Shown: in pieces, positions 1 to 64,000 of the stretch
Numbering within the stretch: position 1 is the stretch's first letter
Layout of the letters: each line of letters opens with the position of its first letter
NCBI GenBank assembly: GCA_964446685.1
Contig: CAYUPO010000007.1
Coordinates: 233 to 64,232, forward strand
Length of the DNA stretch: 64,000 bases
Direction of reading: 5' to 3'
From: an uncultured Gammaproteobacteria bacterium
GTDB taxonomy: Bacteria; Patescibacteriota; Microgenomatia; Daviesbacterales; UBA10151
Notes under the pieces: generated by a model
The model's input: the letters and a program-made list of their open reading frames with translations, nothing else
Databases searched by the model: none
Told to the model about the DNA's origin: nothing
Made by a program: the position numbers and the translations under genes

Positions 1-951
1 ATCGCCTCTGGCTTTGGCAAAACCTTTTCTGACAGCATCGCCTTTTCCTCTGCCTTTTCCCTGATTGATCAGACTAATTTTTCTTTGTTTTCCATATTTT
101 GAAATCACTCGCTGGATCTCTTTTTTTGTATTATCGGATGAATTGCCCTCCACAAAAATAATCTCCGTCCATTTTCCCAGCTGAGGGGTCCATTTAACAG
201 CGTTTTCAATATTACCTTCTTCATTGCGAGCCGGGATAATAACTGAAACTGAATATCTCTTTTTCGTTTCTTCAGGCTTTAATCTTGCTACTAAATATTG
301 CACTAAACAAAGCTGCTTTATTAAAGGGAGTCTGGCTATATACTGATTTATAAAGTCTGATAAAAGCGGAATATAAAATGGCATCAGTAAAAAATTACCT
401 TTTTTAACTACTTCCAGCTGACTTAAATTTAATAAATTCTGAATATCAGTCAAAGATAACCAATTTTGTCTAAGATTAGGAAATTTAAATCCTAATTTCT
501 CTGCTAGTACCATGGCAGGTTCCCATAAAAAGTTATAATAAGTCACGATCACCCGTGTCTCAGCATTTGAGACCTTAGCAATTTTTTCAAAAGCAGTCTG
601 GACATCTGAAACATGACCAATGACATCAGAACAAAGAATATAGTCAAATGTTCCTTTAACTGACAACTGCTCCACATCCTGCACTTTAAAATTTAACTGA
701 GGATGTTTTTTTTGAGCTATCTGCACCATCTGAGGAGAGATATCAATCCCTATTCCCTTTTTGGGACGAACATAAGACAGTAAATCTCCATTCCCAGATC
801 CTACAGCCAACACTGAAGCACCCGAAGGCACAAAAAAAGCACACAGTTTGTGTAGCGACTGATGATAATACCAATTCTTTTTCAGGTAATACTCTCTTTT
901 GTGGGCAAGCTGGTCAAAATGATTTTTTACCGCTTTATTATGCAGATCCAT
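1..951 (-). CDS. Bifunctional class I SAM-dependent methyltransferase (N-terminal) / family 2 glycosyltransferase (C-terminal); 3' end runs off the window edge
   Basis: Manual translation from the ATG (reverse complement of 949-951) gives [15 protein letters not shown]...[15 protein letters not shown] (MTase motif I) followed by [21 protein letters not shown]...[15 protein letters not shown] (GT2 DxD-type N-terminal region). The frame stays open to position 1. Absent from the ORF track because it is truncated. Confidence 0.6.
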
Positions 952-1900
952 GATAATTTTTCAGATACCATTGTATAGTTTTTTTAATACCTGTCTCAAA
1001 AGAGGTTTTAGCTCTAAATCCAAACTCTTGTTCCGCTTTTGTGACGTCCAATTTTCTTCTTGGTTGACCATTAGGTTTACTAGTGTCCCATTTTATCTCA
1101 CCTTTATAACTAAGTGTTTCTTTAATTAGCTCTGTCAAATCTTTAATGGAAATTTCAAACCCTGATCCCAAGTTAATAGGATCATCTTTATGATAATGTA
1201 CTGCCGCTTGAAGTATACCGTCAGCAGCATCCTCCACATAAAGAAATTCTCTGGTTGGGGATCCATCACCCCAGACTTCAATATAAGGTGTTTTTAACCT
1301 CTTAGCATCAACTACTTTTTTAACGAGTGCAGGAATAACATGAGATGTATCTGGATCAAAGTTATCACCAGGTCCATATAAATTTACTGGTAAGAGATAG
1401 ATACCATTAAACCCAAACTGTTGTCTATATGCCTGAGTCTGAACCAACAACATTTTTTTAGCCAATCCGTACGGCGCATTAGTTTCTTCAGGATACCCAC
1501 TCCATAAGTCGGATTCTTTAAATGGAACCGGAGTGAATTTAGGATAAGCACAAATAGTTCCGATACAGACAAATTTTCCAACTTTATTCACCCTGGCTGC
1601 TTCAATCAGTTCTACTCCCATCATCAGATTGTCATAAAACAAAGTTCCCGGCAAATCAAGATTTTTTCCTATCCCGCCCACATTTCCAGCTAAATGAATT
1701 GTGACATCAATATTTTTTGTCACTTTCCTGCAAACATTTTTCTTTCGCAAATCAAATTCCTTAGAGCGGGGTATTAATATATTTTTTGCCTGAACTCCAT
1801 AATTTAATAATTTTTTTACAACATGACTACCTAAAAAACCACTTCCTCCTGTTACAAGTATTTTTTTATCAACCCAATATTGTTTATCTTTATTTGTCAT
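938..1900 (-). CDS. fcl: GDP-L-fucose synthase (GDP-4-keto-6-deoxy-D-mannose 3,5-epimerase/4-reductase)
   Basis: 320 aa. [15 protein letters not shown] Rossmann motif; [16 protein letters not shown] and [20 protein letters not shown] motifs typical of Fcl/WcaG. Confidence 0.8.
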
Positions 1901-1935
1901 AACTTACACACCTGATTTAGATTTTTATCAACCAA

Positions 1936-3066
1936 CTATACCAGAGGTCTGGTAATTTTCTCAATCAATAATCGGCTTTTTTTTGTTGAAATTTCCCACT
2001 TAAACTTAGAAGACCAGGACCTGACACCTTTTGACAATGTTTGATATTTTTTATTATTTCTTAACAGTTCTAAAACCAGATCAGACAACATTTCCGGTCT
2101 ATTTATTTTAGTTAGTAATCCGGTCTTTCCATTAATAATCGTATCTTTCAATCCGGCCACATTATAAGCTACAGTTGGAACTCCCATTAAACCAGCTTCC
2201 ATCACAGTTAGGCCCCATCCTTCCCTGACCGAAGGGTTAATCACCAGATATGATTTCCCCAATAATTCAAACTTTTTGCTTTCACTCACAAACCCCCAAA
2301 ATTTAACCTTTTTCGTTAAACCTAATTCAGCAGTTAAAGCTTTTAAATAAACAATATACTCATCATCATGCTTACCTATTACCCAAAATCTAAAATCAGA
2401 ATTTTGTTTAGAAAGCTTAGAAAAAACTATCAAAGCATCTTCAATACCTTTATCCCTGGCTAAGGCACCTATAAAGGTTATAGTATTTTTATCTTTTTTA
2501 AACTGTATACTTTTTTTAGGACCCATAATTCCATTATGGATAACCGTGATATTTTGTTTAGAAATCCCTATCTCTGCTAATTCATTCTTTGTTGAATCAG
2601 AAACTGTCATAAAAGGTATCTTCAGATAAAACAATTTAAAAATATATGGTTCACAAAAAGCTCCAATTTTTCCCACCAATGTTTGCAATGGCTGAGGCAA
2701 TGGATTATATTTCCACACTTCTTTGGTCACTTCATGAATAAAAGCCAATTTTTTAGTTTTAACAAATAAAGGAGTAAAAAAAGGGATTCCATGAAACTGA
2801 TCTATTACCAGATCAAAGTCTTCTTTATTTTGGAAGAGATACCAGATAAATGCCCAAAACTGGACTGAAATTATTTGCCCACCCTTGCGAATAATATTAA
2901 CCCCATCAATAATTTCCTGAGATTTAGCTCCAGGAAAATAGGAAGTAAATAAACTTACCTTATGGCCGGCTTTAATCCAGGCTTTGGCATGCTCATGTGT
3001 CACGATTTCTGCTCCACCGGCATGTGGATGTTTCGGACCCCTCCAGGAAAAAATAAGAATCTTCAT
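1936..3066 (-). CDS. Glycosyltransferase family 4 (GT-B, retaining)
   Basis: 376 aa. C-terminal EGWGLTVMEAGLMGVPTVAYNVAGLKDTI matches the GT4 EX7E region. Confidence 0.8.
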   Translation of the reverse strand: MKILIFSWRGPKHPHAGGAEIVTHEHAKAWIKAGHKVSLFTSYFPGAKSQEIIDGVNIIRKGGQIISVQFWAFIWYLFQNKEDFDLVIDQFHGIPFFTPLFVKTKKLAFIHEVTKEVWKYNPLPQPLQTLVGKIGAFCEPYIFKLFYLKIPFMTVSDSTKNELAEIGISKQNITVIHNGIMGPKKSIQFKKDKNTITFIGALARDKGIEDALIVFSKLSKQNSDFRFWVIGKHDDEYIVYLKALTAELGLTKKVKFWGFVSESKKFELLGKSYLVINPSVREGWGLTVMEAGLMGVPTVAYNVAGLKDTIINGKTGLLTKINRPEMLSDLVLELLRNNKKYQTLSKGVRSWSSKFKWEISTKKSRLLIEKITRPLV

Positions 3067-3071
3067 ATTTT

Positions 3072-3902
3072 TTATCCAACATTAATCCTAAAATCAAGTT
3101 CAGGATCATACTTCCATTTACGCGCACTTTGATCTGAATAATATTTAAGGATTCGTAATCTATAAAAAACTGCCAAAGTGTCACTAAACATGTAAAAAAG
3201 TGTCCTGATAAACTTCTGACTGGTTAAAACCGAGGAACCGCCAAAATCGAGTTTAATTTCAACCGGTGCTTCATAAATCCGCTTGAATCCTAAATAATTG
3301 GCCACCGATAAAATCTCAATATCAAAAGCATAAGCCTTGACTAAAAGACGAGGCAAAACTTTATCTAAAACTTCTCTTCTAAAAACTTTTAACCCAACCT
3401 GGGTATCTGTTATCTTTAATCCAAAAAGCATTCTTACTACCAGCTGATAGCCAAAAGACATTATTCGTCTTTGCCATGGATAATCAACTTTTGACACCGG
3501 ATGTCTTTTGGATCCGACCATCACATCTGCTTTATACCACTCGAAATGTTCTAAAAGCATCGAAAGACCATTTGGATTTAAATCCATCCCAGAATCAATA
3601 AAAGCAATTATATCTCCCCGGCTTTTTGCCATTCCAAAACGGACAGCATAACCTTTTCCTTTATTGGTTTCATACCCTACAACTTTAACATTGCGGTACT
3701 TTTTTGATATTTTTTTCGCCTTTTGAAAAGTTTTATCAAGTAATCCATCAACAACGCAAATTAACTCAGTTTTATATCTGAGTTTACTAAGTACTGTTCG
3801 TATTCTTTGCAAGTCTTTGTAAATTGTTTTTTCTTGTCTGAAGGCAGGTACAATCACAGAAACTAACCTAATTAATTTCTTGCGCGCTTTACGGGGCTTC
3901 AT
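3072..3902 (-). CDS. GT2 polyprenyl-phosphate sugar synthase-like (DPM1/ArnC-like)
   Basis: 276 aa. VSVIVPAFRQEKTI...CVVDGLLDKT...DSGMD, then a hydrophobic C-terminus. Confidence 0.7.
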   Translation of the reverse strand: MKPRKARKKLIRLVSVIVPAFRQEKTIYKDLQRIRTVLSKLRYKTELICVVDGLLDKTFQKAKKISKKYRNVKVVGYETNKGKGYAVRFGMAKSRGDIIAFIDSGMDLNPNGLSMLLEHFEWYKADVMVGSKRHPVSKVDYPWQRRIMSFGYQLVVRMLFGLKITDTQVGLKVFRREVLDKVLPRLLVKAYAFDIEILSVANYLGFKRIYEAPVEIKLDFGGSSVLTSQKFIRTLFYMFSDTLAVFYRLRILKYYSDQSARKWKYDPELDFRINVG

Positions 3903-3903
3903 C

Positions 3904-5163
3904 TTAATTATCTTTAGACAGATCGCTTATCCGAGCTGCTAAAAAGTATACTGACAGACTGACAAATAATAAAGTAGCAACGCTGACTGAAACCCAGACC
4001 ACCTGTGTGATAGTCTGATGAAATAAATTAATCCCAATCAACTGCAAAACAGCCGCAACTAAGGGAAATATCACTACTTTATTATGATTAACAGATAAAA
4101 AGAAATTTATAAATAACCCGCATAAGGCTAAAAATCCAGTAAACAGTGCATACGGCACTAGAAGTCCAATTCCGGCAAAATATTTCTCCCCGTATAACAG
4201 AGAAAGTACAAACTGAGGAAAAAGAAAATACATCAAAATAACACCTGATACTACAGCCGCTGTTGCGCCAATACTAAGTAAAAACATCGAAACATATTTT
4301 TCACCGGCAACATATCTTTTGGCAACCAATGGAAACATTACTGTTGAAACAGGAGCACTGGCAAATAAAATAATTTTACCGAGAGTAGAAACAGCAGCAA
4401 AAATTCCGGCTTCAAAACTGGAGAAAAAATGTTTGACGAGTACCAGATCAATTGTCATCAGCGAAGTCATAGCTACAGTTTGAATGAGTACAGGTAATGT
4501 AAAATTAAAAATATTTTTAGTATGTACTTTTTCAGTTGTCTGTATTTCCCGGTAATGCTTTAAAAAGAAAAATCCAGCAAGCCAGCCCGTAATAATAGCA
4601 ATTACTAAACCAACCATTGCCCCCATTACTCCAAAACCAAGCATTACAAACAATACGCCAGCAACAAGTTTCATTCCGGTTTCAGAAATAAGACCGATTA
4701 CCACCAAATGAAACTTGATCAATCCCTGTAGAACAGACCGATATAAATAAGCTGGCAGTCCAAACAGAAAAGAAACTGCAATCAGAATAATTCCTAAAGT
4801 ATGCGGAGTATTTAAATAATCAGCTAAAAAAGGTGAAAATGCAGCAGTACCCAGTGCTAATACAACCGACATGTAAAAAACCGGTTTAGTAAACCATTTC
4901 AGATAGGCAGCTGCTTCCTGATCATTTTTTGATGAAGCCACAAATTTAATAATTACTGTTCCAAACGACAATGGAACAACCGACAAAAGCCCAATCAGAG
5001 AAAAGAATGCCGATAACTCGCCATAAGAAGCAGGCCCCAGCAGTCTGCCCATTAATAAATGATAGAGATAATTGATTACATTAGTACTATTTGTACCAAT
5101 AATCATAATAAAACTTGAGGAAAATAAAGGATGTGATATGGCCCGTTTAATTATTTTTTTCAT
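3904..5163 (-). CDS. Oligosaccharide flippase, MOP superfamily (Wzx-like polysaccharide biosynthesis protein)
   Basis: About 12 predicted TM segments; the N-terminal ...GRLLGPASYGELSAFFSLIGLL motif is typical of Polysacc_synt. Start moved to the internal ATG (MKKIIKRAI), which forms an ATGA stop-start overlap with the upstream gene at 5160-5163. Confidence 0.6.
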   Translation of the reverse strand: MKKIIKRAISHPLFSSSFIMIIGTNSTNVINYLYHLLMGRLLGPASYGELSAFFSLIGLLSVVPLSFGTVIIKFVASSKNDQEAAAYLKWFTKPVFYMSVVLALGTAAFSPFLADYLNTPHTLGIILIAVSFLFGLPAYLYRSVLQGLIKFHLVVIGLISETGMKLVAGVLFVMLGFGVMGAMVGLVIAIITGWLAGFFFLKHYREIQTTEKVHTKNIFNFTLPVLIQTVAMTSLMTIDLVLVKHFFSSFEAGIFAAVSTLGKIILFASAPVSTVMFPLVAKRYVAGEKYVSMFLLSIGATAAVVSGVILMYFLFPQFVLSLLYGEKYFAGIGLLVPYALFTGFLALCGLFINFFLSVNHNKVVIFPLVAAVLQLIGINLFHQTITQVVWVSVSVATLLFVSLSVYFLAARISDLSKDN

Positions 5164-6413
5164 GCCACCCAGTACCCCCTTATAAATAAAATCGTAAAGA
5201 AACCCAGCATCAGACCCATTAACATAAACATAATTATCTGGATTATTCTTGGTAATTTTTCTATTAACAAAGCCCAAATAATAAATACCGGAAATACTAC
5301 CAAAACATAGCGCGATCCGGATGAAAAACTACCCTGAATCGTTGGCAATAAGATACTGGCTAAGGCATAAAATAAATATGAAATTCTAATTTTTTTAAAG
5401 TAGCCTACAATCACAAGTAATACAAAGGAAACAGTACTTACAAACTCAAGCAAAAAAGAGGCTAAAAATGTATTCACTTCCTGATAATGGATCAGAATAT
5501 TGAGATATCTGTAGACCACCTGAGGAAATAATATTATTCCTTTACCTCTGTGCTCCCCTATGATTGACTGAAGATTATAAAATGCCAGTGGATCACCAAC
5601 ACTCCACCATAAATAAGCCATATAAAGAAGCAATCCTCCTGGAATCAGCAATAAAGGAAAACTTTCTTTTAAAGATTTTTTTGACAGCCATAGATCAATT
5701 ATCAAAGACAAAAATAATAGCACACCAAATACTCTGGTAAATGATGCCAAAAACCCACAAACAGCAGCCAGCCAAAAATTATTCTTGCGGTAAAAATAAA
5801 ATGTTGCCACCGATAAAAAAAGAAACAAACTTTCGGTATAAAATGCAGCAAAGAAAAAAGAAGTCGGAAATAACAGTAAAAGCAATAAAGTCCGCCAGGC
5901 TATTTGACTAGAATAATCAAGTCTGGCAAGTTTAAAAAGCAAATATAAACTTCCAAGAAAACAAAGATGTGATATAACGAGGCCACTAAGAACTGCAGAC
6001 AAAAAATCAGTCTTTGAAAAAAATATTCCTATATGCACTAATAATGGATATAAAGGGAAAAAAGCCTGCTCCAGACTTTGATATCCTCTTAGCGCAATTG
6101 ATAGATAATGCTCACCATCATAATTTGCCCAGGGCATCAGATAAAAAAACTGGTTATACAACTGATAACCACCACCTAAAAAATTTCTGGAAAAAAGGGG
6201 CACAAAGATAAATCCCACTAAACCTACCACAAATAAAAATATCCTCCAGACGAGGAATAATCCACCTATTATCAGTATTTCCGGAGAAAGTTTATTTGTG
6301 AAGCGTAGTACCTCGAAAGCTTGCTTCGAGGATGAAGCGAGCAAAGAACTTGCCTTTAGAATACCTCTTAGCTTGCTGTTAGGTAGTTCATTTTTGAGAA
6401 ATTGCATATTCAT
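5160..6413 (-). CDS. Polytopic membrane protein, putative GT-C-type glycosyltransferase
   Basis: 417 aa and highly hydrophobic. Its N-terminus overlaps the 3' end of the upstream GT4 by 26 bp, so the true start is uncertain. Confidence 0.5.
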   Translation of the reverse strand: MNMQFLKNELPNSKLRGILKASSLLASSSKQAFEVLRFTNKLSPEILIIGGLFLVWRIFLFVVGLVGFIFVPLFSRNFLGGGYQLYNQFFYLMPWANYDGEHYLSIALRGYQSLEQAFFPLYPLLVHIGIFFSKTDFLSAVLSGLVISHLCFLGSLYLLFKLARLDYSSQIAWRTLLLLLLFPTSFFFAAFYTESLFLFLSVATFYFYRKNNFWLAAVCGFLASFTRVFGVLLFLSLIIDLWLSKKSLKESFPLLLIPGGLLLYMAYLWWSVGDPLAFYNLQSIIGEHRGKGIILFPQVVYRYLNILIHYQEVNTFLASFLLEFVSTVSFVLLVIVGYFKKIRISYLFYALASILLPTIQGSFSSGSRYVLVVFPVFIIWALLIEKLPRIIQIIMFMLMGLMLGFFTILFIRGYWVA

Positions 6414-7425
6414 AAACTTTTACGGTATCCTGCGCTGTTTTTTCCCAGGAAAATCGGCTTAAATTTTCAGTTCCTTTTTTTATCAAACCTTTTCTGTATT
6501 CGGCTTCTTGCAACTTAATCACCGCATCAGTGATCTCTGATCCGACAGCTGAATCTACTATTATACCGCCATCACCGACGACCTCTTTTAATGATGAATT
6601 ATTGCTGGTAATAACAGCCGTTTTACATGCCTGTGCTTCAAGGACAGGTAATCCAAAACCTTCATAATGAGACACCAATATTAAAGCCTGTGCAGCATTC
6701 ATCAGTCCTACTAAATCTTCATTAGGAATAAATCCCAGTATTTTAACTCCAGGATGATTTGAATACTTCTCTTTAAATTCTCTGAAGGGATTCAGCTCAG
6801 GATGATTTAAATCGCCTTTTGTTTCAAAACCACCTCCCACTAATACCAAAGGGACCTCTGCATCAATCACAGCCTGCGTCATTCTAACAAGATTCTTATT
6901 CCAGTTAACTCCTCCAGTATAGATGACAAAATTTTTCGGCAATTGGTACTTTAAACGTATGCGCTCTACTTCAGGAAGGGGAAGCGGTTTAAAATGATCC
7001 GCTTGAGACAAATATACGGTAAATACTTTTGCTTTCGGCAGATTAAAAACTTTGATGGCATCCTGAGTGGAAGTCTTGGAATCCGTAATAATCGCTTTGA
7101 CTTTTCTCAACGATAATTTTTGTCTTAGTAAATTAACTTTCCCTTTAAGCCCTGATGGATAATGAGTTGGAAATAAGAGCGGTATCACATCATGTATAGT
7201 AACAACTGTCGGGATATGAGAATTAACATTTAGTGTAGGACGAAAGAAATCAAAAAAAGGGAAATGAATTATATCCGCCTCAATATTTTCATTTTTATTT
7301 TCCAGAATACACACTTCCCAATCAGTATATTTTCGCAAAGCTTTAATCAGATTTTCTGTATAAAAACCAATTCCCCTCCCCTTACTCTGACTATCCATGG
7401 CAGAAATATCGATTGCTACTTTCAT
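6388..7425 (-). CDS. Glycosyltransferase family 4
   Basis: 345 aa. EGFGLPVLEAQACKTAVITSNNSSLKEVVGDGG C-terminal GT4 motif. Confidence 0.8.
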   Translation of the reverse strand: MKVAIDISAMDSQSKGRGIGFYTENLIKALRKYTDWEVCILENKNENIEADIIHFPFFDFFRPTLNVNSHIPTVVTIHDVIPLLFPTHYPSGLKGKVNLLRQKLSLRKVKAIITDSKTSTQDAIKVFNLPKAKVFTVYLSQADHFKPLPLPEVERIRLKYQLPKNFVIYTGGVNWNKNLVRMTQAVIDAEVPLVLVGGGFETKGDLNHPELNPFREFKEKYSNHPGVKILGFIPNEDLVGLMNAAQALILVSHYEGFGLPVLEAQACKTAVITSNNSSLKEVVGDGGIIVDSAVGSEITDAVIKLQEAEYRKGLIKKGTENLSRFSWEKTAQDTVKVYEYAISQK

Positions 7426-8282
7426 TTAGACAAATACCTCCAGTAAGCTCTGGGAAACCGTAAGGCTGAGAAAAAGGAAAAAATAATCCCCTGTACTCCA
7501 TCCAGTATTCCTTTATGACGAATTGTTGTCATCAAAAACCAGACAACCGGTTTAACTATTTCATAATTTAAAAAATTAATCAGATTTTTTTTGACTTTCT
7601 GCTCCTTTAACTGAGTTGCTAAAAGATCAATATACCGGCTATTTCGCTTAATATATCTTTCAAAGGTAGGTGAATCAACATGCAGCAAATCATGTTGCAA
7701 CCAGCCCACTTTACCACTGACAACCATCTGTTCATGAACATCTTTAGCCGGAAGATAAGCTTTATTCCGTTTAAATAAACGAATTACTCCATCCGGATAA
7801 ACTCCTCCATACCGTAAATACTTTCCCAAGAAATAATTTAGCCGGGGGAAAAAGAAAGCTACATACTCATCTTTATCATTTCCTATTGCACCATCCCGCT
7901 GTTCCAGCAGCAATTGATGCCGCTTAAACAACTGTTTGTTTTTTAAAGTCTGCTGGTATCTAGAAATTTCATCATCAGTCATTTGGATCAACTTTATTAT
8001 CTCTTTGGCCAGGTCTGAGGAAACTCTCTCGTCAGCATCTAAGTATAAAATCCATTCTCCTTTTGCCAGATCAAATGATTTTTGCTTATTGATATGAAAA
8101 TTGGGATGATTTTCAGTAACAACAACTTTCGCTCCAAATTGTTTGGCAATTTCCACAGTTTTGTCTTCTGATGTTCCATCTACGATGATTATTTCATCCG
8201 CAATTCCTTTGACAGAAGACAGACAATCAGCAATATTTGATTCTTCATTATAAGTAGCAATCGCCACCGAAAGTTTTGTCAT
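7422..8282 (-). CDS. Glycosyltransferase family 2 with C-terminal extension (LPS-core GT2-like)
   Basis: LSVAIATYNEESNI...IIVDGTSEDKT...LYLDADERV. Paralogous to the GT2s at 22524..23354 and 25984..26889. Confidence 0.75.
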   Translation of the reverse strand: MTKLSVAIATYNEESNIADCLSSVKGIADEIIIVDGTSEDKTVEIAKQFGAKVVVTENHPNFHINKQKSFDLAKGEWILYLDADERVSSDLAKEIIKLIQMTDDEISRYQQTLKNKQLFKRHQLLLEQRDGAIGNDKDEYVAFFFPRLNYFLGKYLRYGGVYPDGVIRLFKRNKAYLPAKDVHEQMVVSGKVGWLQHDLLHVDSPTFERYIKRNSRYIDLLATQLKEQKVKKNLINFLNYEIVKPVVWFLMTTIRHKGILDGVQGIIFSFFSALRFPRAYWRYLSK

Positions 8283-8284
8283 AA

Positions 8285-9979
8285 TTAGGTTTTTATGAAA
8301 ACAAAGGCATCTTCACCATTAGGATACTTCACTGAATCAATTATATCTCTTCCAGGGGGGACTTCTTTTGGTGTAACAATAAATAAAGTGTCTTTGCTTT
8401 GTAATATCTCTTCTGGAGTAACTGCTTTGAATTGAAATTTATCAAAATCCCTGACTGTCCCAAAATTAAATTTATCTCTTTCTGATAATTTAAGTTTCCC
8501 CTGATAATCTGACGAATTAAATGGCACTCCATTCTGCTGAGCTAACATCGCTTTGTAAAATAAAACTAAAATATATGGCTGATCATATCTGTCTGTCACT
8601 ACAACTTTAGAAAACTTTTGTTCCTGATTACCCATTTTACCAACCATCTCTTTAAATCCATATTCCCAGGCTAATGGATACCTTTTAGGTGAATGAATAT
8701 AATAACTTTCCAGATAATGAGTCATTTCAAAACCAATCCAGACAAAAATAAATATTGCCATTAGATATCCTAGACCTTTCAAATATTTTAAATTCCAAAG
8801 TTTATCAATAATCGCAGACATCCCAAGCCCCATCATCAGTACCAATGGAATTACCATCAGCAAAGCCCTGACCGCATTTGGAGTCTGATAAGTCATTGAT
8901 GATGCTAAAGGAGAAACAAATAACCAGAGTAAAACTAACCATTTAGTCTTGGATTCACTTTTTATTAAAACAAACAGACCAATTACTAAAAATAAGGCCA
9001 TTATCAGATAAAACTGCCCTGTTTCAGGTGTTTTATTGCGGATAATAGGATCCCCGTTAATAAACAAAAAATCGCCTTTAAAATGATCAACATAATGTCC
9101 AAAAAACTGGGGAGCAAAAGCCGTCAGTTTATTATGAAAAATCTTGGCTTGAGTGGACCCAAGATCTGCATGCTGACCCCTTAATTCATTTAACCTGTTT
9201 TCAGGTCCTTTATCGGATAAAAATGATAAACCGGCAAATCGGGCTGATCCTGACCCGCCCAAAAATTGAAATGCCAAAGGTACTGCTAAAACAGATAAGA
9301 CAGTCAAAATAATTACATAACTTTTTATTATTTTTTGATTATTTTTGACCTGATGAAAAAGATTTTTAAAATAAAGTAACAGCATACCTAACACCAGCAC
9401 CGGCACAACCAGTCTGGGACTTTGATAAGTGTACATGGCAATCAAAAATGACAGGAAAGAAAAAAACAGATACCACGGATCCCCCAGCTTCTTTATAAAC
9501 AAATAGACTCCCAGACATATAAAAAAAGTTGCAGCATTAGTTTCCCAACTACCTCTGGAAAAATGAATATGCCAGGGAGTTATCGCAAGAATCAGTGAAG
9601 ATGCTAAAGCAGGTCCTTTTTGGTTAAAAAGCTCTTTTGCTAGAAAATAGACTAACAAGACCGTTCCTATTCCAAATAAGGCTGATGGCAGTCTGAGTGC
9701 AAATTCATTAATCCCCAGTGACGCAATAAATGGCATCACCATATAAAAATAAAGCCCCGGTTTATAATCACCAAACGAGACAAATGACAGCGGCCACGGG
9801 TTACCATATTCATCTTTCCCTGTCTGCAACAGAGAATAAGCGTTGTAACCAATTGCTGCTTCATCCGCATTAAGGCCTGACGGATAATCCGCTATACCAG
9901 GAATCCGCAGTAAAGCCGCTAATATGACAATTAGCCCCAACAACACCTTAATACTTAATACTTTCCCCTTAATACTCAT
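8285..9979 (-). CDS. GT-C glycosyltransferase, PMT_2/GT39 (ArnT-like) family; paralog 1 of 6
   Basis: 564 aa. N-terminal ADEAAIGYNAYSLLQTGKDEYGNPWPLSFVSFGDYKPGLYFY motif, about 11 TM segments, then a soluble C-terminal domain. Confidence 0.75.
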   Translation of the reverse strand: MSIKGKVLSIKVLLGLIVILAALLRIPGIADYPSGLNADEAAIGYNAYSLLQTGKDEYGNPWPLSFVSFGDYKPGLYFYMVMPFIASLGINEFALRLPSALFGIGTVLLVYFLAKELFNQKGPALASSLILAITPWHIHFSRGSWETNAATFFICLGVYLFIKKLGDPWYLFFSFLSFLIAMYTYQSPRLVVPVLVLGMLLLYFKNLFHQVKNNQKIIKSYVIILTVLSVLAVPLAFQFLGGSGSARFAGLSFLSDKGPENRLNELRGQHADLGSTQAKIFHNKLTAFAPQFFGHYVDHFKGDFLFINGDPIIRNKTPETGQFYLIMALFLVIGLFVLIKSESKTKWLVLLWLFVSPLASSMTYQTPNAVRALLMVIPLVLMMGLGMSAIIDKLWNLKYLKGLGYLMAIFIFVWIGFEMTHYLESYYIHSPKRYPLAWEYGFKEMVGKMGNQEQKFSKVVVTDRYDQPYILVLFYKAMLAQQNGVPFNSSDYQGKLKLSERDKFNFGTVRDFDKFQFKAVTPEEILQSKDTLFIVTPKEVPPGRDIIDSVKYPNGEDAFVFIKT

Positions 9980-11652
9980 TTCGCAGTCTCCACCACTCTA
10001 AAAGCATTCAACCCATCTTTAAAATCAACATCTCCAATCAGACGGAATTCCGAAAAAGGTTTTACATCCTGATCTGGCAGTTCCTCTTTGGTCCCTATAA
10101 ATAAACTGTTTTTCATTCCTCTATCTCCCGGCCAATAAATATGCCGAAATTCAATGTTATCAATCTGTTTAACACTTCCTACATCAACCGAATTTTGGAC
10201 AAGCTGGGCTTGCTGCTGATACTTTGCAGGAGAGTATCTACTGTAAAACAAATAATAAATATATGGCTGTCCATAGGTATCAGTCATTACAATTTTGTCA
10301 TAATTGGCAGTCATAGCATTATTACTTATATCAGCTAATGCCAAACTTTGTTTATATCCATACAAATATCCCTGAGAATAAGTAACCGGTTGATGTACAA
10401 AGTAAGCATCCAGATACATCCCATAATTAAAAATCATTACCCCAACTACTCCAAGGGCAATGATAATTCCCGCTTTTTTTCTTGAGAGGCTTTTCCACAA
10501 AAAATAAAACCCAGCTGCTTCAAGTATGGTAAATGGTATCAGCAAATTAAGGTTTCTGACCATATTTATCAGATCGCGTGATAAGACTCCAGGCAGTGGA
10601 GCCAAAGCCAGATAAAGCAAAATAACAACAGAACTTTTTGATTTTTGTTTTACCAGAAAATAAAAGCCTAAGAGAACAAGGAGTAAAGAATAATAAGGAA
10701 GCACTCCCATATCAGGAATCTTATGCCTTGGACTATAATCCCCATCAACAAAAAGCATTTTCGGTGAAAAATAAATCACATATCTCTCCACTAAACCTCT
10801 GACATAAGCAAACCATTCCCCATGCAGCAGCTGAAATTGGGCGCTTTGCTGATCAAGGTTATCTTCTGCAGAAACTAAATTAATTTGTTCAGTTGATCTG
10901 GTATAGGCAAAAAAACTGGTTGTCGATAGCCTGTCCCCCTGACCGGAAAAAAGTAAAGTCCCGACCAATAAACCCGTAACCCCAAGCATTCCGATACCAG
11001 CCAAAAAACTTTTTGATAATATTTTTATCTGATCCCGGTATAAAATAATTAATCCTAAAACCAGCATTGGAACAAATAAACGTGAGGCCTGATAGGTAAT
11101 CAAAGATAATCCAAAAATTAATCCAGACAGAAAAAACCAATATTTCTTTTTTCCAAGTGCCACCACAAATAAATATACTCCGGCTAAATTTAAAACAGTC
11201 GCCATATTTGATTCCCAACCTCCTCTGGAAAAATGAATGGACAAAGGTGAGATCGCGGCAAACAAAGCCCCTGACAAAGACAACCATTTATTTTTGAAAA
11301 GTTCCTGCAGTAGCAAAAAAATTAAGACTATAAAAAAAGTTCCCGCAAGTATCGAAGGAAATCTAACTGCCAGTTCAGTTAATCCAAATATTGCAACAAA
11401 GGGAATTGCAGTATAAGCGTAAAGAGCCGGTTTATAATCTCCAAATGATTTCAGGTTTAGCGGCAATATTGCCCCATATTCATCTCTGCCGGTCAACATC
11501 AGTGAGTAAGCATTATAACCAAGCGCCGCCTCATCCCAGGTCAAACCAGGAGGAACAGCAGTCACCTGATAAATTCTTAGGAAAAATCCAAGAGCAATGA
11601 TAATTAAAAATGATAAATAAAACCGTTTCATAATTAATAAACAAATAAACAA
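9976..11652 (-). CDS. GT-C glycosyltransferase, PMT_2/GT39 family; paralog 2
   Basis: 558 aa. WDEAALGYNAYSLMLTGRDEYG...FGDYKPALYAY. ATGA overlap with paralog 1. Confidence 0.75.
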   Translation of the reverse strand: MFICLLIMKRFYLSFLIIIALGFFLRIYQVTAVPPGLTWDEAALGYNAYSLMLTGRDEYGAILPLNLKSFGDYKPALYAYTAIPFVAIFGLTELAVRFPSILAGTFFIVLIFLLLQELFKNKWLSLSGALFAAISPLSIHFSRGGWESNMATVLNLAGVYLFVVALGKKKYWFFLSGLIFGLSLITYQASRLFVPMLVLGLIILYRDQIKILSKSFLAGIGMLGVTGLLVGTLLFSGQGDRLSTTSFFAYTRSTEQINLVSAEDNLDQQSAQFQLLHGEWFAYVRGLVERYVIYFSPKMLFVDGDYSPRHKIPDMGVLPYYSLLLVLLGFYFLVKQKSKSSVVILLYLALAPLPGVLSRDLINMVRNLNLLIPFTILEAAGFYFLWKSLSRKKAGIIIALGVVGVMIFNYGMYLDAYFVHQPVTYSQGYLYGYKQSLALADISNNAMTANYDKIVMTDTYGQPYIYYLFYSRYSPAKYQQQAQLVQNSVDVGSVKQIDNIEFRHIYWPGDRGMKNSLFIGTKEELPDQDVKPFSEFRLIGDVDFKDGLNAFRVVETAK

Positions 11653-11726
11653 ATGTCAAATAAACAAATTCCAAATAAGGATAACCAATTTGACATTTGG
11701 CATTTGTTTATTGGATTATTTGTTTA

Positions 11727-13451
11727 TTAAATTTCTACTACTTCAAATGCACCTTTCCCATCCAAAAAATCAATCCGCTTTAACACCGGCGGAATACCAG
11801 GATAATTCCCTGGTGTTGAAATAACATATCCATGCTGATCCTTTAATTTTTCCTTCATCTCCCAGTCATTTATAAAATAAACATTATCCAACCTGTCTAC
11901 CCATCGCCAGTTACTTTGCGGGTAACGGACCAAATTTAAATTTGTCTGGTACTGACCTGGATCATACTGATTGTAAAAAAGATAAAAAATATGCGCCTCA
12001 CCGTATTTTTTGGATATAAATAGTGGCCTGTTATTAACATTCTCTTTGGTCATTACAAAATTAATCGCCTCTTTATAACCATATTGCCAGGACTGGGAAT
12101 ATTGTTTGGGATACTCCAGAAAATAGGTTGAAAAATACCAGTAGCTATTTATTATCATCAATAAAGTCACCACAATCACACCACTGACTGCGACAATTCT
12201 CAACCTATCCTTCAACCATATCCAGGCATCAGTCATTCCGACTCCAACAATTGCCTGTAGTGCTCCCAACATAAAAATACTTCGTAAAACATGCGGAGAC
12301 TCTCTGGTAATTGCAGCTGGAATTGGTGCCAAAAGCAGCCAGGCCATAAATAATTTAGCCGCCGATGGATATTTCCAAATTTTAAGCAAACCGTAAATCA
12401 AAAACGGCGCTTCAATTGCATACATCAGTCCCATCTGCTGCACTGAAAACTGATAATTATCACCGCCTGCTAAGAATAAAAACTGAGGAGAAAAATGACT
12501 TAGATAGTTTTTAGCAAAGACAAAGGCAAAATAGCTATAACGGTTATAAACCAGTTTAGTTGCCACCTCAGGCAAAGTACTGGCTCCTCTGGATTCATTC
12601 AGGAAATTAATTGCCCCTTCATCAACTATTGCTACCCAATAATACCTGGAAGATGAATCCTGAGTTAAAGCTAGAAATCCAGCCACTCCAATAAAGATTA
12701 GAAAAATAACCGCCGGTATGATCAATTTCACTTTTAATTCTTTGATTTGTCTCAGCTCACCAATTTTACTAAGAGCCACAGCAGCTAAAAATAAAGGCAC
12801 AAATACTCTGGCACTATTGTAAGTAAATAATGTTAACCCAAAAAACAAAGCTGATCCTGATAAAAATCCCAGCGAACGTTTTTTATAGCCAACGATCAAA
12901 AAATAAATTCCGACCAGAAAAAAACAAAGGGCCAGATTTGCTTCCAAAGCTGCCCGTGACAAAAAAGTATGCCAGGGAGAAATAGCCAGTAATAAAGCAG
13001 AAACTAACGCCCATTTTTGATTCTTTGATTCGGTCACAACTATCCAATAAAGCAATCCAACTGATAAAACACCGGCCAGCATTGAAGGAAGTCTGACCGC
13101 CCATTCATTCAAACCTAATAAAGCAATAAAAGGAACTGTAGTATAAATATATCCAGGCAGTTTAAAGTCCCCAAATGCTTCAAATGTTAAAGGAAAAATC
13201 CTCCCCCACTCATCTTTACCAGTTTCCAAAATTGAATAGGCATTGTAACCTAAAGATGTTTCATCCCAATTGAGCGATGGTGGAACGACGCCAAACCAAA
13301 AAAAACGCAAAAAAACAGCGAGTAACAGAATCACTCCAAGTATTGGATATTTGAAATCTCTCGACTTCACTCGAGACAGGTTTGATATTGGAAATTGGAT
13401 ATTATTAGAGATCATTATTAGTGTCAAATACCCGGAACATAATTTTGTCAA
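11727..13451 (-). CDS. GT-C glycosyltransferase, PMT_2/GT39 family; paralog 3
   Basis: 574 aa. WDETSLGYNAYSILETGKDEWG...FGDFKLPGYIY. The annotated start overlaps paralog 4 by 47 bp, so the true start is probably an internal Met (MISNN...). Confidence 0.7.
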   Translation of the reverse strand: MTKLCSGYLTLIMISNNIQFPISNLSRVKSRDFKYPILGVILLLAVFLRFFWFGVVPPSLNWDETSLGYNAYSILETGKDEWGRIFPLTFEAFGDFKLPGYIYTTVPFIALLGLNEWAVRLPSMLAGVLSVGLLYWIVVTESKNQKWALVSALLLAISPWHTFLSRAALEANLALCFFLVGIYFLIVGYKKRSLGFLSGSALFFGLTLFTYNSARVFVPLFLAAVALSKIGELRQIKELKVKLIIPAVIFLIFIGVAGFLALTQDSSSRYYWVAIVDEGAINFLNESRGASTLPEVATKLVYNRYSYFAFVFAKNYLSHFSPQFLFLAGGDNYQFSVQQMGLMYAIEAPFLIYGLLKIWKYPSAAKLFMAWLLLAPIPAAITRESPHVLRSIFMLGALQAIVGVGMTDAWIWLKDRLRIVAVSGVIVVTLLMIINSYWYFSTYFLEYPKQYSQSWQYGYKEAINFVMTKENVNNRPLFISKKYGEAHIFYLFYNQYDPGQYQTNLNLVRYPQSNWRWVDRLDNVYFINDWEMKEKLKDQHGYVISTPGNYPGIPPVLKRIDFLDGKGAFEVVEI

Positions 13452-15093
13452 ATGGATCTTTAAAAGTTTTATCAGCCTTCACTCCATCTGGAGTCTCAGA
13501 CTCTCCACCAATAATCATGGTGTTATTCTTATACTTATCGATATCCCAGCCCATCTTCTTAAAATAATATTTCCCCAGTGTGTATTCAGTCTGATCTAAA
13601 AATTTGAACTCTTTTTCAAAATCTTTCCAGTTTTGTGACTGGGACTGAAAATAGGTCGGATCCATTTTGGTATAAAAAGCTAAATAAATCTGCGGTTGAC
13701 CCTGAGACTGAGTAAAAAGCACCTGATCATATTTGTCTTTATTTTGCTCAGCAAATTTAAAAATCTCCTCGTAATTGTAATGAACTCCCCCCAAAGGACG
13801 TTCAAACTGGTGAAAAGCATAAAAATCAATTCGCACCACCAATGAGTAAACCATAACAACCATTAGAATACCCACAAAACTAAATTGAAGCCCTTTTATA
13901 TTTTTTAATAGTGAAAACACCCAATAGATACCGAGTGCAGCTAAAACGGGAAATAGCAGCAGTAATACCTCAACCCGCTGGGTATGCATGTAATTTCTGG
14001 TTAATGCTGCTGGAATTGGTGCCACCAGCAGCCATAAAAAAATAATCCGGCTTTGAGCAATTTTTAATTTAAACAAGGCAAAAATACCTGAGAGTATAAA
14101 TAGTATTTCCCAGACTGATAACAACCATTGTCCAGGCAGATTATACAAACTGGAATCAGACCGATCCGGCGAAGCTAGAAAAGTAGTTGAAAAGTACCCC
14201 AAATAATTTTGAGAAAACTGGCTACCGAGATAAGCCAGACGATTATTAATTACTCTGCCCCATGGCTGAGGAAGCGGATCACTGACCTGTTTTTCACGCA
14301 GTGCGCTGAGATTTTCGGAATTATAAATTGCGGCATCACTAGCTCTTCTTCCTGCCCCTGTAAATAACTGCCCGTAAGCCAAAAGTGAGACAAAAAGACC
14401 AAATAACACTACAAAACTTACCAACTCCTTCTTCTTAAAAATCTCTTTAATGTCACCCGTTTGAACGAATTTAAGAACCAATAGTCCACTTACAAATAAA
14501 GGAGTAAACAACTGGAATGAATAATAGCCAAACATAGTCAGCCCAAAACTTAGTGCAGACAAACCAAGAAGAACTCTTCTTTTGAGTCTGAAACCCTTCA
14601 AAAACAGCCACAGTCCCATCATAAAAAAGAAAATAGTCACATTTGATTCCCAGGCAGCTCGGGAATAAAAAAGATGCCAGGAAGAGATAGTTAAAATTAT
14701 TGAAGCTAGGAGCGCAATTTGTTTACTAAATAAGGGTTTTTGTTCATTTCTAAAAAGTTCCTCAACCAAAACAAATAGCATCAGGACACTCAACACGCCA
14801 AATAGCGCTGAGGGGAACCTGACAGCAAACATATTCAGATCAAACAAAGCCACACTCGGAACAGTTAAATAGACATACAGCGGCGGACGGTAATCACCAA
14901 AACTACGAGGAAAAATAGGCAAAAAGTCTCCCCATTCATCACGCCCGGTCTGCAATATAGAATAGGCACTATAGCCCTGCTGAATCTCATCTGGAGTGAC
15001 ACCAATAGGAACTTGCCCCAGCCAGGCAAAGCGCATTACTGCTGCTATTAGTACAACCACAACTAAAACAAAATATATTATTCGTTTGGACAT
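13405..15093 (-). CDS. GT-C glycosyltransferase, PMT_2/GT39 family; paralog 4
   Basis: PDEIQQGYSAYSILQTGRDEWG...FGDYRPPLYVY. Start moved from the TTG at 15150 to the ATG at 15091-15093 (MSKRIIYF...), preceded by a GAAGAG RBS-like site. Confidence 0.7.
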   Translation of the reverse strand: MSKRIIYFVLVVVVLIAAVMRFAWLGQVPIGVTPDEIQQGYSAYSILQTGRDEWGDFLPIFPRSFGDYRPPLYVYLTVPSVALFDLNMFAVRFPSALFGVLSVLMLFVLVEELFRNEQKPLFSKQIALLASIILTISSWHLFYSRAAWESNVTIFFFMMGLWLFLKGFRLKRRVLLGLSALSFGLTMFGYYSFQLFTPLFVSGLLVLKFVQTGDIKEIFKKKELVSFVVLFGLFVSLLAYGQLFTGAGRRASDAAIYNSENLSALREKQVSDPLPQPWGRVINNRLAYLGSQFSQNYLGYFSTTFLASPDRSDSSLYNLPGQWLLSVWEILFILSGIFALFKLKIAQSRIIFLWLLVAPIPAALTRNYMHTQRVEVLLLLFPVLAALGIYWVFSLLKNIKGLQFSFVGILMVVMVYSLVVRIDFYAFHQFERPLGGVHYNYEEIFKFAEQNKDKYDQVLFTQSQGQPQIYLAFYTKMDPTYFQSQSQNWKDFEKEFKFLDQTEYTLGKYYFKKMGWDIDKYKNNTMIIGGESETPDGVKADKTFKDPFDKIMFRVFDTNNDL

Positions 15094-15149
15094 CTCTTCA
15101 ATAAACCTACCTCTTAAGTATATAATGAACCAGGAACTAATGTAATCCA

Positions 15150-16874
15150 ATGGGACAGATCTTTAAAGTATCATCTTTGCGAAAAACAATCCTGCATCCT
15201 CTGTTTTTCCTTTTTTTAATAGGACTTTTGCTTAGATTGTATTTGTTAAACACTTTTCCAGCCGGGTTTCATATCGATGAAGTAAAAATGGGCTGGAATG
15301 CTTTATCCCTTCTCAAGACCGGTCAGGATGACTGGGGACACAGCTTCCCTCTCAACTACAATTCATTTGGCGATTTCAGGCCAACCGGCTACTTTTACAC
15401 TGTTATCCCTTCACTGATATTATTTGGCCAATCTGAATTCGCCGTCCGCTTTCCCTCGGCCTTATTTGGTTCACTGACTATCTTTGTGATCTATTTTTTA
15501 ACTAAAGAGTTACTGGAAAAATATGATCAGCGAAAAAAAGTAGCTTTACTTGCTTCACTTATCCTGGCTGTTTCCCCCTGGCATCTATCTTTATCCCGGG
15601 CCAGTTCTGAGGGAATTGTCGGGATGTTTTTTACCCTTTTAGGACTGTTATTTTTTATCAGGCTGGTTAAACACAAGAAACTCAATTATCTGCTTATTTC
15701 TGTTCCTCTGCTCATTTTGCCATACTTTTTTTATCACACCCCCAGGCTTTTGACACCGATATTAATGCTGGTTATCTGGGTTTTTCATTGGAAACCATGG
15801 CAAAGAAACTTTAAACCAAATCTTCTGATCACCTTCGCTGTAATCATTCTTTGTGCAGTAACCATCGCTTTTGCCCTAAATAAAGAAGCCAGAGGCCGTT
15901 TTTCCCAGGTTTCAATCTTCAATGATCTCAATATCAGGCACAATTTGGATCTGTTTCCTTTTGAAGAAGGCCATAACGATGTTTTAATGGCCCGGATTTT
16001 TCACAATAAATTGGTTTTGTGGACACAAGAAGGTATCAATGAGTTTACTCAGTATTTCTCAGCCAAATTTTTCTTAGTTCCGTTTGAAGCAAAACCAGCC
16101 AGATATGACACTGTCGGAATGGGAGTCTTAAGCTATATTGAATTATTATTACTTGTGGCAGGAGTGATTGCAGTCATCCGGGGTAAATATTCACTTTTAC
16201 CAATATTGCTTCTTTTATCGGCACCAATTCCGGCTTCACTCACAACAGAAGATGCTCCCAATCAGATGAGAGCTTTGTATATGATCCCATTTATAGCAAT
16301 AACCGGAGCATTTGGATTGCATTTTCTAAGCAACCTGTTACCAAAGTCTAAGCTGATACTGGGCAGTTTATTAGTCCTATTATTCCTCAATTTCCTCTTC
16401 TTCGAACATATGTATTTTATACACAATCCCCAGCGTCCTCCAATACCGGGAGATCGGAATGTCGGTGCAAAAGAAGCAGCGCTAAATATTCTGCTCCTTC
16501 AAAACAAGTATGACAAGATTATAGTAACAAATATTCCTGATAGTTTGTACCCCTGGTATGCCTATTTCTCCGGAGTTGATCCAGTCACATTTAATGAAAT
16601 AGCCAAAAACCGGGGTGAAAGAGCCTGGCAGTATCAAAATATAGTCTTTAGTACCGTCAGGTGCCCTTCCAGAGACGCTTTTACCAGAAATAATGACAAT
16701 GTTCTAGCAGTTGACGCTGAAGGTTGTGAAGGAGACGCGAAATATTCACCAGCCATACAAGTCCTGGGAAGAGTCCAAAGAGGCGACAAAGCCTACCCCT
16801 ACATCTTCTGGCACCGAGTAGAAAAGGAAACCTTTCCAATAGAAGCCACACCCTCGGCTCAACCTTCCAATTAA
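15150..16874 (+). CDS. GT-C glycosyltransferase, PMT_2/GT39 family; paralog 5. It is the only plus-strand member and is divergent from paralog 4
   Basis: 574 aa. IDEVKMGWNALSLLKTGQDDWG...FGDFRPTGYFY. Confidence 0.75.
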   Translation: MGQIFKVSSLRKTILHPLFFLFLIGLLLRLYLLNTFPAGFHIDEVKMGWNALSLLKTGQDDWGHSFPLNYNSFGDFRPTGYFYTVIPSLILFGQSEFAVRFPSALFGSLTIFVIYFLTKELLEKYDQRKKVALLASLILAVSPWHLSLSRASSEGIVGMFFTLLGLLFFIRLVKHKKLNYLLISVPLLILPYFFYHTPRLLTPILMLVIWVFHWKPWQRNFKPNLLITFAVIILCAVTIAFALNKEARGRFSQVSIFNDLNIRHNLDLFPFEEGHNDVLMARIFHNKLVLWTQEGINEFTQYFSAKFFLVPFEAKPARYDTVGMGVLSYIELLLLVAGVIAVIRGKYSLLPILLLLSAPIPASLTTEDAPNQMRALYMIPFIAITGAFGLHFLSNLLPKSKLILGSLLVLLFLNFLFFEHMYFIHNPQRPPIPGDRNVGAKEAALNILLLQNKYDKIIVTNIPDSLYPWYAYFSGVDPVTFNEIAKNRGERAWQYQNIVFSTVRCPSRDAFTRNNDNVLAVDAEGCEGDAKYSPAIQVLGRVQRGDKAYPYIFWHRVEKETFPIEATPSAQPSN

Positions 16875-17001
16875 ATATTTTTCGAACGATCAGTGAGAAA
16901 TTTCAAACAAATATAATAATTAACAGCTAACAAAATTGTATTTATTACGATTAAATACCAAATAATCACATGATTAATCACGTGAATATTCATGTGTTTT
17001 T

Positions 17002-18753
17002 TTACTGTTTAGTTACAACATAGAAAATTGGAGCACCTTGTGGATTTACAACGGTCTTTAATACTTTTACTCCTGATGGTGGAGTTTTACTCCAATCCCA
17101 ATCCCCTTCAACTTCATCCCTGGCAGCCATCAGATATAAATATCCGGGCTTCAAAAATTCCTGTACACTAAATGGTTTATCAGTATTGCCAAAATAATAC
17201 TTGCCGTCAAAAATAAATCCATTAAATCCTTCTACAACGTTCTTCTGTGATTTTAAATTATCAAACTGAGATTGAATTCTGGCAGGATCAGCTTTGGTCC
17301 ACATCAGATATCTATTTAAAGATGGTTCATAGGTATTATTAAAGAATACTTTCTCGTATTCACTCTGATGTTCTGCCACATACTGCATAGCTTCTTTAAA
17401 CCCAACATGCCACCATCTCCAGGATTCCACCGGATAATGCTGGTAATACCTGTGAAAATAAAATGTGGTATTAAACACAAATAAAATACCTACCAGACCC
17501 AGTAGACTAACAAAACCCCATCTTTGTTTATCCCGTAAACTCAAAACCTGATTTATCAAAAAAACTAATCCCAAAGCATTTAATATTACTAAAGGCGGCA
17601 GCATAATAAACATCCTGGTGGCATGATATCCGCCATCAGCTGTTAAAGAACCTGGTATTGGGGATAAAATAAGCCAGCCAAAGACCAGAAACATGACTTT
17701 CCGCTCTCCTCGGAAAATCAAAAACCAAACTCCTATTGCCAGCAAAATTATCTCAAAATAATATAACTCCCCCATCTCATGAATTGATTGTCTGAAATTA
17801 ATATCCCCTTCCGCAAACAAAAAATTAAGTGACAAAGCTTTCAGATAATTGGTTGAAAAAACCTGCAGATAAACAGTCGGCCGGTTATGAAAATAATTTT
17901 CGGATGAGACATCATTTGTTTTATATTCACCATCCGGAGTAAAGTATCCCAAATTTTTGCGAGCTAGATTGATCTTATCCACCAAAACAGTATCCGTAAA
18001 AATACTGATTCCGGAAAATCTATTAGTTGCCTGACCAGAAAAAATCGACAAAGCCACACCAGAGATAATCACCAATCCGATCAGAAAACTACTAATTAAC
18101 CACCTTGCCCCAATTGTTTTAAAGACTGATTTATTATTCAGATAAATTCCACCAAGCAATACAAGTAAAAGCGGCACAAAAGCCGCAGCAGTTGAATATA
18201 CATAAAAAGAAGCACTAAAGAGTATCGCTGCCACTACTAAAAAATAGCCTTTCTTAAACCCAACCAAAGTAAAATATGTCGCAAAAAGCAAAAAAGACAG
18301 TAGCATTGTCACTTCAAAAGAGGCTCTTGAATACTGCAAATGCCAGGGAGATATCGCCATCAAAAACATTGCAGCAAGTGCTGTTGGAATATTAAATAAT
18401 TTTCTGGTTAATAAAAAAATCCCTATCAAAGAAACCAGACCCCAAAAAACAGCCGGCAACCTAACACCCCATTCATTAAGCCCAAAAACACCAACAAAAG
18501 GAACTGCTGAGTAAATATAAAGTGAAGCCCGGTATTCAGTCAGAGATTTTAAATAAAGCGGCATGCTCCTGCCACTAATATCTTTACCGGTTGTTAAAAG
18601 TGAATAAGCCTGATACCCAACATCAACTTCATCACCAAATAACGCGGGTGGTACAGTATCCAAATGGTAAACCCGCAAAAATGTACCCAGCACCAAAATA
18701 AACAAAATTGCGGTAATTGTTAAATACAGTTTTGAAAAAGCACTCATTGCCAT
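17002..18753 (-). CDS. GT-C glycosyltransferase, PMT_2/GT39 family; paralog 6
   Basis: 583 aa. GDEVDVGYQAYSLLTTGKDISG...LTEYRASLYIY. Confidence 0.75.
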   Translation of the reverse strand: MAMSAFSKLYLTITAILFILVLGTFLRVYHLDTVPPALFGDEVDVGYQAYSLLTTGKDISGRSMPLYLKSLTEYRASLYIYSAVPFVGVFGLNEWGVRLPAVFWGLVSLIGIFLLTRKLFNIPTALAAMFLMAISPWHLQYSRASFEVTMLLSFLLFATYFTLVGFKKGYFLVVAAILFSASFYVYSTAAAFVPLLLVLLGGIYLNNKSVFKTIGARWLISSFLIGLVIISGVALSIFSGQATNRFSGISIFTDTVLVDKINLARKNLGYFTPDGEYKTNDVSSENYFHNRPTVYLQVFSTNYLKALSLNFLFAEGDINFRQSIHEMGELYYFEIILLAIGVWFLIFRGERKVMFLVFGWLILSPIPGSLTADGGYHATRMFIMLPPLVILNALGLVFLINQVLSLRDKQRWGFVSLLGLVGILFVFNTTFYFHRYYQHYPVESWRWWHVGFKEAMQYVAEHQSEYEKVFFNNTYEPSLNRYLMWTKADPARIQSQFDNLKSQKNVVEGFNGFIFDGKYYFGNTDKPFSVQEFLKPGYLYLMAARDEVEGDWDWSKTPPSGVKVLKTVVNPQGAPIFYVVTKQ

Positions 18754-20042
18754 TTAAAAAGTTTCTCCCTTTTTTCCTGATCCAGTAATTCTTTCAGAAA
18801 AACAATATAGTTGTAAACCAGTAAAACAGCATACCCCACCACCAACCAGGTCAAAAAGATATTTGATTTAGTTAGTTCCAGAATAACCGGAATTCCCGGC
18901 TGAAATAATCCTCTATACAAATTGATAAAGTGCAGAAAAGTAAAATAAACCAGATTTATCCAATGAATCTTTTTAAAACAAACTAAAACAGTGGCAAAAA
19001 GAACCACCGGAATCATATATCTCTCATGCATCCTGGTAAAAAAGAAAAAATAAAACCCGGACACTAAAAACAGATAATAAAACAGCTGATAATAATTTGT
19101 CTTTTTAATAAAATAAATCAAACTAAGCGGTGCTATAAAGCTCAAAAACAATAAATATCCCCATAGATCAAATGACAAACCTAAATATTTTTGGTTGGAT
19201 GATAATATTTCATAATTTGAAAAAGTCCCCCACATATTTAAAGCATTTTCAGCTACACCAAAATCAACTAAAGTAAAATTTGAATAATAAAACTGCAGCG
19301 GCCAGATCAGAGAAAAAGAATGAAATGGCAGATATGATAGATACAAAATAATTAATGAAACAGCAATTGATTTAAGACTGTTTTTTAATCCAAACTCTTT
19401 AAAAATATAAAAAATATACACTCCCCATAAAAGTAAAATTGTATGTTTTGTCATCAATGCCACACCAGCAAAAATAAATGACCACCACAACTTTTTATTT
19501 ATCAAAAAACCAAAGGCTAGTAATAGCAACAAATTTTGCAGTAAATCCGTCTGTCCCCAAACTGAGGACACATAAATAACTGCCGGATTTAGTAGCAAAA
19601 ACAACGCAATAATATATCTATTTTTAACTAATAACTTTTCTTTAGTTTTTTTTAAAATTAATGGCAAAACAGCTGCAAATAAAATAGTCGCAATAAGTCC
19701 CGGCAGTTTTAGAAAGGAGATTAAAGTATTTTCCCATTCCATACCAAAAACCAATCGTGAAGGGAAAAAGCTAATTGACGAATTTAGCCAATAGACAGCA
19801 CTTAGACTAATCTGATAAATCCACAAGCTTCCGGCGAAAGCATACATTGTTAAAGGCGGATATGTGGGAAATGAAAAACCAGGAAATCGTCTCTCAAAAA
19901 AATCCACACTTCCATAATCTAAAATACTTCTTCCCCAAACGACATGATTTTTCACATCTCCGGAATATATCGGCAGAGAAATATAAAAATATATCACAAA
20001 GGAAATAACTAAAAACAAACTAAATAATATTTTTTTAATCAT
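18744..20042 (-). CDS. Polytopic membrane protein, DUF2029/GT87-like putative GT-C glycosyltransferase
   Basis: 432 aa. The ...NPAVIYVSSVWGQTDLL motif is shared with 28750..30123 and 20057..21328. Confidence 0.55.
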   Translation of the reverse strand: MIKKILFSLFLVISFVIYFYISLPIYSGDVKNHVVWGRSILDYGSVDFFERRFPGFSFPTYPPLTMYAFAGSLWIYQISLSAVYWLNSSISFFPSRLVFGMEWENTLISFLKLPGLIATILFAAVLPLILKKTKEKLLVKNRYIIALFLLLNPAVIYVSSVWGQTDLLQNLLLLLAFGFLINKKLWWSFIFAGVALMTKHTILLLWGVYIFYIFKEFGLKNSLKSIAVSLIILYLSYLPFHSFSLIWPLQFYYSNFTLVDFGVAENALNMWGTFSNYEILSSNQKYLGLSFDLWGYLLFLSFIAPLSLIYFIKKTNYYQLFYYLFLVSGFYFFFFTRMHERYMIPVVLFATVLVCFKKIHWINLVYFTFLHFINLYRGLFQPGIPVILELTKSNIFLTWLVVGYAVLLVYNYIVFLKELLDQEKREKLFKWQ

Positions 20043-20056
20043 AGTAGTAACTCCTT

Positions 20057-21328
20057 TTATTCAGGAATTTTTTTTAAAAAGTATAGATAAATATAAAAAA
20101 TACAGGCAGAAGCAAAGACTGTTTGTAAAATACTTCGAAAATAAACTTCATCAAGATTGACACCTAACCCCTGCCATGTTCCGGGAAGGGTATATAAATA
20201 AGGCACCAGCGGCGCAAATATTTTAACAGTCAAAGAAGGATCAAACAAAAATACCATTCCGATATAACTTAATGCTAAAAACACATGAGGTAAAAAAGTC
20301 TTTCCTTTATAAGAAACATATTCAATCACTAAAAACGGTGATAGCCAAGTTAACCATTGTGGGTGAAAATGAGTAAAAGTAAAAAATCCAAGTAAAATAA
20401 CAAACCACCGCTGCCATACTTTTTCGACTGATTTTTCCTGATACCAGAAATAAAAATACAAAATCAAAAGAAGCAGCGGAAACAGCAACAAACTTTCCCC
20501 ACCAGAAACAGGAATCTGAGCATACAATGTTTTTTGAGTTAGACCAGTCATTAAAGCATAAGATTTAAATCCGTGCGAGGATAAAAAGGGAATAATTGAC
20601 ATAATATAAGGTAATACAGAAAGAAAACCTAAAACGACCCGCTCTTTGAAATTTTTAGCTATCAAAATAAATGGAATAACCAAAAACAAAGGATACAGTT
20701 TAAAAGCTGCAGCAATCCCCAAAAGCAAAGCTGCAAAATATAGTTTTTTATGTCTGATACACCAGAGTGACCAAATGGTAAAGACAGCCGGAATAATATC
20801 AAACTGTCCCATCATGTAGGTCGAAAATAAAATTACCGGATTAAACAGCCACAACAGATAAACCAGCAATTTATCTTTTTTACTTTCAAAAAAACTGGCT
20901 AAAGCAAAGACTGCTGGAACATCAAAAAAGAAGTATGGCACCTTTAATAGCAATAAATGCAAATTAAATAACCAGTTACCAAAAAAAGATGCCTGTTCAA
21001 TAACAAATCCATTCATCAGCTCCCTGCCAAATAACATAGAAAAAAGAAAATTAAACACTCCGTGAAGCAGATATATTAGTGGTGGATAAATAAACAGATC
21101 AGCCCCAAAAGTTTTAACTAAAGGGTTATCAACACTACAGCTTGCCAGAAAGTCATACAAATTAAGAATATTTCCTGAACTCACTAAGTCACCCGCAAGG
21201 TTAAACGCTCTGATATCCGGATGAAAAGTTGATGATGCCAAAAAGACACGCAGCAGCACTGCAGGTACCAGCAGCCACCATAATTTGATATTAGATATTA
21301 AATATTTGATATTGGATATTTTATTCAT
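20057..21328 (-). CDS. Polytopic membrane protein, DUF2029/GT87-like putative GT-C glycosyltransferase
   Basis: 423 aa. NPVILFSTYMMGQFDIIP and AAAFKLYPLFLVIPF motifs. Confidence 0.55.
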   Translation of the reverse strand: MNKISNIKYLISNIKLWWLLVPAVLLRVFLASSTFHPDIRAFNLAGDLVSSGNILNLYDFLASCSVDNPLVKTFGADLFIYPPLIYLLHGVFNFLFSMLFGRELMNGFVIEQASFFGNWLFNLHLLLLKVPYFFFDVPAVFALASFFESKKDKLLVYLLWLFNPVILFSTYMMGQFDIIPAVFTIWSLWCIRHKKLYFAALLLGIAAAFKLYPLFLVIPFILIAKNFKERVVLGFLSVLPYIMSIIPFLSSHGFKSYALMTGLTQKTLYAQIPVSGGESLLLFPLLLLILYFYFWYQEKSVEKVWQRWFVILLGFFTFTHFHPQWLTWLSPFLVIEYVSYKGKTFLPHVFLALSYIGMVFLFDPSLTVKIFAPLVPYLYTLPGTWQGLGVNLDEVYFRSILQTVFASACIFYIYLYFLKKIPE

Positions 21329-22406
21329 GCAATAAAGCTAAAATATTTTCGCGAAACTTCTCTTCACTAAAAAACTGCGCTCTTTCTACTGCTCCCTCAG
21401 CCAGTTTTGCTCTTTTATTATGGTCATCAATCAAAAGAGCAGTCATCTCCTTTAATTGTGCCTCAGTCTCCCAAAATAATCCACTCTTGCCTTCTTCCAC
21501 AATCTCTGTTTGTCCGCCTTTTTTAACTACCACAGGCACAGCGCCTGATGCCATAGCTTCAACTGTAGTAATTCCAAAATGTTCCATTTTAGTCGGATCA
21601 CTCTCACCAAAACCCATTGCATGCCAGTAAATATCAGACTGTCCGTATAAGAATCCCAAATCTTGAAAAGGAATATTTGGATGAAATACGATCGGATAGC
21701 CGGCTGTTTTGCTTTTTAACTCTTCCACATAAGCGACATCTCCATCCCCCATTGATCCGGCTAAATGAAACTGCCAATTTTTCACTAAACCTTCATCACA
21801 CATCTTTATAAAAGTATCTATCATTAGCTGATGTTTTTTTTCTCTCAAAAACCCAAAAAACCTTCCCACTGTCAGAATAATCTGCTTTTTCTTTAGTGGT
21901 TTTAAATGATTGGTGGAAACAGGCGGATAGATCACTTTTGAAGGCAGTGGCCAGTATTTTTTTGAATGATCTTTAGTAAACTGCGAGTTATAAACCACTT
22001 CATTCCAGCTTTTTACTTTTAAATTACCCCACATACTGTCTGTTGGATGAACTTCAAGCGGAGTCTGAATATGCAAAATATTTCTTTTACTTGAAGCAAA
22101 AAAGATACTGCCGTCAGTAACAGCAAACAGCATCTTATACCGTTTAAGAAATAGATATCTGTCCATTGCCTTACTTCCCTGACCAATCGGAGCATGAATA
22201 AAATTTACGGCTGACAAATCAACACCCAATCTTCCGGCTATCTCTTTTTTATAATCTTCCGGATTTAAATTATGCAAATGAGTCGGAAGCAGCAGATCCA
22301 CTTGATGCGACTTAGCAAAAATAGAGGCAACAGTCAGAATATATCTTTCTCCACCACCTTTAGTTTCTAAGTAAGGGCTAAATACAGCAATCTTCATGAA
22401 ATTCAT
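21321..22406 (-). CDS. Glycosyltransferase family 4
   Basis: 361 aa. EHFGITTVEAMASGAVPVVVKKGGQTEIVEEGKSG. Confidence 0.8.
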   Translation of the reverse strand: MNFMKIAVFSPYLETKGGGERYILTVASIFAKSHQVDLLLPTHLHNLNPEDYKKEIAGRLGVDLSAVNFIHAPIGQGSKAMDRYLFLKRYKMLFAVTDGSIFFASSKRNILHIQTPLEVHPTDSMWGNLKVKSWNEVVYNSQFTKDHSKKYWPLPSKVIYPPVSTNHLKPLKKKQIILTVGRFFGFLREKKHQLMIDTFIKMCDEGLVKNWQFHLAGSMGDGDVAYVEELKSKTAGYPIVFHPNIPFQDLGFLYGQSDIYWHAMGFGESDPTKMEHFGITTVEAMASGAVPVVVKKGGQTEIVEEGKSGLFWETEAQLKEMTALLIDDHNKRAKLAEGAVERAQFFSEEKFRENILALLHE

Positions 22407-22523
22407 AAAAGAATTTCTAATTTCTAATTTCTAATTACTAGACAAATCCTAATTAAATCACTACGTTTTAGTCATTATAATTTTGGGAATTATTTAGAAA
22501 TTAGAAATTAGCGTACTTAGAAA
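22407..22523. repeat. AT-rich palindromic intergenic spacer: (TTTCTAA)3 left arm and (TTAGAAA)n right arm
   Basis: aatttctaatttctaatttctaatt ... ttagaaattagaaattag..tacttagaaattag. Same family as 57495-57644 and 62011-62133. Confidence 0.6.
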
Positions 22524-23354
22524 TTAGTCTAACTTAAATCCTTTCTCAATAAATTTTTTATCCAAATCATCATATATCTGATCCAACGGTTTCTTCTGCT
22601 GCATCTCCCAAAGTCTGACATAACTGGTCAAAAGGAAAAAGCTCTGCATAAGGGAATCAATCACTCCAACACTGCCGTTAAAAAAACCTTTTCTAACAAC
22701 TCCCTGATACCATGTTTCAGTAATAAATATCCGCAAAAATCTCCATCCGCTCATTTGTGGATGATGTGCATCAAATCGCAGTTTAGCATCTATTTTGCTC
22801 CATTCCAGGTTTTTTAAAATCACCTGTTCGACATTTCGATGAGTTAAGTGAATAAAAGAAGCTTTGGTATAACCAAGCTCACCATCAAACTGAGGATACT
22901 CATGCACTTTACCAACCCATTTCTTAAAATGAGGTTTATGAATTAGTCTGATCACCCAGTCTGGATAGAAAGGACCATAGGATTTTTTTTCTCCCCAGAT
23001 CACATTTTGACGGGAAATTGCATACGCTGAGTATTTTGAATCTTCAAAAATAGAAAAAAGTTCATCTTTTAACTCAGCAGTCACTCTTTCATCAGCATCA
23101 ACATATAATAACCAGTCTCCGGCAGCTTTTTCTGCTCCTAAATTTCTCCTCACAGAAAAATCGTCATTCTCACTCTGATAAATTTTTGCCTGATATTGTT
23201 TAGCTATCTCCAATGTCTTATCACTGGAAAATTGATCGATAATCAAAATTTCATCAGCCCATTTAACAGACTCTAAACAGGTCTTTATTCGACTTTCTTC
23301 ATTTTTGGTAATAATGATGACTGACAACATAGTTAAATCATACCTTTCTTCCAA
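22524..23354 (-). CDS. Glycosyltransferase family 2 with C-terminal extension
   Basis: LSVIIITKNEESRI...LIIDQFSSDKT...LYVDADERVTAELKDEL. Paralog of 7422..8282. Confidence 0.75.
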   Translation of the reverse strand: MEERYDLTMLSVIIITKNEESRIKTCLESVKWADEILIIDQFSSDKTLEIAKQYQAKIYQSENDDFSVRRNLGAEKAAGDWLLYVDADERVTAELKDELFSIFEDSKYSAYAISRQNVIWGEKKSYGPFYPDWVIRLIHKPHFKKWVGKVHEYPQFDGELGYTKASFIHLTHRNVEQVILKNLEWSKIDAKLRFDAHHPQMSGWRFLRIFITETWYQGVVRKGFFNGSVGVIDSLMQSFFLLTSYVRLWEMQQKKPLDQIYDDLDKKFIEKGFKLD

Positions 23355-23391
23355 ACCAAACTCCAGCAGAAAATAATTCCCTAAAAAATCG

Positions 23392-25767
23392 TTAAAAACG
23401 TTTCTTAAAGACTACATAACCAAGCATTCCAAAAAACAGTGCAAGTCCAACAATTGTTAGTTTTAGACCATAATCAAAAGCAGCCGGATAGTAAAATAAC
23501 TCATATTTGTGTTCACCTTTCTCTATTTTAACTCCCTGAAGCGCTGAATTGACCTGATATATTTTTTGCTTAACCCCGTCAACTTTCAATTTCCATCCTT
23601 CATCAAAACTATTTGCCACAACTATAAATGAATCCTGATCTGATTGAGCTACAAAATCTGTCTTTTGCGGTGAAACTACCAGATTTTTAATTTCTACAGC
23701 TGACGGACTGGCTGGTAAGTCATCTGAGGTCAGTACAAGACCTTTTTTTCTTGGATCAAAAGATTTTTGATCCATTTGTTCCCCCAGCTCACGCACAGAA
23801 GTGACATTTGCCAGTGAATCCAATCTATAAACCCGACCTAAAGCATGTGGATTTTCTAAAACCGCCACAGTTTTGTATTCATATATTTTTTGATAATCAG
23901 TATCCTTTAACCGGTAATTTAACAACTCTCCCGGGATAACACCTTTTTCATCCCGTTTAACAGCAATCAGATACTTAACATTTAAAGCATCCAAAAAATT
24001 TGAAGGATAATAATTAAGTTCCATAAACCTATCAATTCCTGAGTTAAATCCGCGGTCATTTACTTTATTAAAATACCTGCCATAACTTTCCAGAGCCAAT
24101 GGATCATATCCTTCAATTGATTCCAGTCCATAGGCAGTCCAGGTATTAGGAGGAAAAGCTTCCAGATCAGTCCGGGCTATTCTAAAAGGTTGTTGCTGCT
24201 GCTGTAAAAAATCTGTTACATCTGTTTTGGGAAACAGTAAATGACTCGGAACAAAAGGGTTGTGTTTCAAAAAGTAGCGGGATAAATCAAAAAACATCAA
24301 CCCAATCAGCAGATAAATAACAACTTTGTTTTTAAATTTAGTTAATATAAATAGAGTTACTAAAAGTCCGACAGGTAAAACCAAATTTTTGATAGATACC
24401 ATCAGATTTTTAAGTAACAAAATCACTTCTGTATCATCCTTATATCCATTAGTCATAAATTTAATCGTTATAATTCCTACAATAATGCCTGTAATAACGG
24501 CTAAAATGACTCCGGCAAATCGTCCTATATAGTAGCGAAACTGTTCTTCTTTCAGTTTATGTAAACCAAACCCGCTCAGTACACCGGCAGACAAACTGGT
24601 GATAAAAAATATCCGACTAGCCGAAGAATAGGTTAAAAGAGGTAAAGGCTGCGAATAAATAAACCTGGTAGCAAAAGTTTCAATAGCCAGAAAAATAGAC
24701 AAACCAAACACAACCAACCAAAAAGCAATCAGCTTAGTTCTAAATCTTCTAAACAAAAAAGGCAAAAGCAGAGGCAGTGTTAGGCTTCCCAGAAAACTAG
24801 ATTGTTCATGATAATAAATCGTATCCCAATGATTATTAGTTGTCGGATTTCCAAAAAAATCAGCCGCAAAAAATCTGACTATTTCATATGGTTTATTCAG
24901 ACCATAATTTATAGTTTTAGAATATTCCTCAACTCCTCTGACTGAATTCTGTAAATGAGTATATGTTGGAATAAACTGAATCGAACAGATCAAAACAGCA
25001 CTCACCCAAAAAAACAAAATAAATAAAAGCTTTTTTTTGCTAAATTCTTTTTCAATAAAAAATTTAAACGCTAAATATCCAAAAAAAAGTATCGTTGAAT
25101 AAATAGTCATTTGGGCAAATCCGCTTAAATATAATGTGGCAAAAGCGAGTGTCAAAATAAATAAATGCCTCATTTTGCCATTTTGCAAAAACTGTTCAAT
25201 TGAGGCTAATATAAATGGGATCATCGCCACTGCATAAACCCCTGTCATAAACTCAACCCAAGTAGTCATCAGTCCGGAAAAACTAAAAATAATAGCCCCA
25301 CCAACTGCCGCATAATTTTCCAGTTTGTAAGTCTTTAATAAATAAAACATTCCTAAAAGTGCCATTAGAGTCTGGCCAAAAATATAAAGACTCCAACCCA
25401 GTGAAACCGGCAACAAAAGCAACAGATTAAATGGAAGTAACTGAGCCGTCTGATAAGTTGCCAAAAGCGGTGATCCGGCAAAAGACAGATGATTCCAAAG
25501 CGGCCATTCCCCTTTCAGTAATAAATCCAATCCGACATATTTCCAGACTATAAATTGGGAAAAAGCATCAGAAATTAAAGCGTTTTTCACTGGAACGCCC
25601 ACCACATATCCCCATTTATAGTCAAGCCAGGGAAAATAAGCTCCGGTTAATACATCTCCCGGAAATGGCACTTTTCCCTGCAGAAAAAAAGGGTAGTATG
25701 CAGTCATTGCCAGTAAAACTAGTATTACTACCGGGTTAAATATAGATTTTAGGATTTTCATAAACAA
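23392..25767 (-). CDS. YfhO-family GT-C membrane glycosyltransferase
   Basis: 791 aa. YfhO-like N-terminus AYYPFFLQGKVPFPGDVLTGAYFPWLDYKWG, about 14 TM segments, then a C-terminal extracytoplasmic domain with a terminal TM anchor. Confidence 0.65.
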   Translation of the reverse strand: MFMKILKSIFNPVVILVLLAMTAYYPFFLQGKVPFPGDVLTGAYFPWLDYKWGYVVGVPVKNALISDAFSQFIVWKYVGLDLLLKGEWPLWNHLSFAGSPLLATYQTAQLLPFNLLLLLPVSLGWSLYIFGQTLMALLGMFYLLKTYKLENYAAVGGAIIFSFSGLMTTWVEFMTGVYAVAMIPFILASIEQFLQNGKMRHLFILTLAFATLYLSGFAQMTIYSTILFFGYLAFKFFIEKEFSKKKLLFILFFWVSAVLICSIQFIPTYTHLQNSVRGVEEYSKTINYGLNKPYEIVRFFAADFFGNPTTNNHWDTIYYHEQSSFLGSLTLPLLLPFLFRRFRTKLIAFWLVVFGLSIFLAIETFATRFIYSQPLPLLTYSSASRIFFITSLSAGVLSGFGLHKLKEEQFRYYIGRFAGVILAVITGIIVGIITIKFMTNGYKDDTEVILLLKNLMVSIKNLVLPVGLLVTLFILTKFKNKVVIYLLIGLMFFDLSRYFLKHNPFVPSHLLFPKTDVTDFLQQQQQPFRIARTDLEAFPPNTWTAYGLESIEGYDPLALESYGRYFNKVNDRGFNSGIDRFMELNYYPSNFLDALNVKYLIAVKRDEKGVIPGELLNYRLKDTDYQKIYEYKTVAVLENPHALGRVYRLDSLANVTSVRELGEQMDQKSFDPRKKGLVLTSDDLPASPSAVEIKNLVVSPQKTDFVAQSDQDSFIVVANSFDEGWKLKVDGVKQKIYQVNSALQGVKIEKGEHKYELFYYPAAFDYGLKLTIVGLALFFGMLGYVVFKKRF

Positions 25768-25983
25768 TAATAACCAAATTTGATATATCTCAAAATACTT
25801 ATTAAAAATTAACTAATTTCATTTATTGATAATTTTTGAGTCTCAAATCATCACATGTTATACCCCGTCATTCCCCTGAAAAGGGGAATCTATACAAATA
25901 ACGTTGGAAACACATTTTCGACTTGTAGATGGTTATTAATATAGTTCCCCGCTTTCGCGGGGATGACGACTCGTTTTTTTCAG

Positions 25984-26889
25984 TCAACTGGACAGCTTGT
26001 TTTTTATCTTTTGCAAAGTCCGCTTTATTGGATTTTTAGAAAGATTGGAATATTTAAACCAATATGTCAGCTCTTCTCCCTGCTCTTTCATTACATTTAC
26101 AACCTCTTCATATCCCAGCTGCTTTTTTTCAAACTGAGAAGCTTCCCAGACTTTTAACATCATCACTAAATGAGAAAAAGCCTGCAGAAAAGACAGAGCC
26201 AGACCGTGCAATCCATCTTCAAACCCACGATGGGCAAAATAACGGCTCATAAATTCACTGACTGGTTTCTTGATGACATCTTTCCAGTCAAACTGATAAC
26301 CATCATTTCTCATCTCCCGGGCTTGGACATCAGTATATCTATTCATCCTGGCAATAAACTGACCCACCGTTGTGTAATGATGATGATTTATCGCCCATCT
26401 TTCCTCAGCAGATAGTGTTAGACCCTGACCAGTCGTTTTTGGCTTACTATGAATTTTATTACTCCAACTGACATAATCTTTTTTGAAAAATCGAATATTA
26501 TAATCTGGCCACCATCCGGCAGCTTTCATCCATTTACCAAAAATCAGGTTTTTTCTGGGAACTTCAACATGTGTTACTACCCCATTCTTTTTGATAATAT
26601 CTTTAAATCTTTCTTCCAAAGTGTCCGGAATCTCTTCATCAGCATCCACCACTAGGATCCATTCATGACTTGCCTTGGAAATGGCAAAATTTCTGGCAGG
26701 CTCGACAAAACCGGTTTTTTTATGAAAAAAGACTATCGCACCAAGTTTTTTAGCAATCAGAGCGGTATCATCTTCTGAATGCATATCACAGACTAATATT
26801 TCATCTGCCCATAAAACACTTTTTATCGCCCTTTCAATATGCGAGGCTTCATTATAGGTATTAATAACAACCGAAATTTTTCCAGTCAT
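25984..26889 (-). CDS. Glycosyltransferase family 2 with C-terminal extension
   Basis: ISVVINTYNEASHI...ILVCDMHSEDDT...LVVDADEEIPDTL. Third member of this GT2 paralog set. Confidence 0.75.
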   Translation of the reverse strand: MTGKISVVINTYNEASHIERAIKSVLWADEILVCDMHSEDDTALIAKKLGAIVFFHKKTGFVEPARNFAISKASHEWILVVDADEEIPDTLEERFKDIIKKNGVVTHVEVPRKNLIFGKWMKAAGWWPDYNIRFFKKDYVSWSNKIHSKPKTTGQGLTLSAEERWAINHHHYTTVGQFIARMNRYTDVQAREMRNDGYQFDWKDVIKKPVSEFMSRYFAHRGFEDGLHGLALSFLQAFSHLVMMLKVWEASQFEKKQLGYEEVVNVMKEQGEELTYWFKYSNLSKNPIKRTLQKIKNKLSS

Positions 26890-27042
26890 AAACTAACTAT
26901 ACACAAAGACTGGCCAATGAATCTACCACAAACTTTACGCTTGTGCTATCTTCTTCTAGCCTTACAAGTCTGACTATCGCCAGATAGTTTTCATCTCCAT
27001 GATTACACATATGAGGGTATTACATTTGAAGAATAGAAAATA

Positions 27043-28716
27043 GTGTTTAAACTTAGTAAGATACTTAAGATGAGTCACTTAACCCAGAAAAAAGCTTTGT
27101 TCATTATTGCTCTGATCATTATTTTACTAAGCGGTTTAATCCGCGTAGGACAAGTCATCAACTACAACTTCCCATTTACCACTGACCAGGCCAGGGATAT
27201 GTTGGATTTAAGAAATATCGTTGTTGGTATCAACCCAACACTTGTCGGTCCAACTACCTCTATTAATGGTGTATTTTTAGGCCCAGGGTATTATTATTTT
27301 AATGTAATTCCATTCTTCTTAGGACAAGGGGACCCTTCTTACCTTGTTTACTGGAATATTTTATTTTATCTAATTGCGGCACTGGTAATACTTATAGCGC
27401 ATTATAAAAAAGAAGTTTCTTTTGGCTTTTTCGGATCAATAATTTTTATAATGGCACCTGGTTTTTTTCAACCTACCCGTTATTTCTGGAATGCCAACTC
27501 AATGCCATATTTTTCATTATTTTATTTTATCTCATTAGCTTTTTTTCTTTTACAGCCAAGTGCTAAGAAAGCCTTTTTAGTTGGTCTTTTAGCGGGAGTC
27601 GGTATGCAGTTTGAAGCAGCATTTGGAGTATTATTTTTACCATTTGCGCTGCTCTCTACCGCTATTAAAAAAGCTGGTTGGCGCAACGCGGGTATTCAGT
27701 TATTAAGTTTTGGAATTACACTGATACCGCAAATTTTATTTGATCTAAAGAACAATTTTGCGATGTCAAAATTATTCATTGCCGAACTTTCCGGACATGG
27801 TACAGTTTTAGGAGAAAAACTGACATTTGTTGAGTCAGTAGTCAGTCATTTTAATAGTTTTATTTTATTTTCCCATGGAAACCTAGCTCTGCCTTTTAAT
27901 TTAGGATCTGTAATATTAATCGGATCACTCTTTTTCTTAGGATTAAAACTTTATCAAAAGAAATTAGACCCTGTTTTAAAAATCTATACTTTAATGAGCG
28001 CAGGGTTTTTACTTTTTGCTTTCATAGTTTATCTGATCTATCTACATGACTTAAAAGATTGGTATATTTATAGTCTTCGCTTACCCTACCTTTTCATACT
28101 AACAGCTTTTTTCTCATCTGTTTACCAGCACACACTGGATTATGATAGAACTTTTTTGAGTATTAATTTTAAGAAACTAAAACATCTACCGCAAACAACA
28201 GTAATTGTAGTGATATTAATTTCGGTTTTTTTCTCTTATCTTGACCAAAAACAGTTTATTCATACTGATGTCTCTTTTCGTTCAGATGATAAAAGTAATT
28301 TAAAAAATACAATCGAAGCTGTCGACTGGGTATACACCCATCTTGAAGGAAAAGGGTTTAAAGCCTACAACTATATTCCTTCGGTATATGACTTCCCCTA
28401 TCAATATGTTTACTGGTGGCATGGCACGAAAAAATACGGTTATCAACCTGAAACAATTAGCTACAAAGAAGGAGTACCCGAATATATTCCTCTTAATACA
28501 ACTTTTCTAACTAAAACCAAGCCGCAGGAAGACAATTTAATCGCCATGATCTATGAAGATGATGGTATGACAGACCGGATATTTGCCTGGGGCGGTGACT
28601 TTACCAAATACTGCAGGGTAACTGATATTAAATATCGTTGGGGAACAACAGCCGAGATCAGAAGGCTCTGTCAACCAGGAGAAGATTCACCCAGACTCGA
28701 ACCTGCCAGAAAATAA
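27043..28716 (+). CDS. GT-C membrane glycosyltransferase, ArnT/PMT_2-like
   Basis: 557 aa. TDQARDMLDLRNIVVG..LVGPTTSINGVFLGPGYYY motif, shared with 42169..43677. Confidence 0.6.
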   Translation: MFKLSKILKMSHLTQKKALFIIALIIILLSGLIRVGQVINYNFPFTTDQARDMLDLRNIVVGINPTLVGPTTSINGVFLGPGYYYFNVIPFFLGQGDPSYLVYWNILFYLIAALVILIAHYKKEVSFGFFGSIIFIMAPGFFQPTRYFWNANSMPYFSLFYFISLAFFLLQPSAKKAFLVGLLAGVGMQFEAAFGVLFLPFALLSTAIKKAGWRNAGIQLLSFGITLIPQILFDLKNNFAMSKLFIAELSGHGTVLGEKLTFVESVVSHFNSFILFSHGNLALPFNLGSVILIGSLFFLGLKLYQKKLDPVLKIYTLMSAGFLLFAFIVYLIYLHDLKDWYIYSLRLPYLFILTAFFSSVYQHTLDYDRTFLSINFKKLKHLPQTTVIVVILISVFFSYLDQKQFIHTDVSFRSDDKSNLKNTIEAVDWVYTHLEGKGFKAYNYIPSVYDFPYQYVYWWHGTKKYGYQPETISYKEGVPEYIPLNTTFLTKTKPQEDNLIAMIYEDDGMTDRIFAWGGDFTKYCRVTDIKYRWGTTAEIRRLCQPGEDSPRLEPARK

Positions 28717-28749
28717 AAACCCACCAGCAATATTCAAACTGACCAATAA

Positions 28750-30123
28750 TTATTTACTAATTTTTAGGTACTTCTTAATATCTGCCACAAAAGTAGAACC
28801 GGTAATTTTTAAAAATATCAAAAAAGTATAAACATTTATACCGGATAAAATTCTGGTAACAGTATGATCATTCCAGATTAACAATTGCCTTAAATAATCC
28901 CATGTCCGGGGGAACCACCAGCCATGATACAAATTCAACCAAAAAACACTACTCATGATCAGCCAGTATTTCAAATACCCCGGGTAATAAATCAAACACA
29001 TCAGGGAAAAAACAATACCGGCAAAGAAATATCTTTCCAACATATTAGTCATAAACAACCAGCTACCAAGTCCAACAATAGCAAAGGCAGTTAAAACATT
29101 TTTCTGATTAATTTTGACCGAAAATTTAAATGCCAGGAAGTTGACTACCAGATAAGATAACCATCCCCAAATATAAGCTGGAACAAGCAAAAAGGTCTCA
29201 AAATGCTCTTTTGGATGATCACCTATTAATATATGCCAGAAATTAAAGGAATTGGTTGAAACTCTAAACCCTGCCTTAAAGAAAACCTTATTTTTCAGAT
29301 CATAATATATAAAGTGAAGCAGATTATCATTTGTAAACAAAGCTACTGTAATTAACCCTCCAATGACTGCCAGTATAATCCCTCCGATATATTCCAAGTA
29401 ATGTTTTTTTAATCTGAAATAAAGCCATAAAAAAAGTGGGATAAAGATAATTGAAGTAGGTTTTAAACTAATAGAGATCATCAGTAAAAACGGCGCAATA
29501 AAGACATTCTTTCTTATAAGCGCCCAAACTGATACAAGCAAAAACAAAAAGCTTAACTGATCATATTGTCCCCATAAAGCCGAAATATAAAAACTAAAAG
29601 GAGAAAAAAGATATAACCCACTTATCAGCAGAGCTTTTTTTAAATCTTCTTTTATCAGCATCAAAAATATTACCAGACCAATCAATAAATCCCCGACAAT
29701 TGCGATGAATTTGATTGACAGGAAAAAACCCAGCTTCAGATATGATTCAGTATACTGAGCATCGGTGTACCATCTGACAAAATCAAAATACCAAAGCATA
29801 TAAGTTGGAGCCAAATGCGGAACCACATAATGAGCAATATTTCTAAACAACTCCAATGAATTTAAATAGAGCCAAAAACTGGCAGCATAAACTAAATTTA
29901 CTAACGGAGGCTGTGTCGGCCAGGCATATACCCAGGTGGAATTTGAATAAAATTGTTTGGTGCCATTATTATAAATCCACTCTCCCCAATAGGCCTGTGA
30001 CAGGATATCTATATGGTAAAAAAGAGGCGATAAAACAAGTCGTAAAATAAATGCCAGTAATAACATCAGCAGCAGATGAAAATAATTATTTTTAAGTAGT
30101 TTTAGAGAAAATAATTTAATCAT
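28750..30123 (-). CDS. Polytopic membrane protein, DUF2029/GT87-like putative GT-C glycosyltransferase
   Basis: 457 aa. SPFSFYISALWGQYDQL motif; paralog of 18744..20042. Confidence 0.55.
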   Translation of the reverse strand: MIKLFSLKLLKNNYFHLLLMLLLAFILRLVLSPLFYHIDILSQAYWGEWIYNNGTKQFYSNSTWVYAWPTQPPLVNLVYAASFWLYLNSLELFRNIAHYVVPHLAPTYMLWYFDFVRWYTDAQYTESYLKLGFFLSIKFIAIVGDLLIGLVIFLMLIKEDLKKALLISGLYLFSPFSFYISALWGQYDQLSFLFLLVSVWALIRKNVFIAPFLLMISISLKPTSIIFIPLFLWLYFRLKKHYLEYIGGIILAVIGGLITVALFTNDNLLHFIYYDLKNKVFFKAGFRVSTNSFNFWHILIGDHPKEHFETFLLVPAYIWGWLSYLVVNFLAFKFSVKINQKNVLTAFAIVGLGSWLFMTNMLERYFFAGIVFSLMCLIYYPGYLKYWLIMSSVFWLNLYHGWWFPRTWDYLRQLLIWNDHTVTRILSGINVYTFLIFLKITGSTFVADIKKYLKISK

Positions 30124-33100
30124 TTTACTTTATATATAACCACTTCATCATTTTCGAAAAGCTTTTCTATTCCGACTTTACCTTCATCAAGTAAACCGGT
30201 TGTTTTTTTAGGAAGATAAATATAGCTGATATTATTGTCACTTAACAGTTGATGTGAATTGATTGTTCCTTTAAGTATTTCTCTGGTTGTATTAACTCTG
30301 GCTTTATAATCAATCCCTAAAATATCCAAATTAATTGAGTCAGCTAAGAATGATGGTTTGCCTGAAAAAGCACTGACATATGATGTAGAAGCATATGCAA
30401 ATAATGGTTTCGGTGCAACATATTTTTTAGTCAGCTTTTCCTCAAACACTGGCGACAAAACAATTCCGTCAGGAGCACTGGCTAACTGTTTTAAGGCAAC
30501 TGCTTCCTGGGTGGACAATTTAGCTGGCGGTCTTTTAGGCAGATACTGACTAAGCGTATTTAGACTAGTAGGAATTGTTAAAATAACTACTATGGCAAGT
30601 GTACTCCAGGTCAACAGTTTTGGAATTCTAGTTACAGATCCAATCACCAGTCCGGCAAAAACAGCCTGAATCATCAAAGTATAGTAAAAGAACTGAACTA
30701 TATTCCATCCTGTCCCTTCCTGCAAAAACAGTAAAGCCAAAATCAGACCTAATCCACTAAGAAGCGAAAGCAATCCAAACCGCAGAAAAATTTTAGGATT
30801 TAAAAAAGCAATTGCCCGAAAACCCAGATTACCAATTATAAACAAAACAATTCCTATACCATATGCTGCGATAACTTTATACCAGACACCTGACTGCATC
30901 GTCATCAGTAATCTCACCCACCCCAATCTATCTTCTGATTCAACCATTGTCCTGACCAGCCATAATGGAGAAAATGTTATCAGCTGATTACTACCTGCGT
31001 TATTAGGCAGAAAAACCAGTAAAGAAAGCGCCAAAGTTAATCCGGCAACAACCACAAACAAAAACTGTTTTTGGAATATTTTAAAAACTGTGATTATTCC
31101 TAAAGATCCAAGCATTAAGATCCCGGCATAAGCCTTAAATTCAATCAAAACTCCCCACACCAAAACAATTAACAGCCCTTTTTCTAAAACCTCCTTTTTC
31201 TTACTAAAATCAGTGGAATAATAAAGATATATTCCGGCAAACAAAAGCACTAGTGAAATGGCAAACGGCGGATTAAGCAAAGTTGAAACAGATTGTTGAG
31301 CCCAAAAAGTTGTTTCACCACCAAAACTACGATCCTTAAAAAACGATACTATCCAGCCAAAACTACCTCCAAAATAAACAAAAAACAAAGCCACCAACCC
31401 CGCGAGTTTTGCTCTGGCATCAGAAAAAGCCATCTTTTGTCCTAATAACAGCGTTAGATGATATACCAAAAGTCCCAGTGAGATACTAATTAGAAGCGGA
31501 AAGAATCTAAACAAGACATTCTGTGGATCAATACTAAACATTAAAACAGCTTTGGCAGCCAAAAGATCAAAGAAATAATGGTAATTCTCCAGAGGTTGAC
31601 CTGAAAAAACAAAATTTTGAGGAGGCACACTTTTTGTTAAGGCATTGATCAGCTGCAGATGCCAGATAGCGTCATGACCATTTGGACCCCAATAACCAAA
31701 GCCGTAATTAAATAACAAACCATTTTTAAGCTGAGTCAACATCCAGCTTAAGGAACCAACAACAATCAAACCCCAGACAATCAGTGAGTTTTTTTCAATG
31801 TATATTTTTGGTAATTCATTTTTCCACCAAAAACCGGCAGCTACAGCAACAAGTGGAACAAGCCAAAGTAGAAAACCTAACTCAATTACAGACAATAAAA
31901 ATGCCAGTAAAGTAAAAACAGCTATGCCAACAGGTAACGCTAATAACAATCTTTTAGACAAAACAAATCCGGGTATAATCAAAAATAAAATCACAAATAC
32001 TAAAAATTTAAATCCATCCAGCAGCAGCCCTGGTAAGATTTGTGACCACTCAACTTTGGATATGAAATCTTTTTCATCCTGATTAACAATTGTATTGGTA
32101 TTTTGAGAGCTCTCTACAGCATTTAAAATGGCTGTGGAAATTGTTTTAATATCATCATCTACTTTTATGTCATTAGCTAAAAAAGAAATCTTTCTAATCA
32201 GACCGGCACCATTCTTATACTGAATATTCAATGCTTCATTTGTTTGGCTAACCTGATAATCAGTTACTTTCCCTTCATCCAACACCCATCTTGTACCAAA
32301 ATTCACTTCATCAATCGCCTGATTGGCACTAAAACCAAGCTTTAAGGCCTCGCAGGCAGCTTTCAGACATGCTTCCTCTACTCCGTCATTAAATTGCCGC
32401 AAGTCCCTGACTATAACTCCTTCATTGTTTACAAACAGTCCCACCCGGTATTTTTCTGTTTGGTACCAAACCACTTTTCCATCACTTCCCAAAGGATCAT
32501 CCGATGAAATTAATACTTTGGGAGATAATTTAGGATTAGCTAATTTATATGCCTGAGCGAAGTGCTGCATTGTTACGACCCGGACATTTTGTGTCTGTAG
32601 ATTTGCCACGTGTTCTACCTGTTTGCTGTATTCAGCACCAAATTTATTCCAGTCAAAATCATTTTCCAGTCCTACAACCACCTGAGGATACGGCAAAATC
32701 AGTTTCTTAAAATAATCAATTCCCAAATCATGCAGCAGATAGTCATTAGACTGTACAGAATAAGTGCTTTCAAAAACGCTGTTACCATATCCATTAAACG
32801 GGTCACGTCCCGCCCATTGGATTGTAGTAATTCCAATTTTTTCTCCTTCTGAAGATGCTGGCATTAATGCGTTTCTTTTGCTTGGATAAAATGGTGAAGA
32901 CCAGTATTGTCCCCAGACTTGGTAACCATCAGTTGAAAATTGGTCCGAAACATCCATATTTACTTCGACCTGGTACTTATCATGCAGATACTGCAAAGAA
33001 TTAGCATCAATCCACCAGGCACCTACAGACTTGGGGTTATTACCAAAAACCTCTTTATATCTTCCCATCACGGTATCAATTAACTTAATTCTGTCATCTG

Positions 33101-33485
33101 GTGAATAACCGGTCACCAAAACTGATTTAGCAAAATGCCAGTTGGCACTTTGGTTGTACTGCACTCCGGCATCTGTTGTCAGAGTTGGAGTAACTTCCAA
33201 AAAAATACCTGTTTCCTGTTTTGAGTTAAGAGTTTTTAGAAATGAAACAACTTCCGGATTCTTTAATGCATCATATCTGACAAGCCAGGTCGCCTCTAAA
33301 TTATTTTTATTTATCACTTCCGATTGTTTCTTAGGAGTATCCAAAATCCCATACGGATACTCCCAAAAATCCTGTCCCCGGATTGGATTCACAATTGTAA
33401 TCTGTTTTTGTTCCTGGGCAAAAACAGCTGGAACAAAACAATTTATCCCAACAAACAAGGCTAAAATAAGTAAAAATTTATGCAT
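30120..33485 (-). CDS. 1121-aa multidomain membrane protein: signal peptide, ~480-aa extracytoplasmic domain (possible carbohydrate-active or deacetylase-like fold), ~12-TM GT-C-like core, and a C-terminal extracytoplasmic domain
   Basis: N-terminal MHKFLLILALFVGINCFVPAVFAQE signal peptide. The long soluble domain is rich in W, Y and D (WWIDANSLQYLHDKYQVEVNMDVSDQF...). The central ~500 aa contain many hydrophobic helices. Confidence 0.6.
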   Translation of the reverse strand: MHKFLLILALFVGINCFVPAVFAQEQKQITIVNPIRGQDFWEYPYGILDTPKKQSEVINKNNLEATWLVRYDALKNPEVVSFLKTLNSKQETGIFLEVTPTLTTDAGVQYNQSANWHFAKSVLVTGYSPDDRIKLIDTVMGRYKEVFGNNPKSVGAWWIDANSLQYLHDKYQVEVNMDVSDQFSTDGYQVWGQYWSSPFYPSKRNALMPASSEGEKIGITTIQWAGRDPFNGYGNSVFESTYSVQSNDYLLHDLGIDYFKKLILPYPQVVVGLENDFDWNKFGAEYSKQVEHVANLQTQNVRVVTMQHFAQAYKLANPKLSPKVLISSDDPLGSDGKVVWYQTEKYRVGLFVNNEGVIVRDLRQFNDGVEEACLKAACEALKLGFSANQAIDEVNFGTRWVLDEGKVTDYQVSQTNEALNIQYKNGAGLIRKISFLANDIKVDDDIKTISTAILNAVESSQNTNTIVNQDEKDFISKVEWSQILPGLLLDGFKFLVFVILFLIIPGFVLSKRLLLALPVGIAVFTLLAFLLSVIELGFLLWLVPLVAVAAGFWWKNELPKIYIEKNSLIVWGLIVVGSLSWMLTQLKNGLLFNYGFGYWGPNGHDAIWHLQLINALTKSVPPQNFVFSGQPLENYHYFFDLLAAKAVLMFSIDPQNVLFRFFPLLISISLGLLVYHLTLLLGQKMAFSDARAKLAGLVALFFVYFGGSFGWIVSFFKDRSFGGETTFWAQQSVSTLLNPPFAISLVLLFAGIYLYYSTDFSKKKEVLEKGLLIVLVWGVLIEFKAYAGILMLGSLGIITVFKIFQKQFLFVVVAGLTLALSLLVFLPNNAGSNQLITFSPLWLVRTMVESEDRLGWVRLLMTMQSGVWYKVIAAYGIGIVLFIIGNLGFRAIAFLNPKIFLRFGLLSLLSGLGLILALLFLQEGTGWNIVQFFYYTLMIQAVFAGLVIGSVTRIPKLLTWSTLAIVVILTIPTSLNTLSQYLPKRPPAKLSTQEAVALKQLASAPDGIVLSPVFEEKLTKKYVAPKPLFAYASTSYVSAFSGKPSFLADSINLDILGIDYKARVNTTREILKGTINSHQLLSDNNISYIYLPKKTTGLLDEGKVGIEKLFENDEVVIYKVK

Positions 33486-34932
33486 TTCTCATTGATTTAA
33501 GATTTAATAATACTTTTTCTCTGGCCAACAAAAACATAAATAATATATAAACTAATCCACCTATAGCCACCGTAACAAGTAGTGATACAAAATCAACCAC
33601 CAGACTCTGGGCAACAAAAAAAGTAACAATAGCCATCACAAAAGACGCCAAAACGGTCTGCCAGATATTTTCCCAAACGGCAATATTAATAGTCCTTTTA
33701 ATGATCATAATTGGAATAATAGATGTAAATGCAATTAATGCTGAAGCATAGCCAACACCAATAAATCCATAATAATAAGTTAGTACCGGCGTTATCACCC
33801 ATTCCAAAGTAGTCCACATAATCATTAATTTTAAGGTAATTCCAATTTTACCGATTGCATTCAAAAAATTGGTAAACGGTGTTGATAATGTGGCCCAAAA
33901 AGCCGTAATTGAGAATAAATAAACCATTGGCAAAGCTGGCTGCCATTTACTGGATACCACATGAGCAACCAGACTCGGTACTATCGCTATCAGTCCAAAA
34001 AGCATCGGATAAAGCATTAGACCGGTTAAAAAAACCGTTCTTTCCAGAGTTCTTTTTAAAGCCTCTTTATCATCCTGTAAGCGGGAAAAGGCCGGAAAAG
34101 AAATCCTGGTCATAATATTCATGACTTCAAGCGCCATAAAAGCCATTGATTGTCCCCAGGTAATGTAACCCACCCCCAATGTGCCAACCATTCTGGCAAT
34201 AACTAAAGGAACCAATCGGTCTTTTAATAATGCCAACAGAGAATTAGCCTGAAAAGGTAATCCGAAATTGATTAATGATCTGGCCGACTCTTTGGAAAAA
34301 CCCAGACTTATATTCCAGGGAGACACTAAATAAATAATGGCAACACCAATAATTCCTCTCGCTAAAACTCCCCAGGCAAAAGCTGAAACTCCTGCTCCGT
34401 TAAAGCTTAACCAAACTAAAATACTGTTAAAAACAGCAGTTTCAGCTATTTCAACCCAGACTAATTTGCCAAAGTTAAGTTCTCTTTCCAATAAAACAGA
34501 GGGAATGACTTTTAACGAAGATAAAAAAAACCCTGCAGCTAAAGCCCGAATCAACCACATTCCATGATTATCTAATTGATAAAACTGAGCCAGTTGGGGA
34601 GCAAAAATAATGAGTACTGTTGAAATAATTAGTGCTAAAATCTGTTGAATTGTAAAGGTGGTTTTTAAATCATTTTGATGAATTTCTTTTTTCTGTATTA
34701 AAGCTGCTGCCAGTCCGATATCCGAAAAATAAGTAAAAAAAGCTAAAATAGAATTTGCTACATTAAAAATCCCAATTGTCGAAACAGGTAAAATCCTAGC
34801 TAATACAATGTTAATCGTGACAAAATTAATTGCCAAAAGTGCTGCCTTACGAAAAGTTAATGTTAAAAACCCGGAAAAAAGTTTTTTATTCACATAGGCT
34901 AAAGAAGTTTTATTATTTTCCTGAGTCTCCAT
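33478..34932 (-). CDS. Wzx-like polysaccharide flippase (Polysacc_synt, MOP superfamily)
   Basis: 484 aa, about 12-14 TM segments; ...ARILPVSTIGIFNVANSILAFFTYFSDIGLAAALIQ matches the Wzx N-terminal consensus. Confidence 0.7.
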   Translation of the reverse strand: METQENNKTSLAYVNKKLFSGFLTLTFRKAALLAINFVTINIVLARILPVSTIGIFNVANSILAFFTYFSDIGLAAALIQKKEIHQNDLKTTFTIQQILALIISTVLIIFAPQLAQFYQLDNHGMWLIRALAAGFFLSSLKVIPSVLLERELNFGKLVWVEIAETAVFNSILVWLSFNGAGVSAFAWGVLARGIIGVAIIYLVSPWNISLGFSKESARSLINFGLPFQANSLLALLKDRLVPLVIARMVGTLGVGYITWGQSMAFMALEVMNIMTRISFPAFSRLQDDKEALKRTLERTVFLTGLMLYPMLFGLIAIVPSLVAHVVSSKWQPALPMVYLFSITAFWATLSTPFTNFLNAIGKIGITLKLMIMWTTLEWVITPVLTYYYGFIGVGYASALIAFTSIIPIMIIKRTINIAVWENIWQTVLASFVMAIVTFFVAQSLVVDFVSLLVTVAIGGLVYILFMFLLAREKVLLNLKSMRNA

Positions 34933-34933
34933 A

Positions 34934-36670
34934 TTAATTAATGATCCTTTTTCTTAATTTAGGAAAGAAACTCATTCCCGCAACAATGGTCAAAGCCAAC
35001 AATGTCACCAAATTTGAAATTATTCTTACTGGCGTATTAAAAAGCTTTCCCGTAACGGAATATTCACCTGGCGGCAGATCTATTCTGAGTCTTCCCCAAT
35101 GATTTTCATCAGTGTGAGGATATTCTTTTCCGTCAACAAAAACTTTCCAGATTGGATATTCAATAATTGGAATCTCAACATTTGCAGTTTCTGCGACTTT
35201 AATCTTAAAACTAAAAGTATCTGATTCCACTTTGTAATCTTGTGTTTCAGCCTTGCCGCTCCTGATCTCTGGCGAATAAGGAGCTCTTCCCTGAGGTTCA
35301 TAATAGGCCGCTTTAGGCAAATAATCTAAAAGTCCCGCCTTTTGTTGAATCTCCCACAAAGGATCGGATAACTTTTGCTGATCATCAATCCAGGGGTAAA
35401 AATCTTTAGGAATAAAAAACTGGTAATTAAGGAAAAAAGTAAGCAGTGATAAGATACTAGCCATAATTAACTGCAGTTTTTTCGGTAGGGAAAATATAAA
35501 AAATCCACCAATTATACTGGAAGTAAAAATAGCGATCGACAAAAATCTCCAGGGAAATTGAGCAAACTGAATCGGTCTGACTGCTTCCCAGAAAAATGCC
35601 GACTTGTTATGCATTAAAATAAGCGACAAACCGAACAAAAAAATAAATCCAGCTGCCAGTACAGTTTCCGTTTTTTTGAGACTGGAAAACTTTTTCAACA
35701 TTAACCAAATTAATACTCCAACACCCGCTATCACCACCCACCAATGAGGCCAGCCGATCTGAAAAGAGATCGTATCCCCATTTCCAAAAACACTGGCACC
35801 ATAATCCCATTTCCTGTCAAAAAAAAGCTGTGGAACAGTCACAAAATGAGCTCTAAAGTCACTCCCCCCTTCCAACAATGTATCTGTTCGAACCAGATCT
35901 TTTTCCAGAAAAACCGGAAAGACAAAAAAAGCTGCCAGTCCAACTCCCAGTAATCCGGCCAACACCACACTATTTATTTTCTTAATACTTAATACTTGAT
36001 ACTTAATACTTAGTATTACTATCCATATTGCCAATATCGGAATAAAAAACATCGTCATGATGTTATGGCACATCAAAAATAACCCTAGTGAAATACTGGT
36101 ACCCAAAAAATTTCCCCAGGTTTTTTGTTTAATTAATCGCAGAAAATAATAAAAAACAAATGGAATAACAGCCAAGGCAAAACTTTCGGCAATCGCCCCT
36201 CTGACATAGCCATCCAAAGCTCTGTAAGGAGCAAACTGATACATCACACCAGCTGTAAAACCGGCCCAGTCTCCATACAGCTCTCTCACCAGCCAATACA
36301 TACCAAATCCACCGATTAAAAGCGGAATAAAAAATAACAATTTAGCAGCTCCGACAAACCCTAAAATATAACTGGCTATTCCTCCTATATAGTAAGGAAG
36401 TACGCTGTAATAATTAAACAGCGGATAACCATTTCCATACCCCATATCAGGAACCCATCTGCATGGTATCTGTCCGGTATCAAAACATTTTCTCATTTCA
36501 AATATCCGCATCACCTGTAAATCATCATGATGAAAGAAATAACCAGGCATCAAAGTTGGCCATAAGATAAATCCGGAAAGTACCAGTAAAATCAGTAAAT
36601 GCCAATAAACTAATGAAATATTTTTAAATTTACTTAGCATCTTTTCTCCTTTTAAATTCATTCCATCCAA
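34934..36670 (-). CDS. Polytopic membrane protein of an uncharacterised GT-C-like family (HHDD..IPCRWVPDMGY motif); paralog A
   Basis: 578 aa. N-terminal FFHHDDLQVMRIFEMRKCFDTGQIPCRWVPDMGYGNGYPLFNYY, then a C-terminal soluble domain. Confidence 0.55.
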   Translation of the reverse strand: MDGMNLKGEKMLSKFKNISLVYWHLLILLVLSGFILWPTLMPGYFFHHDDLQVMRIFEMRKCFDTGQIPCRWVPDMGYGNGYPLFNYYSVLPYYIGGIASYILGFVGAAKLLFFIPLLIGGFGMYWLVRELYGDWAGFTAGVMYQFAPYRALDGYVRGAIAESFALAVIPFVFYYFLRLIKQKTWGNFLGTSISLGLFLMCHNIMTMFFIPILAIWIVILSIKYQVLSIKKINSVVLAGLLGVGLAAFFVFPVFLEKDLVRTDTLLEGGSDFRAHFVTVPQLFFDRKWDYGASVFGNGDTISFQIGWPHWWVVIAGVGVLIWLMLKKFSSLKKTETVLAAGFIFLFGLSLILMHNKSAFFWEAVRPIQFAQFPWRFLSIAIFTSSIIGGFFIFSLPKKLQLIMASILSLLTFFLNYQFFIPKDFYPWIDDQQKLSDPLWEIQQKAGLLDYLPKAAYYEPQGRAPYSPEIRSGKAETQDYKVESDTFSFKIKVAETANVEIPIIEYPIWKVFVDGKEYPHTDENHWGRLRIDLPPGEYSVTGKLFNTPVRIISNLVTLLALTIVAGMSFFPKLRKRIIN

Positions 36671-38318
36671 GTAAAGAAATAATAACCAACGCTACTAAAG
36701 TTGATATATTACCCACTGTCCTAACCGGAGTGTTATCCAGGTGAACATTAATCTGATAATTGCCAACGGGTAAATCAAAACTAATAAGTCCCAGGCAAAA
36801 CTCCTGTCCTCTGCAATCATCATGCCAGTGAGCAATTTTCATTTTTTCCGAAGTTTCAAGATTAGTCGCCGTTACCGCCATACCAGGAAAGTCAAACAAT
36901 GGCAGTCTAAAATTAGCATTTTCGGAAACTCTAATCTGACCATTTTGCCAGTCACTGCCTTTATACCAACTTAAAATTTCCGCTTTACCGTCCATAATTT
37001 CCGGTTTATCCGGAGCTTTTTGGATTGGTGGCAATTTGGCATAAATAGGCAAATAATCAAAAATACTGATTGTTAATTGCTTATCCCATGATTTACCGGA
37101 AAACTTTTGAGTATCATCGATCCTGACCCAATCATGCCCTTTGAAAAACGAACCATACAGTATTAACACTCCAGCAATGACAATAATTCCCAAAACATAT
37201 TCTGCATGAATTAATTTAAATAGTTTAAGTTTAATATCCTGTACAAAAAATACAGCAACTCCTGAAAGCAGCGATAACATAAAAACACTGTCAGACAAAA
37301 ACCTCCAGGGAAACTGCAGATATGCCAGAAAAGGCAATTGAGCCCAAATAAAGGAGGATTTCTGATGAATCATGAAAAGGACAAAAATAGTGACAGTAAA
37401 TAACACCAAAGTCACTATCGCAATCTTAGTATGTTTTCTAAACTGAACCAATGCTAAAAATGCCGCAACAAGTGCCATAATAAAATGAATTTGTCCGGTT
37501 GATAAAGACATGCCATCCCATGGTCCCCAGACACTTGATCCATATCCCCAATAATTGGAAACAAATAACTGATTTAAATCAGCAAAATGCATCCGGTAGT
37601 CAAAGTACCCACCGATTATTGTTTCTAGATGTACAAATGGTCTTTCTACAATGACGGGAAAGATAAAAAACCCGGCCAGTAAAATACCCAATACTCCATA
37701 CCCAAACAGCCATCCAAGTAATTTCAACCTTTTTTCTAAAATAAGCCACATCAGCCCCCAGATTCCGGCCAGTGGCAAAAAAATCAAAGGCATTAAGTTG
37801 TGAGTCATAATTAGTCCACCGACAGATAAAGCTAAAAATAAACCATATTTCTTCTGTCTGGTTTTAATAAACTGATAGATTGACCAAAAAATAAATGGAT
37901 AAAAACTCATCGCCCAGTATTCACTCATTGCTCCTCTGACATAGACATTTGCCGCCTTATAGGGAGCGTAAGTGTATAAGACAGCGGCTACCACTGCCGG
38001 CCACTTACCTAGCCAGGTTTTAATAAAAAGATACATTCCAAAAGCTCCGACTACAAAACCCAAACCAAACATTATTTTTGTCACATCAATAAACTGAAAT
38101 CCTAATAAATGAAAAATTTGTCCCAAATAATAAGGACTTGGCGGATAAAAATTAAATTGAGGGTAGCCATACTGATATCCCATATCGGGAATCCATCTGC
38201 AGGGAATCTGAAAATCCTGAAAACATTTATTCATCTCAAGCATCCTAAATGCCTGAATATCATCATGCATCGAATAAAGTCCACTCTGAAATAAATTAAT
38301 AAATGAAGGAACAATCAA
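36630..38318 (-). CDS. Polytopic membrane protein of the same IPCRW(V/I)PDMGY family; paralog B
   Basis: 562 aa. MHDDIQAFRMLEMNKCFQDFQIPCRWIPDMGYQYGYPQFNFY. Overlaps paralog A by 41 bp; A's true start is probably a downstream Met. Confidence 0.55.
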   Translation of the reverse strand: MIVPSFINLFQSGLYSMHDDIQAFRMLEMNKCFQDFQIPCRWIPDMGYQYGYPQFNFYPPSPYYLGQIFHLLGFQFIDVTKIMFGLGFVVGAFGMYLFIKTWLGKWPAVVAAVLYTYAPYKAANVYVRGAMSEYWAMSFYPFIFWSIYQFIKTRQKKYGLFLALSVGGLIMTHNLMPLIFLPLAGIWGLMWLILEKRLKLLGWLFGYGVLGILLAGFFIFPVIVERPFVHLETIIGGYFDYRMHFADLNQLFVSNYWGYGSSVWGPWDGMSLSTGQIHFIMALVAAFLALVQFRKHTKIAIVTLVLFTVTIFVLFMIHQKSSFIWAQLPFLAYLQFPWRFLSDSVFMLSLLSGVAVFFVQDIKLKLFKLIHAEYVLGIIVIAGVLILYGSFFKGHDWVRIDDTQKFSGKSWDKQLTISIFDYLPIYAKLPPIQKAPDKPEIMDGKAEILSWYKGSDWQNGQIRVSENANFRLPLFDFPGMAVTATNLETSEKMKIAHWHDDCRGQEFCLGLISFDLPVGNYQINVHLDNTPVRTVGNISTLVALVIISLLGWNEFKRRKDAK

Positions 38319-38370
38319 AATGCAAAGCAGAACAAAAAAAATATGCGATTTGAGTAGTTTTAAGACATTA

Positions 38371-39909
38371 TTAATAAGCTGGTTCCTCCCAATAATTAAC
38401 TTTAAATAAGACAGTTGATTCCTGTTTACCTGTTACTGAACGAATTTTTGGAAATTCTTTAACTAGCTCCAAATGTTTGCCAAACTTGTCTTCGCCAGAC
38501 CTATTGGCAACAAAATAAGTTGGATGTTCTTTAGCCGTCTGAACATAGCTGGCTGAAATACTTGACCCTCCCCCAACTACAGCAATTGCGCTAACTTTAT
38601 CAACATAAATCTGCAATCCATCAGGTAATGTACCAAAACTACCTTCAGTTGTAACTACAATATCTTCTTTCTTACTTTCTTCTATCAGATAATCTGCGAT
38701 CTCTTTCAATCCATACCCAGCAGTCCATTCTTCGAGATAACCATTCCTCTCAGCTCTGGGTAAAGGAGCTTTTTCCAAATTTGTATGCAGCAGAAATATA
38801 TAATAAGCTGGCCAGACAACTAACAATAACACAACGACAGATACTACCGTCTTTGCTGAAAATATTTTCGACAGTCTTGTCACCAAATTATCAATTCCAA
38901 ATGAGGCGATCACAATTAAATAAGTTACCGGAAACAAAATATAGCGGGCAGTAAATGTTTTAAGAAGCGCCATTTCAATTCCGAGTGGAATCAGACTGAA
39001 AAGAAGTAGCGCAGCCAGATAAATATGCTTAGATCTGAAGGTTTGCAATACACCCCAGGCTAGTCCGATCAAAACACCCCAACCTAAAAGTGGCGGAAAC
39101 CATTCTTTCAGATCATTAAAATGCGGAATAAACGGATCCCATGGTCTAACAAGCAACATCATCGGAGATAAAACATAATCCTGATTTCTGGAATTTAAGT
39201 TTGAAAAACCAGGTCCTAAACGCAAAATATTATAGATCCCAACACAAATCACGATTGCAACAATCCACAACATAAATAACTGAATAATTCGTTTCTCACG
39301 ACCAATTTTCTTGAAATTAAACACCAAAACAGACAGTGGCATTGTCACAACTGTAAAAAAAGCCGGTGTTTTAGTTAAAAGTGCCCCTCCCATTAAATAT
39401 CCTAAAAGCATTGCTAAATCTATCCGCGGAAATCGAATCAAAAGTAAAGCTACAGCAACTGACCAAATCGAAAAAGCTGCCAACATCGAATCAACCAATG
39501 CCATCCGGTCAAAAAATACAAAATAAGGAGTAATAGCTACCAAAAATGCTGTCCAGAGTCCCACTCTTTTATTTACAAAATAAGTTCCGATAAAAGTCAG
39601 ACCCAATAGAGAACCAAAACCAGAAAAAACCGACAATATTCTGCCTGCAAACAATGGATCTTCAAAAACCTTAAACAAAGGCATCATCGCCCACATAAAA
39701 AGCGGTGTTTTTCCATCACTAAGTGGCAAAAAACGCAGTGTTGGTTCAGCTTTCATGACCTGGGCCCACCTGATATAAATTGCTTCATCAGCAAAAATCG
39801 GTTGGTATGTCAAATTTGGCAGTCTGACTGCAAAATAAATTACAGTAATAAAAAACATCCCTATCAGATACCATTTATTATTTTTAAAAAACTTTCCTAT
39901 ATAATCCAT
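38371..39909 (-). CDS. GT-C glycosyltransferase, ArnT/PMT_2-like
   Basis: 512 aa. IFADEAIYIRWAQVM... DE-containing first-loop motif, multiple TM segments and a C-terminal soluble domain. Confidence 0.6.
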   Translation of the reverse strand: MDYIGKFFKNNKWYLIGMFFITVIYFAVRLPNLTYQPIFADEAIYIRWAQVMKAEPTLRFLPLSDGKTPLFMWAMMPLFKVFEDPLFAGRILSVFSGFGSLLGLTFIGTYFVNKRVGLWTAFLVAITPYFVFFDRMALVDSMLAAFSIWSVAVALLLIRFPRIDLAMLLGYLMGGALLTKTPAFFTVVTMPLSVLVFNFKKIGREKRIIQLFMLWIVAIVICVGIYNILRLGPGFSNLNSRNQDYVLSPMMLLVRPWDPFIPHFNDLKEWFPPLLGWGVLIGLAWGVLQTFRSKHIYLAALLLFSLIPLGIEMALLKTFTARYILFPVTYLIVIASFGIDNLVTRLSKIFSAKTVVSVVVLLLVVWPAYYIFLLHTNLEKAPLPRAERNGYLEEWTAGYGLKEIADYLIEESKKEDIVVTTEGSFGTLPDGLQIYVDKVSAIAVVGGGSSISASYVQTAKEHPTYFVANRSGEDKFGKHLELVKEFPKIRSVTGKQESTVLFKVNYWEEPAY

Positions 39910-39923
39910 TTTATTAACCCCAA

Positions 39924-39951
39924 CTTATCACTTATCACTTATCACTTATCA
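39924..39951. repeat. Heptanucleotide simple-sequence repeat (CTTATCA)4, i.e. (TGATAAG)4 on the coding strand
   Basis: Four perfect tandem units cover the stop codon of 39935..41377 (it encodes ...SDK*) and the whole 25-bp gap to the start of 38371..39909. Confidence 0.8.
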
Positions 39952-41377
39952 CTAATATCTTGTCTCTATCTGATTTTAGTATCTTATATCGCTCCTTTGC
40001 TATACCCTGTTGATCAAGCCTGTATTGTTTGGTTATAAGGACAAACTTTCCGGCATTAGTAAATACCCCTTCAGCCATAAATAAACGCTTTACATCATCA
40101 TCCCGGATCTGACTGACCTGTTTTTCAGAATACCATACAGCAGTCGGACCAAAATCATCATCAATAAAAAACTTTCCCTCTGCTTTACCCGCTGCTTCCG
40201 ACAAAATCTGTTCATCAGAAATATATCTTGGCTGATCAATAAACTGAACCCAGGCTGATTTCAATTGCCCGGATGCCAAATACAAAGCGAAAACAACTAA
40301 AAATGATGCTAACAAAAACTGACTGCTTTTTTTAAAAATAACAATACTGTTAATCCACTTAAGTTGTCTGAGAGTATTACCAAACCAAAAAGCGGTTGCG
40401 AAAAAGGCTATTATCATAAATGGATGAAGCGGGATTAGATGCCAGATGTGGCCTTTGGGAGAAAAAACAAATGGAGTAAAAAAACTGATAAAAAATACCG
40501 GCAGTATCAACCATTTTTTCTGCCTTAAAATTATTCCCAGGAAAATACTACTAATAATCCCCGCCACTCCTGGCCAAAACCAACGTCCTATTCCATCATG
40601 TAAATAGATTTTAGCTAAACTAAAGTTTGCCTGATAGGATGTTTCTGCTTTAACCCCGGGGAGTCCGATCTGCAAATATCGGTCCAGAAAACTGGAATTA
40701 GTCAAAAATTGTGATACTGCCCAGATTCCGCCCAATATTCCCATTATTCCAAAAACCAAAAAATAATCTTTTTTCTGAAATTTATTTTTCCAAAAAACAA
40801 TTATTAGCGATGGCAAAATAGTAAAAGGAATCCCAGTTTTAGTTAAAATCAACGCTACAAATGATAACGCAAAAGGAACCAACCATTTTCTATTTTTAAC
40901 AGCTTTAATAGCGGTATAAAAAGTCAGAATAAAAAAGAAAGTCAAAAATATATCCAGGTTGCCTGAACGCGATCTAAACAAAAACCAAAATGAAGATGCC
41001 AGACCAATAGCAGAACAAAATCCAACCACCCTGTTAAACAACTCTTTTCCTAGAAAATAAATCACCACCAGTGATAAAAATCCAAAAACTGCTGAAGCCG
41101 ATCTAACTCCAAATTCGCCGTAACCAAACAAAGTTTCACCGATCGCTATCAACCAAAAACCAACTGGAGGATGGTCATAATAGGCCATCTCATTCCATCT
41201 TAGGTTAAATAAGTCGCCAGATTTAAGAATATTTCGCGCTATCTCTGCATACCAAGCTTCATCCCATGAAACCAGGCTGGTATGTCCCAGATTATAGAAG
41301 AAAAATGGAAGCAAAATTAGCAGAAAGCCTACAGATAAAAAATCAGATAGATGTTTTTTTAATAACCCCAATTTCAT
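39935..41377 (-). CDS. GT-C glycosyltransferase, family 39/83 (ArnT/PMT_2)
   Basis: 480 aa. SWDEAWYAEIARNILKSGDLFNLRWNEMAYYDHPPVGFWLIAIGETLFGYGEFGVR is the classic PMT_2/ArnT N-terminal loop. Confidence 0.75.
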   Translation of the reverse strand: MKLGLLKKHLSDFLSVGFLLILLPFFFYNLGHTSLVSWDEAWYAEIARNILKSGDLFNLRWNEMAYYDHPPVGFWLIAIGETLFGYGEFGVRSASAVFGFLSLVVIYFLGKELFNRVVGFCSAIGLASSFWFLFRSRSGNLDIFLTFFFILTFYTAIKAVKNRKWLVPFALSFVALILTKTGIPFTILPSLIIVFWKNKFQKKDYFLVFGIMGILGGIWAVSQFLTNSSFLDRYLQIGLPGVKAETSYQANFSLAKIYLHDGIGRWFWPGVAGIISSIFLGIILRQKKWLILPVFFISFFTPFVFSPKGHIWHLIPLHPFMIIAFFATAFWFGNTLRQLKWINSIVIFKKSSQFLLASFLVVFALYLASGQLKSAWVQFIDQPRYISDEQILSEAAGKAEGKFFIDDDFGPTAVWYSEKQVSQIRDDDVKRLFMAEGVFTNAGKFVLITKQYRLDQQGIAKERYKILKSDRDKILVISDK

Positions 41378-41390
41378 AATTCCGTCCAGC

Positions 41391-42149
41391 TTAGCGATGA
41401 AAACCGTTGTAAGAACCGGTTAAATCATTAATCCGGATTTTTAACATGTCCTGCAATGCATCAAGCGAATCTCTGATAGCCTGAACTCTTTCTGTTCCTA
41501 CATAGTGCCACTCAACACCCACTTCAGCAATTTTTAAATCCATTTTCTTAGCCAAAAAAAGTGTTTCAACATCAAACCCGGCATTCACCGCTGCTCCATT
41601 TAGCCGATGTTTATGCCATCTTTTCAGAAGCGGCTGAAAAACCATTTCAATTGCTTGACGGTTAAAAGCTTTAAAACCACACTGTGTATCTTTAAATGGC
41701 AAACCCAGAAGCAAAGTTCTAAGCAAAGCAAAGCCCCAGGCCATCAGCTTACGAATTGCCGGTGCCCCTTTTCTACCCGTCCGGGATCCAATCACAATGT
41801 CATAGCCATTCCCAAATTCCTTTAACAACTTTTCAATTTCAGCTAAAGGAGTTGCCTGATCCATATCTGTAAATAAGGCAATTCTACCCCGACTTTCAAG
41901 CATTCCTGTCATTACCGCAATTGCTTTCCCACCATGATTGTTTCTGATCAACCGGTAATTTTTTTTGGAAGAAATAAACTTTTCGATCAATTCAACACTC
42001 TTATCTTTAGAACCATCATCAACTATCAAAACCTCATAAGTATAAGCCTGTTTATCTAAATAGGAATCAACATCATTCAAAACACCATTTTTCAGATTTT
42101 CTTCTTCGTTATAGGCAGGAATGATAACCGAAAGTTTGGGCTGATCCAT
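41391..42149 (-). CDS. GT2 polyprenyl-phosphate sugar synthase (ArnC/DPM1/GtrB-like)
   Basis: 252 aa. LSVIIPAYNEEENL...LIVDDGSKDKSVELI. Sits immediately upstream of an ArnT-like GT-C, the canonical donor-synthase/transferase pairing. Confidence 0.75.
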   Translation of the reverse strand: MDQPKLSVIIPAYNEEENLKNGVLNDVDSYLDKQAYTYEVLIVDDGSKDKSVELIEKFISSKKNYRLIRNNHGGKAIAVMTGMLESRGRIALFTDMDQATPLAEIEKLLKEFGNGYDIVIGSRTGRKGAPAIRKLMAWGFALLRTLLLGLPFKDTQCGFKAFNRQAIEMVFQPLLKRWHKHRLNGAAVNAGFDVETLFLAKKMDLKIAEVGVEWHYVGTERVQAIRDSLDALQDMLKIRINDLTGSYNGFHR

Positions 42150-42168
42150 AAGTAGTTATTATCTCAAT

Positions 42169-43677
42169 TTAAGGGGCATTATGCACTAACTTAAATACTC
42201 TGACTCCTTCAACTGTTTGTTCCATTTCAACTTTAGACCAGCCAAATGCAGCAATTTCATATTTAGGATGTCCGACCGGGTTACAAACAGCGTCTTCGCA
42301 AACTACATATAATTGTTCTGTAATATCAAACGGAACCTGTAATGGCTTACTACCTTTAATATCAAGTACATACTGATACGCAGCGTCATAATTGTGTTCG
42401 GCGATCAAAGCAAAATTAAATTGTTCCCCTTTGGCATCCTGAATAATAAAATCAGCCACTTTTTGTGCTCTTTGGTACTGATTATTAGGTGGAACCAGTA
42501 GAGGACTTTTCTGCAGATTTACCACCACGATCCATGCACATAGCAAACCAAAAAGAAGCAGTAAAATCTTTTTAGTTATTCCTGTCATCTGACTAAAAAT
42601 CCAACAGACAGCAGCCAGAAGAATATATAGCACGGGATTCAAAAATCCCAGATAATGATCATAAATATTTTGTTTATAAAGAGACAAACCTGCAACACCA
42701 ATCACTACCCAGCTACTTACCACAAATAATTTCCAGTCAAATCTTTTTTTATACAGTTGATAAAGAAAATAAACTACCGGAACCAGGATCAAAACTCCAA
42801 TAATCCATTGCAGATACATTACCTCTCCGGCTGCATACCTGCCAACAAATGTCTCAAAATAAAGTTCAGGAATCCGGCCAAATGTATTTAATAAATTTAA
42901 ATTAACAGTTGTCTGCCTATCACCAAAAAAAGTAGAAATAGCTCTAAAATTGGCCCAGTTGTGTTTAATATCAAAAATTAGCAGTGGCGACATCAAAAAC
43001 AAAAAACTAAAAATAGCACCAGCTGTTCCAGACCAAAAATAAGCATAATTTGCTTTCTGTTTTACCTGCCAAAAAAGTTCATAAAGCCACAATACTCCGA
43101 TAACTGGCACCAGAATTAAAGCCAGATAATGCATCTGAACAGCAAATGCCAACCCGATTCCACTTAAAATAAAATATAAAAAGTTCTTTTTTTGTCTTGT
43201 CCAATAAACCCCTGCGACAGAAAGCAGAGCAAAAAATGGAGCCGGATTTGGATTCCAGGAAGAGTGAGAATAAGTTATATTAACCGGTGAAATGGCGTAT
43301 AAAAAAGCACTTATCAAAGCTGGAACTTTACCAAACCAATTACGAACCAGATAATAAATAAATCCAACCGAAAGAGTCCCGATCACAGCTACCATTACCG
43401 CAGCTGCTATCGGATTTAGCCACCAAAGAGCCATCGCAACAGCCATCATATAGTAATAAAGTGGCCCTAGATACATATTTCCCACCGAAGTTGGCGGACC
43501 AATTAAAGGGATATCAAAGGTCGTCAAAATACGCTTAATCATTAGCGCATCCCGCCCTTCATCTCCCAAAAATGTCATATAAGCATCAATCCTATATAGC
43601 CTCAGTCCTAAAGTTAGGATAATTAACAACAAAAAGATGATTAATTCGGTACGATTGTTCTTAATAAAGCTTTTCAT
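42169..43677 (-). CDS. GT-C membrane glycosyltransferase, ArnT/PMT_2-like
   Basis: 502 aa. GDEGRDALMIKRILTTFDIPLIGPPTSVGNMYLGPLYYY; paralog of 27043..28716. Confidence 0.6.
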   Translation of the reverse strand: MKSFIKNNRTELIIFLLLIILTLGLRLYRIDAYMTFLGDEGRDALMIKRILTTFDIPLIGPPTSVGNMYLGPLYYYMMAVAMALWWLNPIAAAVMVAVIGTLSVGFIYYLVRNWFGKVPALISAFLYAISPVNITYSHSSWNPNPAPFFALLSVAGVYWTRQKKNFLYFILSGIGLAFAVQMHYLALILVPVIGVLWLYELFWQVKQKANYAYFWSGTAGAIFSFLFLMSPLLIFDIKHNWANFRAISTFFGDRQTTVNLNLLNTFGRIPELYFETFVGRYAAGEVMYLQWIIGVLILVPVVYFLYQLYKKRFDWKLFVVSSWVVIGVAGLSLYKQNIYDHYLGFLNPVLYILLAAVCWIFSQMTGITKKILLLLFGLLCAWIVVVNLQKSPLLVPPNNQYQRAQKVADFIIQDAKGEQFNFALIAEHNYDAAYQYVLDIKGSKPLQVPFDITEQLYVVCEDAVCNPVGHPKYEIAAFGWSKVEMEQTVEGVRVFKLVHNAP

Positions 43678-43788
43678 TAATTTGAAATTTGCAATTTGAA
43701 ATTTGAAGTGAATTTGAAAGTTTTAAAATTTAAATTTCAAACATTTATATTTGAATTCAAATTTTAAATTTCGAATTTCAAATTACAC
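43678..43788. repeat. AT-rich palindromic intergenic spacer (AATTTGAAATTTGAA / TTCAAATTTTAAATTTCGAATTTCAAATT)
   Basis: Extended imperfect dyad symmetry built from AAATTTGAA/TTCAAATTT units between two minus-strand genes. Confidence 0.55.
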
Positions 43789-44502
43789 TTATGATTTCCT
43801 AAAGTTTAACTCTTTCCATAATTTCATCAAGTCCAGAAAACTTTTGAAAACCACTGACAAATTTGCTCCTGTTGGTACTCCGTGAATTCGCGGATAGTGA
43901 TGAACTCCTACCTCAGCGAATTTATATCCTTTTAATTTAGCTTTAATCAACATTTCGATCTGAGTCACTTTCTCTTCCGAATTAATCGGCAAAATACCCT
44001 CAAAGACCTCTTTTTTTATCATTTTAAAACCGCATGAATAATCTCTGACATTTAAACCTAAAACAATCATCGCCAGCATCTTCCATCCCCAGGTAAAAAT
44101 TCGTCTTTGAAAAGGATCAGCTCTGTTTAAACGGTATCCTAAAATAACATCAGCTTCATCTGTTTTGTCCAGCATTTTTTTTACTTCAGCAAATTTAAAC
44201 TGACCATCTGAATCAGCAAAAACAACCCAGGAATATTTAGCTTCTGTGAAACCCGTTTTAAGTGCCCGACCATAGCCTTTGTTTCCCTGATGATTAATTA
44301 ACCTGACTTCCGGATACTTCTGAGTAAGTTTTCCGACTTCTTCAGCAGTCCCATCTTTTGATCCATCATTTATCACCAAAATCTCCCACTCCAGCGGTAA
44401 AGATTTTAAAACTAATACAGCATCCTCAACTGTCGAGTTGATGTTTTTCTCTTCATTAAAAGCGGGGAAAAAAACAGAAAGTGACTTTATCATATCAGAC
44501 AA
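43789..44502 (-). CDS. GT2 polyprenyl-phosphate sugar synthase (DPM1/GtrB-like)
   Basis: 237 aa. LSVFFPAFNEEKNI...LVINDGSKDGTAEEV...FADSDGQF. Confidence 0.75.
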   Translation of the reverse strand: MSDMIKSLSVFFPAFNEEKNINSTVEDAVLVLKSLPLEWEILVINDGSKDGTAEEVGKLTQKYPEVRLINHQGNKGYGRALKTGFTEAKYSWVVFADSDGQFKFAEVKKMLDKTDEADVILGYRLNRADPFQRRIFTWGWKMLAMIVLGLNVRDYSCGFKMIKKEVFEGILPINSEEKVTQIEMLIKAKLKGYKFAEVGVHHYPRIHGVPTGANLSVVFKSFLDLMKLWKELNFRKS

Positions 44503-44532
44503 AAAAATTCGGCTGTTATCAGCCTTAAATAT

Positions 44533-45738
44533 ATGCTAGCATTAAATGCAGAGATAGTCACTATGACACAACAACTTCAAAAAACTTTAAGAGACCTGCT
44601 TCTGATCACACTTTTTACTCTTTGTATCAGCTTTATTATCTGGTTACCTCATCTACTTCATTTAAATTTTTACGGATTAAATTTCAGTCAGGGTTTTGAC
44701 ACTATTTATCGTAATTATGATGGACTGGAATATGTTGTAATTGCTAAGTCACTTTATTTTCCTGAATTACTGAAAGATATTCCTCAGTCACTGCCAAGCA
44801 TTTACTATGCAGCACATTTTCCGGGTTATTCATTGGCAATTCTAGCTTTGGCTCCTCTTTTGGGCTATCTCAAATCAATGCTATTTGTATCTCTTTTATT
44901 TACTATTTTATCTGCCTGGATGTTTTATCTTTTAGTCAAAGACTTTGAGCTGACCAAACATCCACTCTGGTTAACTTTCCTATTTCTGATTTTGCCTGCC
45001 AGATGGGTCATCATTCATTCAGTCGGATCATCCGAGACCATGTTTATCTTTTTTGTAATTGCTGCACTTTATTTTCTGATGAAATATGAAGCTTCTCAAA
45101 AATGGGGTTTTATTTATCTGACCGGATTATTTGGTTTAGGAGCACAAATCACCCGACCTCCTGGAGCGCTACTGGCTCTGGCTATTGGAATATATCTTTT
45201 ATGGAAGATAATCAGATCCAAAGAAAATGTTTTTAAATCAATTGGCGCTACAATTTATCGTTATCATCCATTATTATTTATCCCTTTAGCTCTAATTGCA
45301 GTTTTTAGTTGGTATCAGTTAGCTTATGGTGATTTCTTCGCCTATTTTAAAACCGGGGATAATATTCATTTGGTATTTCCGCCATATCAGGTATTTAACA
45401 AAGAACAGTTTTGGGTCGGAGAGATCTGGTTAGAGGATATTATTTATGTTTTTATCTTAGGATTTTTAGGTGTAATGTACCTTTTTAAGCAAAAACTTTA
45501 TCCACTGGCTTTTTTTGTTCTGATTTATTTATTAGCTACCATTTTTGTAACTCACCGTGACATTTCCAGATATGCCGCACCTATTTTCCCTTTTTTAATA
45601 ATAGCCTTTGAAAAAATACTTACTACAAAAGAGTTTAAAATAGTCACTCTGATTATTGCTTTGGCAATATATTTATATACCCAGAATTTTCTTTTAAATA
45701 ATACCGGCCCTTATCCAAATGTAGGCTGGTTTAATTAA
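44533..45738 (+). CDS. Polytopic membrane protein, possible GT-C glycosyltransferase
   Basis: 401 aa, about 10 TM segments. The start may be the internal Met (MTQQLQK, ~44563). Confidence 0.45.
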   Translation: MLALNAEIVTMTQQLQKTLRDLLLITLFTLCISFIIWLPHLLHLNFYGLNFSQGFDTIYRNYDGLEYVVIAKSLYFPELLKDIPQSLPSIYYAAHFPGYSLAILALAPLLGYLKSMLFVSLLFTILSAWMFYLLVKDFELTKHPLWLTFLFLILPARWVIIHSVGSSETMFIFFVIAALYFLMKYEASQKWGFIYLTGLFGLGAQITRPPGALLALAIGIYLLWKIIRSKENVFKSIGATIYRYHPLLFIPLALIAVFSWYQLAYGDFFAYFKTGDNIHLVFPPYQVFNKEQFWVGEIWLEDIIYVFILGFLGVMYLFKQKLYPLAFFVLIYLLATIFVTHRDISRYAAPIFPFLIIAFEKILTTKEFKIVTLIIALAIYLYTQNFLLNNTGPYPNVGWFN

Positions 45739-45739
45739 G

Positions 45740-46237
45740 ATGTTACTTAGTTCATCTGATTTAATCTATTCATCGTCTCTGATATCAAAAGCCTTTTTTT
45801 GGGCTAATATTGACAATACAAATACCTCAAACAAACAGTTTAAAGTTTTTTTATATCCAAATAGGATTTCTATTGGTTCTGTTGAACCACAAAACTCGCT
45901 GATGAATCCTGGAAACGAAACTTCTACATTTACTGAAGAAAAAACAATTCTTATTAGTGATTTAAAAGAAATCCAAATATTACCAAATTCAGATATATTT
46001 ACCCGAACTTATATAATTTTTAATAACAATGAAATTAAAAAAATAAATTGGTTTACTTCTGAATTAACTGATTTTCTGTCTAAATTAAATCCACTTTTAC
46101 CAAAGAAAGTAAAAATAACTAATACAACTATTCAACAGGAAAAAATTAAAAATAAAATTAAATTTGGTTTCTCAATTTTGGGATTATTACTTGTAATATC
46201 AGTTATAACCTACTTTTACTTTAAGCTATTTATTTAA
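45740..46237 (+). CDS. Hypothetical protein with C-terminal TM anchor
   Basis: 165 aa. Asn/Ile-rich soluble region, then ILGLLLVISVITYFYFKLFI. Start is adjacent to the stop of the preceding gene. Confidence 0.35.
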   Translation: MLLSSSDLIYSSSLISKAFFWANIDNTNTSNKQFKVFLYPNRISIGSVEPQNSLMNPGNETSTFTEEKTILISDLKEIQILPNSDIFTRTYIIFNNNEIKKINWFTSELTDFLSKLNPLLPKKVKITNTTIQQEKIKNKIKFGFSILGLLLVISVITYFYFKLFI

Positions 46238-46254
46238 ATTATTCTGAGGAAAGA

Positions 46255-47439
46255 TTAATCTTTTTTATGTCTCCAGGTAACAAAGTGATTGACAATAAAG
46301 TTCCAGGCCATTACAGGCGGGATTGTTGCAAAGAAATAAAAATTGTTATAGGCAATATGCTTATTCCCAATCCAGATAAATCCATCTCCAAAAATCTCGT
46401 GCAAACCCTTAACTATCAATACTGCAATACCCAGACCAACTGAACTAACCGCTACAAATGTTCCAAATTTTCGGAAATAATTATCATTATTTTTTCTGCC
46501 TCTGAATGTCCAGATATCGTTTAATACAAAATTGTTTACAATTGCAATCGCCGTTGAAATACCTTTAGCTGAAGCTGGTGGAAATCCATAATAATTAATC
46601 AGTATTTTATAAAACAAAAAATCAATTACTGTTCCAGTTGCTCCGACAACCGCAAATTTAAACAAAACTTTTGCTCGTCTGCTTAGTTTATAAAAAGGAA
46701 TCGGGAGTCCCATTTTATGAAGCCTGGCATCAATTGAGTACATAATAACGTCATAGGTATAGTTAAATGTTTTATTTTTGGAATACCCTTCGGCCCTATT
46801 TTTAAAAACTAAAGGAACCTCTTTGTATTTTGCTCCAGCCAAGATAGCCTCATTTAAAAAAGCTGGCTGAATAATAAAAGTGTTTTCTCTCCAAGGCATA
46901 CGGTCCAGATTTATTTTTTTAAATATCTCCGGAGTAAATGCTCTGGCTGAATTGGTAACTTCCTGAATATTAAAAGGTCCCATGATCAATCTGACAACCC
47001 ATGATGCACCCAAACTAAAAATCTGCCGTGAAAGGGACAGATTATTTTTTCCTCCAGGAACAAAACGGGAACCCAAAGCCAGTGTATACCCATCTTCAAT
47101 CGCCTTAACCAATTTAGGCAAAACAGCAACGTCAACCTGTCCATCAGCATCAAGCTGAGCCATTATGTCGGGATTTAGATTTTTTAATGAATACAGATGC
47201 CCCTCGATAATTCCTACACCAAGTCCGGGACCAACATTCAGATAATGAATCCGGGGATTTTCTTTGGCCATTTTAGCCGCAATTTTGCCTGTACCATCCG
47301 GTGAATTACTGTCTGTAATCACAATTTCGATCCGCCAGCCAGACATTGTTTTTTCCTGGGCCAAAACTTCAGCGGCAAATTTTTCAATATTTTCTTTCTC
47401 ATTAAATGTAGGCAAAACTACGACGACTTTTTTCGACAT
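46255..47439 (-). CDS. GT2 polyprenyl-phosphate sugar synthase fused to a C-terminal GtrA-like 4-TM domain
   Basis: 394 aa. VVVLPTFNEKENI...VITDSNSPDGT...QLDADGQ, then KFAVVGATGTVIDFLFYKILINYYG...IVNNFVLNDIWTFRGRK (GtrA signature). Confidence 0.7.
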   Translation of the reverse strand: MSKKVVVVLPTFNEKENIEKFAAEVLAQEKTMSGWRIEIVITDSNSPDGTGKIAAKMAKENPRIHYLNVGPGLGVGIIEGHLYSLKNLNPDIMAQLDADGQVDVAVLPKLVKAIEDGYTLALGSRFVPGGKNNLSLSRQIFSLGASWVVRLIMGPFNIQEVTNSARAFTPEIFKKINLDRMPWRENTFIIQPAFLNEAILAGAKYKEVPLVFKNRAEGYSKNKTFNYTYDVIMYSIDARLHKMGLPIPFYKLSRRAKVLFKFAVVGATGTVIDFLFYKILINYYGFPPASAKGISTAIAIVNNFVLNDIWTFRGRKNNDNYFRKFGTFVAVSSVGLGIAVLIVKGLHEIFGDGFIWIGNKHIAYNNFYFFATIPPVMAWNFIVNHFVTWRHKKD

Positions 47440-47540
47440 GCATGTAGTGTATGAAAAACAGCCTCAATTTACAATGATGGTCTTTTTAACAAACTAACCC
47501 GCTAATTCACTTTTGACCTCTTTTAAGCTAAACTCAGACT

Positions 47541-48473
47541 ATGAAGAAAGTATTAATTACTGGCGTTAATGGTTTTGTTGGACAACACCTACTCTCAGTC
47601 TTAAAAGAATATTCGGTAATCGGTTTAACCCATGGTGGAGAATTATCTAACAGTCAAAATCAGGTATTTCATTCAGGAAATATTTTAGACAACCATTTTT
47701 TGGAGGAGATCATCGCCAGATACGAACCTGAATATATTGTTCATCTAGCAGCCATTGCTCCCACCAATTATAAAGATGCAGAACAGGTTTTTAAAATTAA
47801 TTTATTAGGTACAAATAATCTTTATCAGGCTGTCATCAATCTGAAATCCAAAATCTTAAATCCAAAAATTCTTTATATCTCCTCCGCCGAAGTCTATGGA
47901 AAAACCAATAATCCGGAAAACATCACCGAAGACTCACTACTTAACCCACTTAACTATTATGGCAGCAGCAAAGTTGCCGCTGACAGACTGACATTTCAAG
48001 TATCCGTCAGCCATGGCCTAAATACCGTCATAGTCAGGCCTTTTAACCATGCCGGTCCTGGTCAGGGTTTAGGATTTTTTGTTCCCGATATGTGTTCCCA
48101 AATTAGTGAGATAAAAAAAGGGACAAAACCTCCAGTTATTTCCGTCGGAAATCTTGAAAGCACCAGAGATATATCTGATGTCAGAGATGTAGTAAATGGA
48201 TACAAATTATTAATGGAAAATGACACTACCCCAGGAGATATATTTAATATCTGTTCTGGAAAAGGAATAACAATGCAGGAGTTATTAAATAAACTCATTG
48301 CTCATGCTGGTAAAGAAATAGAAATCCAATCAGATCCTGAAAAAATGCGTCCATCAGACAACCCTATCTCAGTTGGAAATCACGACAAAATAACCAACCA
48401 ATTCAACTGGAATCCCACCCACAACCTAGATCAAACATTAGAAGATACTCTCCAATATTGGCGAAATAAGTAA
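47541..48473 (+). CDS. NAD-dependent epimerase/dehydratase (SDR); GDP-4-keto-6-deoxy-D-mannose reductase (Rmd)-like
   Basis: 310 aa. MKKVLITGVNGFVGQHL Rossmann motif and YGSSKVAADRL (YxxxK). Lies directly upstream of gmd on the same strand. Confidence 0.6.
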   Translation: MKKVLITGVNGFVGQHLLSVLKEYSVIGLTHGGELSNSQNQVFHSGNILDNHFLEEIIARYEPEYIVHLAAIAPTNYKDAEQVFKINLLGTNNLYQAVINLKSKILNPKILYISSAEVYGKTNNPENITEDSLLNPLNYYGSSKVAADRLTFQVSVSHGLNTVIVRPFNHAGPGQGLGFFVPDMCSQISEIKKGTKPPVISVGNLESTRDISDVRDVVNGYKLLMENDTTPGDIFNICSGKGITMQELLNKLIAHAGKEIEIQSDPEKMRPSDNPISVGNHDKITNQFNWNPTHNLDQTLEDTLQYWRNK

Positions 48474-48501
48474 ACATACCTGGCGAAACAAGATTGTAAC
48501 T

Positions 48502-48653
48502 GTCATTGCGAGCGAAATTATTAGGAATTAACGCGCGGCAATCTGTATTTCAGAATCAACTAAGTTACAAGGTTCATTCCTGGTTGCGAGATTGCTTCGT
48601 CACTACGTTCCTCGCAATGACGGTCACCGTCTTGCTCGTTCCTCGCAATGACG
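48502..48653. repeat. Palindromic intergenic element, copy A (GTCATTGCGAGCGAA ... TTCCTCGCAATGACGG, right terminus duplicated)
   Basis: 11-bp perfect terminal inverted repeat GTCATTGCGAG/CTCGCAATGAC. Internal GCGAGATTGCTTCG arm and GACGGTCACCGTC hairpin. Lies between the Rmd-like gene and gmd. Confidence 0.7.
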
Positions 48654-48682
48654 CAAATCCAATCAACTACTATTTTACTGAT

Positions 48683-48710
48683 TAACTAATTCACTAATTC
48701 ACTAATTCAC
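48683..48710. repeat. Octanucleotide tandem repeat (CTAATTCA)3 upstream of gmd
   Basis: taactaattcactaattcactaattcac, lying 17-45 bp upstream of the gmd start. Confidence 0.6.
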
Positions 48711-48726
48711 CAGTTTCATACTGCCA

Positions 48727-49770
48727 TTGACTTTACCTCAGGAATATTTTAAGGTAATTGCAGTCATGTCAAAAACAGCAGTTATCGTTGGTATCACCTC
48801 TCAGGACGGCTCTTATCTTGCCGACTTACTTTTAGAAAAAGGCTATACCGTTGTTGGTACTATCCGCCGGTCAACCAATTTTTATCATCCCAATATTTCT
48901 CATCTTTTAGGGAAAGTAATTATTGAAGCAGCTGATCTGACAGACTCAACTTCATTAGAAGAAGTCATCAAAAAACATCAGCCGGATGAAATTTACAACA
49001 TTGCAGCTCAATCAGTTCCGGCAGACTCCTGGTCACATCCTTTTTACACTGGTGAAGTCACAGCACTAGGTGTTGTCAGGGTTTTGGAAGCAGCCCGCAA
49101 ATTTGCCCCTCACGCTAAAATTTATCAGGCCACTTCCCGGGAAGTTTTTGGTAATATTGAAGCCGAATCAGCTACTGAAGAAACACCACTGGATGCCAAT
49201 AATCCTTATGGAATTGCCAAAGCCTATGCCCATATGATGATTGGTTGTTACCGGGAATCATATGACATGTTTGCCTGTGGTGGATACCTTTTTAACCATG
49301 AATCACCTAGAAGATCTCTTCATTTTGTAACAAGAAAAATCACAGCCGGTGTCGCCTGCATTAAAAATGGCGTCAAAAACCCTCCTTTAAATGAGTTAGG
49401 TGAACCATTGGTCGATGCAGATGGCAAACTACATTTAGGACTTTTAGACGCCAAAAGAGACTGGGGATACGCCAAAGAATACGTAGAAGCTATGTGGCTA
49501 ATGCTACAACAGGATAAACCCCAGGATTTTGTGATTGGTACAAACACCGCCTACACAGTTAAAGATTTCTGTAAAGCGGCCTTTTCCGAAGTTGGTCTGA
49601 ACTGGGAAGATCATGTAGTATCCAACCAAAAATTAATGCGCCCAACCGAGATCAAAGAATTAAAAGGCGACGCGACCAAAGCCAAACAAATCCTAGGCTG
49701 GGAACCCAAAACCAGTTTCGAAGACCTAGTAAAAATAATGGTCCAAGCCGACCTCGAAAGATTTAAGTAA
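48727..49770 (+). CDS. gmd: GDP-mannose 4,6-dehydratase
   Basis: 347 aa. TAVIVGITSQDGSYLADLLLEKGYTVVGTIRRSTNF matches the Gmd N-terminus, and the overall length is right. Confidence 0.85.
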   Translation: MTLPQEYFKVIAVMSKTAVIVGITSQDGSYLADLLLEKGYTVVGTIRRSTNFYHPNISHLLGKVIIEAADLTDSTSLEEVIKKHQPDEIYNIAAQSVPADSWSHPFYTGEVTALGVVRVLEAARKFAPHAKIYQATSREVFGNIEAESATEETPLDANNPYGIAKAYAHMMIGCYRESYDMFACGGYLFNHESPRRSLHFVTRKITAGVACIKNGVKNPPLNELGEPLVDADGKLHLGLLDAKRDWGYAKEYVEAMWLMLQQDKPQDFVIGTNTAYTVKDFCKAAFSEVGLNWEDHVVSNQKLMRPTEIKELKGDATKAKQILGWEPKTSFEDLVKIMVQADLERFK

Positions 49771-49778
49771 AATTTAAC

Positions 49779-49964
49779 ATGCCTCGTCTTCAAATACTTG
49801 GATTAGTAATTATCATTTGTTCTGTATTAGTACTCGGTATACAGTTGGGACCACTAGCAAATGGCGAAATAACTTTGGCTGAATATTTTAAAGCGACCTG
49901 GCCTAGCCTTATACCGTTAGCAATTGGAATTTCAATAATTTCGGGCAAGTTTAAGAAGAGTTAA
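49779..49964 (+). CDS. Small two-TM membrane protein (hypothetical)
   Basis: 61 aa with two hydrophobic helices; starts 9 bp after the gmd stop. Confidence 0.3.
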   Translation: MPRLQILGLVIIICSVLVLGIQLGPLANGEITLAEYFKATWPSLIPLAIGISIISGKFKKS

Positions 49965-50842
49965 TTTATTTTTATTTGTAGAAATTCCTGAATTCCTTCT
50001 TTATTTGATTTTAAAATTTCAGTTCCAAATTTTTCTTCAAATTTTTTGACTGACATCCAGCTGTTATGAGGTCGAGGTGCGATTCTTCCGGCGTTAAATT
50101 CGGCGAATTTAACTGGTAATATCTTACTGTTATCCAAATTGGATTGCAGAGCTACTTCTTGTGCAAAATCGAAAGGGGTAATACTGTCAGATGAAGCAAT
50201 CTGCCAGATGCCGCCGGCTTTTTGATCCATGATCTTCTGAAAAGCTCTGACTGCAAAGTCTACAAAAACTGGTGTTATCTGTTGATCTTCTATCGCTTTT
50301 ATCTCTTTACCTTCTTTTAGACTATCCAAGAAAAAACGGGCAAAATCCTTTCTTTTTTCAAAGACAGCTGAATACGGCATCTCCGGACGGACAATCGTAA
50401 AGTTTGGATCAACTGCTAAGACAAACTCTTCGGCCTGTCTTTTGGTTTTGCCATACCAATTGACTGGGTTTGGTGCATCTTCCTCTGTATAAGGAGAATC
50501 AGATTTCTGACCATCAAATACATAGTCTGTTGAAACATGCACTAAATGCTTCCCTGACTTTTGGCATTCCTGAGCCAAAATTTGCGGGGTTAGCGAGTTC
50601 AGCCGATAGACAACCCCACCTTTATCTTCATTTTCATTCTGGCAGTTATCAACATTAGTGATAGCAACTAAATTTAAAACCATTTCGGCATCAGAACCAG
50701 CCAGATATCTGGCAATTTCTTTTTCATTAAGCAGATCAAGATCATCATGTGAAGGAGAATCAATAGTAAATGCATCCTTAGTAAGTTCTCTAAAACGAGA
50801 ACCTACCAAACCACTCCCACCTAATACAATTATTTTTTTCAT
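49961..50842 (-). CDS. rfbD: dTDP-4-dehydrorhamnose reductase
   Basis: 293 aa. MKKIIVLGGSGLVGSRF...VHVSTDYVFDG...YGKTK motifs of RmlD. Confidence 0.8.
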   Translation of the reverse strand: MKKIIVLGGSGLVGSRFRELTKDAFTIDSPSHDDLDLLNEKEIARYLAGSDAEMVLNLVAITNVDNCQNENEDKGGVVYRLNSLTPQILAQECQKSGKHLVHVSTDYVFDGQKSDSPYTEEDAPNPVNWYGKTKRQAEEFVLAVDPNFTIVRPEMPYSAVFEKRKDFARFFLDSLKEGKEIKAIEDQQITPVFVDFAVRAFQKIMDQKAGGIWQIASSDSITPFDFAQEVALQSNLDNSKILPVKFAEFNAGRIAPRPHNSWMSVKKFEEKFGTEILKSNKEGIQEFLQIKIN

Positions 50843-50869
50843 ATTTTATATCTAATTTCTACACATTAC

Positions 50870-51120
50870 GTCATTGCGAGCGAAATAACCAAGAATAAAA
50901 GGCGAAGCAATCTCGCGTCCTAGAATTACCATTGTAATAAAGTTAACTCTTGGCAACAGATTGCTTCGTAGTTCGTTCCTCACTCCTCGCAATGACGGTT
51001 CCCGTCTTGCTCACTTTGTTCACAATGACGGTTCCCGTCTTGCTCACTTTGTTCACAATGACGGTTCCCGTCTTGCTCACTTTGTTCACAATGAGCAAGC
51101 TCTCGCTACGCGATGACGGT
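50870..51120. repeat. Palindromic intergenic element, copy B (between rfbC and rfbD), carrying an internal tandem repeat
   Basis: CGTCATTGCGAGCGAAAT...GAAGCAATCTCGCG...AGATTGCTTCGT...CCTCGCAATGACGG, followed by 3 x 33 bp and CGCGATGACGG. Confidence 0.75.
50988..51086. repeat. Perfect 3 x 33-bp direct tandem repeat (CACAATGACGGTTCCCGTCTTGCTCACTTTGTT), no spacers
   Basis: Units 2 and 3 are identical; unit 1 begins CGCAATG. Each unit contains the hairpin GACGGTTCCCGTC. Confidence 0.85.
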
Positions 51121-51653
51121 TAAAGAGAGGCTTTGTATTCTAATAAACTTGGATTTTTCTGGTCTTTATCTGACAAAAGCGGATTTTCTACCGGCCAATC
51201 AATTCCAAGCTCAGGATCATTCCACATTACTCCTGTTTCCGCACCGGATTTGTAATACTGATCTACCTGATATTCATAGACAGCCTGTTCTGACAAAATC
51301 AGATATGAGTTCCCTATTCCCGCCGGCATAAAGACCTTAACCCGGTTGTTATCACCAATCTCTAAAGAAATATGCTTACCAAAAGTCTGTGAATCTTTTC
51401 TTAGATCGACCAGGGTTATAAACACCCTGCCAAATGGCACATAAATCATCTTATCCCAGGGAGCAATGTGAATTCCTCTTAAAACATCTTTTTGTGAATA
51501 AGCATGATTTTCCTGAACATGCACCCATTTTCGACCCAAAGCTTCTTCAAATTCATTTCTTCGCCATGGCTCACGGAAAAAACCTCTCTCATCTTCAAAA
51601 GTTTGTCCGCCTTCTATTATTAAAATACCTGGTATGTCGGTTGTTTTAATCAT
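51120..51653 (-). CDS. rfbC: dTDP-4-dehydrorhamnose 3,5-epimerase
   Basis: Start moved to the internal ATG giving MIKTTDIPGILIIEGGQTFEDERGFF (canonical RmlC N-terminus). The ...WNDPELGIDWP motif is present. 177 aa. Confidence 0.8.
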   Translation of the reverse strand: MIKTTDIPGILIIEGGQTFEDERGFFREPWRRNEFEEALGRKWVHVQENHAYSQKDVLRGIHIAPWDKMIYVPFGRVFITLVDLRKDSQTFGKHISLEIGDNNRVKVFMPAGIGNSYLILSEQAVYEYQVDQYYKSGAETGVMWNDPELGIDWPVENPLLSDKDQKNPSLLEYKASL

Positions 51654-51748
51654 ATTAATAATGTAATTCTCGACTTCGCTCGAATAATATTTATTGTTCG
51701 ACCTTGTAAGCAAAGCTTGCCTGTTGGCTATAGCCAACACTTGGAGAA

Positions 51749-52759
51749 CTACTTTTCTTCCTCAAATCCTTTCTGAGCACTTCGATCTACATTAGGCCTA
51801 TTTGTTTTGAGTGGTTTCCACCACCACTCGTTGTCTTTAAACCAATCAACTGTTATCTGCAGCCATTCTTCAAAATTATGCTCTGGCTGCCAGCCTAGTT
51901 TCTGCAGTTTAGATGAATCAATAGCATATCTAAAATCATGCCCCAGTCGATCTTCCACATATTCAATCAAAGATTCGTCCTTACCCAACATCTTAAGCAG
52001 CATCTTAGTTACTTCAACATTCTTCTTGGACTCACCTGACACACAATAAGTCTGCCCCACCACCCCTTTTTCCAAAACCAAATCAATTGCCCGGCAATGG
52101 TCATCGACATACAGCCATTCTCTGATATTTTCACCTTTACCCATCAGTGGCACTTTTTGATCTTCCAGTAAATTAGTAATAAATCGCGGAATTAATTTCT
52201 CCGGATCGTGGAAGGGCCCAAAATTATTGGCACAATTTGTAATTGTCATCGGCAGTCCATAAGTATCATGGTAAGCTCTGACTAAATGATCACTGCCAGC
52301 TTTTGAGGCAGAATATGGTGTGTGAGGATCATATTTAGTTTCTTCGTTAAATGGCAGATCGTGTTCACCAAGTGAACCAAACACTTCATCAGTCGATACG
52401 TGATGAAACCTTTTAACTTTGTTCTTTAAAGCCTGCTGCAATAAAACAGCGGTGCCATTTACATTGGTTTTTACAAAAGCCATTGGATCAAGAATTGATC
52501 TATCAACATGTGATTCAGCTGCAAAATGTACTACTACATCGACTCCATTCATCGCCTCTGCCACATCATTTACATTAGTAATATCCCCTCGCAAAAACCG
52601 ATACTTTGGATTTGATTCTAGATCTTTCAAAGACTCAATATGTCCGGCATAAGTCAGAGCATCAAGATTGACCACTTCATCATCGGAGTGATTTTTTAAC
52701 CAATATCTAACAAAGTTAGATCCAATAAAGCCGGCACCACCAGTAATTAGCAATTTCAT
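51749..52759 (-). CDS. rfbB: dTDP-glucose 4,6-dehydratase
   Basis: 336 aa. MKLLITGGAGFIGSNFVRYWL...YSASKAGSDHLVRAY (YxxxK). Confidence 0.85.
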   Translation of the reverse strand: MKLLITGGAGFIGSNFVRYWLKNHSDDEVVNLDALTYAGHIESLKDLESNPKYRFLRGDITNVNDVAEAMNGVDVVVHFAAESHVDRSILDPMAFVKTNVNGTAVLLQQALKNKVKRFHHVSTDEVFGSLGEHDLPFNEETKYDPHTPYSASKAGSDHLVRAYHDTYGLPMTITNCANNFGPFHDPEKLIPRFITNLLEDQKVPLMGKGENIREWLYVDDHCRAIDLVLEKGVVGQTYCVSGESKKNVEVTKMLLKMLGKDESLIEYVEDRLGHDFRYAIDSSKLQKLGWQPEHNFEEWLQITVDWFKDNEWWWKPLKTNRPNVDRSAQKGFEEEK

Positions 52760-52830
52760 CTTGTTTCCTTATAACGGCTTTTCGAGCTATCGCTCTTAAA
52801 GCCGGCACCACCAGTAATTAATAATTTCAT
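52756..52830 (-). other. 24-codon upstream mini-ORF (MKLLITGGAGFKSDSSKSRYKETR*) whose first 11 codons duplicate the rfbB N-terminus and whose TGA overlaps the rfbB ATG (ATGA)
   Basis: The 33-bp segment 52798-52830 near-duplicates 52728-52760. Reading the minus strand gives ATG AAA TTA TTA ATT ACT GGT GGT GCC GGC TTT AAG ... AGA TGA. Confidence 0.5.
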
Positions 52831-52912
52831 AATATTTTTCGAACGATAGTGAGAAATTTCCTAAAAAATAAAGAATTTTCTCGGATACCCTCGAAAAATA
52901 TTTAACAAATCT

Positions 52913-53770
52913 TCATTCAAGATTCATCAAATATTTTCCATACCCACTTTTTAACAAAGGTTCAGCCAGTGTTTGTAGCTGCTCTTTTGTAATAAATCCT
53001 TTTCTAAATGCCACCTCTTCAATACAACCAATCTTTAACCCCTGTCTCTCCTCTATCACCTGCACAAACTGCGAAGCCTGAGTCATGCTGGTAAAAGTTC
53101 CAGTGTCCAGCCAGGCTGTTCCTCTATCTAGCAAACTAACTTTGAGCTGACCCAGCTTTCTGTAAGCATCCAAAACAGAAGTAATCTCCACTTCTCCCCT
53201 GGGAGAAGGCTCTACATCTTTGGCAATCTGAACCACCTGGTTATCAAAAAAATAAAGCCCGGCATTAGCGTAATTTGATTTTGGGTTTTCTGGTTTTTCA
53301 ACAATCGATAAAACATTCATCTCTTTATCAAATTCATAAACTCCATATCTTTCAGGATCATGAACTGGAGCCGCAAAACCAACCCCTCCTTCAACATGCA
53401 AAAATTGAGCCAGCTGTTCACCCATCCCATAACCATAAAAAATATTATCTCCTAAAATCATCGCTACTTTATCTTTTCCGATAAATTCAGCTCCTACAAT
53501 AAACGCATCAGCTAAACCTCTTGGAGAGTCTTGCACTTTATATTCAAATTTACAACCAAGCTGGGAACCATCACCCAACAACTGCTGAAAACGGGAAACA
53601 TCCAAAGGTGTCGTAATAATCAATATTTCTTTAATTCCTGCCAACATTAAAGTTGACAAAGGATAGTAAATCATTGGTTTATCATAAATAGGCATCAGCT
53701 GTTTACTGATAGCTTTTGTCAGAGGATAAAGACGAGTACCTGACCCGCCAGCTAATATAATACCTTTCAT
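52913..53770 (-). CDS. rfbA: Glucose-1-phosphate thymidylyltransferase
   Basis: 285 aa. [46 protein letters not shown] is canonical RmlA. Confidence 0.85.
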
Positions 53771-53782
53771 AATTGTGTAATC

Positions 53783-54067
53783 TTAGCTCATTACTCCTAA
53801 TATAAGAAGAAAGGCTAAGCTTCCTACCAAAATATACTCAAAATACGTTCGAAATGTCAAACTTTTATCCATATAGTGATGCAAATAAGACAGGGCAAAA
53901 TACAAAATTACTGTAGTCGCAGCCAGTTTAAGCTGATAGGCATTATTTTCCGGATGAGTAAAAGACAGCACCACAAAACTGGCACAAAGAGGCAGAAATA
54001 GCAGATTCATCAGATGTTGGGTTATAAATTTATGCTTCATATAGAAATAACAAATTCCAAATAACAA
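53783..54067 (-). CDS. Small 3-TM membrane protein (hypothetical), first gene of the rml operon
   Basis: 94 aa and hydrophobic; stops 12 bp before the rfbA start. Confidence 0.4.
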   Translation of the reverse strand: MLFGICYFYMKHKFITQHLMNLLFLPLCASFVVLSFTHPENNAYQLKLAATTVILYFALSYLHHYMDKSLTFRTYFEYILVGSLAFLLILGVMS

Positions 54068-54182
54068 ATTTCAAACAATATCAAAATTCAAATATCAAAA
54101 ATCATAACCTATGGTTTGAGTATTTAAGTTTTTTACTTTTAATTTGTTTGTCATTTGTTGCTTGTTATTTTGAATTTTCATC

Positions 54183-55127
54183 CTAATTCCCCACTACCAT
54201 CATCACTGCCTGTTGCGTAATCTGACCTCCGGTGTTCCATAACACACTACCGGCAACAGATAGCAAAGCCAGATGCGGTAAATGTCGGGCTGATAAACGG
54301 TGAACCATTCTTCGCCGTAAAATATAAAGATCGAGAACAATCAGCACTATCAAAAGGCCAATTATAGATAAACCAATTGAACGTGAAATAGAAATAGGTC
54401 CCATTTGTAGAAGTGAAGCTTTCGTCTCACTTCCGGCTACCCTGATTGGTTGATCTACTATATTTTGAGGAGTAGTGTCAGTTTGTGGCTGAACCTCTGA
54501 TTCAACTTCTAAAATAGAAGTTGGTGATGGCTTAGCATTATTTGGTAAGGCTGCCAGCATACTTTGAGAAGGTTTACCAAACTCCTGAACTACTAAGATA
54601 GTCTTCTGCCCATTGATCATTCCCTCAGCTACTGCCATTCCGACATTAGTATATTTATTATTTACGATATTATCCCTGTGAGTTGGCGAAGCCATCCAGG
54701 CTGCCACAACTTCCGGTGAGGTTTCAAAATTACGGGCTAAATTCTCACCGGCATATGAAAATTCGTAACCTGCCCCCTGAATAAATCCCCAGGGATCTTT
54801 ACCCGAAGGAGAGTAATGTGCCCAATAATTTTCTTCAAACATATTTTGAGCTTTAGCCTGAGCTGCAATATTGAGCCGATTATCCTCTTGCAGTGGAGGC
54901 AAACCCTGCTTTGCTCTCTCCTGATTTGTCTGAGCAATTAGATCTGTTACTGATAAGGATTCTATCCCCAAAACCCCCTGACCAATCAAATTCATAGGGG
55001 TTAAACCCCTAACAACTATTTCAACCAGAAAAAAAAGCAGAAAATAAACTAAAAAAGCTTTAATAGATAGTAAATGGGCTTTTTCATGAGTACCAGGATG
55101 AGGCAGAAACAGCCGTGAGAACTTCAT
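54183..55127 (-). CDS. CAP/SCP (PR-1-like, YkwD-type) domain protein with N-terminal TM and C-terminal membrane anchor
   Basis: 314 aa. YWAHYSPSGKDPWGFIQGAGYEFSYAGENLARNF...WMASPTHRDNIVNNKYTNVGMAV are CAP-domain signature blocks. Confidence 0.65.
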   Translation of the reverse strand: MKFSRLFLPHPGTHEKAHLLSIKAFLVYFLLFFLVEIVVRGLTPMNLIGQGVLGIESLSVTDLIAQTNQERAKQGLPPLQEDNRLNIAAQAKAQNMFEENYWAHYSPSGKDPWGFIQGAGYEFSYAGENLARNFETSPEVVAAWMASPTHRDNIVNNKYTNVGMAVAEGMINGQKTILVVQEFGKPSQSMLAALPNNAKPSPTSILEVESEVQPQTDTTPQNIVDQPIRVAGSETKASLLQMGPISISRSIGLSIIGLLIVLIVLDLYILRRRMVHRLSARHLPHLALLSVAGSVLWNTGGQITQQAVMMVVGN

Positions 55128-55152
55128 AAATTTAGTATAGCATTCAGAAATA

Positions 55153-55494
55153 TTAATAGGTTAAATCAGTAACCATTTTCTTGCCGTTTACAGGTATACC
55201 CAAGGCAAATCCTAATGCATTAGCGACAGCTGCGCCAACTTTTAAACCTGTATATGATCCAGGGCCTGTTGCCACTTTTATTTCAGTTATATCCTTTAAT
55301 TCAAGTTCAGCTGCTTTTAATATCTCCTGGATTAAACTCAAAAGCGCCTGAGAACCAAATTTTTGTTCACTTTCTTTTATAAATTCTTTTTCTGTTGTTT
55401 TAAAAGTGACAACCACTTTATTGGCTAATGAGCTGTCAATCGATAATATATTCATGCCCGAATTGTAACAAATGAATCTAAAAGAAGAAAACAA
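55153..55494 (-). CDS. tsaB: Short TsaB/YeaZ-like protein (N-terminal ASKHA half only)
   Basis: 113 aa. ILSIDSS...KVATGPGSYTGLKVGAAVANALGFALGIPV matches the TsaB N-domain; the C-terminal half is absent. Confidence 0.45.
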   Translation of the reverse strand: MFSSFRFICYNSGMNILSIDSSLANKVVVTFKTTEKEFIKESEQKFGSQALLSLIQEILKAAELELKDITEIKVATGPGSYTGLKVGAAVANALGFALGIPVNGKKMVTDLTY

Positions 55495-55555
55495 TCAAAC
55501 TTTGTGAACAGCATTATATACAAATACACTGCAATACTTATAAAATAGATTCGCC

Positions 55556-56635
55556 ATGAAAATCCTACACTTCTTTAAATTCTGGAAACTTCCTAAAAAA
55601 ATCTGGATACCACTTATTTTGATCATCATTGTCGCTTTATATTTTGCTTTCAAACCGGAGACTCCAAAGGAACAGCCCGAAATAGAAAAAGTCACCCGTC
55701 AGGATATTCAATCAGTTATTTCCGCCTCAGGTACTCTAACGGGAGCTGATGTAGCGACTCTCAAATTCATTCAGGGCGGAAAACTGTCATACATCAATGT
55801 CAAAGAGGGTGATCGGGTCAAAAAAGGTCAAACTATCGCTGGACTTGATACCAAAGCTTTATCAATCCAGCTTCAACAAGCCAGAAATACCTGGCTGGCT
55901 AAAGAAGCAACAGCCAAACAAGTGGAAGATGAAGTTAAAGACCATGCTTCAGATGAAAATTTTGAACAAAAAGAAGCCCGGGTCGCAGCTCAAACAGCCA
56001 GAGATAACGCTTATGATGCAATCAGAGCGGCTGAACGAGCATTTGAAGATGCAGTAATCACCTCCCCCATCTCAGGAATTGTTACTCAGTCCTCTCCATT
56101 AGCCGGTCAAAATATCTCCGGAGCTGATGTCGTGGCTCAGGTGGTTGATGATTCAACGATTTATTTTGATACAGAAATAGATGAAGCTGACATTGGTCAG
56201 ATCAAGACCGGAATGCTGGCTCAAATTTCACTTGATGCTTACTCTGATCAAAAATTCACCGGAACCGTTGAAAAAATTATCCCCAGCACCAAAACCACCA
56301 CATCCGGAGCAACAGTGGTTATTGTCAGAATCAATATCAATAAATCTGACCTGACTTTTGTGAACGGATTAAATGGTCAGGCAGAAGTAATTACAAAAGA
56401 GGAAAAATCAGTCTTAGCCATATCACCGGATGCCATCAGAGAGGATAATATGGTTTATGTTAAACAAGGTGAAAATTTTCAGCTAGTCAAAGTAGAAACA
56501 GGACTTAGTTCAGACAATGCTATTGAGATCACCTCAGGACTGAATGAAAACCAGGAAGTTGTAACCAATCCTGAATCAATTATTCCCCCATCAACTAATC
56601 CAATCACCAGATTTATTCAAAATGTTACAAGTTAA
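55556..56635 (+). CDS. Efflux-pump periplasmic adaptor (HlyD/MacA-like membrane fusion protein)
   Basis: 359 aa. N-terminal TM segment, biotin-lipoyl-like VKEGDRVKKGQTIAGLD, a coiled-coil region and a beta-barrel-like C-terminus. Confidence 0.7.
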   Translation: MKILHFFKFWKLPKKIWIPLILIIIVALYFAFKPETPKEQPEIEKVTRQDIQSVISASGTLTGADVATLKFIQGGKLSYINVKEGDRVKKGQTIAGLDTKALSIQLQQARNTWLAKEATAKQVEDEVKDHASDENFEQKEARVAAQTARDNAYDAIRAAERAFEDAVITSPISGIVTQSSPLAGQNISGADVVAQVVDDSTIYFDTEIDEADIGQIKTGMLAQISLDAYSDQKFTGTVEKIIPSTKTTTSGATVVIVRININKSDLTFVNGLNGQAEVITKEEKSVLAISPDAIREDNMVYVKQGENFQLVKVETGLSSDNAIEITSGLNENQEVVTNPESIIPPSTNPITRFIQNVTS

Positions 56636-56661
56636 AACTAAACAATCCGACATGAACCAAA

Positions 56662-56784
56662 CGTCTTTGCGAACGAATTAACAAAGCTTTAACGTGAAGC
56701 AATCTCGCAACTGGGAATGAACAAGGCTACTAAGGAAGAACTTAAGTTTCGGATTGCTTCGTCACTTCGTTCCTCGCAATGACG
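56662..56784. repeat. Palindromic intergenic element, copy C (degenerate left terminus CGTCTTTGCGAACGAA), between the adaptor and ABC ATPase genes
   Basis: ...GAAGCAATCTCGCA...GGATTGCTTCGTCACTTCGTTCCTCGCAATGACG. The right arm is near-identical to copies A and B. Confidence 0.65.
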
Positions 56785-56804
56785 TTAAAAAGATCTGATT
56801 TCAT

Positions 56805-57494
56805 ATGTTAATACAACTAAAAAATATAAATAAAATTTACCAACTAGATGAAGATCTGACTTTTCAGGCGCTCAAGGATATCAATCTTAACATTGAGAAA
56901 GGTGAATTTGTGGCGATTGTCGGACCGTCAGGTTCAGGTAAATCTACCCTGATGAATATGATCGGACTACTTGACCGTCCAACATCAGGTACTTTCGAAC
57001 TCGATGGTCAAAATGTCGCTCATCTAAAAGATGATCATCTGGCTGAACTGAGAAACAAAAAAATTGGCTTTGTTTTTCAAAGCTTTAACTTGCTTGCCCG
57101 TACTTCAGCAGTTGATAACGTTTCTCTACCTCTTATTTATACCGGTATTCCCCGCCAGGAAAGATTAAGAAAAGCTAAAAAAGCGCTTGATCAGGTCGGT
57201 TTATCAGATAAATACAACTCTAAACCAAACCAGCTATCAGGTGGTCAGCAGCAACGTGTAGCCATTGCCAGAGCCATTGTCACAAATCCCGATATTATTC
57301 TGGCTGATGAACCAACCGGAAACTTAGACAGTAAAAGCGGCGCTGAAGCGATGGAAATGTTGGAAAATCTGCACAATGATGGCAAGACAATAATCCTGAT
57401 TACCCATGATTCAGTCACCGCCAACCACGCCAAAAGAATCATCAGAGTTAAAGACGGCGAAATAACCGATGAAAAAGGAAAGGATACTAAATAA
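56805..57494 (+). CDS. ABC transporter ATP-binding protein, MacB/LolD-type
   Basis: 229 aa. Walker A GPSGSGKST, signature LSGGQQQRVAIARA, Walker B IILADEPTGNLD. Confidence 0.85.
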   Translation: MLIQLKNINKIYQLDEDLTFQALKDINLNIEKGEFVAIVGPSGSGKSTLMNMIGLLDRPTSGTFELDGQNVAHLKDDHLAELRNKKIGFVFQSFNLLARTSAVDNVSLPLIYTGIPRQERLRKAKKALDQVGLSDKYNSKPNQLSGGQQQRVAIARAIVTNPDIILADEPTGNLDSKSGAEAMEMLENLHNDGKTIILITHDSVTANHAKRIIRVKDGEITDEKGKDTK

Positions 57495-57644
57495 TTTCTA
57501 AGTACTCTAATTAACCTAATTTCTAAAAAATGTCTAATGACAAAAATGTCAAAAGAGTTTAGAAATTAGTATTTGGAGGTTATTTAGATATTAGAAATTA
57601 GTAATGAGCAAAACTCTTGCTTCGCAATTAGAAATTTAAACACT
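57495..57644. repeat. AT-rich palindromic intergenic spacer (AATTTCTAA ... TTAGAAATT family) with a TAAGTACTCTAA core
   Basis: aatttctaagtactctaattaacctaatttctaaaaaa ... tttagaaattag ... ttagaaattag ... aattagaaattt, ending immediately before the permease ATG. Confidence 0.55.
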
Positions 57645-58838
57645 ATGAATTTATTTGAAACTATAAACCTTGCCTTCAGTGCTATTTTACGTAATAGACT
57701 GAGGTCTTTTTTAACAATTTTGGGAATAGTTATCGGAGTGTTATCCGTTATAGTCCTGATTGCTCTGGTTAACGGTCTGCAAAGTTATATTACCGGACAA
57801 ATATCGGGTTTTGGATCAAATCTGGTTTTTGTAATTCCCGGATCATTAAATGGCGGCCGGGGACCTGGAGGGGCTGCTGTTAACAGGCTGCAATTTAGCG
57901 ATGTAAATACACTCAAACGTAGCCTGGATTCAAATGTAGAAGTCACATCAGTAATTACTAAAGCAGCCAGTGCTAAGTTTGGCAATAAACTCAGTAAAAA
58001 TATGACAGTAACCGGTGCCGAACAAAATTACCTCAAAATTGTCACCGGAACCAAAATTGATAAAGGTCGATTTATAAATGAAGCAGAAGCCACCAGTGGG
58101 AAAAGAGTGGCAGTAATCGGCAAAACAGTCATCAACAACCTCTTTCCGGATAGTAATCCTGTCGGCAAAAAAATCATGATTGGTGCCCTGACCTATGAAG
58201 TAGTCGGAACTTTTGAACCAAAAGGTTCTACCTTTGGACAAGATCAGGACAATGCAGCAATTATTCCAGCCATTGCTTTACGCAAACAATTTGGGATTGA
58301 TAAACCAAATGCTATTTATATCTCAGCCTCATCTGCTGATGATATTCCTAAAATAACTGCTGAAGTAAAAAGCATCTTACTAAAAAGGATTACTGAAGAT
58401 GATTTTACTGTCCAAACTCAGGAACAGGCACTGTCAACGATCTCGCAAATCACCGGTGTTTTAACACTTGCCTTAGGTGGAATAGCAGCAATTTCCCTTT
58501 TAGTGGGGGGTATTGGCGTCATGAATATCATGCTGGTTTCAGTTACAGAAAGAACCCGGGAAATTGGATTAAGAAAAGCTCTGGGAGCTAAAGCCAAAGA
58601 TATCCGTAATCAATTTTTGATTGAAGCACTGACATTATCTGGATTAGGCGGCGTGATCGGTATTATTTTAGGGATTGGTCTTTCACTGCTAATAAGCCTT
58701 TTTTTCACCACCTCCGTCACTCTCTGGTCAGTCGCTCTCTCATTTGGCTTCTCGATGTTAGTCGGAGTAGTCTTCGGAGTCACCCCAGCCATCAGAGCCT
58801 CCAAACTAGACCCAATCACTGCCTTAAGATACGAATAA
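57645..58838 (+). CDS. ABC transporter permease, MacB/FtsX-like, with periplasmic domain
   Basis: 397 aa. N-terminal TM segment, a large periplasmic domain, and a C-terminal 3-TM FtsX fold (RTREIGLRKALGA...). Confidence 0.8.
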   Translation: MNLFETINLAFSAILRNRLRSFLTILGIVIGVLSVIVLIALVNGLQSYITGQISGFGSNLVFVIPGSLNGGRGPGGAAVNRLQFSDVNTLKRSLDSNVEVTSVITKAASAKFGNKLSKNMTVTGAEQNYLKIVTGTKIDKGRFINEAEATSGKRVAVIGKTVINNLFPDSNPVGKKIMIGALTYEVVGTFEPKGSTFGQDQDNAAIIPAIALRKQFGIDKPNAIYISASSADDIPKITAEVKSILLKRITEDDFTVQTQEQALSTISQITGVLTLALGGIAAISLLVGGIGVMNIMLVSVTERTREIGLRKALGAKAKDIRNQFLIEALTLSGLGGVIGIILGIGLSLLISLFFTTSVTLWSVALSFGFSMLVGVVFGVTPAIRASKLDPITALRYE

Positions 58839-58885
58839 TCCTATAGTTGTAATAATACCTCTTTTTTGATAATATTTACGGCTGT

Positions 58886-59545
58886 ATGCCTCAAATTCCT
58901 GATATTATTCGAGAAAAATTAATCACCCTACCGGGTTTTAATTATATTGGTGAAGCACACAGTTATATTCAAGGAAGTGACCCTCGCCACCAAATAACTC
59001 ATTTTATTGCTCCAATTCCTGAAGTGGACCCTTCCAATACAGTGTTACTGGATATTAAAAATCTAGAAATTGCCCGCGCCTTAACAGGTGTTTTTAAATT
59101 TAGCACATTAACTCAAGCTACAAATAGAGAACCAATTTCAAAATCAGGTTTAAATTTGGGCCGGTTAGTATTTACAGAAACATTAACACATCCAGTTCCA
59201 GATTCAGATCCGGAAACAGATCCTAATACACCAAATACACCTCAATGGGAATTAGATTTACTAGAAATTCTTCAGCAAAAAGGAGCGATTGATGTCAGAG
59301 CCTCTACAACCTATCGAAAATTCCGGGATACTGATGTAGTAATTTATCCCAATAGTGAGTTAGCTGAATTAATTCATAAATATCATATTGCCTCAACTAA
59401 AGGCCTTATCTCCAAAAACAAAGGATGGTACCAGATGAGATATAAAATCCCTGCAGGTTTATTAACCGCACAGAAAAAAGGGCAATTATCTAAAAATCCG
59501 ATGGTACAGTGTTTAAGAATGATTCCTAATTCCGATCTGATTTGA
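58886..59545 (+). CDS. Hypothetical protein
   Basis: 219 aa and soluble. No motif recognised; has a Pro/Asp/Thr-rich linker (PDSDPETDPNTPNTP). Confidence 0.4.
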   Translation: MPQIPDIIREKLITLPGFNYIGEAHSYIQGSDPRHQITHFIAPIPEVDPSNTVLLDIKNLEIARALTGVFKFSTLTQATNREPISKSGLNLGRLVFTETLTHPVPDSDPETDPNTPNTPQWELDLLEILQQKGAIDVRASTTYRKFRDTDVVIYPNSELAELIHKYHIASTKGLISKNKGWYQMRYKIPAGLLTAQKKGQLSKNPMVQCLRMIPNSDLI

Positions 59546-59588
59546 TTTTCATTAAATCTTGTTAGTACTGTTGTTATATAATTCCCTC

Positions 59589-60662
59589 ATGGACGAAATT
59601 CAACAAAAATTAAAAGATCAAAAAGACCGGTTTGAAAAAATCAAATTACAGCTAAACCGTGACAAAATGCAGCAGGAGATACTGGAACTTGAGGCACAAA
59701 CAATGAAAGAGGGTTTTTGGAATGATCAAAAACAGGCTCAGTCTATTGGCAGACAGCTTTCAGAAAAACAAAAAACAGTTGCCACAATGGATGAACTTGA
59801 ACAAAGGATTGCTGACGGTCTGGAATTGTCAGGGGACGAAGTGATGCTGGAAGATCTGACCACTGAAACTAAACTAATTGAAAAAATTCTTTCTGAATTT
59901 GAATTAAAGTTATTTTTATCTCACCCGCATGATGACTCAGAAGCCATACTTGCCGTACACTCCGGAGCTGGCGGAACAGAAGCCATGGATTGGGCATTAA
60001 TGCTCTCACGGATGTATCAGCGCTATTTTGAGAAAAAAGGCTGGCAGTATGAGATATCGGATGAATCAGCTGGTGAAGAAGCGGGTATTAAAACAATGTC
60101 GATGATAGTCCACGCTCCTTTTGGTTTCGGTTTGTTAAAAGGCGAAGCAGGTACTCACCGTTTAGTCCGATTATCCCCTTTCAACGCTGATAGTTTGCGC
60201 CAAACTTCTTTTGCTTTAGTTGAAGTTTTACCAGTAATTGAAGACAACAACGAAGTCGAACTAAACGAAAACGATATTGAATTTGATTCTTTCCGCAGTG
60301 CCGGAGCCGGCGGACAAAATGTTAACAAAGTTTCAACAGCAGTCAGGCTAAAACATATTCCTACCGGAATCGTAGTCACCTGCCAGACTGAAAGATCTCA
60401 GCTTCAAAATCGGGAAAACGCTATGAAACTACTTTTAGGAAAACTCTGGCAAAAACAACAGGAAGAACAAAAAGCAGTCCAAAAAGAGCTCCGGGGAACT
60501 AACACTCAGGGCTCATGGGGGACCCAAATACGTTCTTATGTCTTACATCCATACAAAATGGTCAAAGATCTCCGGACCGAACAGGAAACATCCAATGCTG
60601 AAGGCGTATTAGATGGCAACCTAGATGAATTCATCGAAGCTGAAGTTCGTATATTAAGTTAA
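59589..60662 (+). CDS. prfB: Peptide chain release factor 2
   Basis: GGQ motif ([18 protein letters not shown]) and SPF tripeptide (RLSPFNADS), which is specific to RF2. Start set at the ATG (MDEIQQKL). The ORF is continuous, with no +1 frameshift site. Confidence 0.8.
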
Positions 60663-60787
60663 CCAGTAAATCAGAGAACTAGTTAATCAGATTGTTTGAT
60701 CCTACCCTAATTAACTAATCCACCAACTAACTAATTAACTTTTCCTCCTATCTCCCTCTTGAAAGTTACTAGCTAAAGTGTGCTAAA

Positions 60788-61237
60788 ATGAATTCTATGG
60801 ACGAAAGAAACAGCAGCCAATTTGTACATAAATTATCAGGCCCATCCCGTTACAAAGTATTAGGCTTAGTGCTTGTTTTAGCTCTGGTTGGCGGAGTAGG
60901 CACAGGCTTTGCTTTAGGATCAAGTCAGAATGGATCATCCCCAGTAGCAATTATTACCGGAACTGCTGACAAAGCTGAAACAGCTCATCAGGACACACAA
61001 ACATTTAAGGACTTCGCTGAAGGTAAAATCACCAAAAAACCAGAAGTCAAAGCAGGTACTTATGCCGAGGGAACCCATCTACTTGTACGAGATGGCGCTG
61101 TTCCTGTTGCCTTAACCTCATCGGTGGTTGATTTATCTTTATATGAAGATAAAAAAGTTAAAGTCTATGGTGAAACCCAAAAAGCCATCAAAGAAGGTTG
61201 GTTGATGGATGTCGGTAAAGTAGAAGAAACCAATTAG
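60788..61237 (+). CDS. Hypothetical membrane-anchored or secreted protein
   Basis: 149 aa. N-terminal TM/signal-anchor (VLGLVLVLALVGGVGTGFALG), then a soluble domain. Confidence 0.4.
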   Translation: MNSMDERNSSQFVHKLSGPSRYKVLGLVLVLALVGGVGTGFALGSSQNGSSPVAIITGTADKAETAHQDTQTFKDFAEGKITKKPEVKAGTYAEGTHLLVRDGAVPVALTSSVVDLSLYEDKKVKVYGETQKAIKEGWLMDVGKVEETN

Positions 61238-61323
61238 CGTATAGCGGCAAGTGTTTAGCGAAAAGAAAAAACATCATTAATATTTAATCTCCACGCTGTC
61301 CGCTGCCATCTATACCCCAAAAA

Positions 61324-62010
61324 ATGATTATTAAATTTGAAAATGTTACAAAAAGATTCTCTTCCTCCATCACCGCAGTTGATGACATCAATTTAGAAAT
61401 TCAGTCAGGCGAATTTGTTTTTTTAGTCGGCCCTTCCGGAGCTGGTAAATCAACCCTACTCCGCCTATTAACCAGAGAAAATAATGCCACCTCAGGAAAA
61501 ATTCAGGTGGGAGATACTGAAGTTACCAGACTGAAATCAAGCGACATACCACATTATCGCCGTAAAATTGGTTTCGTTTTTCAAGATTTTAAACTTTTAG
61601 AAGACCGGACCGTATTTGAAAATGTCGCTCTGACTCTGGAAGTCAGAAATTATTCTGAAGAAGAAATACATAAAGAGGTGGAAAGAATTTTAAAATTATT
61701 TGAAATCTGGGGAAGAAGAAATCTGTTTCCCAGCCAACTCTCAGGCGGTGAAGCTCAAAGGACAGCTATTGCCAGAGCAATCATTGGTAAACCGGAAATA
61801 TTACTGGCTGATGAACCTACCGGAGATCTCGATCCTCAAACTTCATGGGGAGTGATGCAACTTTTAAATGAAATTAACTCCTGGGGGACAACAGTAGTTA
61901 TGGCCACACACAACCATGAAATCGTCAACTCACTAAAACGCCGGGTTATTTTAGTCAAAGAAGGAAAAATAGTTAAAGATATTAAGGAAGGAAAGTACGA
62001 GTTACATTAA
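61324..62010 (+). CDS. ftsE: Cell-division ABC transporter ATP-binding protein
   Basis: 228 aa. Walker A GPSGAGKST, LSGGEAQRTAIARA, Walker B ILLADEPTGDLD. Lies immediately upstream of ftsX. Confidence 0.85.
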   Translation: MIIKFENVTKRFSSSITAVDDINLEIQSGEFVFLVGPSGAGKSTLLRLLTRENNATSGKIQVGDTEVTRLKSSDIPHYRRKIGFVFQDFKLLEDRTVFENVALTLEVRNYSEEEIHKEVERILKLFEIWGRRNLFPSQLSGGEAQRTAIARAIIGKPEILLADEPTGDLDPQTSWGVMQLLNEINSWGTTVVMATHNHEIVNSLKRRVILVKEGKIVKDIKEGKYELH

Positions 62011-62133
62011 AAATTTCTAATTACTAATAACTAAGTACTCTAAACAATGATCAAATTTTAAAGTCAAAGTTTAGAAATTTAATACATTTAGATTTATTTA
62101 GAAATTAGAAATTAGAAATTAAAAATTTTAATC
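62011..62133. repeat. AT-rich palindromic intergenic spacer (AATTTCTAATT ... (TTAGAAA)n) with TAAGTACTCTAA core, between ftsE and ftsX
   Basis: aaatttctaattactaataactaagtactctaaaca ... tttagaaattt ... tttagaaattagaaattagaaattaaaaatt, directly abutting the ftsX ATG. Confidence 0.55.
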
Positions 62134-63009
62134 ATGAGATTACTTAGCTTTGTCAGACGCAATATCAGAAGAACTCCATATCAGGCTTTGGCAGCAATTA
62201 TGGTGATGTTTTTAACCTTTTTAACAATGCAAATTTTCGCTTTGCTTGGACTGGGGTCTCATGTTTTGCTTAAAGAATTCGAATCAAAACCACAGGTAAT
62301 TGGTTTCTTTGAAGACAACACCACTGAGCAGGATATCGCGGCAATTAAACGTAATCTTGAACAAACCGGAAAAGTGACGTCCATTAAATATATTTCCAAA
62401 GAAGAAGCTTTTAAAAATTATAAAGAACTAAATAAAGATGATCCAAGATCTCTTGAGTTGGTCACAGCCAGCATGCTCCCACCGTCGCTTGAAGTCTCAA
62501 CCACTACACCTCAGGATTTGTCATTAGTGGCTGATATGCTGTCACAGGAACCAGTTATTGGCAAAGACAACGTTATTATTCCTCTGAATGTAATTGATAC
62601 TATCACCCGGGTTTCAAACAGTATCAGATACACCGGCAGTATCGTAATTTTGTTTCTCAGCTTCTTCTCCCTTCTTATCATATTAATGATTATCGGCTTT
62701 AAATTAAGACTTAAGCGAAAGGAAATCGAAATCATGAAATTACTGGGAGCTTCCACCTGGTTTATCAGAGCTCCATTTTTACTGGAGGGTATTTTTTACA
62801 GCTGTGTCGGAGCGTTCATCGCCTGGATATTCACCTACCTGATAGTCTGGTATGCAACTCCGTTTGTCCAAAGCAATATCTATGAAGTAAAACTGTTGCC
62901 TATTTCACCACTAGTTATGTTAGGTATTTTAGTTGCCTCTCAAGTTGTTGCTTTCTTCATCGGCCTCATTGGTTCTTTCGGCGCTATTAGACGCTACCTG
63001 CATCACTAA
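62134..63009 (+). CDS. ftsX: Cell-division permease
   Basis: 291 aa. N-terminal TM segment, periplasmic domain, C-terminal 3-TM FtsX fold. Confidence 0.8.
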   Translation: MRLLSFVRRNIRRTPYQALAAIMVMFLTFLTMQIFALLGLGSHVLLKEFESKPQVIGFFEDNTTEQDIAAIKRNLEQTGKVTSIKYISKEEAFKNYKELNKDDPRSLELVTASMLPPSLEVSTTTPQDLSLVADMLSQEPVIGKDNVIIPLNVIDTITRVSNSIRYTGSIVILFLSFFSLLIILMIIGFKLRLKRKEIEIMKLLGASTWFIRAPFLLEGIFYSCVGAFIAWIFTYLIVWYATPFVQSNIYEVKLLPISPLVMLGILVASQVVAFFIGLIGSFGAIRRYLHH

Positions 63010-63016
63010 ATTCTTT

Positions 63017-64000
63017 ATGGAAAGAAAACATTTCAAAAAGTTATTTCAAATTAAAGGACGTCTGATTGTTTATAGCTTACTCGCTTTTACCTTTGTCGCA
63101 TTTTTCTTACTACCAACTACTTCCTATGCCCAATCATCGGCTGATCTGGAAAAACAGTTAAAAGACAAACAGGAAGAGATTAAAAAAGTTCAGGCACAAT
63201 TGGAAGATTCCCAAAAACAGGAAAAAACCCTCAAAACCCAGCTTCAGGTGATAGATAGCCAGGTAAAAATAACCTTACTAAAAATTGATGAAACTGAGTT
63301 TCAGATTACAAAACTGGATAAAGAAATCGAAGATCTTGGCACTCGGATTGGTAGACTTTCCCAAAGTGTAGATACTCTTTCAGAAGTTCTGCTAAACCGG
63401 ATCGTTTTAACTTACAAGCATGGTAGTATCAGTCCAATCGAGTTGATCTTCTCCTCCACCAGTCTGGGTGATCTGATGGAGAGAGTCAAATATCTTCAGG
63501 TAATTCAGGCCAATGATAAAAAAGTTCTCTATGAACTTCAGGCCACCAAAACCAGTTACAACGATCAAAAAAATGATAAAGAGGTCAGACAAAAACAACA
63601 GGAAAAACTTAAAAATGATTTAGAAAATTATCAGACCCAGTTGGCTGATCAGAAAAAAGCCAAAGACGAACTTTTAAGAGCAACTCAAAATGATGAAGCA
63701 AAATTCCAGCAGCTGTTGGTCAAACTGCGGGCTGATACTGAATCTATCTCCCGTGCATTAGCTAGTGCCGGAACAAAACTGGGCCCTGTCAAAAGAGGTG
63801 AAAGAATTGCCTCAGTTGGAAACTCTGGCTGTTCCACCGGACCACATCTGCATTTAGAAGTTATGACACCAGCCAGAGTTGAAAACGGAGTTATTGTTGG
63901 CCGGGAAAACAAAGTTGATCCAAAACCTTATTTAGATTCAGGCAAGTTTAACAAACCTACTGCCAGCTACAACGGAGGGGACTGCACCGGTGCCGGACAA
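63017..64000 (+). CDS. EnvC-like murein hydrolase activator: coiled-coil plus M23 (LytM) peptidase domain; 3' end beyond the window
   Basis: Signal/TM segment, a long coiled-coil (EKQLKDKQEEIKKVQAQLEDSQKQ...), then M23 motifs GNSGCSTGPHLHLEV. Absent from the ORF track because it is truncated. ftsE-ftsX-envC synteny. Confidence 0.7.
   Translation, partial: MERKHFKKLFQIKGRLIVYSLLAFTFVAFFLLPTTSYAQSSADLEKQLKDKQEEIKKVQAQLEDSQKQEKTLKTQLQVIDSQVKITLLKIDETEFQITKLDKEIEDLGTRIGRLSQSVDTLSEVLLNRIVLTYKHGSISPIELIFSSTSLGDLMERVKYLQVIQANDKKVLYELQATKTSYNDQKNDKEVRQKQQEKLKNDLENYQTQLADQKKAKDELLRATQNDEAKFQQLLVKLRADTESISRALASAGTKLGPVKRGERIASVGNSGCSTGPHLHLEVMTPARVENGVIVGRENKVDPKPYLDSGKFNKPTASYNGGDCTGAGQ

Follow-up and report, generated by a model that had tools for sequence, protein, structure and literature searches.

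A 54-kb gene cluster with a conserved core, 19 GT-C glycosyltransferases, and a putative role in lipid-linked glycan assembly in Daviesbacteria

Results

The 64-kb window, i.e., the whole stretch of DNA that was analysed, carries 40 tightly packed genes between position 1 and the end of the last glycan gene at position 53,770 (97% coding, based on ORF calling on the window). The left window edge cuts through the cluster, and the first gene, g00, is therefore partial. According to the gene census, the approximately 54 kb are almost wholly devoted to the building of sugar chains on the outside of the cell membrane, and the profile assignments agree with a sequence-only reading that had regarded nearly everything from 1 to 54 kb as glycan-related. 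Families were assigned by Pfam and NCBIfam profile searches with gathering cutoffs applied, and TM helices were predicted for each protein. The census comprises 19 polytopic GT-C glycosyltransferases, two MOP/Wzx-type flippases, four to five DPMS/GtrB/ArnC-like GT2 enzymes, three other GT2 enzymes, three GT4 enzymes, and complete sugar nucleotide gene sets (rmlABCD, gmd plus fcl, and gmd plus rmd). Co-directional neighbours, g23 and g22 among them, overlap by 4 to 8 nt, the GC content is even along the region (34 to 40%), and neither a tRNA nor an integrase-like match in the Pfam scan was found there.

The three deoxyhexose pathways that had been proposed from the sequence are all represented, and one gmd gene serves both GDP pathways. 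The corresponding genes and g32 are as follows.

g01, 938-1900, minus strand: GDP-L-fucose synthase-like SDR (Fcl); NCBIfam NF047922, 277 bits; Pfam Epimerase
g32, 45740-46237, plus strand: 165-aa protein with a C-terminal TM helix; no family match in the Pfam and NCBIfam searches
g34, 47541-48473, plus strand: Rmd-like GDP-4-keto-6-deoxy-D-mannose reductase
g35, 48727-49770, plus strand: GDP-mannose 4,6-dehydratase (Gmd); Pfam, 356 bits
g36 (rmlD), 49961-50842, minus strand: Pfam RmlD_sub_bind, 198 bits
g37 (rmlC), 51120-51740, minus strand: Pfam dTDP_sugar_isom, 165 bits
g38 (rmlB), 51749-52759, minus strand: Pfam GDP_Man_Dehyd/Epimerase, 256 bits
g39 (rmlA), 52913-53770, minus strand: Pfam NTP_transferase, 237 bits

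The NF047922 match of g01 is by far its best, yet it lies under the equivalog cutoff of 500, and the TIGR01472 match of g35 (343 bits) lies under its cutoff of 415. For g34, the best solved relatives in the PDB are Rmd (2pk3, 6e-55; 6x3b, 1.6e-43), followed by the next match at 1e-33.

The GT2 and GT4 enzymes are encoded throughout the cluster.

g00, 1-937, minus strand: partial; SAM-methyltransferase domain fused to a GT2 N-terminus
g02, 1936-3066, minus strand: GT4 (GT-B) glycosyltransferase; Pfam Glycos_transf_1, 120 bits
g03, 3072-3902, minus strand: GT2, weakly PgfS/PpgS/ArnC-like; 29-30% identity to g30 and g28
g06, 6388-7425, minus strand: GT4; Pfam Glycos_transf_1, 84 bits
g07, 7422-8282, minus strand: GT2, paralogue of g17 and g19; DAD motif at residue 82
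g16, 21321-22406, minus strand: GT4, core gene
g17, 22524-23354, minus strand: GT2, core gene
g19, 25984-26889, minus strand: GT2, core gene
g28, 41391-42149, minus strand: DPMS/GtrB/ArnC-like polyprenyl-phosphate glycosyl synthase (GT2) with no TM helix
g30, 43789-44502, minus strand: ArnC/DPMS-like GT2; 33% identity to g28
g33, 46255-47439, minus strand: GT2 with a GtrA/DPMS TM domain; Pfam GtrA_DPMS_TM, 79 bits, and Glycos_transf_2, 72 bits

DPMS, GtrB, and ArnC are the makers of polyprenyl-phosphate-linked sugar donors. The set of enzymes resembling them consists of g28, g30, g33, and g03, with the partial g00 as a possible fifth member, so that the five previously counted become four to five; of four other GT2 enzymes claimed, three were found (g07, g17, and g19), while the count of three GT4 enzymes and two Wzx flippases was borne out by Pfam. 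The top seven PDB sequence matches of g28, which has a DMD motif at residue 95, are DPMS (5mlz, 3.5e-18), GtrB, and ArnC. The best NCBIfam match of g30 is ArnC (69 bits, under its cutoff), and the fused architecture of g33 is like that of archaeal DPMS. Motif inspection of g03 found the canonical DXD motif to be absent, and g00 has methyltransferase and GT2 matches in NCBIfam as well as BLASTP matches to g30, g03, and g28. The most conserved gene of the cluster is g19 (88% identity to its orthologue in locus L001), whose closest solved relatives, GmaR and SunS, are weak matches (1.7e-8 to 1e-4) over the generic GT-A core.

The sugar donors of GT-C enzymes are linked to polyprenyl (pyro)phosphate and are used on the extracytoplasmic side of the membrane. 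Apart from the flippases, exactly 19 polytopic proteins are encoded, in line with the earlier estimate of about 19 such transferases.

g05, 5160-6413, minus strand: PIG-V-like, 9 TM; Pfam Mannosyl_trans2, 27.2 bits (cutoff, 22.4)
g08, 8285-9979, minus strand: PMT_2-type
g09, 9976-11652, minus strand: PMT_2-type
g10, 11727-13451, minus strand: PMT_2-type
g11, 13405-15150, minus strand: PMT_2-type
g12, 15150-16874, plus strand: PMT_2-type
g13, 17002-18753, minus strand: PMT_2-type
g14, 18744-20042, minus strand: PIG-M/GT87-like; BLASTP match to g21 (2e-10)
g15, 20057-21328, minus strand: GT87 (formerly DUF2029)-type; Pfam GT87, 27.1 bits (cutoff, 25)
g18, 23392-25767, minus strand: YfhO-type; Pfam YfhO, 87 bits
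g20, 27043-28716, plus strand: ArnT/STT3-like fold in the predicted model
g21, 28750-30123, minus strand: PIG-M-like
g22, 30120-33485, minus strand: 1,121 aa; signal anchor, extracytoplasmic DUF3863/CE4-like domain, GT-C membrane domain
g24 and g25, 34934-38318, minus strand: PTPS_related (PF10131) pair; HDD motif after TM1 and IPCRW motif
g26 and g27, 38371-41377, minus strand: PMT_2-type; Pfam PMT_2, 37 and 77.5 bits; DE after TM1
g29, 42169-43677, minus strand: PMT_2-type; Pfam PMT_2, 36.6 bits
g31, 44533-45738, plus strand: PIG-V/PMT-like; Pfam PMT, 24.2 bits (cutoff, 22.7)

The 19 proteins have 7 to 13 TM helices, and in all of them, an acidic residue lies in the loop that follows TM1 of the domain, at a short distance from this helix. 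Fourteen score above the Pfam gathering threshold, g05, g15, and g31 barely so, and the five others (g14, g20, g21, g22, and g24) are GT-C enzymes by paralogy, PIG-M profile matches, or predicted fold. The tandem paralogues g08 to g13 (8285-18753, mixed strands; Pfam PMT_2, 35-54 bits) share 27-34% pairwise identity (BLASTP) and an invariant DE after TM1; their profile had no sequence match to solved PMT or ArnT, and MIR and PMT_4TMC domains are absent. The Pfam scan gave no match for g14, and the family profile A3 of g14 and g21 matches GPI mannosyltransferase 1/PIG-M (3e-9) and ALG6 (0.004) in the PDB; profile A5 links g15 to PIG-M at 5e-8. The AlphaFold model of g20 (pLDDT, 86.4) retrieved GT-C structures as its best 27 PDB matches in Foldseek (ArnT, TM score of 0.54-0.57), with transporters appearing only at an E value of >0.1 and a probability below 0.2, and g20 also matches g29 (1e-15, BLASTP). 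Gene g24 is 37% identical (3e-106) to g25, which has a PTPS_related match of 40.6 bits. Instead of belonging to a previously delineated ArnT-like group, g31 goes with g05 as PIG-V-like, based on a collinear alignment with common NYDGxxY and FPLYP motifs. No membrane protein belongs to a transporter or permease family apart from the two expected MOP flippases.

g04, 3904-5277, minus strand: MOP/Wzx-type flippase, 12 TM; Pfam Polysacc_synt_3 and Polysacc_synt
g23, 33478-34932, minus strand: MOP/Wzx-type flippase; Pfam Polysacc_synt_3, 194 bits

Translation of g04 probably starts downstream of the TTG given in the ORF list; its orthologue in the related locus L084, where one of g05 is also found, has 421 aa. 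The genes g23 and g22 share 8 nt, which belong to the 3' end of the former and the start of the latter. The suspected fusion in g22 is real and joins a DUF3863/CE4-like (beta/alpha) barrel (approximately residues 28-450) to a GT-C membrane domain (approximately residues 480-1121), for which neither Pfam nor NCBIfam has a model. In 28 g22 homologues, the motif WGPNGHD605xxWH is kept without change, the predicted model (pLDDT, 81) matches the folds of DPY19, PglB, AftA, and ArnT, and a distant homology to PMT_2 was detected (hhalign, 89%). A single database protein combines the flippase, the DUF3863-like domain, and the GT-C domain within one ORF; it was seen once, on an 8.8-kb contig, and may have arisen from a frameshift artefact.

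Synteny was assessed in 39 informative species-level loci, each flanked by 8 kb or more of sequence in either direction; they bear the names Daviesbacteria, Woesebacteria, Amesbacteria, Blackburnbacteria, or Microgenomates. A core of genes for a DPMS-like GT2, PMT_2, PTPS_related, MOP flippase, the new GT-C, GT2, GT2, and GT4 is syntenic in all 39, with a MOP flippase directly upstream of the g22 homologue in every case. The individual genes g19, g17, g16, g28, g26, and g25 are present in 39, 37, 35, 32, 32, and 30 loci, respectively, and 3 to 10 GT-C-like genes occur per locus. Genes g01 to g29 are syntenic at 57-88% protein identity in an independent 308-kb JGI metagenome contig, and the gene order is repeated in several NCBI MAGs and in Logan contigs, whose proteins are 98-100% identical. 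In L084, g08 to g12 have one-to-one positional orthologues (68-76% identity, versus 29-35% between non-corresponding paralogues), and another PMT_2 gene, the sixth, is located where g13 would be expected, which implies distinct, maintained functions. L084 has one extra g20/g29-like gene, and a Pro/Glu/Tyr-rich membrane-anchored protein is inserted within its GT-C array.

The homologues are named Candidatus Daviesbacteria, and the organism is a member of this group (Microgenomates, CPR), in agreement with the CPR-like organism that had been presumed. If its genome size is near that of the complete Daviesbacteria chromosome L017 (820,589 bp), the 54 kb make up about 6-7%, a large share of a small genome. 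The term "island" does not stand for a horizontally acquired element here, because the composition is uniform, tRNA and integrase-like Pfam matches are lacking, and the core is conserved across Microgenomates. The locus is probably chromosomal and vertically inherited, and both a chimera and a mobile island can be dismissed.

Discussion

Five of the 19 GT-C proteins had no passing Pfam match, which could have indicated mis-called transporters or an assembly chimera; this reading is effectively refuted by the GT-C assignments of all five, the synteny in independent assemblies, and the uniform GC content. A machine mainly for protein glycosylation, in which g22 as an oligosaccharyltransferase would transfer the complete g23-flipped oligosaccharide in one step onto surface proteins (S-layer, pilins, and secreted enzymes) and the PMT_2-type enzymes would act as protein O-glycosyltransferases with differing targets and polyprenyl-phosphate-sugar donors, is a serious but rather unlikely explanation. 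The protein-modifying DPY19 and PglB are among the best solved fold matches of g22, but AftA and ArnT, with glycan and lipid acceptors, fit about equally well, and the acceptor cannot be read from fold-level similarity. Likewise, the PMT_2/PMT matches and the conserved DE motif recall PMT, whereas its MIR and PMT_4TMC domains and any sequence match of the six-paralogue profile to solved PMT or ArnT are missing. GmaR and SunS, the nearest solved relatives of g19, are protein/peptide glycosyltransferases, yet their similarity is confined to the generic core. A GT39 enzyme glycosylating secreted proteins has been reported for a bacterium outside the Actinobacteria (PMC6151902), and the membrane-anchored protein within the GT-C array of L084 is compatible with this explanation, but the window itself has no gene for a candidate acceptor protein.

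It is still less probable that the locus consists of largely independent three-component modules (polyprenyl-phosphate-sugar synthase, flippase, and GT-C, as in GtrABC, CsbB-YfhO, and ArnC-ArnT), which would attach single sugars as side chains to a polymer produced elsewhere and, by their number, would vary the surface as a defence against phages or as a means of host recognition, with no ordered assembly line. This three-component logic has been described, and the principle is widespread (PMC11127046); recurring GT2/GT-C neighbours (g28 with g27 and g29, g30 with g29 and g31, and g33 near g31), the YfhO-type g18, and the differing GT-C numbers among relatives, including the additional gene of L084, are compatible with it. 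However, 19 GT-C enzymes face only four to five donor synthases, the paralogues are ancient and conserved one-to-one rather than in rapid turnover, and the same operon-like runs also contain genes for MOP flippases and for GT4 and GT2 enzymes of the cytoplasm. A core that is syntenic over the sampled Microgenomates lineages better fits a housekeeping pathway than a variable decoration.

On balance, we slightly favour a lipid-linked glycan assembly line that would operate mostly on the extracytoplasmic side of the membrane, as judged from enzyme classes and gene order. RmlABCD, Gmd plus Fcl, and Gmd plus Rmd would provide dTDP-L-rhamnose, GDP-L-fucose, and either GDP-D-rhamnose or a related 6-deoxyhexose. 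At the inner face, the soluble GT4 (g02, g06, and g16) and GT2 (g07, g17, and g19) enzymes would build short glycans on a polyprenyl-phosphate carrier from nucleotide sugars, and g04 and g23 would carry the lipid-linked intermediates across the membrane. Alternatively, the MOP proteins could flip monosaccharide donors instead of oligosaccharides, as reported for a MATE flippase (PMC11127046). Polyprenyl-phosphate monosaccharides would be made by g28, g30, g33, and probably g03, and outside the membrane, the 19 GT-C enzymes would use lipid-linked donors to extend, branch, or transfer the glycan, with each old, one-to-one-conserved paralogue possibly forming one distinct linkage. The flippase-coupled g22 may be the central enzyme that acts on the export product of g23, e.g., as a polymerase, a ligase, an oligosaccharyltransferase-like enzyme, or the first extender, and its DUF3863/CE4-like domain might trim or deacetylate the glycan outside. 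Since neither an initiating phosphoglycosyl transferase (Bac_transf or MraY/WecA type) nor a Wzy polymerase or chain-length regulator was found within the 64 kb by the Pfam scan, we infer how the pathway begins and ends.

As an extracytoplasmic lipid-linked pathway, the proposed assembly line of Daviesbacteria would resemble the glycan assembly of mycobacteria, the ER, and haloarchaea. No papers describing the product, gene density, or conservation of the cluster or the fused GT-C family were found in the searchable literature, and it is the latter three, rather than the known enzyme classes, that are new with respect to this literature. As for the product, we consider a cell-envelope glycoconjugate most likely, i.e., a wall polysaccharide or lipoglycan, possibly with glycoproteins as well, which would be basic to the envelopes of Microgenomates and would have undergone a lineage-specific elaboration in Daviesbacteria.

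Layout and gene content of the cluster

An ORF listing, together with translation of the end frame, placed 40 genes in positions 1 to 53,770 of the window, all but five of them on the minus strand. The coding density of this cluster is 97%, with many gene overlaps of 4 to 8 nt, so that nothing large can be hidden between the genes. Past 54 kb, unrelated housekeeping genes replace the glycan genes. The GC content lies between 34 and 40% across the whole window, in which no tRNAs, Rfam matches, or integrase-like Pfam matches were found. The main features referred to by position are as follows.

7422-8282: g07, soluble GT2 glycosyltransferase
22524-23354: g17, soluble GT2 glycosyltransferase
25984-26889: g19, soluble GT2 glycosyltransferase
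30120-33485, minus strand: g22, 1121-aa fusion protein
33478-34932, minus strand: g23, MOP/Wzx-type flippase
53783-54067, minus strand: 94-aa ORF just upstream of rmlA, at the cluster edge
Beyond 54 kb, right of the cluster: CAP-domain protein, short TsaB-like ORF (113 aa; 55153-55494, minus strand), and RF2
55556-58838: HlyD/ABC/FtsX-type, MacAB-like exporter, an ordinary gene set with RF2 to its right
61324-64000: FtsE, FtsX, and a PcsB/M23-like hydrolase (cell division hydrolase module), on the other side of RF2

A hydropathy scan detected 21 polytopic proteins in the cluster, two of which are MOP/Wzx-type flippases (g04 and g23, the latter with a Pfam Polysacc_synt_3 match of 194 bits), leaving exactly 19 candidate GT-C glycosyltransferases that take up 32 kb of the 53-kb locus. 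The inventory of the sequence-only reading is correct overall, including its three deoxyhexose pathways, for which the rmlABCD, gmd plus fcl, and gmd plus rmd gene sets are all present, but the "other" GT2s number three and not four, and one gmd gene is common to both GDP pathways. No match to Bac_transf, Glycos_transf_4, Wzy, or Wzz was obtained in Pfam among the ORFs of the window; such genes could be located elsewhere in the genome.

Several smaller features accompany the cluster. An intergenic repeat family (48502-48653, 50870-51094, and 56663-56784) has the common motifs GTCATTGCGAGCGAA and GATTGCTTCGTCAC..CGTTCCTCGCAATGACG and includes three tandem 33-nt units between rmlD and rmlC (50987-51094), and its inverted repeat arms at 48538-48599 and 50903-50964 bracket the gmd-rmlD segment. 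In sequence these repeats look REP/MITE-like; they had no Rfam match. In the rmlA-rmlB spacer, 41 nt round the rmlB start codon (52726-52766) are duplicated 71 nt upstream (52797-52837) with 88% identity. The 94-aa ORF at the cluster edge, whose hydrophobicity as judged by eye would allow about three transmembrane segments and which has no Pfam match, could be a small membrane partner, a flippase subunit, or spurious. The TsaB-like ORF covers positions 30 to 85 of a 264-position TsaD-family profile and is either truncated or an exceptionally short TsaB. Along the minus-strand genes of the first 54 kb, the GC skew has strongly negative values of -0.1 to -0.24; beyond 56 kb it is about 0, and genes change to plus-strand orientation near 55.5 kb. 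A published Microgenomates genome study reports an unusual strand compositional disparity (PMC7143001). The change in skew may mark a divergence point of replication or transcription.

Assignment of the GT-C glycosyltransferases

Fourteen of the 19 candidates score above the gathering threshold of a Pfam family belonging to the GT-C clan. All 19 have 7 to 13 transmembrane segments in the hydropathy scan and an acidic residue after the first transmembrane helix of the domain, for which the topology suggests an outward-facing location. The acidic-motif residues show no variation across alignments A1, A2 (the six-paralogue PMT_2 array), A3 (g14/g21), A5 (g15), and A7.

Table. Pfam matches and acidic motifs of the 19 GT-C candidates
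Genes; Pfam match; acidic motif
g08-g13 (six in tandem); PMT_2; DE
g26, g27, g29; PMT_2; DE
g15; GT87; D
g18; YfhO; D
g25; PTPS_related; DD
g05; PIG-V; YDG
g31; PMT; YDG
g24; none; DD
g14, g21; none; D
g20; none; DQ
g22; none; GHD605

The Pfam cutoffs are exceeded by only 1.5 to 5 bits in g05, g15, and g31. The g15 profile additionally matched GPI mannosyltransferase 1 (PIG-M) at 5e-8, and g05 and g31 align collinearly and have the motifs NYDGxxY and FPLYP in common, so that g31 is better called PIG-V-like than ArnT-like. Among the candidates lacking a Pfam match, g24 is assigned on the basis of its 37% identity to g25, whereas g14 and g21 are mutual paralogues whose joint profile matched PIG-M (E 3e-9) and ALG6 (E 0.004) among the PDB sequences. 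For g20, no match was found in Pfam or, with its profile, among the PDB sequences, but sequence comparison connects the protein with g29 (E 1e-15) and with the PMT_2 array (hhalign, 85%). An AlphaFold model of g20, built from database homologues (pLDDT 86.4), retrieved with Foldseek 27 best PDB matches that are all GT-C enzymes (STT3, ArnT, ALG12, ALG9, DPY19, Emb, and Pmt4), with TM scores of 0.54 to 0.57 against ArnT.

A rival explanation for the membrane proteins without a Pfam family is that they are transporters. Both g20 and g22 are modeled as helical bundles, and transporters do appear among the g20 fold matches, but at E values above 0.1 only; a transporter identity is ruled out by paralogy, profile, or fold. 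The earlier estimate of about 19 GT-C transferases thus becomes exactly 19 on the combined basis of Pfam, paralogy, profile, and fold. It is Pfam, fold, or paralogy that identifies g20, g05/g31, and the six PMT_2 paralogues as GT-Cs; the profiles of g05/g31 and of the PMT_2 array found no match among the PDB sequences. With respect to the PMT/GT39 family and its Ppm1/DPM1 partners, the cluster offers PMT_2 and PMT Pfam matches, a DE motif in the first extracytoplasmic loop, and an adjacent DPMS-like gene. In contrast, no protein matched MIR or PMT_4TMC in Pfam at E<=0.01, and the PMT_2 profile found no solved PMT or ArnT in its sequence search, so that the cluster does not belong to the PMT/GT39 family in the strict sense; the names "GT39" or "ArnT-like" of NCBI and JGI homologues were given by similarity only. 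The presence of four to five DPMS/ArnC-like synthase genes in the same locus is circumstantial evidence that the donors of the 19 GT-Cs may be polyprenyl-(pyro)phosphate-linked sugars.

Soluble glycosyltransferases and sugar supply

The soluble glycosyltransferases comprise three GT4 enzymes (g02, g06, and g16) and two groups of GT2 enzymes, namely, g07, g17, and g19 on the one hand and g28, g30, g03, and g33 on the other. Characterized proteins related to the second group synthesize polyprenyl-phosphate sugars. Among the PDB sequence matches of g28, the top seven are DPMS, GtrB, and ArnC, and a DXD motif is present in g28, g30, and g33 and absent from g03. The best NCBIfam matches of g28, g30, g33, and g03 are PgfS, ArnC, DPhHxTase, and PpgS, all far below the equivalog cutoffs, and weak matches of the DPMS-like GT2s to AglJ and dolichyl-phosphate hexose transferase were also recorded. 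A GtrA_DPMS_TM domain is found in g33 only, and g28, g30, and g03 have no predicted transmembrane segment; the catalytic subunits of DPM1 and Ppm1 likewise lack transmembrane segments and rely on partners. NCBIfam gave no equivalog-level assignment for any of the glycosyltransferases. It identified the partial gene g00 as a methyltransferase-GT2 fusion. In comparisons with the PDB, g16 matched only MshA and PglH, both weakly; for g19, the closest structures are those of GmaR and SunS/ThuS, which glycosylate proteins and peptides. Conservation is among the highest in the cluster for g19, g17, and g07: identity to the orthologue of a relative is 88% for g19, 84% for g17, 83% for g03, and 81% for g07, versus about 57 to 77% for most others.

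The dTDP-L-rhamnose genes rmlA, rmlB, rmlC, and rmlD form a complete set of four adjacent genes with strong Pfam matches. The best matches of g35 and g01 are Gmd (343 bits) and Fcl (277 bits), respectively, both under the NCBIfam equivalog cutoffs, and two Rmd structures are best among the solved relatives of g34 (6e-55 and 1.6e-43). The Gmd plus Fcl and Gmd plus Rmd gene sets are indicative of predicted pathways to GDP-L-fucose and GDP-D-rhamnose.

The g22 fusion and its flippase partner

No match to g22 was found in Pfam or NCBIfam, and no Pfam GT-C model recognizes members of its family. Its full-length homologues are well conserved (45 to 98% identity), and the few named ones come from Candidatus Daviesbacteria or Patescibacteria records. 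In the g22 model (pLDDT 80.8), a signal anchor at the N terminus is followed by a beta/alpha barrel (approximately residues 28 to 450), a helical membrane domain, and a small C-terminal domain. As modeled, the N-terminal domain would be a seven-stranded beta/alpha barrel like those of 3lm3, a DUF3863 "putative glycoside hydrolase/deacetylase," and of the NodB deacetylases. Invariant residues in this domain are D72, E97, D181, D228, D248, and the E274-N-D276 stretch. Foldseek matched the barrel to 3lm3 with an E value of 2.9e-11 (TM score 0.58, normalized by target length) and to several CE4 deacetylases at 1e-6 to 1e-3, and 10 of the 28 family members weakly matched Pfam DUF3863. The membrane part was matched to DPY19, PglB, AftA, and ArnT, residues 648 to 1031 are linked to the PMT_2 paralogues (hhalign, 89% probability), and the invariant motif WGPNGHD605xxWH sits where the catalytic loop is expected.

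An exhaustive search for the membrane domain yielded 1152 representatives at 50% clustering, 902 of them with E<=1e-10. About a quarter of the best 150 homologues are approximately 1000 to 1160 aa long, the rest being stand-alone proteins of approximately 520 to 680 aa, and the same N-terminal domain was found in all three long homologues that were checked. The fusion is therefore real and recurrent, and the fusion protein flagged by the sequence-only reading can be specified as a DUF3863/CE4-like domain joined to a GT-C domain. A related arrangement occurs on an 8.8-kb Logan contig (P0381), where one ORF of 1639 aa combines a g23-like MOP flippase, a DUF3863-like domain, and a GT-C domain. 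Its flippase part is 40% identical to g23 over the full length, and it forms a singleton cluster; it would be either a Rosetta-stone fusion or a frameshift artifact at the 8-nt gene overlap.

Conservation and origin of the locus

Named homologues of g22 and g09 originate from Candidatus Daviesbacteria, and 242 g22-type loci turned up in a scan of species-representative genomes. Full-length g22 is found in records labeled Daviesbacteria as well as in some Blackburnbacteria and Shapirobacteria; Woesebacteria, Amesbacteria, Blackburnbacteria, and other Microgenomates have the membrane domain as a stand-alone protein. Third-party MAG records with the cluster (among loci L005 to L082) are often titled "uncultured Gammaproteobacteria," "Pseudomonadales," or "Clostridia bacterium"; such titles are probably placeholders or wrong taxonomy, and the cluster is probably specific to Microgenomates.

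To determine the syntenic core, all window proteins were compared by tblastn with the fetched loci, and genes were counted in the 39 loci that extend at least 8 kb to both sides. A MOP flippase is located directly upstream of the g22 homologue in all 39 loci. The same holds for the presence of g19 (39 loci), followed by g17 (37), g16 (35), g28 and g26 (32 each), g25 (30), g29 (27), and g18 (26), with a median of seven GT-C-like genes per approximately 22 kb. The left half of the cluster was traced by finding homologous proteins first and then the contigs encoding them; a scan of metagenome contigs with g10 alone recovered no relative. On a 308-kb JGI contig, the gene order from g29 to g15 (locus L001) and from g13 to g01 (locus L084) is as in the window, with 57 to 88% identity of the matched proteins and a lower value of 49% for g18; reading of the ORFs showed that a g05 orthologue is present in L084. 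The genes g08 to g12 each have a positional orthologue with 68 to 76% identity versus 29 to 35% to the other paralogues, and L084 has, at its edge, a sixth PMT_2 gene in the position corresponding to g13. Because the positional orthologues are far closer than the paralogues, the PMT_2 duplications must be old and each copy has been maintained.

Compared with the window, L084, which stems from the closest relative with a long contig, contains a five-gene insert and one extra g20/g29-like GT-C. The five extra genes lie between the g13 and g12 orthologues (L084 631-4734; JGI 3300043411 contig Ga0451708_0000001) and are absent from the window; one of them encodes a membrane-anchored protein of 718 aa that is rich in Pro, Glu, and Tyr over a long region and could be a glycosylation substrate. 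The extra GT-C gene (L084 17937-19490; 517 aa, eight transmembrane segments, g20/g29-type motif FDMSRD...GPATS...YYY) is inserted between the g04 and g03 orthologues, which shows that the GT-C number differs among close relatives.

The locus might be taken for a mobile genomic island acquired horizontally, but its composition is native, neither a tRNA nor an integrase-like Pfam match is present, and synteny extends across the sampled Microgenomates lineages. The same synteny, found in independent loci, rules out an assembly chimera or a recently acquired island, and the conservation of the locus, for which comparative genomics had been proposed as a check, is borne out by the core. A complete Daviesbacteria chromosome (L017) comprises 820,589 bp, and if the source genome resembles this relative, the 54 kb would correspond to about 6 to 7% of a 0.8-Mb genome.

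Comparison with known systems

In its design the cluster is closest to the mycobacterial assembly of LM/LAM and arabinogalactan and to the lipid-linked pathways of the ER, of GPI synthesis, and of haloarchaea. The mycobacterial and corynebacterial set includes the GT4 enzymes PimA/PimB', the polyprenyl-P-mannose synthase Ppm1, and the GT-C enzymes PimE/GT87, MptA-C, EmbA-C, and AftA-D. As in these systems, cytoplasmic GT-B and GT-A enzymes would start a lipid-linked glycan that is flipped and then extended outside by many GT-Cs, with polyprenyl-P-sugars made by DPMS-like GT2s; a GT87-type enzyme is represented by g15, and AftA and Emb are among the fold matches. In contrast, no Pfam Arabinose_trans/Emb-type family was detected in the window, which also has no decaprenyl-phospho-arabinose genes; its GT-C families are PMT_2, PTPS_related, PIG-M/PIG-V-like, YfhO, and one new family, and a chemistry of another kind is indicated by the genes for deoxyhexose supply. 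Mycobacterium tuberculosis has a similar number of GT-Cs scattered over 4.4 Mb, whereas the 19 found here are concentrated in one 54-kb locus of a genome that is probably smaller than 1 Mb.

The eukaryotic set for lipid-linked oligosaccharides and GPI comprises Alg GT4s, Rft1, DPM1/ALG5, ALG3/9/12/6/8/10, PIG-M, PIG-V, and STT3, and the haloarchaeal Agl set comprises AglJ, AglS, and AglB. The overall architecture is shared, and profile or fold matches to PIG-M, ALG6, ALG9/12, STT3, and DPY19 were obtained along with Pfam PIG-V. The absence of a phosphoglycosyl transferase from the window would fit Haloferax-type initiation on polyprenyl monophosphate. However, sequence similarity is remote (E 1e-9 at best) and no STT3/AglB family member was detected in the cluster; the likeness is an analogy of design and not orthology of pathway.

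Individual modules resemble three-component decoration systems (GtrA/GtrB/GtrC, CsbB-YfhO, ArnC-ArnT, and PgfS/PgfM), in which a synthase is combined with a MOP or GtrA-type flippase and a GT-C. A YfhO-type GT-C is present, g33 has a GtrA-type transmembrane domain, and g28 is nearest to DPMS/GtrB/ArnC. Each of those systems attaches a single side-chain sugar by means of one GT-C, whereas the locus encodes 19 GT-Cs of at least six sequence families together with Leloir glycosyltransferases in conserved operon-like runs. The GT136 system is another three-component system of extracytoplasmic glycosylation (PMC11127046). The genes g01 to g07 (fcl, GT4, GT2, MOP flippase, polytopic protein, GT4, and GT2) and the rml genes are reminiscent of Wzx/Wzy clusters for O-antigen, capsule, or EPS, but the window lacks a phosphoglycosyl transferase, Wzy, and Wzz, and the polytopic partner g05 scores as a PIG-V-like GT-C. 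Judging from its gene content, the cluster is not a classical Wzx/Wzy cluster.

Proposed route of assembly

GT-C enzymes work at the extracytoplasmic face on polyprenyl-(pyro)phosphate-linked donors, polyprenyl-P-sugars are made by GT2s of the DPMS, GtrB, and ArnC type, and lipid-linked glycans are flipped by MOP transporters. In one described system, a MOP transporter flips a monosaccharide donor (PMC11127046). The enzyme classes, the topology features, the tight operon-like organization, and the invariant adjacency of flippase and GT-C are consistent with a route in which Leloir GT4 and GT2 enzymes would use dTDP-Rha, GDP-Fuc, GDP-D-Rha, and other nucleotide sugars to make lipid-linked primers, and g04 and g23 would export these primers. 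The g22 protein would act on the glycan delivered by g23, its outer domain possibly editing the glycan, and the remaining GT-Cs would add residues from donors provided by g28, g30, g33, and possibly g03.

Initiation might depend either on a phosphoglycosyl transferase encoded elsewhere or on a DPMS-like GT2 acting on polyprenyl monophosphate, the lipid on which haloarchaeal N-glycosylation starts in Haloferax. The weak AglJ matches are compatible with the latter route and prove nothing. Possible acceptors are wall polysaccharide, lipoglycan, and surface proteins, and the fold matches of g22 span both protein-modifying (DPY19 and PglB) and glycan- or lipid-modifying (AftA and ArnT) enzymes. In a further reading, which we regard as rather unlikely, all Microgenomates would depend on a glycoconjugate of the envelope that is assembled along a route, undescribed in bacteria, like that of the ER or of haloarchaea. 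This route would start with a DPMS-like GT2 on polyprenyl monophosphate, without a phosphoglycosyl transferase, and proceed through extension by Leloir glycosyltransferases and a dedicated MOP flippase to direct hand-over to the flippase-coupled new GT-C family of g22 as polymerase or oligosaccharyltransferase; in Daviesbacteria, g22 would have captured an extracytoplasmic deacetylase/hydrolase domain, and the pathway would have expanded to the 19 GT-Cs, which would assemble a large, defined, deoxyhexose-containing glycan.

Significance

Every enzyme class in the cluster is already known. The CPR/Patescibacteria represent a large share of bacterial diversity and live mostly attached to other cells, and to our knowledge their surface chemistry is essentially unknown. 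A literature search for CPR or Microgenomates in combination with GT-C, glycosyltransferase, or mannosyltransferase returned nothing specific, and the density of 19 GT-Cs, the conserved flippase-coupled core, and the unmodeled GT-C family with its DUF3863-like fusion are not described in the searched literature. A 2024 preprint on Saccharibacteria pili terms their glycosylation "unexplored" (PMC11623550), and 29 glycosyltransferases are mentioned only in passing in a Microgenomates genome paper (PMC7143001). The flippase/GT-C pair g23-g22 and the DPMS-like g28 are targets for follow-up studies, and the unmodeled GT-C family, which has some 900 representatives at E<=1e-10, is open to study. The 19 diverse GT-Cs represent a natural structure-function set, and the locus is a bacterial comparator for ER-type lumenal glycan assembly. 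The retention of the core in reduced genomes argues that its product is central to envelope integrity or host contact.

Follow-up and report, generated by a model that had tools for sequence, protein, structure and literature searches.

The six adjacent genes at 8285-18753 of the window, by which we mean the whole 64,000-nucleotide stretch of DNA that was analysed, are true paralogs (P1 to P6), and the duplications behind P1, P2, P3 and P6 are old. We favour on balance the reading that they form one subfamily of GT-C-fold (Pfam PMT_2-type) membrane glycosyltransferases of Microgenomates without a characterised member. It is also reasonably probable that these anciently diverged enzymes carry out a fixed set of surface-glycan transfer steps and are not a variable repertoire.

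Paralogy and fold of the six products

All six products match Pfam PMT_2 (PF13231) at 35.0-53.9 bits, above the gathering threshold of 26.1 bits (E 2e-8 to 3e-14; P1 E=7e-10), and they can be aligned end to end. Together with the GT-C fold, these results bear out the six neighbouring paralogous GT-C genes of the first-pass annotation. The alignments also establish that the N-terminal motif it had described is real, with D39, E40, G44, S49, G54, D56, G59, P63 and other residues invariant; the motif holds in its proposed form in P1-P4 and is degenerate in P5 (GWNALS, TGQDDWG) and P6 (GYQAYS, TGKDISG, SLTEYRAS). The D39-E40 pair (P1 numbering) shows no variation among the six paralogs and 52 homologues; it stands at the beginning of helix 38-53, immediately behind TM1.

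Pairwise identity between paralogs is 24-34 %, yet even the most divergent pair, P3 and P5, is recognised by BLASTP at E=1e-37. Mean identity between paralog groups is 43 % in the N-terminal core and about 24 % in the remainder of the protein, and in BLASTP between paralogs the stretch comprising the N-terminus and the TM helices gives E-values of 1e-35 to 1e-75, and the C-domain values from 1e-14 down to no detectable similarity. A diverging C-terminal soluble domain of ~150 aa had been proposed; the domain is indeed more diverged than the core, most of all in P5, but it measures about 126-147 aa and loop 245-320 shows the same pattern. The ratio of within- to between-orthogroup identity is 1.95 in this loop, 1.89 in the C-domain and 1.29 in the N-terminal core; paralog-specific conservation is concentrated in the first two, both of which face outward. 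Just past the last TM helix stands W-x-Y-G-[FY], where x follows the orthogroup (E in P1, L in P2, Q in P3 and H in P6).

The AlphaFold (AF2) model of P1 (pLDDT 89, pTM 0.90) has about 11 TM helices, the number assigned to all six proteins, and a C-terminal alpha/beta domain. By Foldseek it adopts a GT-C fold, the best matches all being GT-C enzymes: STT3 (2e-9), ArnT (3.5e-7, TM 0.52-0.55), then AglB/PglB, Pmt4, ALG12, DPY19 and AftD. The model is about equidistant from STT3, ArnT and PMT (10-14 % identity). The invariant Asp-Glu pair lies in the first extracytoplasmic loop, and residues 245-320 of P1 form a second large outward-facing loop. Enzymes of the GT-C superfamily have an integral membrane domain of 7-13 TM helices (PMC11127046); the TM-helix count, the acidic residues in the first extracytoplasmic loop and the structural similarity to solved enzymes are all present here. 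The soluble, outward-facing C-terminal domain (~130 aa; model pLDDT 87) belongs to no Pfam family, reaches no more than E=0.09 (TM 0.37) in its best PDB match and matched no known carbohydrate-binding module or fold in Pfam or in the PDB structure search. By analogy with other GT-C enzymes, this domain may recognise the acceptor.

Pfam PMT (PF02366, gathering threshold 22.7 bits) matches P1-P5 marginally, at 22.8-32.6 bits, and does not match P6. Because these matches are marginal and the products do not reach the curated O-mannosyltransferase, ArnT or STT3 models, the 'GT39-like' identity first assigned to the genes is nominal only. Homologues are named 'ArnT-like' by JGI and 'glycosyltransferase family 39 protein' by NCBI, and the automatic names 'GT39' or 'ArnT-like' should not be transferred as function.

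Layout of the array and the surrounding glycan island

Six adjacent open reading frames occupy the array (Table 1), with products of 551-583 aa after revision of the starts, a somewhat wider range than the ~560-580 aa first given. The starts of P2, P3 and P4 are likely internal ATGs: exact-sequence gene calls of 551 aa and 562 aa exist for P2 and P4 on an NCBI contig of 66,630 bp, and the orthologue of P3 in L023 is called as 562 aa. A product 100 % identical to P5 is on record.

Table 1. Coordinates of the array genes, their partners and the spacers in the window
Feature	Coordinates	Strand	Description
P1	8285-9979	minus	564 aa, GT-C (PMT_2-type) transferase
P2	9976-11652 (longest ORF, TTG 11652); likely 9976..11631 (ATG 11631)	minus	551 aa from the likely start
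P3	11727-13451 (longest ORF, TTG 13451); likely 11727..13415 (ATG 13415)	minus	562 aa from the likely start
P4	13405-15150 (longest ORF); likely 13405..15093 (ATG 15093)	minus	562 aa from the likely start
P5	15150-16874	plus	574 aa, inverted member
P6	17002-18753	minus	583 aa
GT2	7422-8282	minus	Pfam; downstream partner of P1
GT4	6388-7425	minus	Pfam; downstream partner
PIG-V-like GT-C	5160-6413	minus	Pfam; downstream partner
Wzx/MOP-type flippase (Polysacc_synt_3)	3904..5277	minus	Pfam E=4e-16; same minus-strand gene string
GT2 fused to GtrA/DPMS TM domain	46255..47439	minus	GtrA_DPMS_TM E=5e-22, Glycos_transf_2 E=8e-20
P3/P2 spacer	11632..11726		95 bp; 43-nt imperfect palindrome and 15-nt repeat, 2.5 copies
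P4/P5 divergent spacer	15094..15149		56 bp; conserved GTATATAAT element
P5/P6 convergent spacer	16875..17001		127 bp; overlapping palindrome 16961-16999, then T runs, both strands

The ATGA or short overlaps described for the array are found at P2/P1 (ATGA) and P4/P3 (11 nt), but P3/P2 and P5/P6 are separated by spacers. P1 is the first gene upstream of a conserved GT2-GT4 pair. P6 closes an upstream minus-strand unit made of GT2, GT4, a GT87-like gene, a 432-aa membrane protein and P6, and has the same neighbours in L025 and L026. This layout points to three transcription units, namely ...GT2-GT4-GT87-U432-P6; P5 by itself; and P4-P3-P2-P1-GT2-GT4-PIGV-Wzx-....

The length first given for the divergent P4/P5 region was correct. 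Promoter-like matches are found in this spacer, and the GTATATAAT element, whose TATAAT (15121-15126) lies 23 nt ahead of the P5 start codon, is kept in L003 and L025 and, less exactly, in L026. From these sequence features the spacer is a probable divergent promoter region, and the convergent P5/P6 spacer probably acts as a bidirectional terminator. L003 and L025 have a P3/P2 spacer of 34 bp, and a 97.5 %-identical strain (L022/L023) has none, the two genes overlapping there by ATGA.

A glycan island of ~53 kb surrounds the array. Its genes include GT2, GT4, a Wzx-type flippase, the GT2-GtrA fusion, rml (RmlABCD), DPM/ArnC/PgfS-like small GT2s, YfhO and GDP-mannose dehydratase. The GT2, GT4 and PIG-V-like partners (5160..8282) follow P1 in nearly all related loci, and the synteny P3-P2-P1-GT2-GT4(-PIGV) is found in Daviesbacteria, Amesbacteria and Collierbacteria; the flippase gene is kept in L003, L022, L007 and L008. 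The GT2-GtrA/DPMS fusion, 27 kb from the array, has the architecture of a polyprenyl-phosphate-sugar synthase and is a candidate source of a lipid-linked donor that P1-P6 might use. The GT2 next to P1 is nearer to soluble TIGR04283/SunS-type GT2s than to polyprenyl-phosphate-sugar synthases and falls far below the cutoffs of those models.

Proposed function and age of the array

P1-P6 are most likely non-redundant polyprenyl-phosphate-sugar-dependent transferases with differing acceptor or linkage specificities. All six keep the N-terminal core, while the two outward-facing parts are conserved inside orthogroups and different between them. A set of enzymes with different specificities, as first proposed, fits this paralog-specific conservation, but not as a repertoire born of recent duplication. 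In the mechanism that we propose, the GT2 or GT2-GtrA enzymes of the island would synthesise the donor, which would then be flipped outward. Each of P1-P6 would take its sugar from this polyprenyl-phosphate-linked donor on the outward side of the membrane and attach it to a surface glycoconjugate of the cell, each enzyme at its own position or with its own linkage. Cytoplasmic synthesis of the lipid-linked precursor of this glycoconjugate would begin with the co-operonic GT2/GT4, and the Wzx-type flippase would export it. On this view the array would represent a fixed set of steps without redundancy, comparable to the luminal ALG enzymes or to the Emb/Aft/Mpt enzymes of mycobacteria. Systems of GT2 synthase, flippase and GT-C enzyme, and acceptor-binding C-terminal modules in GT-C enzymes, have precedent (PMC11127046), the C-terminal domain of EmbC being one such module (PMC3044687). 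Sequential action on one polymer and parallel action on several acceptors both fit, and an array size of 3-8 genes, as seen across lineages, fits decoration as well as backbone assembly.

Alternatively, P1-P6 may be protein glycosyltransferases (PMT/TMTC-like O-glycosylation or STT3-like), each with its own secreted or surface proteins such as pilins, S-layer or adhesin-like proteins, and not enzymes of polysaccharide extension, a reading that we consider unlikely but worth weighing. They share with PMT (GT39)/TMTC the Asp-Glu pair in the first extracytoplasmic loop and the PMT_2 matches, PF02366 lies just above its cutoff in five of the six, and eukaryotes keep several PMT/TMTC paralogs divided by protein substrate. 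However, the curated bacterial Pmt model NF058602 (cutoff 800 bits) gave no match at E<=0.01 to any of the six, and the Pfam scan of the six detected no PMT_4TMC or MIR domains. PMT_4TMC is a defining module of PMTs, and a soluble domain at the C-terminus is not known from them. Foldseek aligns about 270-290 columns of most PMT chains with P1, and about 510 of one Pmt4 (TM 0.45-0.50).

The likeness to STT3/AglB/PglB is closer in structure: Foldseek E-values are lowest for these enzymes (2e-9 to 6e-6), and a PDB profile search matched nothing else (E=0.0014). STT3-type oligosaccharyltransferases as best structural matches are compatible with a protein acceptor as well as with a PP-linked oligosaccharide donor. 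These enzymes carry WWDYG after the last TM helix, and their C-terminal mixed alpha/beta domain starts with an aromatic motif and then a helix (PMC3703281). At the equivalent site, directly after the last TM helix, the W-x-Y-G motif is likewise followed by a helix, and the six proteins read AWEYG (P1), GYLYG (P2), SWQYG (P3), GVHYN (P4), DRNVG (P5) and WWHVG (P6). Nevertheless the WWD triad is not conserved, its central residue varying by paralog, and neither are the DK/MI motifs. Pfam STT3 matched none of the six and an archaeal STT3 model matched P5 only (E=0.006, 15 bits); Agl23 TIGR03663 (cutoff 126 bits) matched the N-terminal part only of P1-P5 (25.7-46.3 bits) and did not match P6. A search with the C-domain alone found no AglB/PglB C-terminal domain and no OST 'CC unit' fold. 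A tight, conserved operon that also encodes GT2, GT4, another GT-C and a Wzx flippase would rather be expected of glycan assembly.

It is rather improbable that the paralogs are obligate hetero-oligomers in the manner of Pmt1-Pmt2 or EmbA-EmbB, and thus subunits of one or a few complexes, some perhaps regulatory. Heteromeric GT-C paralogs are known, the overlaps of ATGA or 11 nt would couple translation, and the P3-P2-P1 adjacency is strictly conserved. But the invariant D-E pair and the other core residues are retained in every copy, so that none looks catalytically dead from its sequence, and P4, P5 and P6 come and go independently among genomes.

Our preferred reading of a fixed set of glycan transferases is in line with the age of the array. 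In a neighbour-joining tree each paralog falls in its own orthogroup with conserved array position (bootstraps of 100/82 for P1, 100/95 for P2, 94 for P3, 100 for P5 and 99/100 for P6), and each has its orthogroup in other Daviesbacteria. P4 has orthologues in L003 (71 %) and L008, with a bootstrap of 100 with L003 and 82 after adding L008, and is less certain at Amesbacteria/Collierbacteria depth (bootstrap 30). Orthologues in other genomes are 45-78 % identical at the same array position, those of P1 in Daviesbacteria 55-68 %, and those of P5 in Blackburnbacteria and Woesebacteria, two other Microgenomates lineages, 45-59 %. Since Daviesbacteria, Amesbacteria and Collierbacteria all have orthologues of P1, P2, P3 and P6, arranged in a conserved order, the duplications behind these four genes are old, and the recent repeated duplication first suggested was not borne out. 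The same overall arrangement is found in the independent assemblies L003 and L022-L026, and the inverted P5 with its divergent spacer recurs in three of them (L003, L025, L026). Against the 97.5 %-identical strain, dN/dS is 0.03-0.09 for whole genes (P1 0.09, P2 0.03, P3 0.08) and 0.06-0.10 for the C-domains, values without any hint of current diversifying selection. The array is thus probably fixed, non-redundant and under purifying selection, and not a recent expansion.

These results largely refute a recent lineage-specific tandem expansion that would serve as a fast-evolving or switchable surface repertoire, with the inverted gene in an invertible or phase-variable switch; we regard it as very improbable. 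Array size does vary, and the sister strain carries a short gene-conversion tract, with 30 identical nt shared by the 5' ends of P1 and P2. Yet the paralogs are far less alike than the orthologues at the same position elsewhere, P5 is fixed in its inverted orientation in four assemblies, there are no long inverted repeats beside P5 and no simple-sequence tracts, and dN/dS is at most 0.10. Mis-assembly of one repeated gene (>95 % nucleotide identity) is excluded, because the low identity between paralogs is matched by DNA similarity limited to stretches of 33-63 nt at 62-87 % identity with a 1670-1730-bp period, and the same order is found in independent NCBI, JGI and ENA assemblies and in several Logan runs.

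To our knowledge, almost nothing has been learned experimentally about the cell envelope of Microgenomates/CPR, and the surface is presumably where these CPR episymbionts meet their hosts. The P3-P2-P1 plus GT2-GT4 core spans class-level lineages and thereby offers concrete, tractable candidate enzymes for a surface glycan, and the residues that may set acceptor specificity are pinpointed in a GT-C subfamily without a characterised member. We tentatively hypothesize that extracytoplasmic glycan assembly in Microgenomates runs on a conserved line resembling that of the ER or of mycobacteria, with at least six sequentially acting members of a GT-C family without a characterised representative. 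Their acceptor specificity would be set by the orthogroup-specific W-x-Y-G motif, loop 245-320 and the unclassified C-terminal domain, and the product would be an unknown major envelope polymer or glycoprotein coat of these ultrasmall bacteria. If so, about 6 % of a genome of <1 Mb would be devoted to that polymer or coat.

Comparison with known systems

The kind of system is ordinary, within an uncharacterised subfamily, and no new kind of system is revealed. ArnT (GT83), the undecaprenyl-phosphate-L-Ara4N:lipid A transferase (PDB 5ezm/5f15), shares the GT-C fold, a similar size and a multi-TM core followed by a C-terminal extracytoplasmic alpha/beta domain, and is the best size-normalised structural match to P1 (TMq 0.52-0.53, TMt 0.54-0.55). 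In contrast to the six co-conserved paralogs, ArnT is one enzyme; identity is 10-11 %, and the NCBIfam ArnT model NF009784 (cutoff 567 bits) matches only P4 and P5, at 19.6-19.9 bits. We know of no lipid A in Microgenomates, and the acceptor of ArnT is therefore unlikely to be present here.

Mycobacterial embC-embA-embB (GT53) and Aft/Mpt/PimE are also tandem paralogous GT-C genes, whose products build envelope glycans outside the cytoplasm from polyprenyl-phosphate sugars. Emb/Aft/Mpt-type enzymes each have their own acceptor or linkage, and their C-terminal extracytoplasmic domains bind the acceptor (PMC3044687; PMC11127046). P1-P6 are half the size of Emb/Aft and have no detectable sequence kinship with them, and the fold match to AftD is weak (E=0.016). 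Three-component systems (GtrA/GtrB/Gtr; GT136 of Citrobacter; CsbB/YfhO) combine a GT2 synthase, flippases and a GT-C enzyme (PMC11127046), for which the island offers candidates in its GT2-GtrA fusion, small DPM/ArnC-like GT2s, flippases and GT-C genes. Each modification there relies on a single GT-C, and many of these systems are mobile or serotype-specific, whereas here six paralogs stand in an order kept across class-level lineages, tied to a GT2-GT4-Wzx block. With the eukaryotic luminal ALG3/9/12/6/8/10 enzymes only the concept is shared: ALG12 and ALG9 are among the fold matches but belong to a different GT-C subclass without sequence relationship, and the analogy would lie in the combination of cytoplasmic GT2/GT4, a MOP-type flippase and several GT-C enzymes that each add one residue.

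The glycan island and its gene order

The six paralogous GT-C genes P1-P6 make up a minor portion of a ~53-kb glycan island (938 to ~53770), most of which lies on the minus strand. Besides epimerase genes, the island contains six stand-alone GT2 genes, three GT4 genes, two Wzx-type flippases and at least 15 genes matching GT-C-type Pfam families, P1-P6 included. Its rml and GDP-sugar genes suggest that it is supplied with rhamnose and 6-deoxyhexose, and we infer that it makes up about 6% of the genome if that genome is close in size to the complete Daviesbacteria chromosome (L008, 820,589 bp).

Features of the array and of the surrounding island (P1-P6 as longest open reading frames)
Feature	Position	Strand	Remark
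PIG-V-like	5160-6413		GT-C-type Pfam match
GT4	6388-7425		follows P1
GT2	7422-8282		follows P1
P1	8285-9979	-
W-x-Y-G-[FY] motif of P1	~8654-8671	-	residues 437-442
P2	9976-11652	-	likely start ATG 11631 (551 aa)
P3/P2 spacer	11632-11726		43-nt imperfect palindrome; 15-nt repeat, 2.5 copies
P3	11727-13451	-	likely start ATG 13415 (562 aa)
P4	13405-15150	-	likely start ATG 15093 (562 aa)
GTATATAAT element	15118-15126		TATAAT at 15121-15126
P5	15150-16874	+
P6	17002-18753	-
Large multi-pass protein	18744-20042	-	no Pfam family found
GT87-like	20057		GT-C-type Pfam match
YfhO	23392		GT-C-type Pfam match
Large multi-pass protein	27043-28716	+	no Pfam family found
Large multi-pass protein	28750-30123	-	no Pfam family found
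Large multi-pass protein	30120-33485	-	no Pfam family found
PTPS_related, two adjacent genes	34934 and 36630 (34934-38318)		GT-C-type Pfam match
Three further PMT_2 genes	38371, 39935, 42169		GT-C-type Pfam match
PMT-like	44533		GT-C-type Pfam match
GT2 fused to GtrA/DPMS transmembrane domain	46255-47439	-	polyprenyl-phosphate-sugar synthase architecture
GDP-sugar epimerase/reductase-like gene, GDP-mannose 4,6-dehydratase, RmlD, RmlC, RmlB, RmlA	47541-53770		adjoin the GT2-GtrA fusion
CAP (cysteine-rich secretory protein) domain protein	54183-55127	-	just past the rml genes

Further tandem GT-C sets occupy 34934-43677, where small GT2 genes of DPM/ArnC/PgfS-like type (41391, 43789) are interspersed with the three additional PMT_2 genes. 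Scored with a profile of P1-P6, these three PMT_2 genes reach only 33-47 bits and so belong to other subfamilies; gene 39935 is the most ArnT-like of them (72 bits). One of the four large multi-pass proteins, 1121 aa long, starts with a signal peptide-like segment and a soluble region of ~470 aa, continues with many TM helices and ends in a soluble domain. The 432-aa membrane protein encoded upstream of P6 (U432) matches NF046093 ('cell surface glycopolymer formation protein') weakly and is kept beside P6 in three related loci (L006, L025, L026).

All six reading frames lie exactly where the first-pass annotation had placed them, and the products of P2 and P4 are identical to gene calls on a 66,630-bp NCBI contig; an exact database look-up of the P1 product found no entry. 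The ATGA or short overlaps described there hold for P2/P1, the only ATGA, and for P4/P3 (11 nt), whereas P3 and P2 are 95 bp apart. Gene spacing suggests three putative transcription units, namely one ending GT2-GT4-GT87-U432-P6, P5 alone, and one beginning P4-P3-P2-P1-GT2-GT4-PIGV-Wzx. The 56-bp divergent spacer between P4 and P5 contains the GTATATAAT element, probably the -10 box of a P5 promoter; it is kept in the related loci L003 and L025 and approximately in L026, while the remaining spacer sequence differs. A palindrome accompanied by T runs on both strands lies in the convergent P5/P6 spacer.

Family placement and proposed activity

P1-P6 align over their full length with an invariant Asp-Glu pair (D39-E40, P1 numbering) and about 30 more invariant positions, confirming the paralogy read earlier from the sequence. 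Pairwise amino acid identity is 24-34%, and even the most divergent pair gives a BLASTP E of 1e-37; the N-terminal motif described as shared is degenerate in P5 and P6. Against Pfam PMT_2 the six proteins score 35-54 bits, above the gathering threshold of 26.1, and five pass PMT (PF02366) marginally. None reached the cutoff of a curated NCBIfam model: Agl23 gave 26-46 bits (cutoff 126), ArnT about 20 (cutoff 567), and the protein O-mannosyltransferase model matched none of the six. A PDB sequence search with the six-paralog profile returned nothing at E<=1, and a 52-sequence profile returned a single marginal match, to STT3 (E=0.0014), spanning TM2-4.

An AlphaFold2 model of P1 was built on 52 homologues (pLDDT 89.1, pTM 0.90). 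In it, TM1 leads into a first outward loop, which bears D39/E40 and contains two short helices; about 10 more membrane helices follow, along with a second, helical outward loop (~243-307), and the chain ends in an alpha/beta domain (~434-564). All its Foldseek matches in the PDB at E<=0.001 are GT-C enzymes, with STT3 giving the best E-value (2e-9) and ArnT the best size-normalised TM-score (0.52-0.55), followed by AglB/PglB, Pmt4, ALG12 and DPY19; AftD falls just past the threshold (E=0.016). Near-full-length matches share 10-14% identity. The fold matches, together with scores below every curated cutoff, therefore show that P1-P6 are PMT_2-type transferases of GT-C fold, about equally distant from the characterised families. 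The 'GT39-like' of the first-pass annotation is a nominal label only, as are the names 'GT39 family protein' (NCBI) and 'ArnT-like' (JGI) given to homologues. The C-terminal domain modelled alone (pLDDT 87) found a best PDB fold match of only E=0.09, and a Pfam scan of the six isolated C-terminal domains gave no match.

To locate the differences among paralogs, identity within orthogroups was set against identity between them (P1 numbering). The ratio is 1.29 in the N-terminal core 16-166 (0.55 within, 0.43 between) and 1.56-1.64 in the membrane segments (0.39, 0.24-0.25), and rises to 1.95 in the loop 245-320 (0.48, 0.24) and 1.89 in the C-terminal domain (0.46, 0.24). Helix order and the K-rich N-terminus of the P1 model place both of the latter on the predicted outward side. 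The N-terminal and TM parts match each other at E 1e-35 to 1e-75; the C-terminal domains of P1-P4 remain mutually detectable (E 1e-14 to 7e-4), and those of P5 and P6 barely or not. Divergence of the C-terminal domains had thus been described correctly but incompletely, since the second outward loop behaves alike. The pattern in the outward parts is one of paralog-specific constraint and not of ongoing diversification. Directly after the last TM helix stands a W-x-Y-G-[FY] motif, AWEYGF in P1, GWLYGY in P2, SWQYGY in P3, WWHVGF in P6 and degenerate in P4 and P5, whose central residue is constant inside each orthogroup and different among orthogroups.

All six paralogs keep the acidic pair of the catalytic loop and each is individually conserved; the array is co-operonic with cytoplasmic GT2/GT4 enzymes and a Wzx flippase. 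Following the logic of systems that combine a GT2 synthase, a flippase and GT-C enzymes (PMC11127046), and of those GT-C enzymes that bind their acceptor through additional extracytoplasmic domains (PMC11127046; EmbC, PMC3044687), we propose that each paralog would take its sugar from a polyprenyl-phosphate-linked donor on the outer side of the membrane and add it to an acceptor position of its own, the six acting either successively or in parallel. Specificity would lie in the outward loop, the motif behind the last TM helix and the C-terminal domain, the last by analogy with those acceptor-binding domains. It is conceivable that P1-P6 instead glycosylate a set of proteins, which we consider unlikely: because of the operon, a polysaccharide or lipid-linked glycan is the preferred acceptor. 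That the six are subunits of hetero-oligomers seems rather improbable, and such an arrangement would be compatible with transfer to distinct glycan positions.

Age and maintenance of the copies

P1 orthologues (55-68% identity; named sources Candidatus Daviesbacteria) are much closer to P1 than any paralog in the window, and P5 orthologues (45-78%) include Blackburnbacteria and Woesebacteria. In a neighbour-joining tree of 75 members each paralog has its own orthogroup. Bootstrap values without and with Amesbacteria and Collierbacteria members are 100/82 for P1, 100/95 for P2 and 99/100 for P6; P3 has 94 and P5 100, while support for P4 is 100 with L003, 82 once L008 is included and 30 at greater depth. 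Tandem arrays of the subfamily are the rule in 20 related loci: Daviesbacteria carry 3-5 copies, Amesbacteria 4, Collierbacteria 5-6 and Gottesmanbacteria 4-8. Daviesbacteria, Amesbacteria and Collierbacteria share the block [P6][P4][PTPS-like] P3-P2-P1-GT2-GT4-PIG-V-like(-Wzx-GT2-GT4-epimerase); in L025 and L026 all six genes are present, P5 lying in inverted orientation between P4 and P6, and L003 has this layout without P6. Orthogroups and conserved array position across lineages therefore date the duplications before the class-level lineage split. Several metagenome-assembled records with Microgenomates-type loci (L004-L007, L009, L012, L014, L018-L021) are titled 'uncultured Gammaproteobacteria' or 'uncultured Pseudomonadales', which look like placeholder or wrong taxonomic labels.

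At this divergence synonymous sites are saturated and dN/dS between paralogs, as suggested earlier, is not meaningful. It was taken instead against a 97.5%-identical sister strain (L022/L023), giving 0.09 for P1, 0.03 for P2, 0.08 for P3, 0.06-0.10 for the C-terminal domains and 0.04-0.06 for the neighbouring GT2, GT4 and PIG-V-like genes. Strong purifying selection acts on every copy for which dN/dS could be measured. At the P3/P2 junction the sister strain (L022 1235-1327; L023 2128-2220) has an ATGA overlap, and its P2 carries at the 5' end a 30-nt stretch identical to the 5' end of P1. Because the MK[KR]F start is common to the window, L003 and L025, a short gene conversion between paralogs probably took place in the sister strain.

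The first-pass annotation saw repeated tandem duplication producing a built-in repertoire. Real paralogs with specialised outward-facing parts bear this out in part; the duplications are ancient and fixed, and the C-terminal domain is assigned to acceptor recognition by analogy. A recent or switchable repertoire is accordingly very improbable: an invertible or phase-variable switch at P5 is ruled out by an orientation fixed in four assemblies, and since a repeat search of the window found no long inverted repeats flanking P5, its inversion is a fixed feature. An assembly artefact can be dismissed, because the copies, which share at the DNA level only 33-63-nt stretches of 62-87% identity with a period of 1670-1730 bp, are far below the >95% nucleotide identity expected of a repeated single gene, and the same arrangement occurs in independent NCBI, JGI, ENA and several Logan assemblies.

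Relation to known systems

Literature searches turned up no paper that describes arrays of GT-C or GT39 genes from CPR bacteria, Microgenomates or Daviesbacteria, and a paper on Patescibacteria genetics does not mention glycosyltransferases. In position and composition the W-x-Y-G-[FY] motif is reminiscent of WWDYG, the motif that forms the Ser/Thr pocket in STT3/AglB/PglB (PMC3703281). The WWD triad itself, however, is not conserved in the paralogs, and the resemblance is therefore a lead and not a criterion of membership. The six-paralog profile retrieves 6,703 cluster representatives (50% identity) at E<=1e-30, so the subfamily is large. The kind of system is ordinary, paralogous GT-C glycosyltransferases in a surface-glycan locus, and its representatives here belong to a large subfamily without a characterised member.

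Follow-up and report, generated by a model that had tools for sequence, protein, structure and literature searches.

A GT-C-fold membrane protein of uncultivated Microgenomates with a fused DUF3863-like extracytoplasmic domain and a neighbouring Wzx-type flippase gene

Introduction

Glycosylation systems made up of a GT-A enzyme, a Wzx-type flippase (GacK) and a GT-C enzyme (GacL) have been documented (PMC8035078). The locus described here resembles the GacI/J-GacK-GacL system of Streptococcus pyogenes in the genetic coupling of a GT-C gene with genes for a GT2 enzyme and a Wzx/MOP flippase, and in its action at the outer face, which in our protein is predicted. GacL belongs to PMT_2, a family that profile alignment (hhalign) places as remotely homologous to the core of our protein. 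However, GacL is without a large N-terminal extracytoplasmic domain, the core studied here matches no PMT_2 Pfam model and its partner GT2 is not similar to GacI or ArnC.

Two further groups of solved enzymes are close in structure. Those of the ArnT/PMT_2 type (5f15, 5ezm) share the fold with our protein, and profile homology extends across 410 columns, beginning at TM1 and reaching the onset of the C-terminal domain; in both, the first outer loop carries a conserved acidic residue and the C-terminal periplasmic domain is small. They carry D-E or DxD, whereas the protein described here has H-D in a G-P-N-G-H-D-x-x-W-H loop, has three extra N-terminal TM helices and an N-terminal domain of 450 aa, and falls below all Pfam thresholds. 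STT3, PglB and AglB (8pn9, 8agb, 3rce, 3wak) are the best Foldseek matches, over about 640–700 columns, and likewise have a C-terminal outside domain and a Wzx-like supply of flipped lipid-linked glycan, the latter being predicted from the genes in our case. In contrast to these enzymes, the C-terminal domain of our protein is just 142 aa long and has no WWDYG motif, and the protein has no STT3 Pfam match.

A GT-C core with sizeable outer-face soluble domains is also present in mycobacterial AftD and EmbA-C, and AftA is among the fold matches of our core. The extra domains of AftD and EmbA-C are C-terminal or loop-inserted lectin-like modules, whereas the extra domain reported here is an N-terminal barrel of enzyme fold behind a signal peptide. 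Carbohydrate-binding modules of AftD and Emb have been proposed to position the acceptor polymer (PMC8035078). Our literature search returned nothing relevant on GT-C enzymes in Patescibacteria or on N-terminal periplasmic domains of GT-C enzymes. Here we analyse a gene in a 64,000-nucleotide stretch of Microgenomates DNA (the window), whose product is an unusual variant of the known GT-C class.

Results

A conserved fusion protein

The 1121-aa product, read from ATG to stop in the ORF listing, is a real, conserved cell-surface protein of uncultivated Microgenomates (CPR). The best 120 database homologues are 1017–1177 aa in length, with 44–98% identity and 89–100% query coverage, and the N-domain and the core lie within a single uninterrupted ORF in 32 of 78 genome loci. 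We conclude from these sequences that the fusion is genuine, is under selection and is no sequencing artefact. The arrangement of signal peptide, N-domain, TM core and C-domain is common to more than 100 homologues, which confirms the unusual fusion architecture claimed in the initial annotation.

That the long ORF could be an assembly or frameshift artefact merging two or three genes is extremely improbable. Such an error is conceivable in this region, as neighbouring genes overlap and a change of 1 nt could join them (the homologue P0127 may be an example), and the N-domain and the core are separate genes in some genomes (L051, L052). However, the best 120 homologues, nearly all of full length, come from independent samples, and the uninterrupted ORF recurs in 32 genome loci. 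Moreover, the fused form has three linking TM helices and lacks the C-domain of the first gene, and it is therefore no simple read-through of the two-gene state. An apparently split gene (417 + 586 aa, L002/L007) was dropped as evidence, the contig having N-runs at that place.

Domain layout and topology

Coordinates of the gene, its domains and its neighbours are collected in Table 1.

Table 1. Features of the locus in window coordinates, with the basis of each assignment.
Feature	Position (nt)	Strand	Basis
Whole ORF, 1121 aa + stop codon	30120..33485	-	ORF listing, full-length homologues, 32 loci of the same architecture
Putative signal peptide, aa 1-23 (MHKFLLILALFVGINCFVPAVFA, followed by Q)	33417..33485	-	hydrophobic peak aa 4-22; A at -1, V at -3
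N-domain part 1, aa 24-320, DUF3863-like (beta/alpha)7 barrel	32526..33416	-	model, DSSP, Foldseek, profile
N-domain part 2, aa 321-470, beta-sandwich	32076..32525	-	DSSP strands aa 324-448; 3lm3 alignment
Linker and three extra TM helices (about aa 484-510, 513-533, 537-554)	31809..32075	-	model helices, hydropathy, K/R distribution
GT-C fold core, aa 560-979, 11 TM helices	30549..31808	-	Foldseek, hhalign
First extracytoplasmic loop (EL1), aa 586-653	31527..31730	-	conservation, model
C-terminal extracytoplasmic alpha/beta domain, aa 980-1121	30123..30548	-	model, conservation
Wzx/MOP-family flippase gene	33478..34932	-	PF13440 4e-57, MOP flippase NCBIfam model
Soluble GT2 glycosyltransferase	25984..26889	-	PF00535
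457-aa polytopic membrane protein	28750..30123	-	ORF; start overlaps stop of the fusion gene by 4 nt (ATGA)
Two PTPS_related (PF10131) polytopic membrane proteins, upstream of Wzx	34934..38318	-	Pfam

The signal peptide probably is cleaved after aa 23, where the sequence reads VFA before Q, with small residues at -1 and -3. It is followed by a soluble N-domain of ~450 aa (aa 24 to about 470). AlphaFold2 models were built separately for the N-domain and for aa 481-1121. Hydropathy and the models reveal that aa 484 to 975 contain 14 membrane helices, 11 of them canonical and three extra (H4-30, H33-53 and H57-74 in the numbering of the aa 481-1121 model). According to the model and the K/R distribution, the three extra helices return the chain to the cytoplasm ahead of the canonical GT-C TM1. 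Relatives that consist of the core only start at about aa 555-577 of our protein.

If the N-domain, EL1 and the C-domain are set outside, hydropathy and the model place all short K/R-rich loops in the cytoplasm. On this modelled topology both soluble domains are outside. Thus the extracytoplasmic placement proposed initially for the N-domain and the C-terminal domain is borne out, and a cytoplasmic N-domain is contradicted. The N-domain is also aromatic-rich as described there, with F+W+Y making up 13.4% of the barrel part. The densely packed TM core stood as well, but the count of about 12 TM helices given for it did not.

The membrane core has a GT-C fold

The model of the core (aa 481-1121) has a pLDDT of 87 and a pTM of 0.90. 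All ten PDB Foldseek matches at E of 2e-3 or below are GT-C enzymes (eight of them at 1e-3 or below), and the next match is at E 0.06. They include STT3 (8pn9_A, 6e-6; 8agb_A), PglB (3rce, 2.5e-5), AglB (3wak), ArnT (5f15, 2e-4) and AftA (8if8_C, 5e-4), with probability 1.00 and modest TM-scores of 0.35–0.47. We conclude from the model that the core has the GT-C fold. At the sequence level, hhalign aligns the core with a 10-sequence alignment of the PMT_2 paralogues in the window at a probability of 96% (E 4e-9, 410 columns), which argues for remote homology to these paralogues; the same comparison with a single PMT_2 paralogue found nothing. The GT-C-like core of the initial annotation is thus recovered both by fold matches and by profile alignment.

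Searches of Pfam, NCBIfam and PDB sequences gave no match for the core. In particular, the protein has no match to the Pfam PMT_2 and PMT models (PF13231/PF02366) at E<0.1, while PMT is matched weakly by two of 40 homologues and by none of 48 core sequences. The core profile (A4) has no match to PDB sequences at E of 10 or below, and PDB searches with the single sequence or with the profile of alignment A1 returned marginal matches only. Weak flagellin matches (E 0.02–0.08) in the Pfam/NCBIfam scan of the protein were judged to be due to chance.

EL1, which follows canonical TM1, contains the invariant motif G-P-N-G-H604-D605-x-x-W-H609 and also N634-Y-H636. In the model it forms two short helices, and D605 (codon nt 31671-31673) opens the first of them. 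All of 40 close and all of 48 diverse sequences have D605. In the diverse set of core sequences (29–49% identical to our protein), Y635 and H636 are invariant as well, and likewise F727, W728, N738, K784, Q922, N928 and Q931. In the model, each of these invariant core residues, D605, Y635 and H636 included, lies in an extracytoplasmic loop or helix end. Solved GT-C enzymes have their catalytic Asp after TM1 (PMC11127046). Conservation and modelled position make D605 a candidate catalytic base, and its alignment with the PMT_2 'DE' motif in hhalign is not exact at H604-D605.

The soluble C-domain (142 aa) has an invariant D1049 and a conserved E994. A homologous C-domain terminates N-domain proteins that have no core (aa 562-690 of P0217 correspond to aa 990-1121 of our protein, E 4e-5), and the C-domain HMM has matches in L052, L081 and L082.

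The N-domain is a divergent DUF3863 member

The barrel part of the N-domain model has a pLDDT of 85, and its strands were positioned by DSSP. The best Foldseek match is 3lm3 (E 3.2e-15, 434 aligned columns, TM 0.54/0.60), the DUF3863 structure of BDI_3119 from Parabacteroides distasonis, which is described as a 'putative glycoside hydrolase/deacetylase'. Both proteins have the barrel and the C-terminal beta-sandwich, and the latter is covered by Foldseek and profile alignments alike. However, 3lm3 is a soluble stand-alone protein whereas our N-domain is fused to a membrane core, and 3lm3 has Ser in place of D181 of the invariant D-Q pair. In the PDB sequence search, a profile of diverse N-domains (A5) matches only 3lm3_A (E 1.1e-8), and PF12979 is matched by 13 of 40 homologues (best 2e-4). 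Fold and profile together indicate that the N-domain is a homologous member of DUF3863 (PF12979), which we call divergent because the protein alone is below Pfam detection. Behind 3lm3, Foldseek lists CE4 enzymes (HP0310 3qbu at 7e-8, 3rxz, PdaC 6h8l), GH57 and GH38; the model thus places the N-domain within the glycoside-hydrolase/deacetylase fold group, as had been suggested from the sequence at the outset.

Conserved residues of the barrel are R36, D72, E97, D160, D181, D186, R227, D228, E274 and D276, and alignments combined with DSSP place them at the C-terminal ends of strands or directly behind these, with conserved Asp, Glu or Arg residues following every strand of the barrel. R36, E97, D181, D186, R227, D248 and E274 are invariant even among homologues only 33–39% identical to our protein. 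C373 and C378, the only two Cys residues of the mature protein, lie in the beta-sandwich and are both invariant in alignment A1. A low-molecular-weight phosphotyrosine phosphatase assignment for aa 373-468 was rejected (E 0.03–0.12, non-significant); the segment reads C373-LKAAC-E379 and C-X5-R is absent. We found no paper on the activity of DUF3863, 3LM3 or BDI_3119.

Gene neighbourhood

The stop of the Wzx gene overlaps the start of the fusion gene by 8 nt (ATGCATAA). Wzx is directly upstream in 61 of the 65 loci that have enough upstream sequence, its homologue ending less than 300 nt upstream in 32/34 loci that bear the N-domain and in 29/31 core-only loci. In P0127, Wzx is fused in frame to the homologue of our protein. 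A GT2 gene lies within 200 nt after the core in 43 of 66 loci (starting downstream of 29/36 core-only and 14/30 N-domain-bearing genes), and in the present window it is separated from the fusion gene by two membrane-protein genes. This GT2 is without TM helices and matches no NCBIfam model of the ArnC/GtrB/DPM type, in contrast to the GT2s encoded at 41391-42149 and 43789-44502, and it cannot be recognised as a polyprenyl-phosphate sugar synthase.

The 457-aa membrane protein next to the fusion gene is syntenic in L003, L004, L015 and L024; it has no Pfam or NCBIfam match and no similarity to PMT_2. The PTPS_related proteins are found upstream of Wzx in most loci and are part of the conserved module, and their alignment to the core by hhalign is not significant (probability 11.6%). 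The same island holds dTDP-rhamnose genes. The window ORFs that were scanned revealed no priming phosphoglycosyltransferase. About 50 kb of the window are given to envelope glycosylation.

Separate, adjacent and fused states

Three states of the gene occur in Microgenomates, namely core-only (38 loci), fused (32 loci) and adjacent genes for N-domain and core (L051 and L052). The N-domain is also encoded on its own, as a membrane-anchored protein whose gene in these two genomes is the adjacent one, and core-less N-domain proteins likewise lie beside a Wzx gene. Members of this GT-C family usually do without the N-domain, which is a lineage-specific acquisition. The N-terminal domain is therefore unusual for this family in the sense proposed earlier, but it is not confined to the fusion. 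A neighbour-joining tree of the core region has a star-like shape, and gene fragments confound part of it; it was excluded from counting fusion events.

Discussion

Proposed mechanism

We propose, at a probability of roughly 0.65, that in Daviesbacteria-like Microgenomates (CPR) the gene product is the membrane glycosyltransferase of a module for extracytoplasmic glycosylation coupled to a flippase, and that this enzyme has acquired a partner domain for glycan processing or binding. Judging from the anatomy of the locus, cytoplasmic GT2/GT4 enzymes would load a polyprenyl phosphate carrier with a sugar or build an oligosaccharide on it, and the co-translated Wzx flippase would bring the carrier-linked sugar to the outer leaflet. 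The GT-C core would then bind the lipid-linked donor on the outer side of the membrane, with the invariant K784 and H636 and the conserved D852/R853 as candidate phosphate or sugar ligands. Asp605 of the first outer loop might act as the base, and the sugar would be passed to a cell-surface acceptor. The C-domain and the DUF3863-type barrel and beta-sandwich, on the same outer face, may recognise or process the same glycan by trimming, transglycosylation or another modification. The N-domain would ancestrally have been a separate membrane-anchored partner protein, later fused in the lineage of our protein. Thus the fusion may couple modification or hydrolysis of a polymer to transfer.

What the N-domain does is where the readings diverge. 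It is speculative, and in our view rather unlikely, that the DUF3863-type barrel is active in glycan cleavage or transglycosylation and forms, in a single chain with the GT-C core, a 'cut/trim-and-transfer' machine working on the Wzx-delivered glycan. The N-domain could instead be an inert carbohydrate-binding or scaffold module that positions the acceptor polymer for the GT-C core and performs no second chemistry, which by analogy we regard as a tentative alternative of somewhat low probability. Large GT-C enzymes bear extracellular carbohydrate-binding domains for acceptor binding and small ones may require a separate binding protein (PMC8035078), the literature offers no demonstrated activity for DUF3863, and the metal triad of CE4 is missing; however, the invariant residues lie at the C-terminal strand ends, the usual location of a beta/alpha-barrel active site, and every one of the nearest folds belongs to an enzyme. 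That the N-domain is a metal-dependent polysaccharide de-N-acetylase of the CE4 type is improbable, although CE4 enzymes are the next-best structural matches behind 3lm3. In both alignments the N-domain is without an invariant pair of His residues that could correspond to the Asp-His-His triad of CE4 (TFDD, H-S/T-x-x-H), there is no HxxxH, and only H117 is at least 90% conserved in both. Moreover, PF01522 has no match in the protein or in 40 homologues, and the best match is to DUF3863. The word 'deacetylase' in the title of the initial annotation is thus specifically unsupported, because the CE4 catalytic metal site is absent.

The chemistry of the core may likewise be read in another way. 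It is possible, but in our judgement unlikely, that the core is oligosaccharyltransferase-, ligase- or polymerase-like, transferring to a protein or polymer, en bloc, an oligosaccharide that Wzx has flipped on polyprenyl diphosphate, or polymerising repeat units in place of Wzy, and is not a monosaccharide-adding enzyme of the ArnT/GacL type. The top structural matches are STT3, PglB and AglB, the partner flippase is of Wzx type, the conserved GT2 resembles oligosaccharide-building GT2s more than ArnC/GtrB, and no Wzy_C or O-antigen ligase Pfam match was found among the window ORFs scanned. However, the Foldseek E-values of the oligosaccharyltransferases and of ArnT/AftA are less than two orders of magnitude apart, and the sole link at the sequence level is to the PMT_2/ArnT-like paralogues. 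The C-domain contains no Trp and therefore no WWDYG-type motif, and the STT3 Pfam model (PF02516) has no match in the protein, in 40 homologues or in 48 core sequences. Flippases of the Wzx type also serve monosaccharide systems, for example GacK (PMC8035078).

Significance

If the cut-and-transfer activity considered above is real, it could replace the missing Wzy polymerase or ligase step in the assembly of Microgenomates surface glycans, and it would also assign DUF3863 its first function and establish a new GT-C (CAZy) family. The surface glycans of CPR/Patescibacteria, which live attached to host cells, are to our knowledge essentially unstudied.

Small GT-C enzymes have been proposed to need a separate acceptor-binding protein (PMC8035078), and the family described here is a natural example for this suggestion of a separate partner in acceptor recognition or processing. 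Its separate, adjacent and fused states tie the GT-C family to a DUF3863-type domain of solved structure, which provides a testable hypothesis for both. A large and so far unannotated GT-C family is defined by the protein. Pfam and PDB sequence searches do not detect this family; together with its partner domains it accounts for 2621 representative clusters at E of 1e-3 or below.

Architecture and topology of the fusion protein

The target ORF begins with ATG, spans 1121 codons and lies in a window with an overall G+C content of ~36%. Its layout (Table) was derived from Kyte-Doolittle hydropathy and two AlphaFold2 models, covering residues 1–490 (pLDDT 85.1, pTM 0.83) and 481–1121 (pLDDT 87.4, pTM 0.90). 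The initial annotation had described a signal peptide, an aromatic-rich N-domain, a GT-C-like core of ~12 TM helices and a C-domain. Membrane helices do occupy the middle of the protein, but hydropathy and models give 14 of them rather than ~12. The rest of that description is accurate, including the aromatic content, which is moderate in the barrel (13.4% F+W+Y).

An artefactual fusion caused by a frameshift had also been considered. The best 120 database homologues are 1017–1177 aa long and cover 89–100% of the query at 44–98% identity, the named sources among them being Candidatus Daviesbacteria or Patescibacteria. A rigorous recount further places the N-domain and core within a single uninterrupted ORF in 32 of 78 genome loci. 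These full-length homologues and single-ORF loci therefore speak against a frameshift or artefact, and the fusion is a real feature.

The canonical GT-C TM1 (residues 567–585) is followed in the model by a 68-residue first outer loop (EL1) bearing two short helices. It is preceded by three extra helices, an odd number which fits an outside N-domain joined to an inside-to-outside TM1. All short K/R-rich loops, as read from the sequence, fall on the predicted cytoplasmic side. The mature protein has only two cysteines, C373 and C378, located in the N-domain sandwich and invariant in an alignment of 40 homologues, consistent with an extracytoplasmic location. Judged from the model and the charge rule, together with the placement of the cysteines, the N-domain, C-domain and conserved loops are thus all predicted to face outward.

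Table. Features of the target protein (residues, aa) and of the window (nucleotides)
Feature	Position	Strand	Remarks
Target ORF	30120–33485	-	fusion
Signal peptide	aa 1–23		ends VFA|Q; putative cleavage
Beta/alpha barrel	aa 24–320
Beta-sandwich	aa 321–470
Linker	aa 471–483
Three membrane helices	aa 484–554
Eleven further membrane helices	aa 567–975
Alpha/beta C-domain	aa 980–1121
K/R-rich loop	aa 510–512		SKR
K/R-rich loop	aa 554–566		WWKNELPKIYIEK
K/R-rich loop			QKMAFSDARAK
K/R-rich loop			FSKKKEVLEK
K/R-rich loop			FKIFQKQ
K/R-rich loop			RAIAFLNPKIFLR
K/R-rich loop			VTRIPK
Glycosylation island	938–53770	mostly -	nearly uninterrupted
GT4	1936–3066	-	second Wzx cluster
GT2	3072–3902	-	second Wzx cluster
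Wzx	3904–5277	-	second Wzx cluster
PIG-V-like	5160–6413	-	second Wzx cluster
GT4	6388–7425	-	second Wzx cluster
GT2	7422–8282	-	second Wzx cluster
PMT_2	8285–9979	-	second Wzx cluster
432-aa membrane protein	18744–20042	-	no Pfam match
557-aa polytopic membrane protein	27043–28716	+	no Pfam match
457-aa polytopic membrane protein	28750–30123	-	no Pfam match
ArnC/PgfS-like short GT2	41391–42149		paired with PMT_2 gene
ArnC/PgfS-like short GT2	43789–44502		paired with PMT_2 gene
GT2-GtrA/DPMS fusion	46255–47439	-	394 aa
rmlABCD	49961–53770		in island
Secreted CAP/SCP-domain protein	54183–55127		beyond island
HlyD, ABC ATPase, MacB/FtsX-type permease	55556–58838		export system beyond island

The membrane core adopts a GT-C fold

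For the core, neither the target nor its relatives gave a sequence match in Pfam, NCBIfam or PDB. In a Foldseek search, all ten matches at E ≤ 2e-3 (eight of them ≤ 1e-3) are GT-C enzymes, including human STT3 (8pn9_A, 6e-6), yeast STT3 (8agb_A, 7e-6), PglB (3rce_A, 2.5e-5), AglB (3wak, 3.6e-5), ArnT (5f15, 2e-4) and AftA (8if8_C, 5e-4). TM-scores of the GT-C matches are 0.35–0.47 and the first non-GT-C match appears at E 0.06. The core profile A4, built from 48 diverse sequences (29–49% identity to the target), was aligned by hhalign to a profile of the ten PMT_2 paralogues of the window with a probability of 96% and E 4e-9; the 410 aligned columns run from TM1 to where the C-domain begins. 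One PMT_2 sequence alone was too little for the family to match, and PTPS_related gave no match to the core profile. An oligosaccharyltransferase (OST) with a WWDYG-type motif is ruled out by the complete absence of tryptophan from the C-domain. The core forms a divergent glycosyltransferase family of GT-C_A type, outside PMT_2 and STT3 as currently defined.

Residues invariant in A4 are G589, D605, Y635, H636, F727, W728, N738, K784, F882, G885, N886, Q922, N928, Q931 and D1049. On the model, the outer membrane face carries D605 and H636 (EL1), F727, W728 and N738 (EL2, the second outer loop), K784 (outer end of TM5) and Q922, N928 and Q931 (last outer loop), along with E724 (EL2) and, in the loop after TM7, D852/R853, all three at least 90% conserved in A4. 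The proposed catalytic Asp of solved GT-Cs comes after TM1 (PMC11127046), and a DxD-like motif is usual in an extracellular loop (PMC8035078). For this role D605 is the obvious candidate; it sits in the motif G-P-N-G-H-D-x-x-W-H. Because the PMT_2 'DE' falls ~10 residues before D605 in a low-confidence stretch of the hhalign alignment, its equivalence to the D605 motif is only plausible.

The N-domain is a divergent DUF3863 member

The top Foldseek match of the N-domain is 3lm3 (E 3e-15, 434 aligned columns, TM 0.54/0.60), the DUF3863 structure of BDI_3119, annotated as 'putative glycoside hydrolase/deacetylase'. It is followed by CE4 deacetylases (3qbu at 7e-8, 3rxz, 6h8l), GH57 and GH38. A profile built from 31 diverse N-domains has 3lm3 as its sole PDB match (E 1.1e-8), and 13 of 40 homologues match PF12979 weakly. 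The N-domain is a divergent DUF3863 member.

Active sites of beta/alpha-barrel enzymes lie at the C-terminal ends of the strands. In the alignments and model, conserved charged residues of the N-domain are located at or just past the C-terminal end of each strand: R36 (beta1), R70 and D72 (beta2), E97 (beta3), D160 (beta4), D178, D181 and D186 (beta5), R227 and D228 (beta6), and E274 and D276 (beta7). R36, E97, D181, D186, R227, D248 and E274 remain invariant down to 33–39% identity with the target. The alignments contain no conserved His pair, and therefore the Asp-His-His metal site of CE4 is absent. Candidate activities are those of a hydrolase, transglycosylase or lyase, or binding only; no functional account of DUF3863 or 3lm3 was found in the literature. 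Judged by the defining features of each family, the target falls outside PMT_2, STT3 and CE4; it joins a divergent DUF3863 domain to a GT-C family that Pfam lacks.

Separate, adjacent and fused gene states

Searching 1.84 billion representative proteins with a profile gave 2621 relatives at E ≤ 1e-3 (1428 at E ≤ 1e-30). The 78 genome loci all belong to Microgenomates-group CPR wherever credibly named. Many TPA MAGs with the locus (L003–L080) are titled 'uncultured Gammaproteobacteria', 'Pseudomonadales' or 'Clostridia bacterium'; these titles look like placeholders or misassignments, because the gene content and synteny are those of Daviesbacteria and Microgenomates.

Four gene states are seen. 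The core and C-domain occur alone at 38 loci (Woesebacteria, Amesbacteria, others). In two independent genomes (L051, L052), N-domain + 2 TM + C-domain (687 aa) and core + C-domain (565–568 aa) are separate adjacent genes with overlapping ends, between Wzx and GT2. The fusion is present at 32 loci, mainly in Daviesbacteria and also in Shapirobacteria; five of these loci have a second core-only paralogue nearby. Lastly, N+2TM+C proteins occur in a second conserved cluster (PMT_2, GT2, GT4, PIG-V-like, Wzx, GT2, N+2TM+C, GT4). The C-domains of the target and of these core-less proteins are homologous (E 4e-5; HMM matches). In some Daviesbacteria, a ~668-aa paralogue with the three extra TM helices, core and C-domain, and no N-domain, directly follows the fused gene (L018, 11306–13312; L019, 11383–13386); ~25 representative clusters with this architecture form a coherent clade.

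With or without the N-domain, the conserved order is PTPS_related(s), Wzx, [N-domain-]core-C-domain, GT2, (GT2), YfhO. On an earlier grouping of 36/39 loci that predates the recount, a Wzx homologue ends <300 nt upstream at 32/34 N-domain-bearing and 29/31 core-only loci, and a GT2 starts <200 nt downstream at 14/30 and 29/36, respectively. The target gene shares its first 8 nt with the end of a Wzx/MOP flippase gene and its last 4 nt with the beginning of the 457-aa gene, which indicates translational coupling to both neighbours. In one representative, P0127 (1639 aa), a Wzx 40% identical to that of the window is in frame ahead of the whole N-domain-core-C-domain protein; either flippase and transferase are truly fused there, or a 1-nt error has joined two overlapping genes.

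That the same domains occur in separate, adjacent and fused states is a classical sign of joint action by the N-domain protein and the GT-C, and their regular Wzx neighbour connects the two with a lipid-linked glycan that has been flipped. One review speculates that small GT-Cs depend on a separate protein for acceptor binding (PMC8035078); the gene states described above agree with this.

Possible function and donor

The core may take a sugar from a polyprenyl-phosphate-linked donor flipped by Wzx and pass it to an acceptor at the surface, D605 serving as base, while the N-domain, and perhaps the C-domain, would bind or process the same glycan. Similarity in sequence to PMT_2 favours a monophosphate monosaccharide donor, as for GacL or ArnT. 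A diphosphate oligosaccharide donor, as for an OST, ligase or polymerase, is favoured by the presence of Wzx, by the kind of GT2 that accompanies the core and by the finding of no Wzy Pfam match among the window ORFs scanned. In the part of the literature covered, no GT-C was found described with an enzyme-fold extracytoplasmic domain at its N-terminus.

The glycosylation island of the window

The envelope-glycosylation island contains ten PMT_2/PMT GT-C paralogues above the Pfam gathering score and one weak sub-threshold match, two PTPS_related proteins, YfhO, GT87-like and PIG-V-like proteins, two Wzx flippases, GDP-sugar dehydratase/epimerase genes and many GT2/GT4 genes, including ArnC/PgfS-like GT2s beside PMT_2 genes. 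For a small CPR genome, ~50 kb is a very large commitment. The 557-aa and 457-aa proteins separate the target from its usual GT2 neighbour. The former aligns to the PMT_2 paralogues (hhalign probability 82%) with 'TTDQ' opposite the DE motif and, from this similarity, is probably another divergent GT-C. The GT2-GtrA/DPMS fusion, which lies beside the two short GT2s, is likely a polyprenyl-phosphate sugar synthase joined to a membrane domain of GtrA type. The 432-aa protein weakly matches the NCBIfam entry 'AZOBR_p60025 family cell surface glycopolymer formation protein' (E 1.5e-5, far below cutoff).

From 9979 to 1936 on the minus strand, the gene order of the second Wzx cluster is exactly that of the N+2TM+C clusters of five other loci (L001, L081–L084), without the N+2TM+C gene itself. 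The target holds the sole N-domain, core or C-domain in the window, and the matching order suggests that this fused copy stands in for the absent gene.
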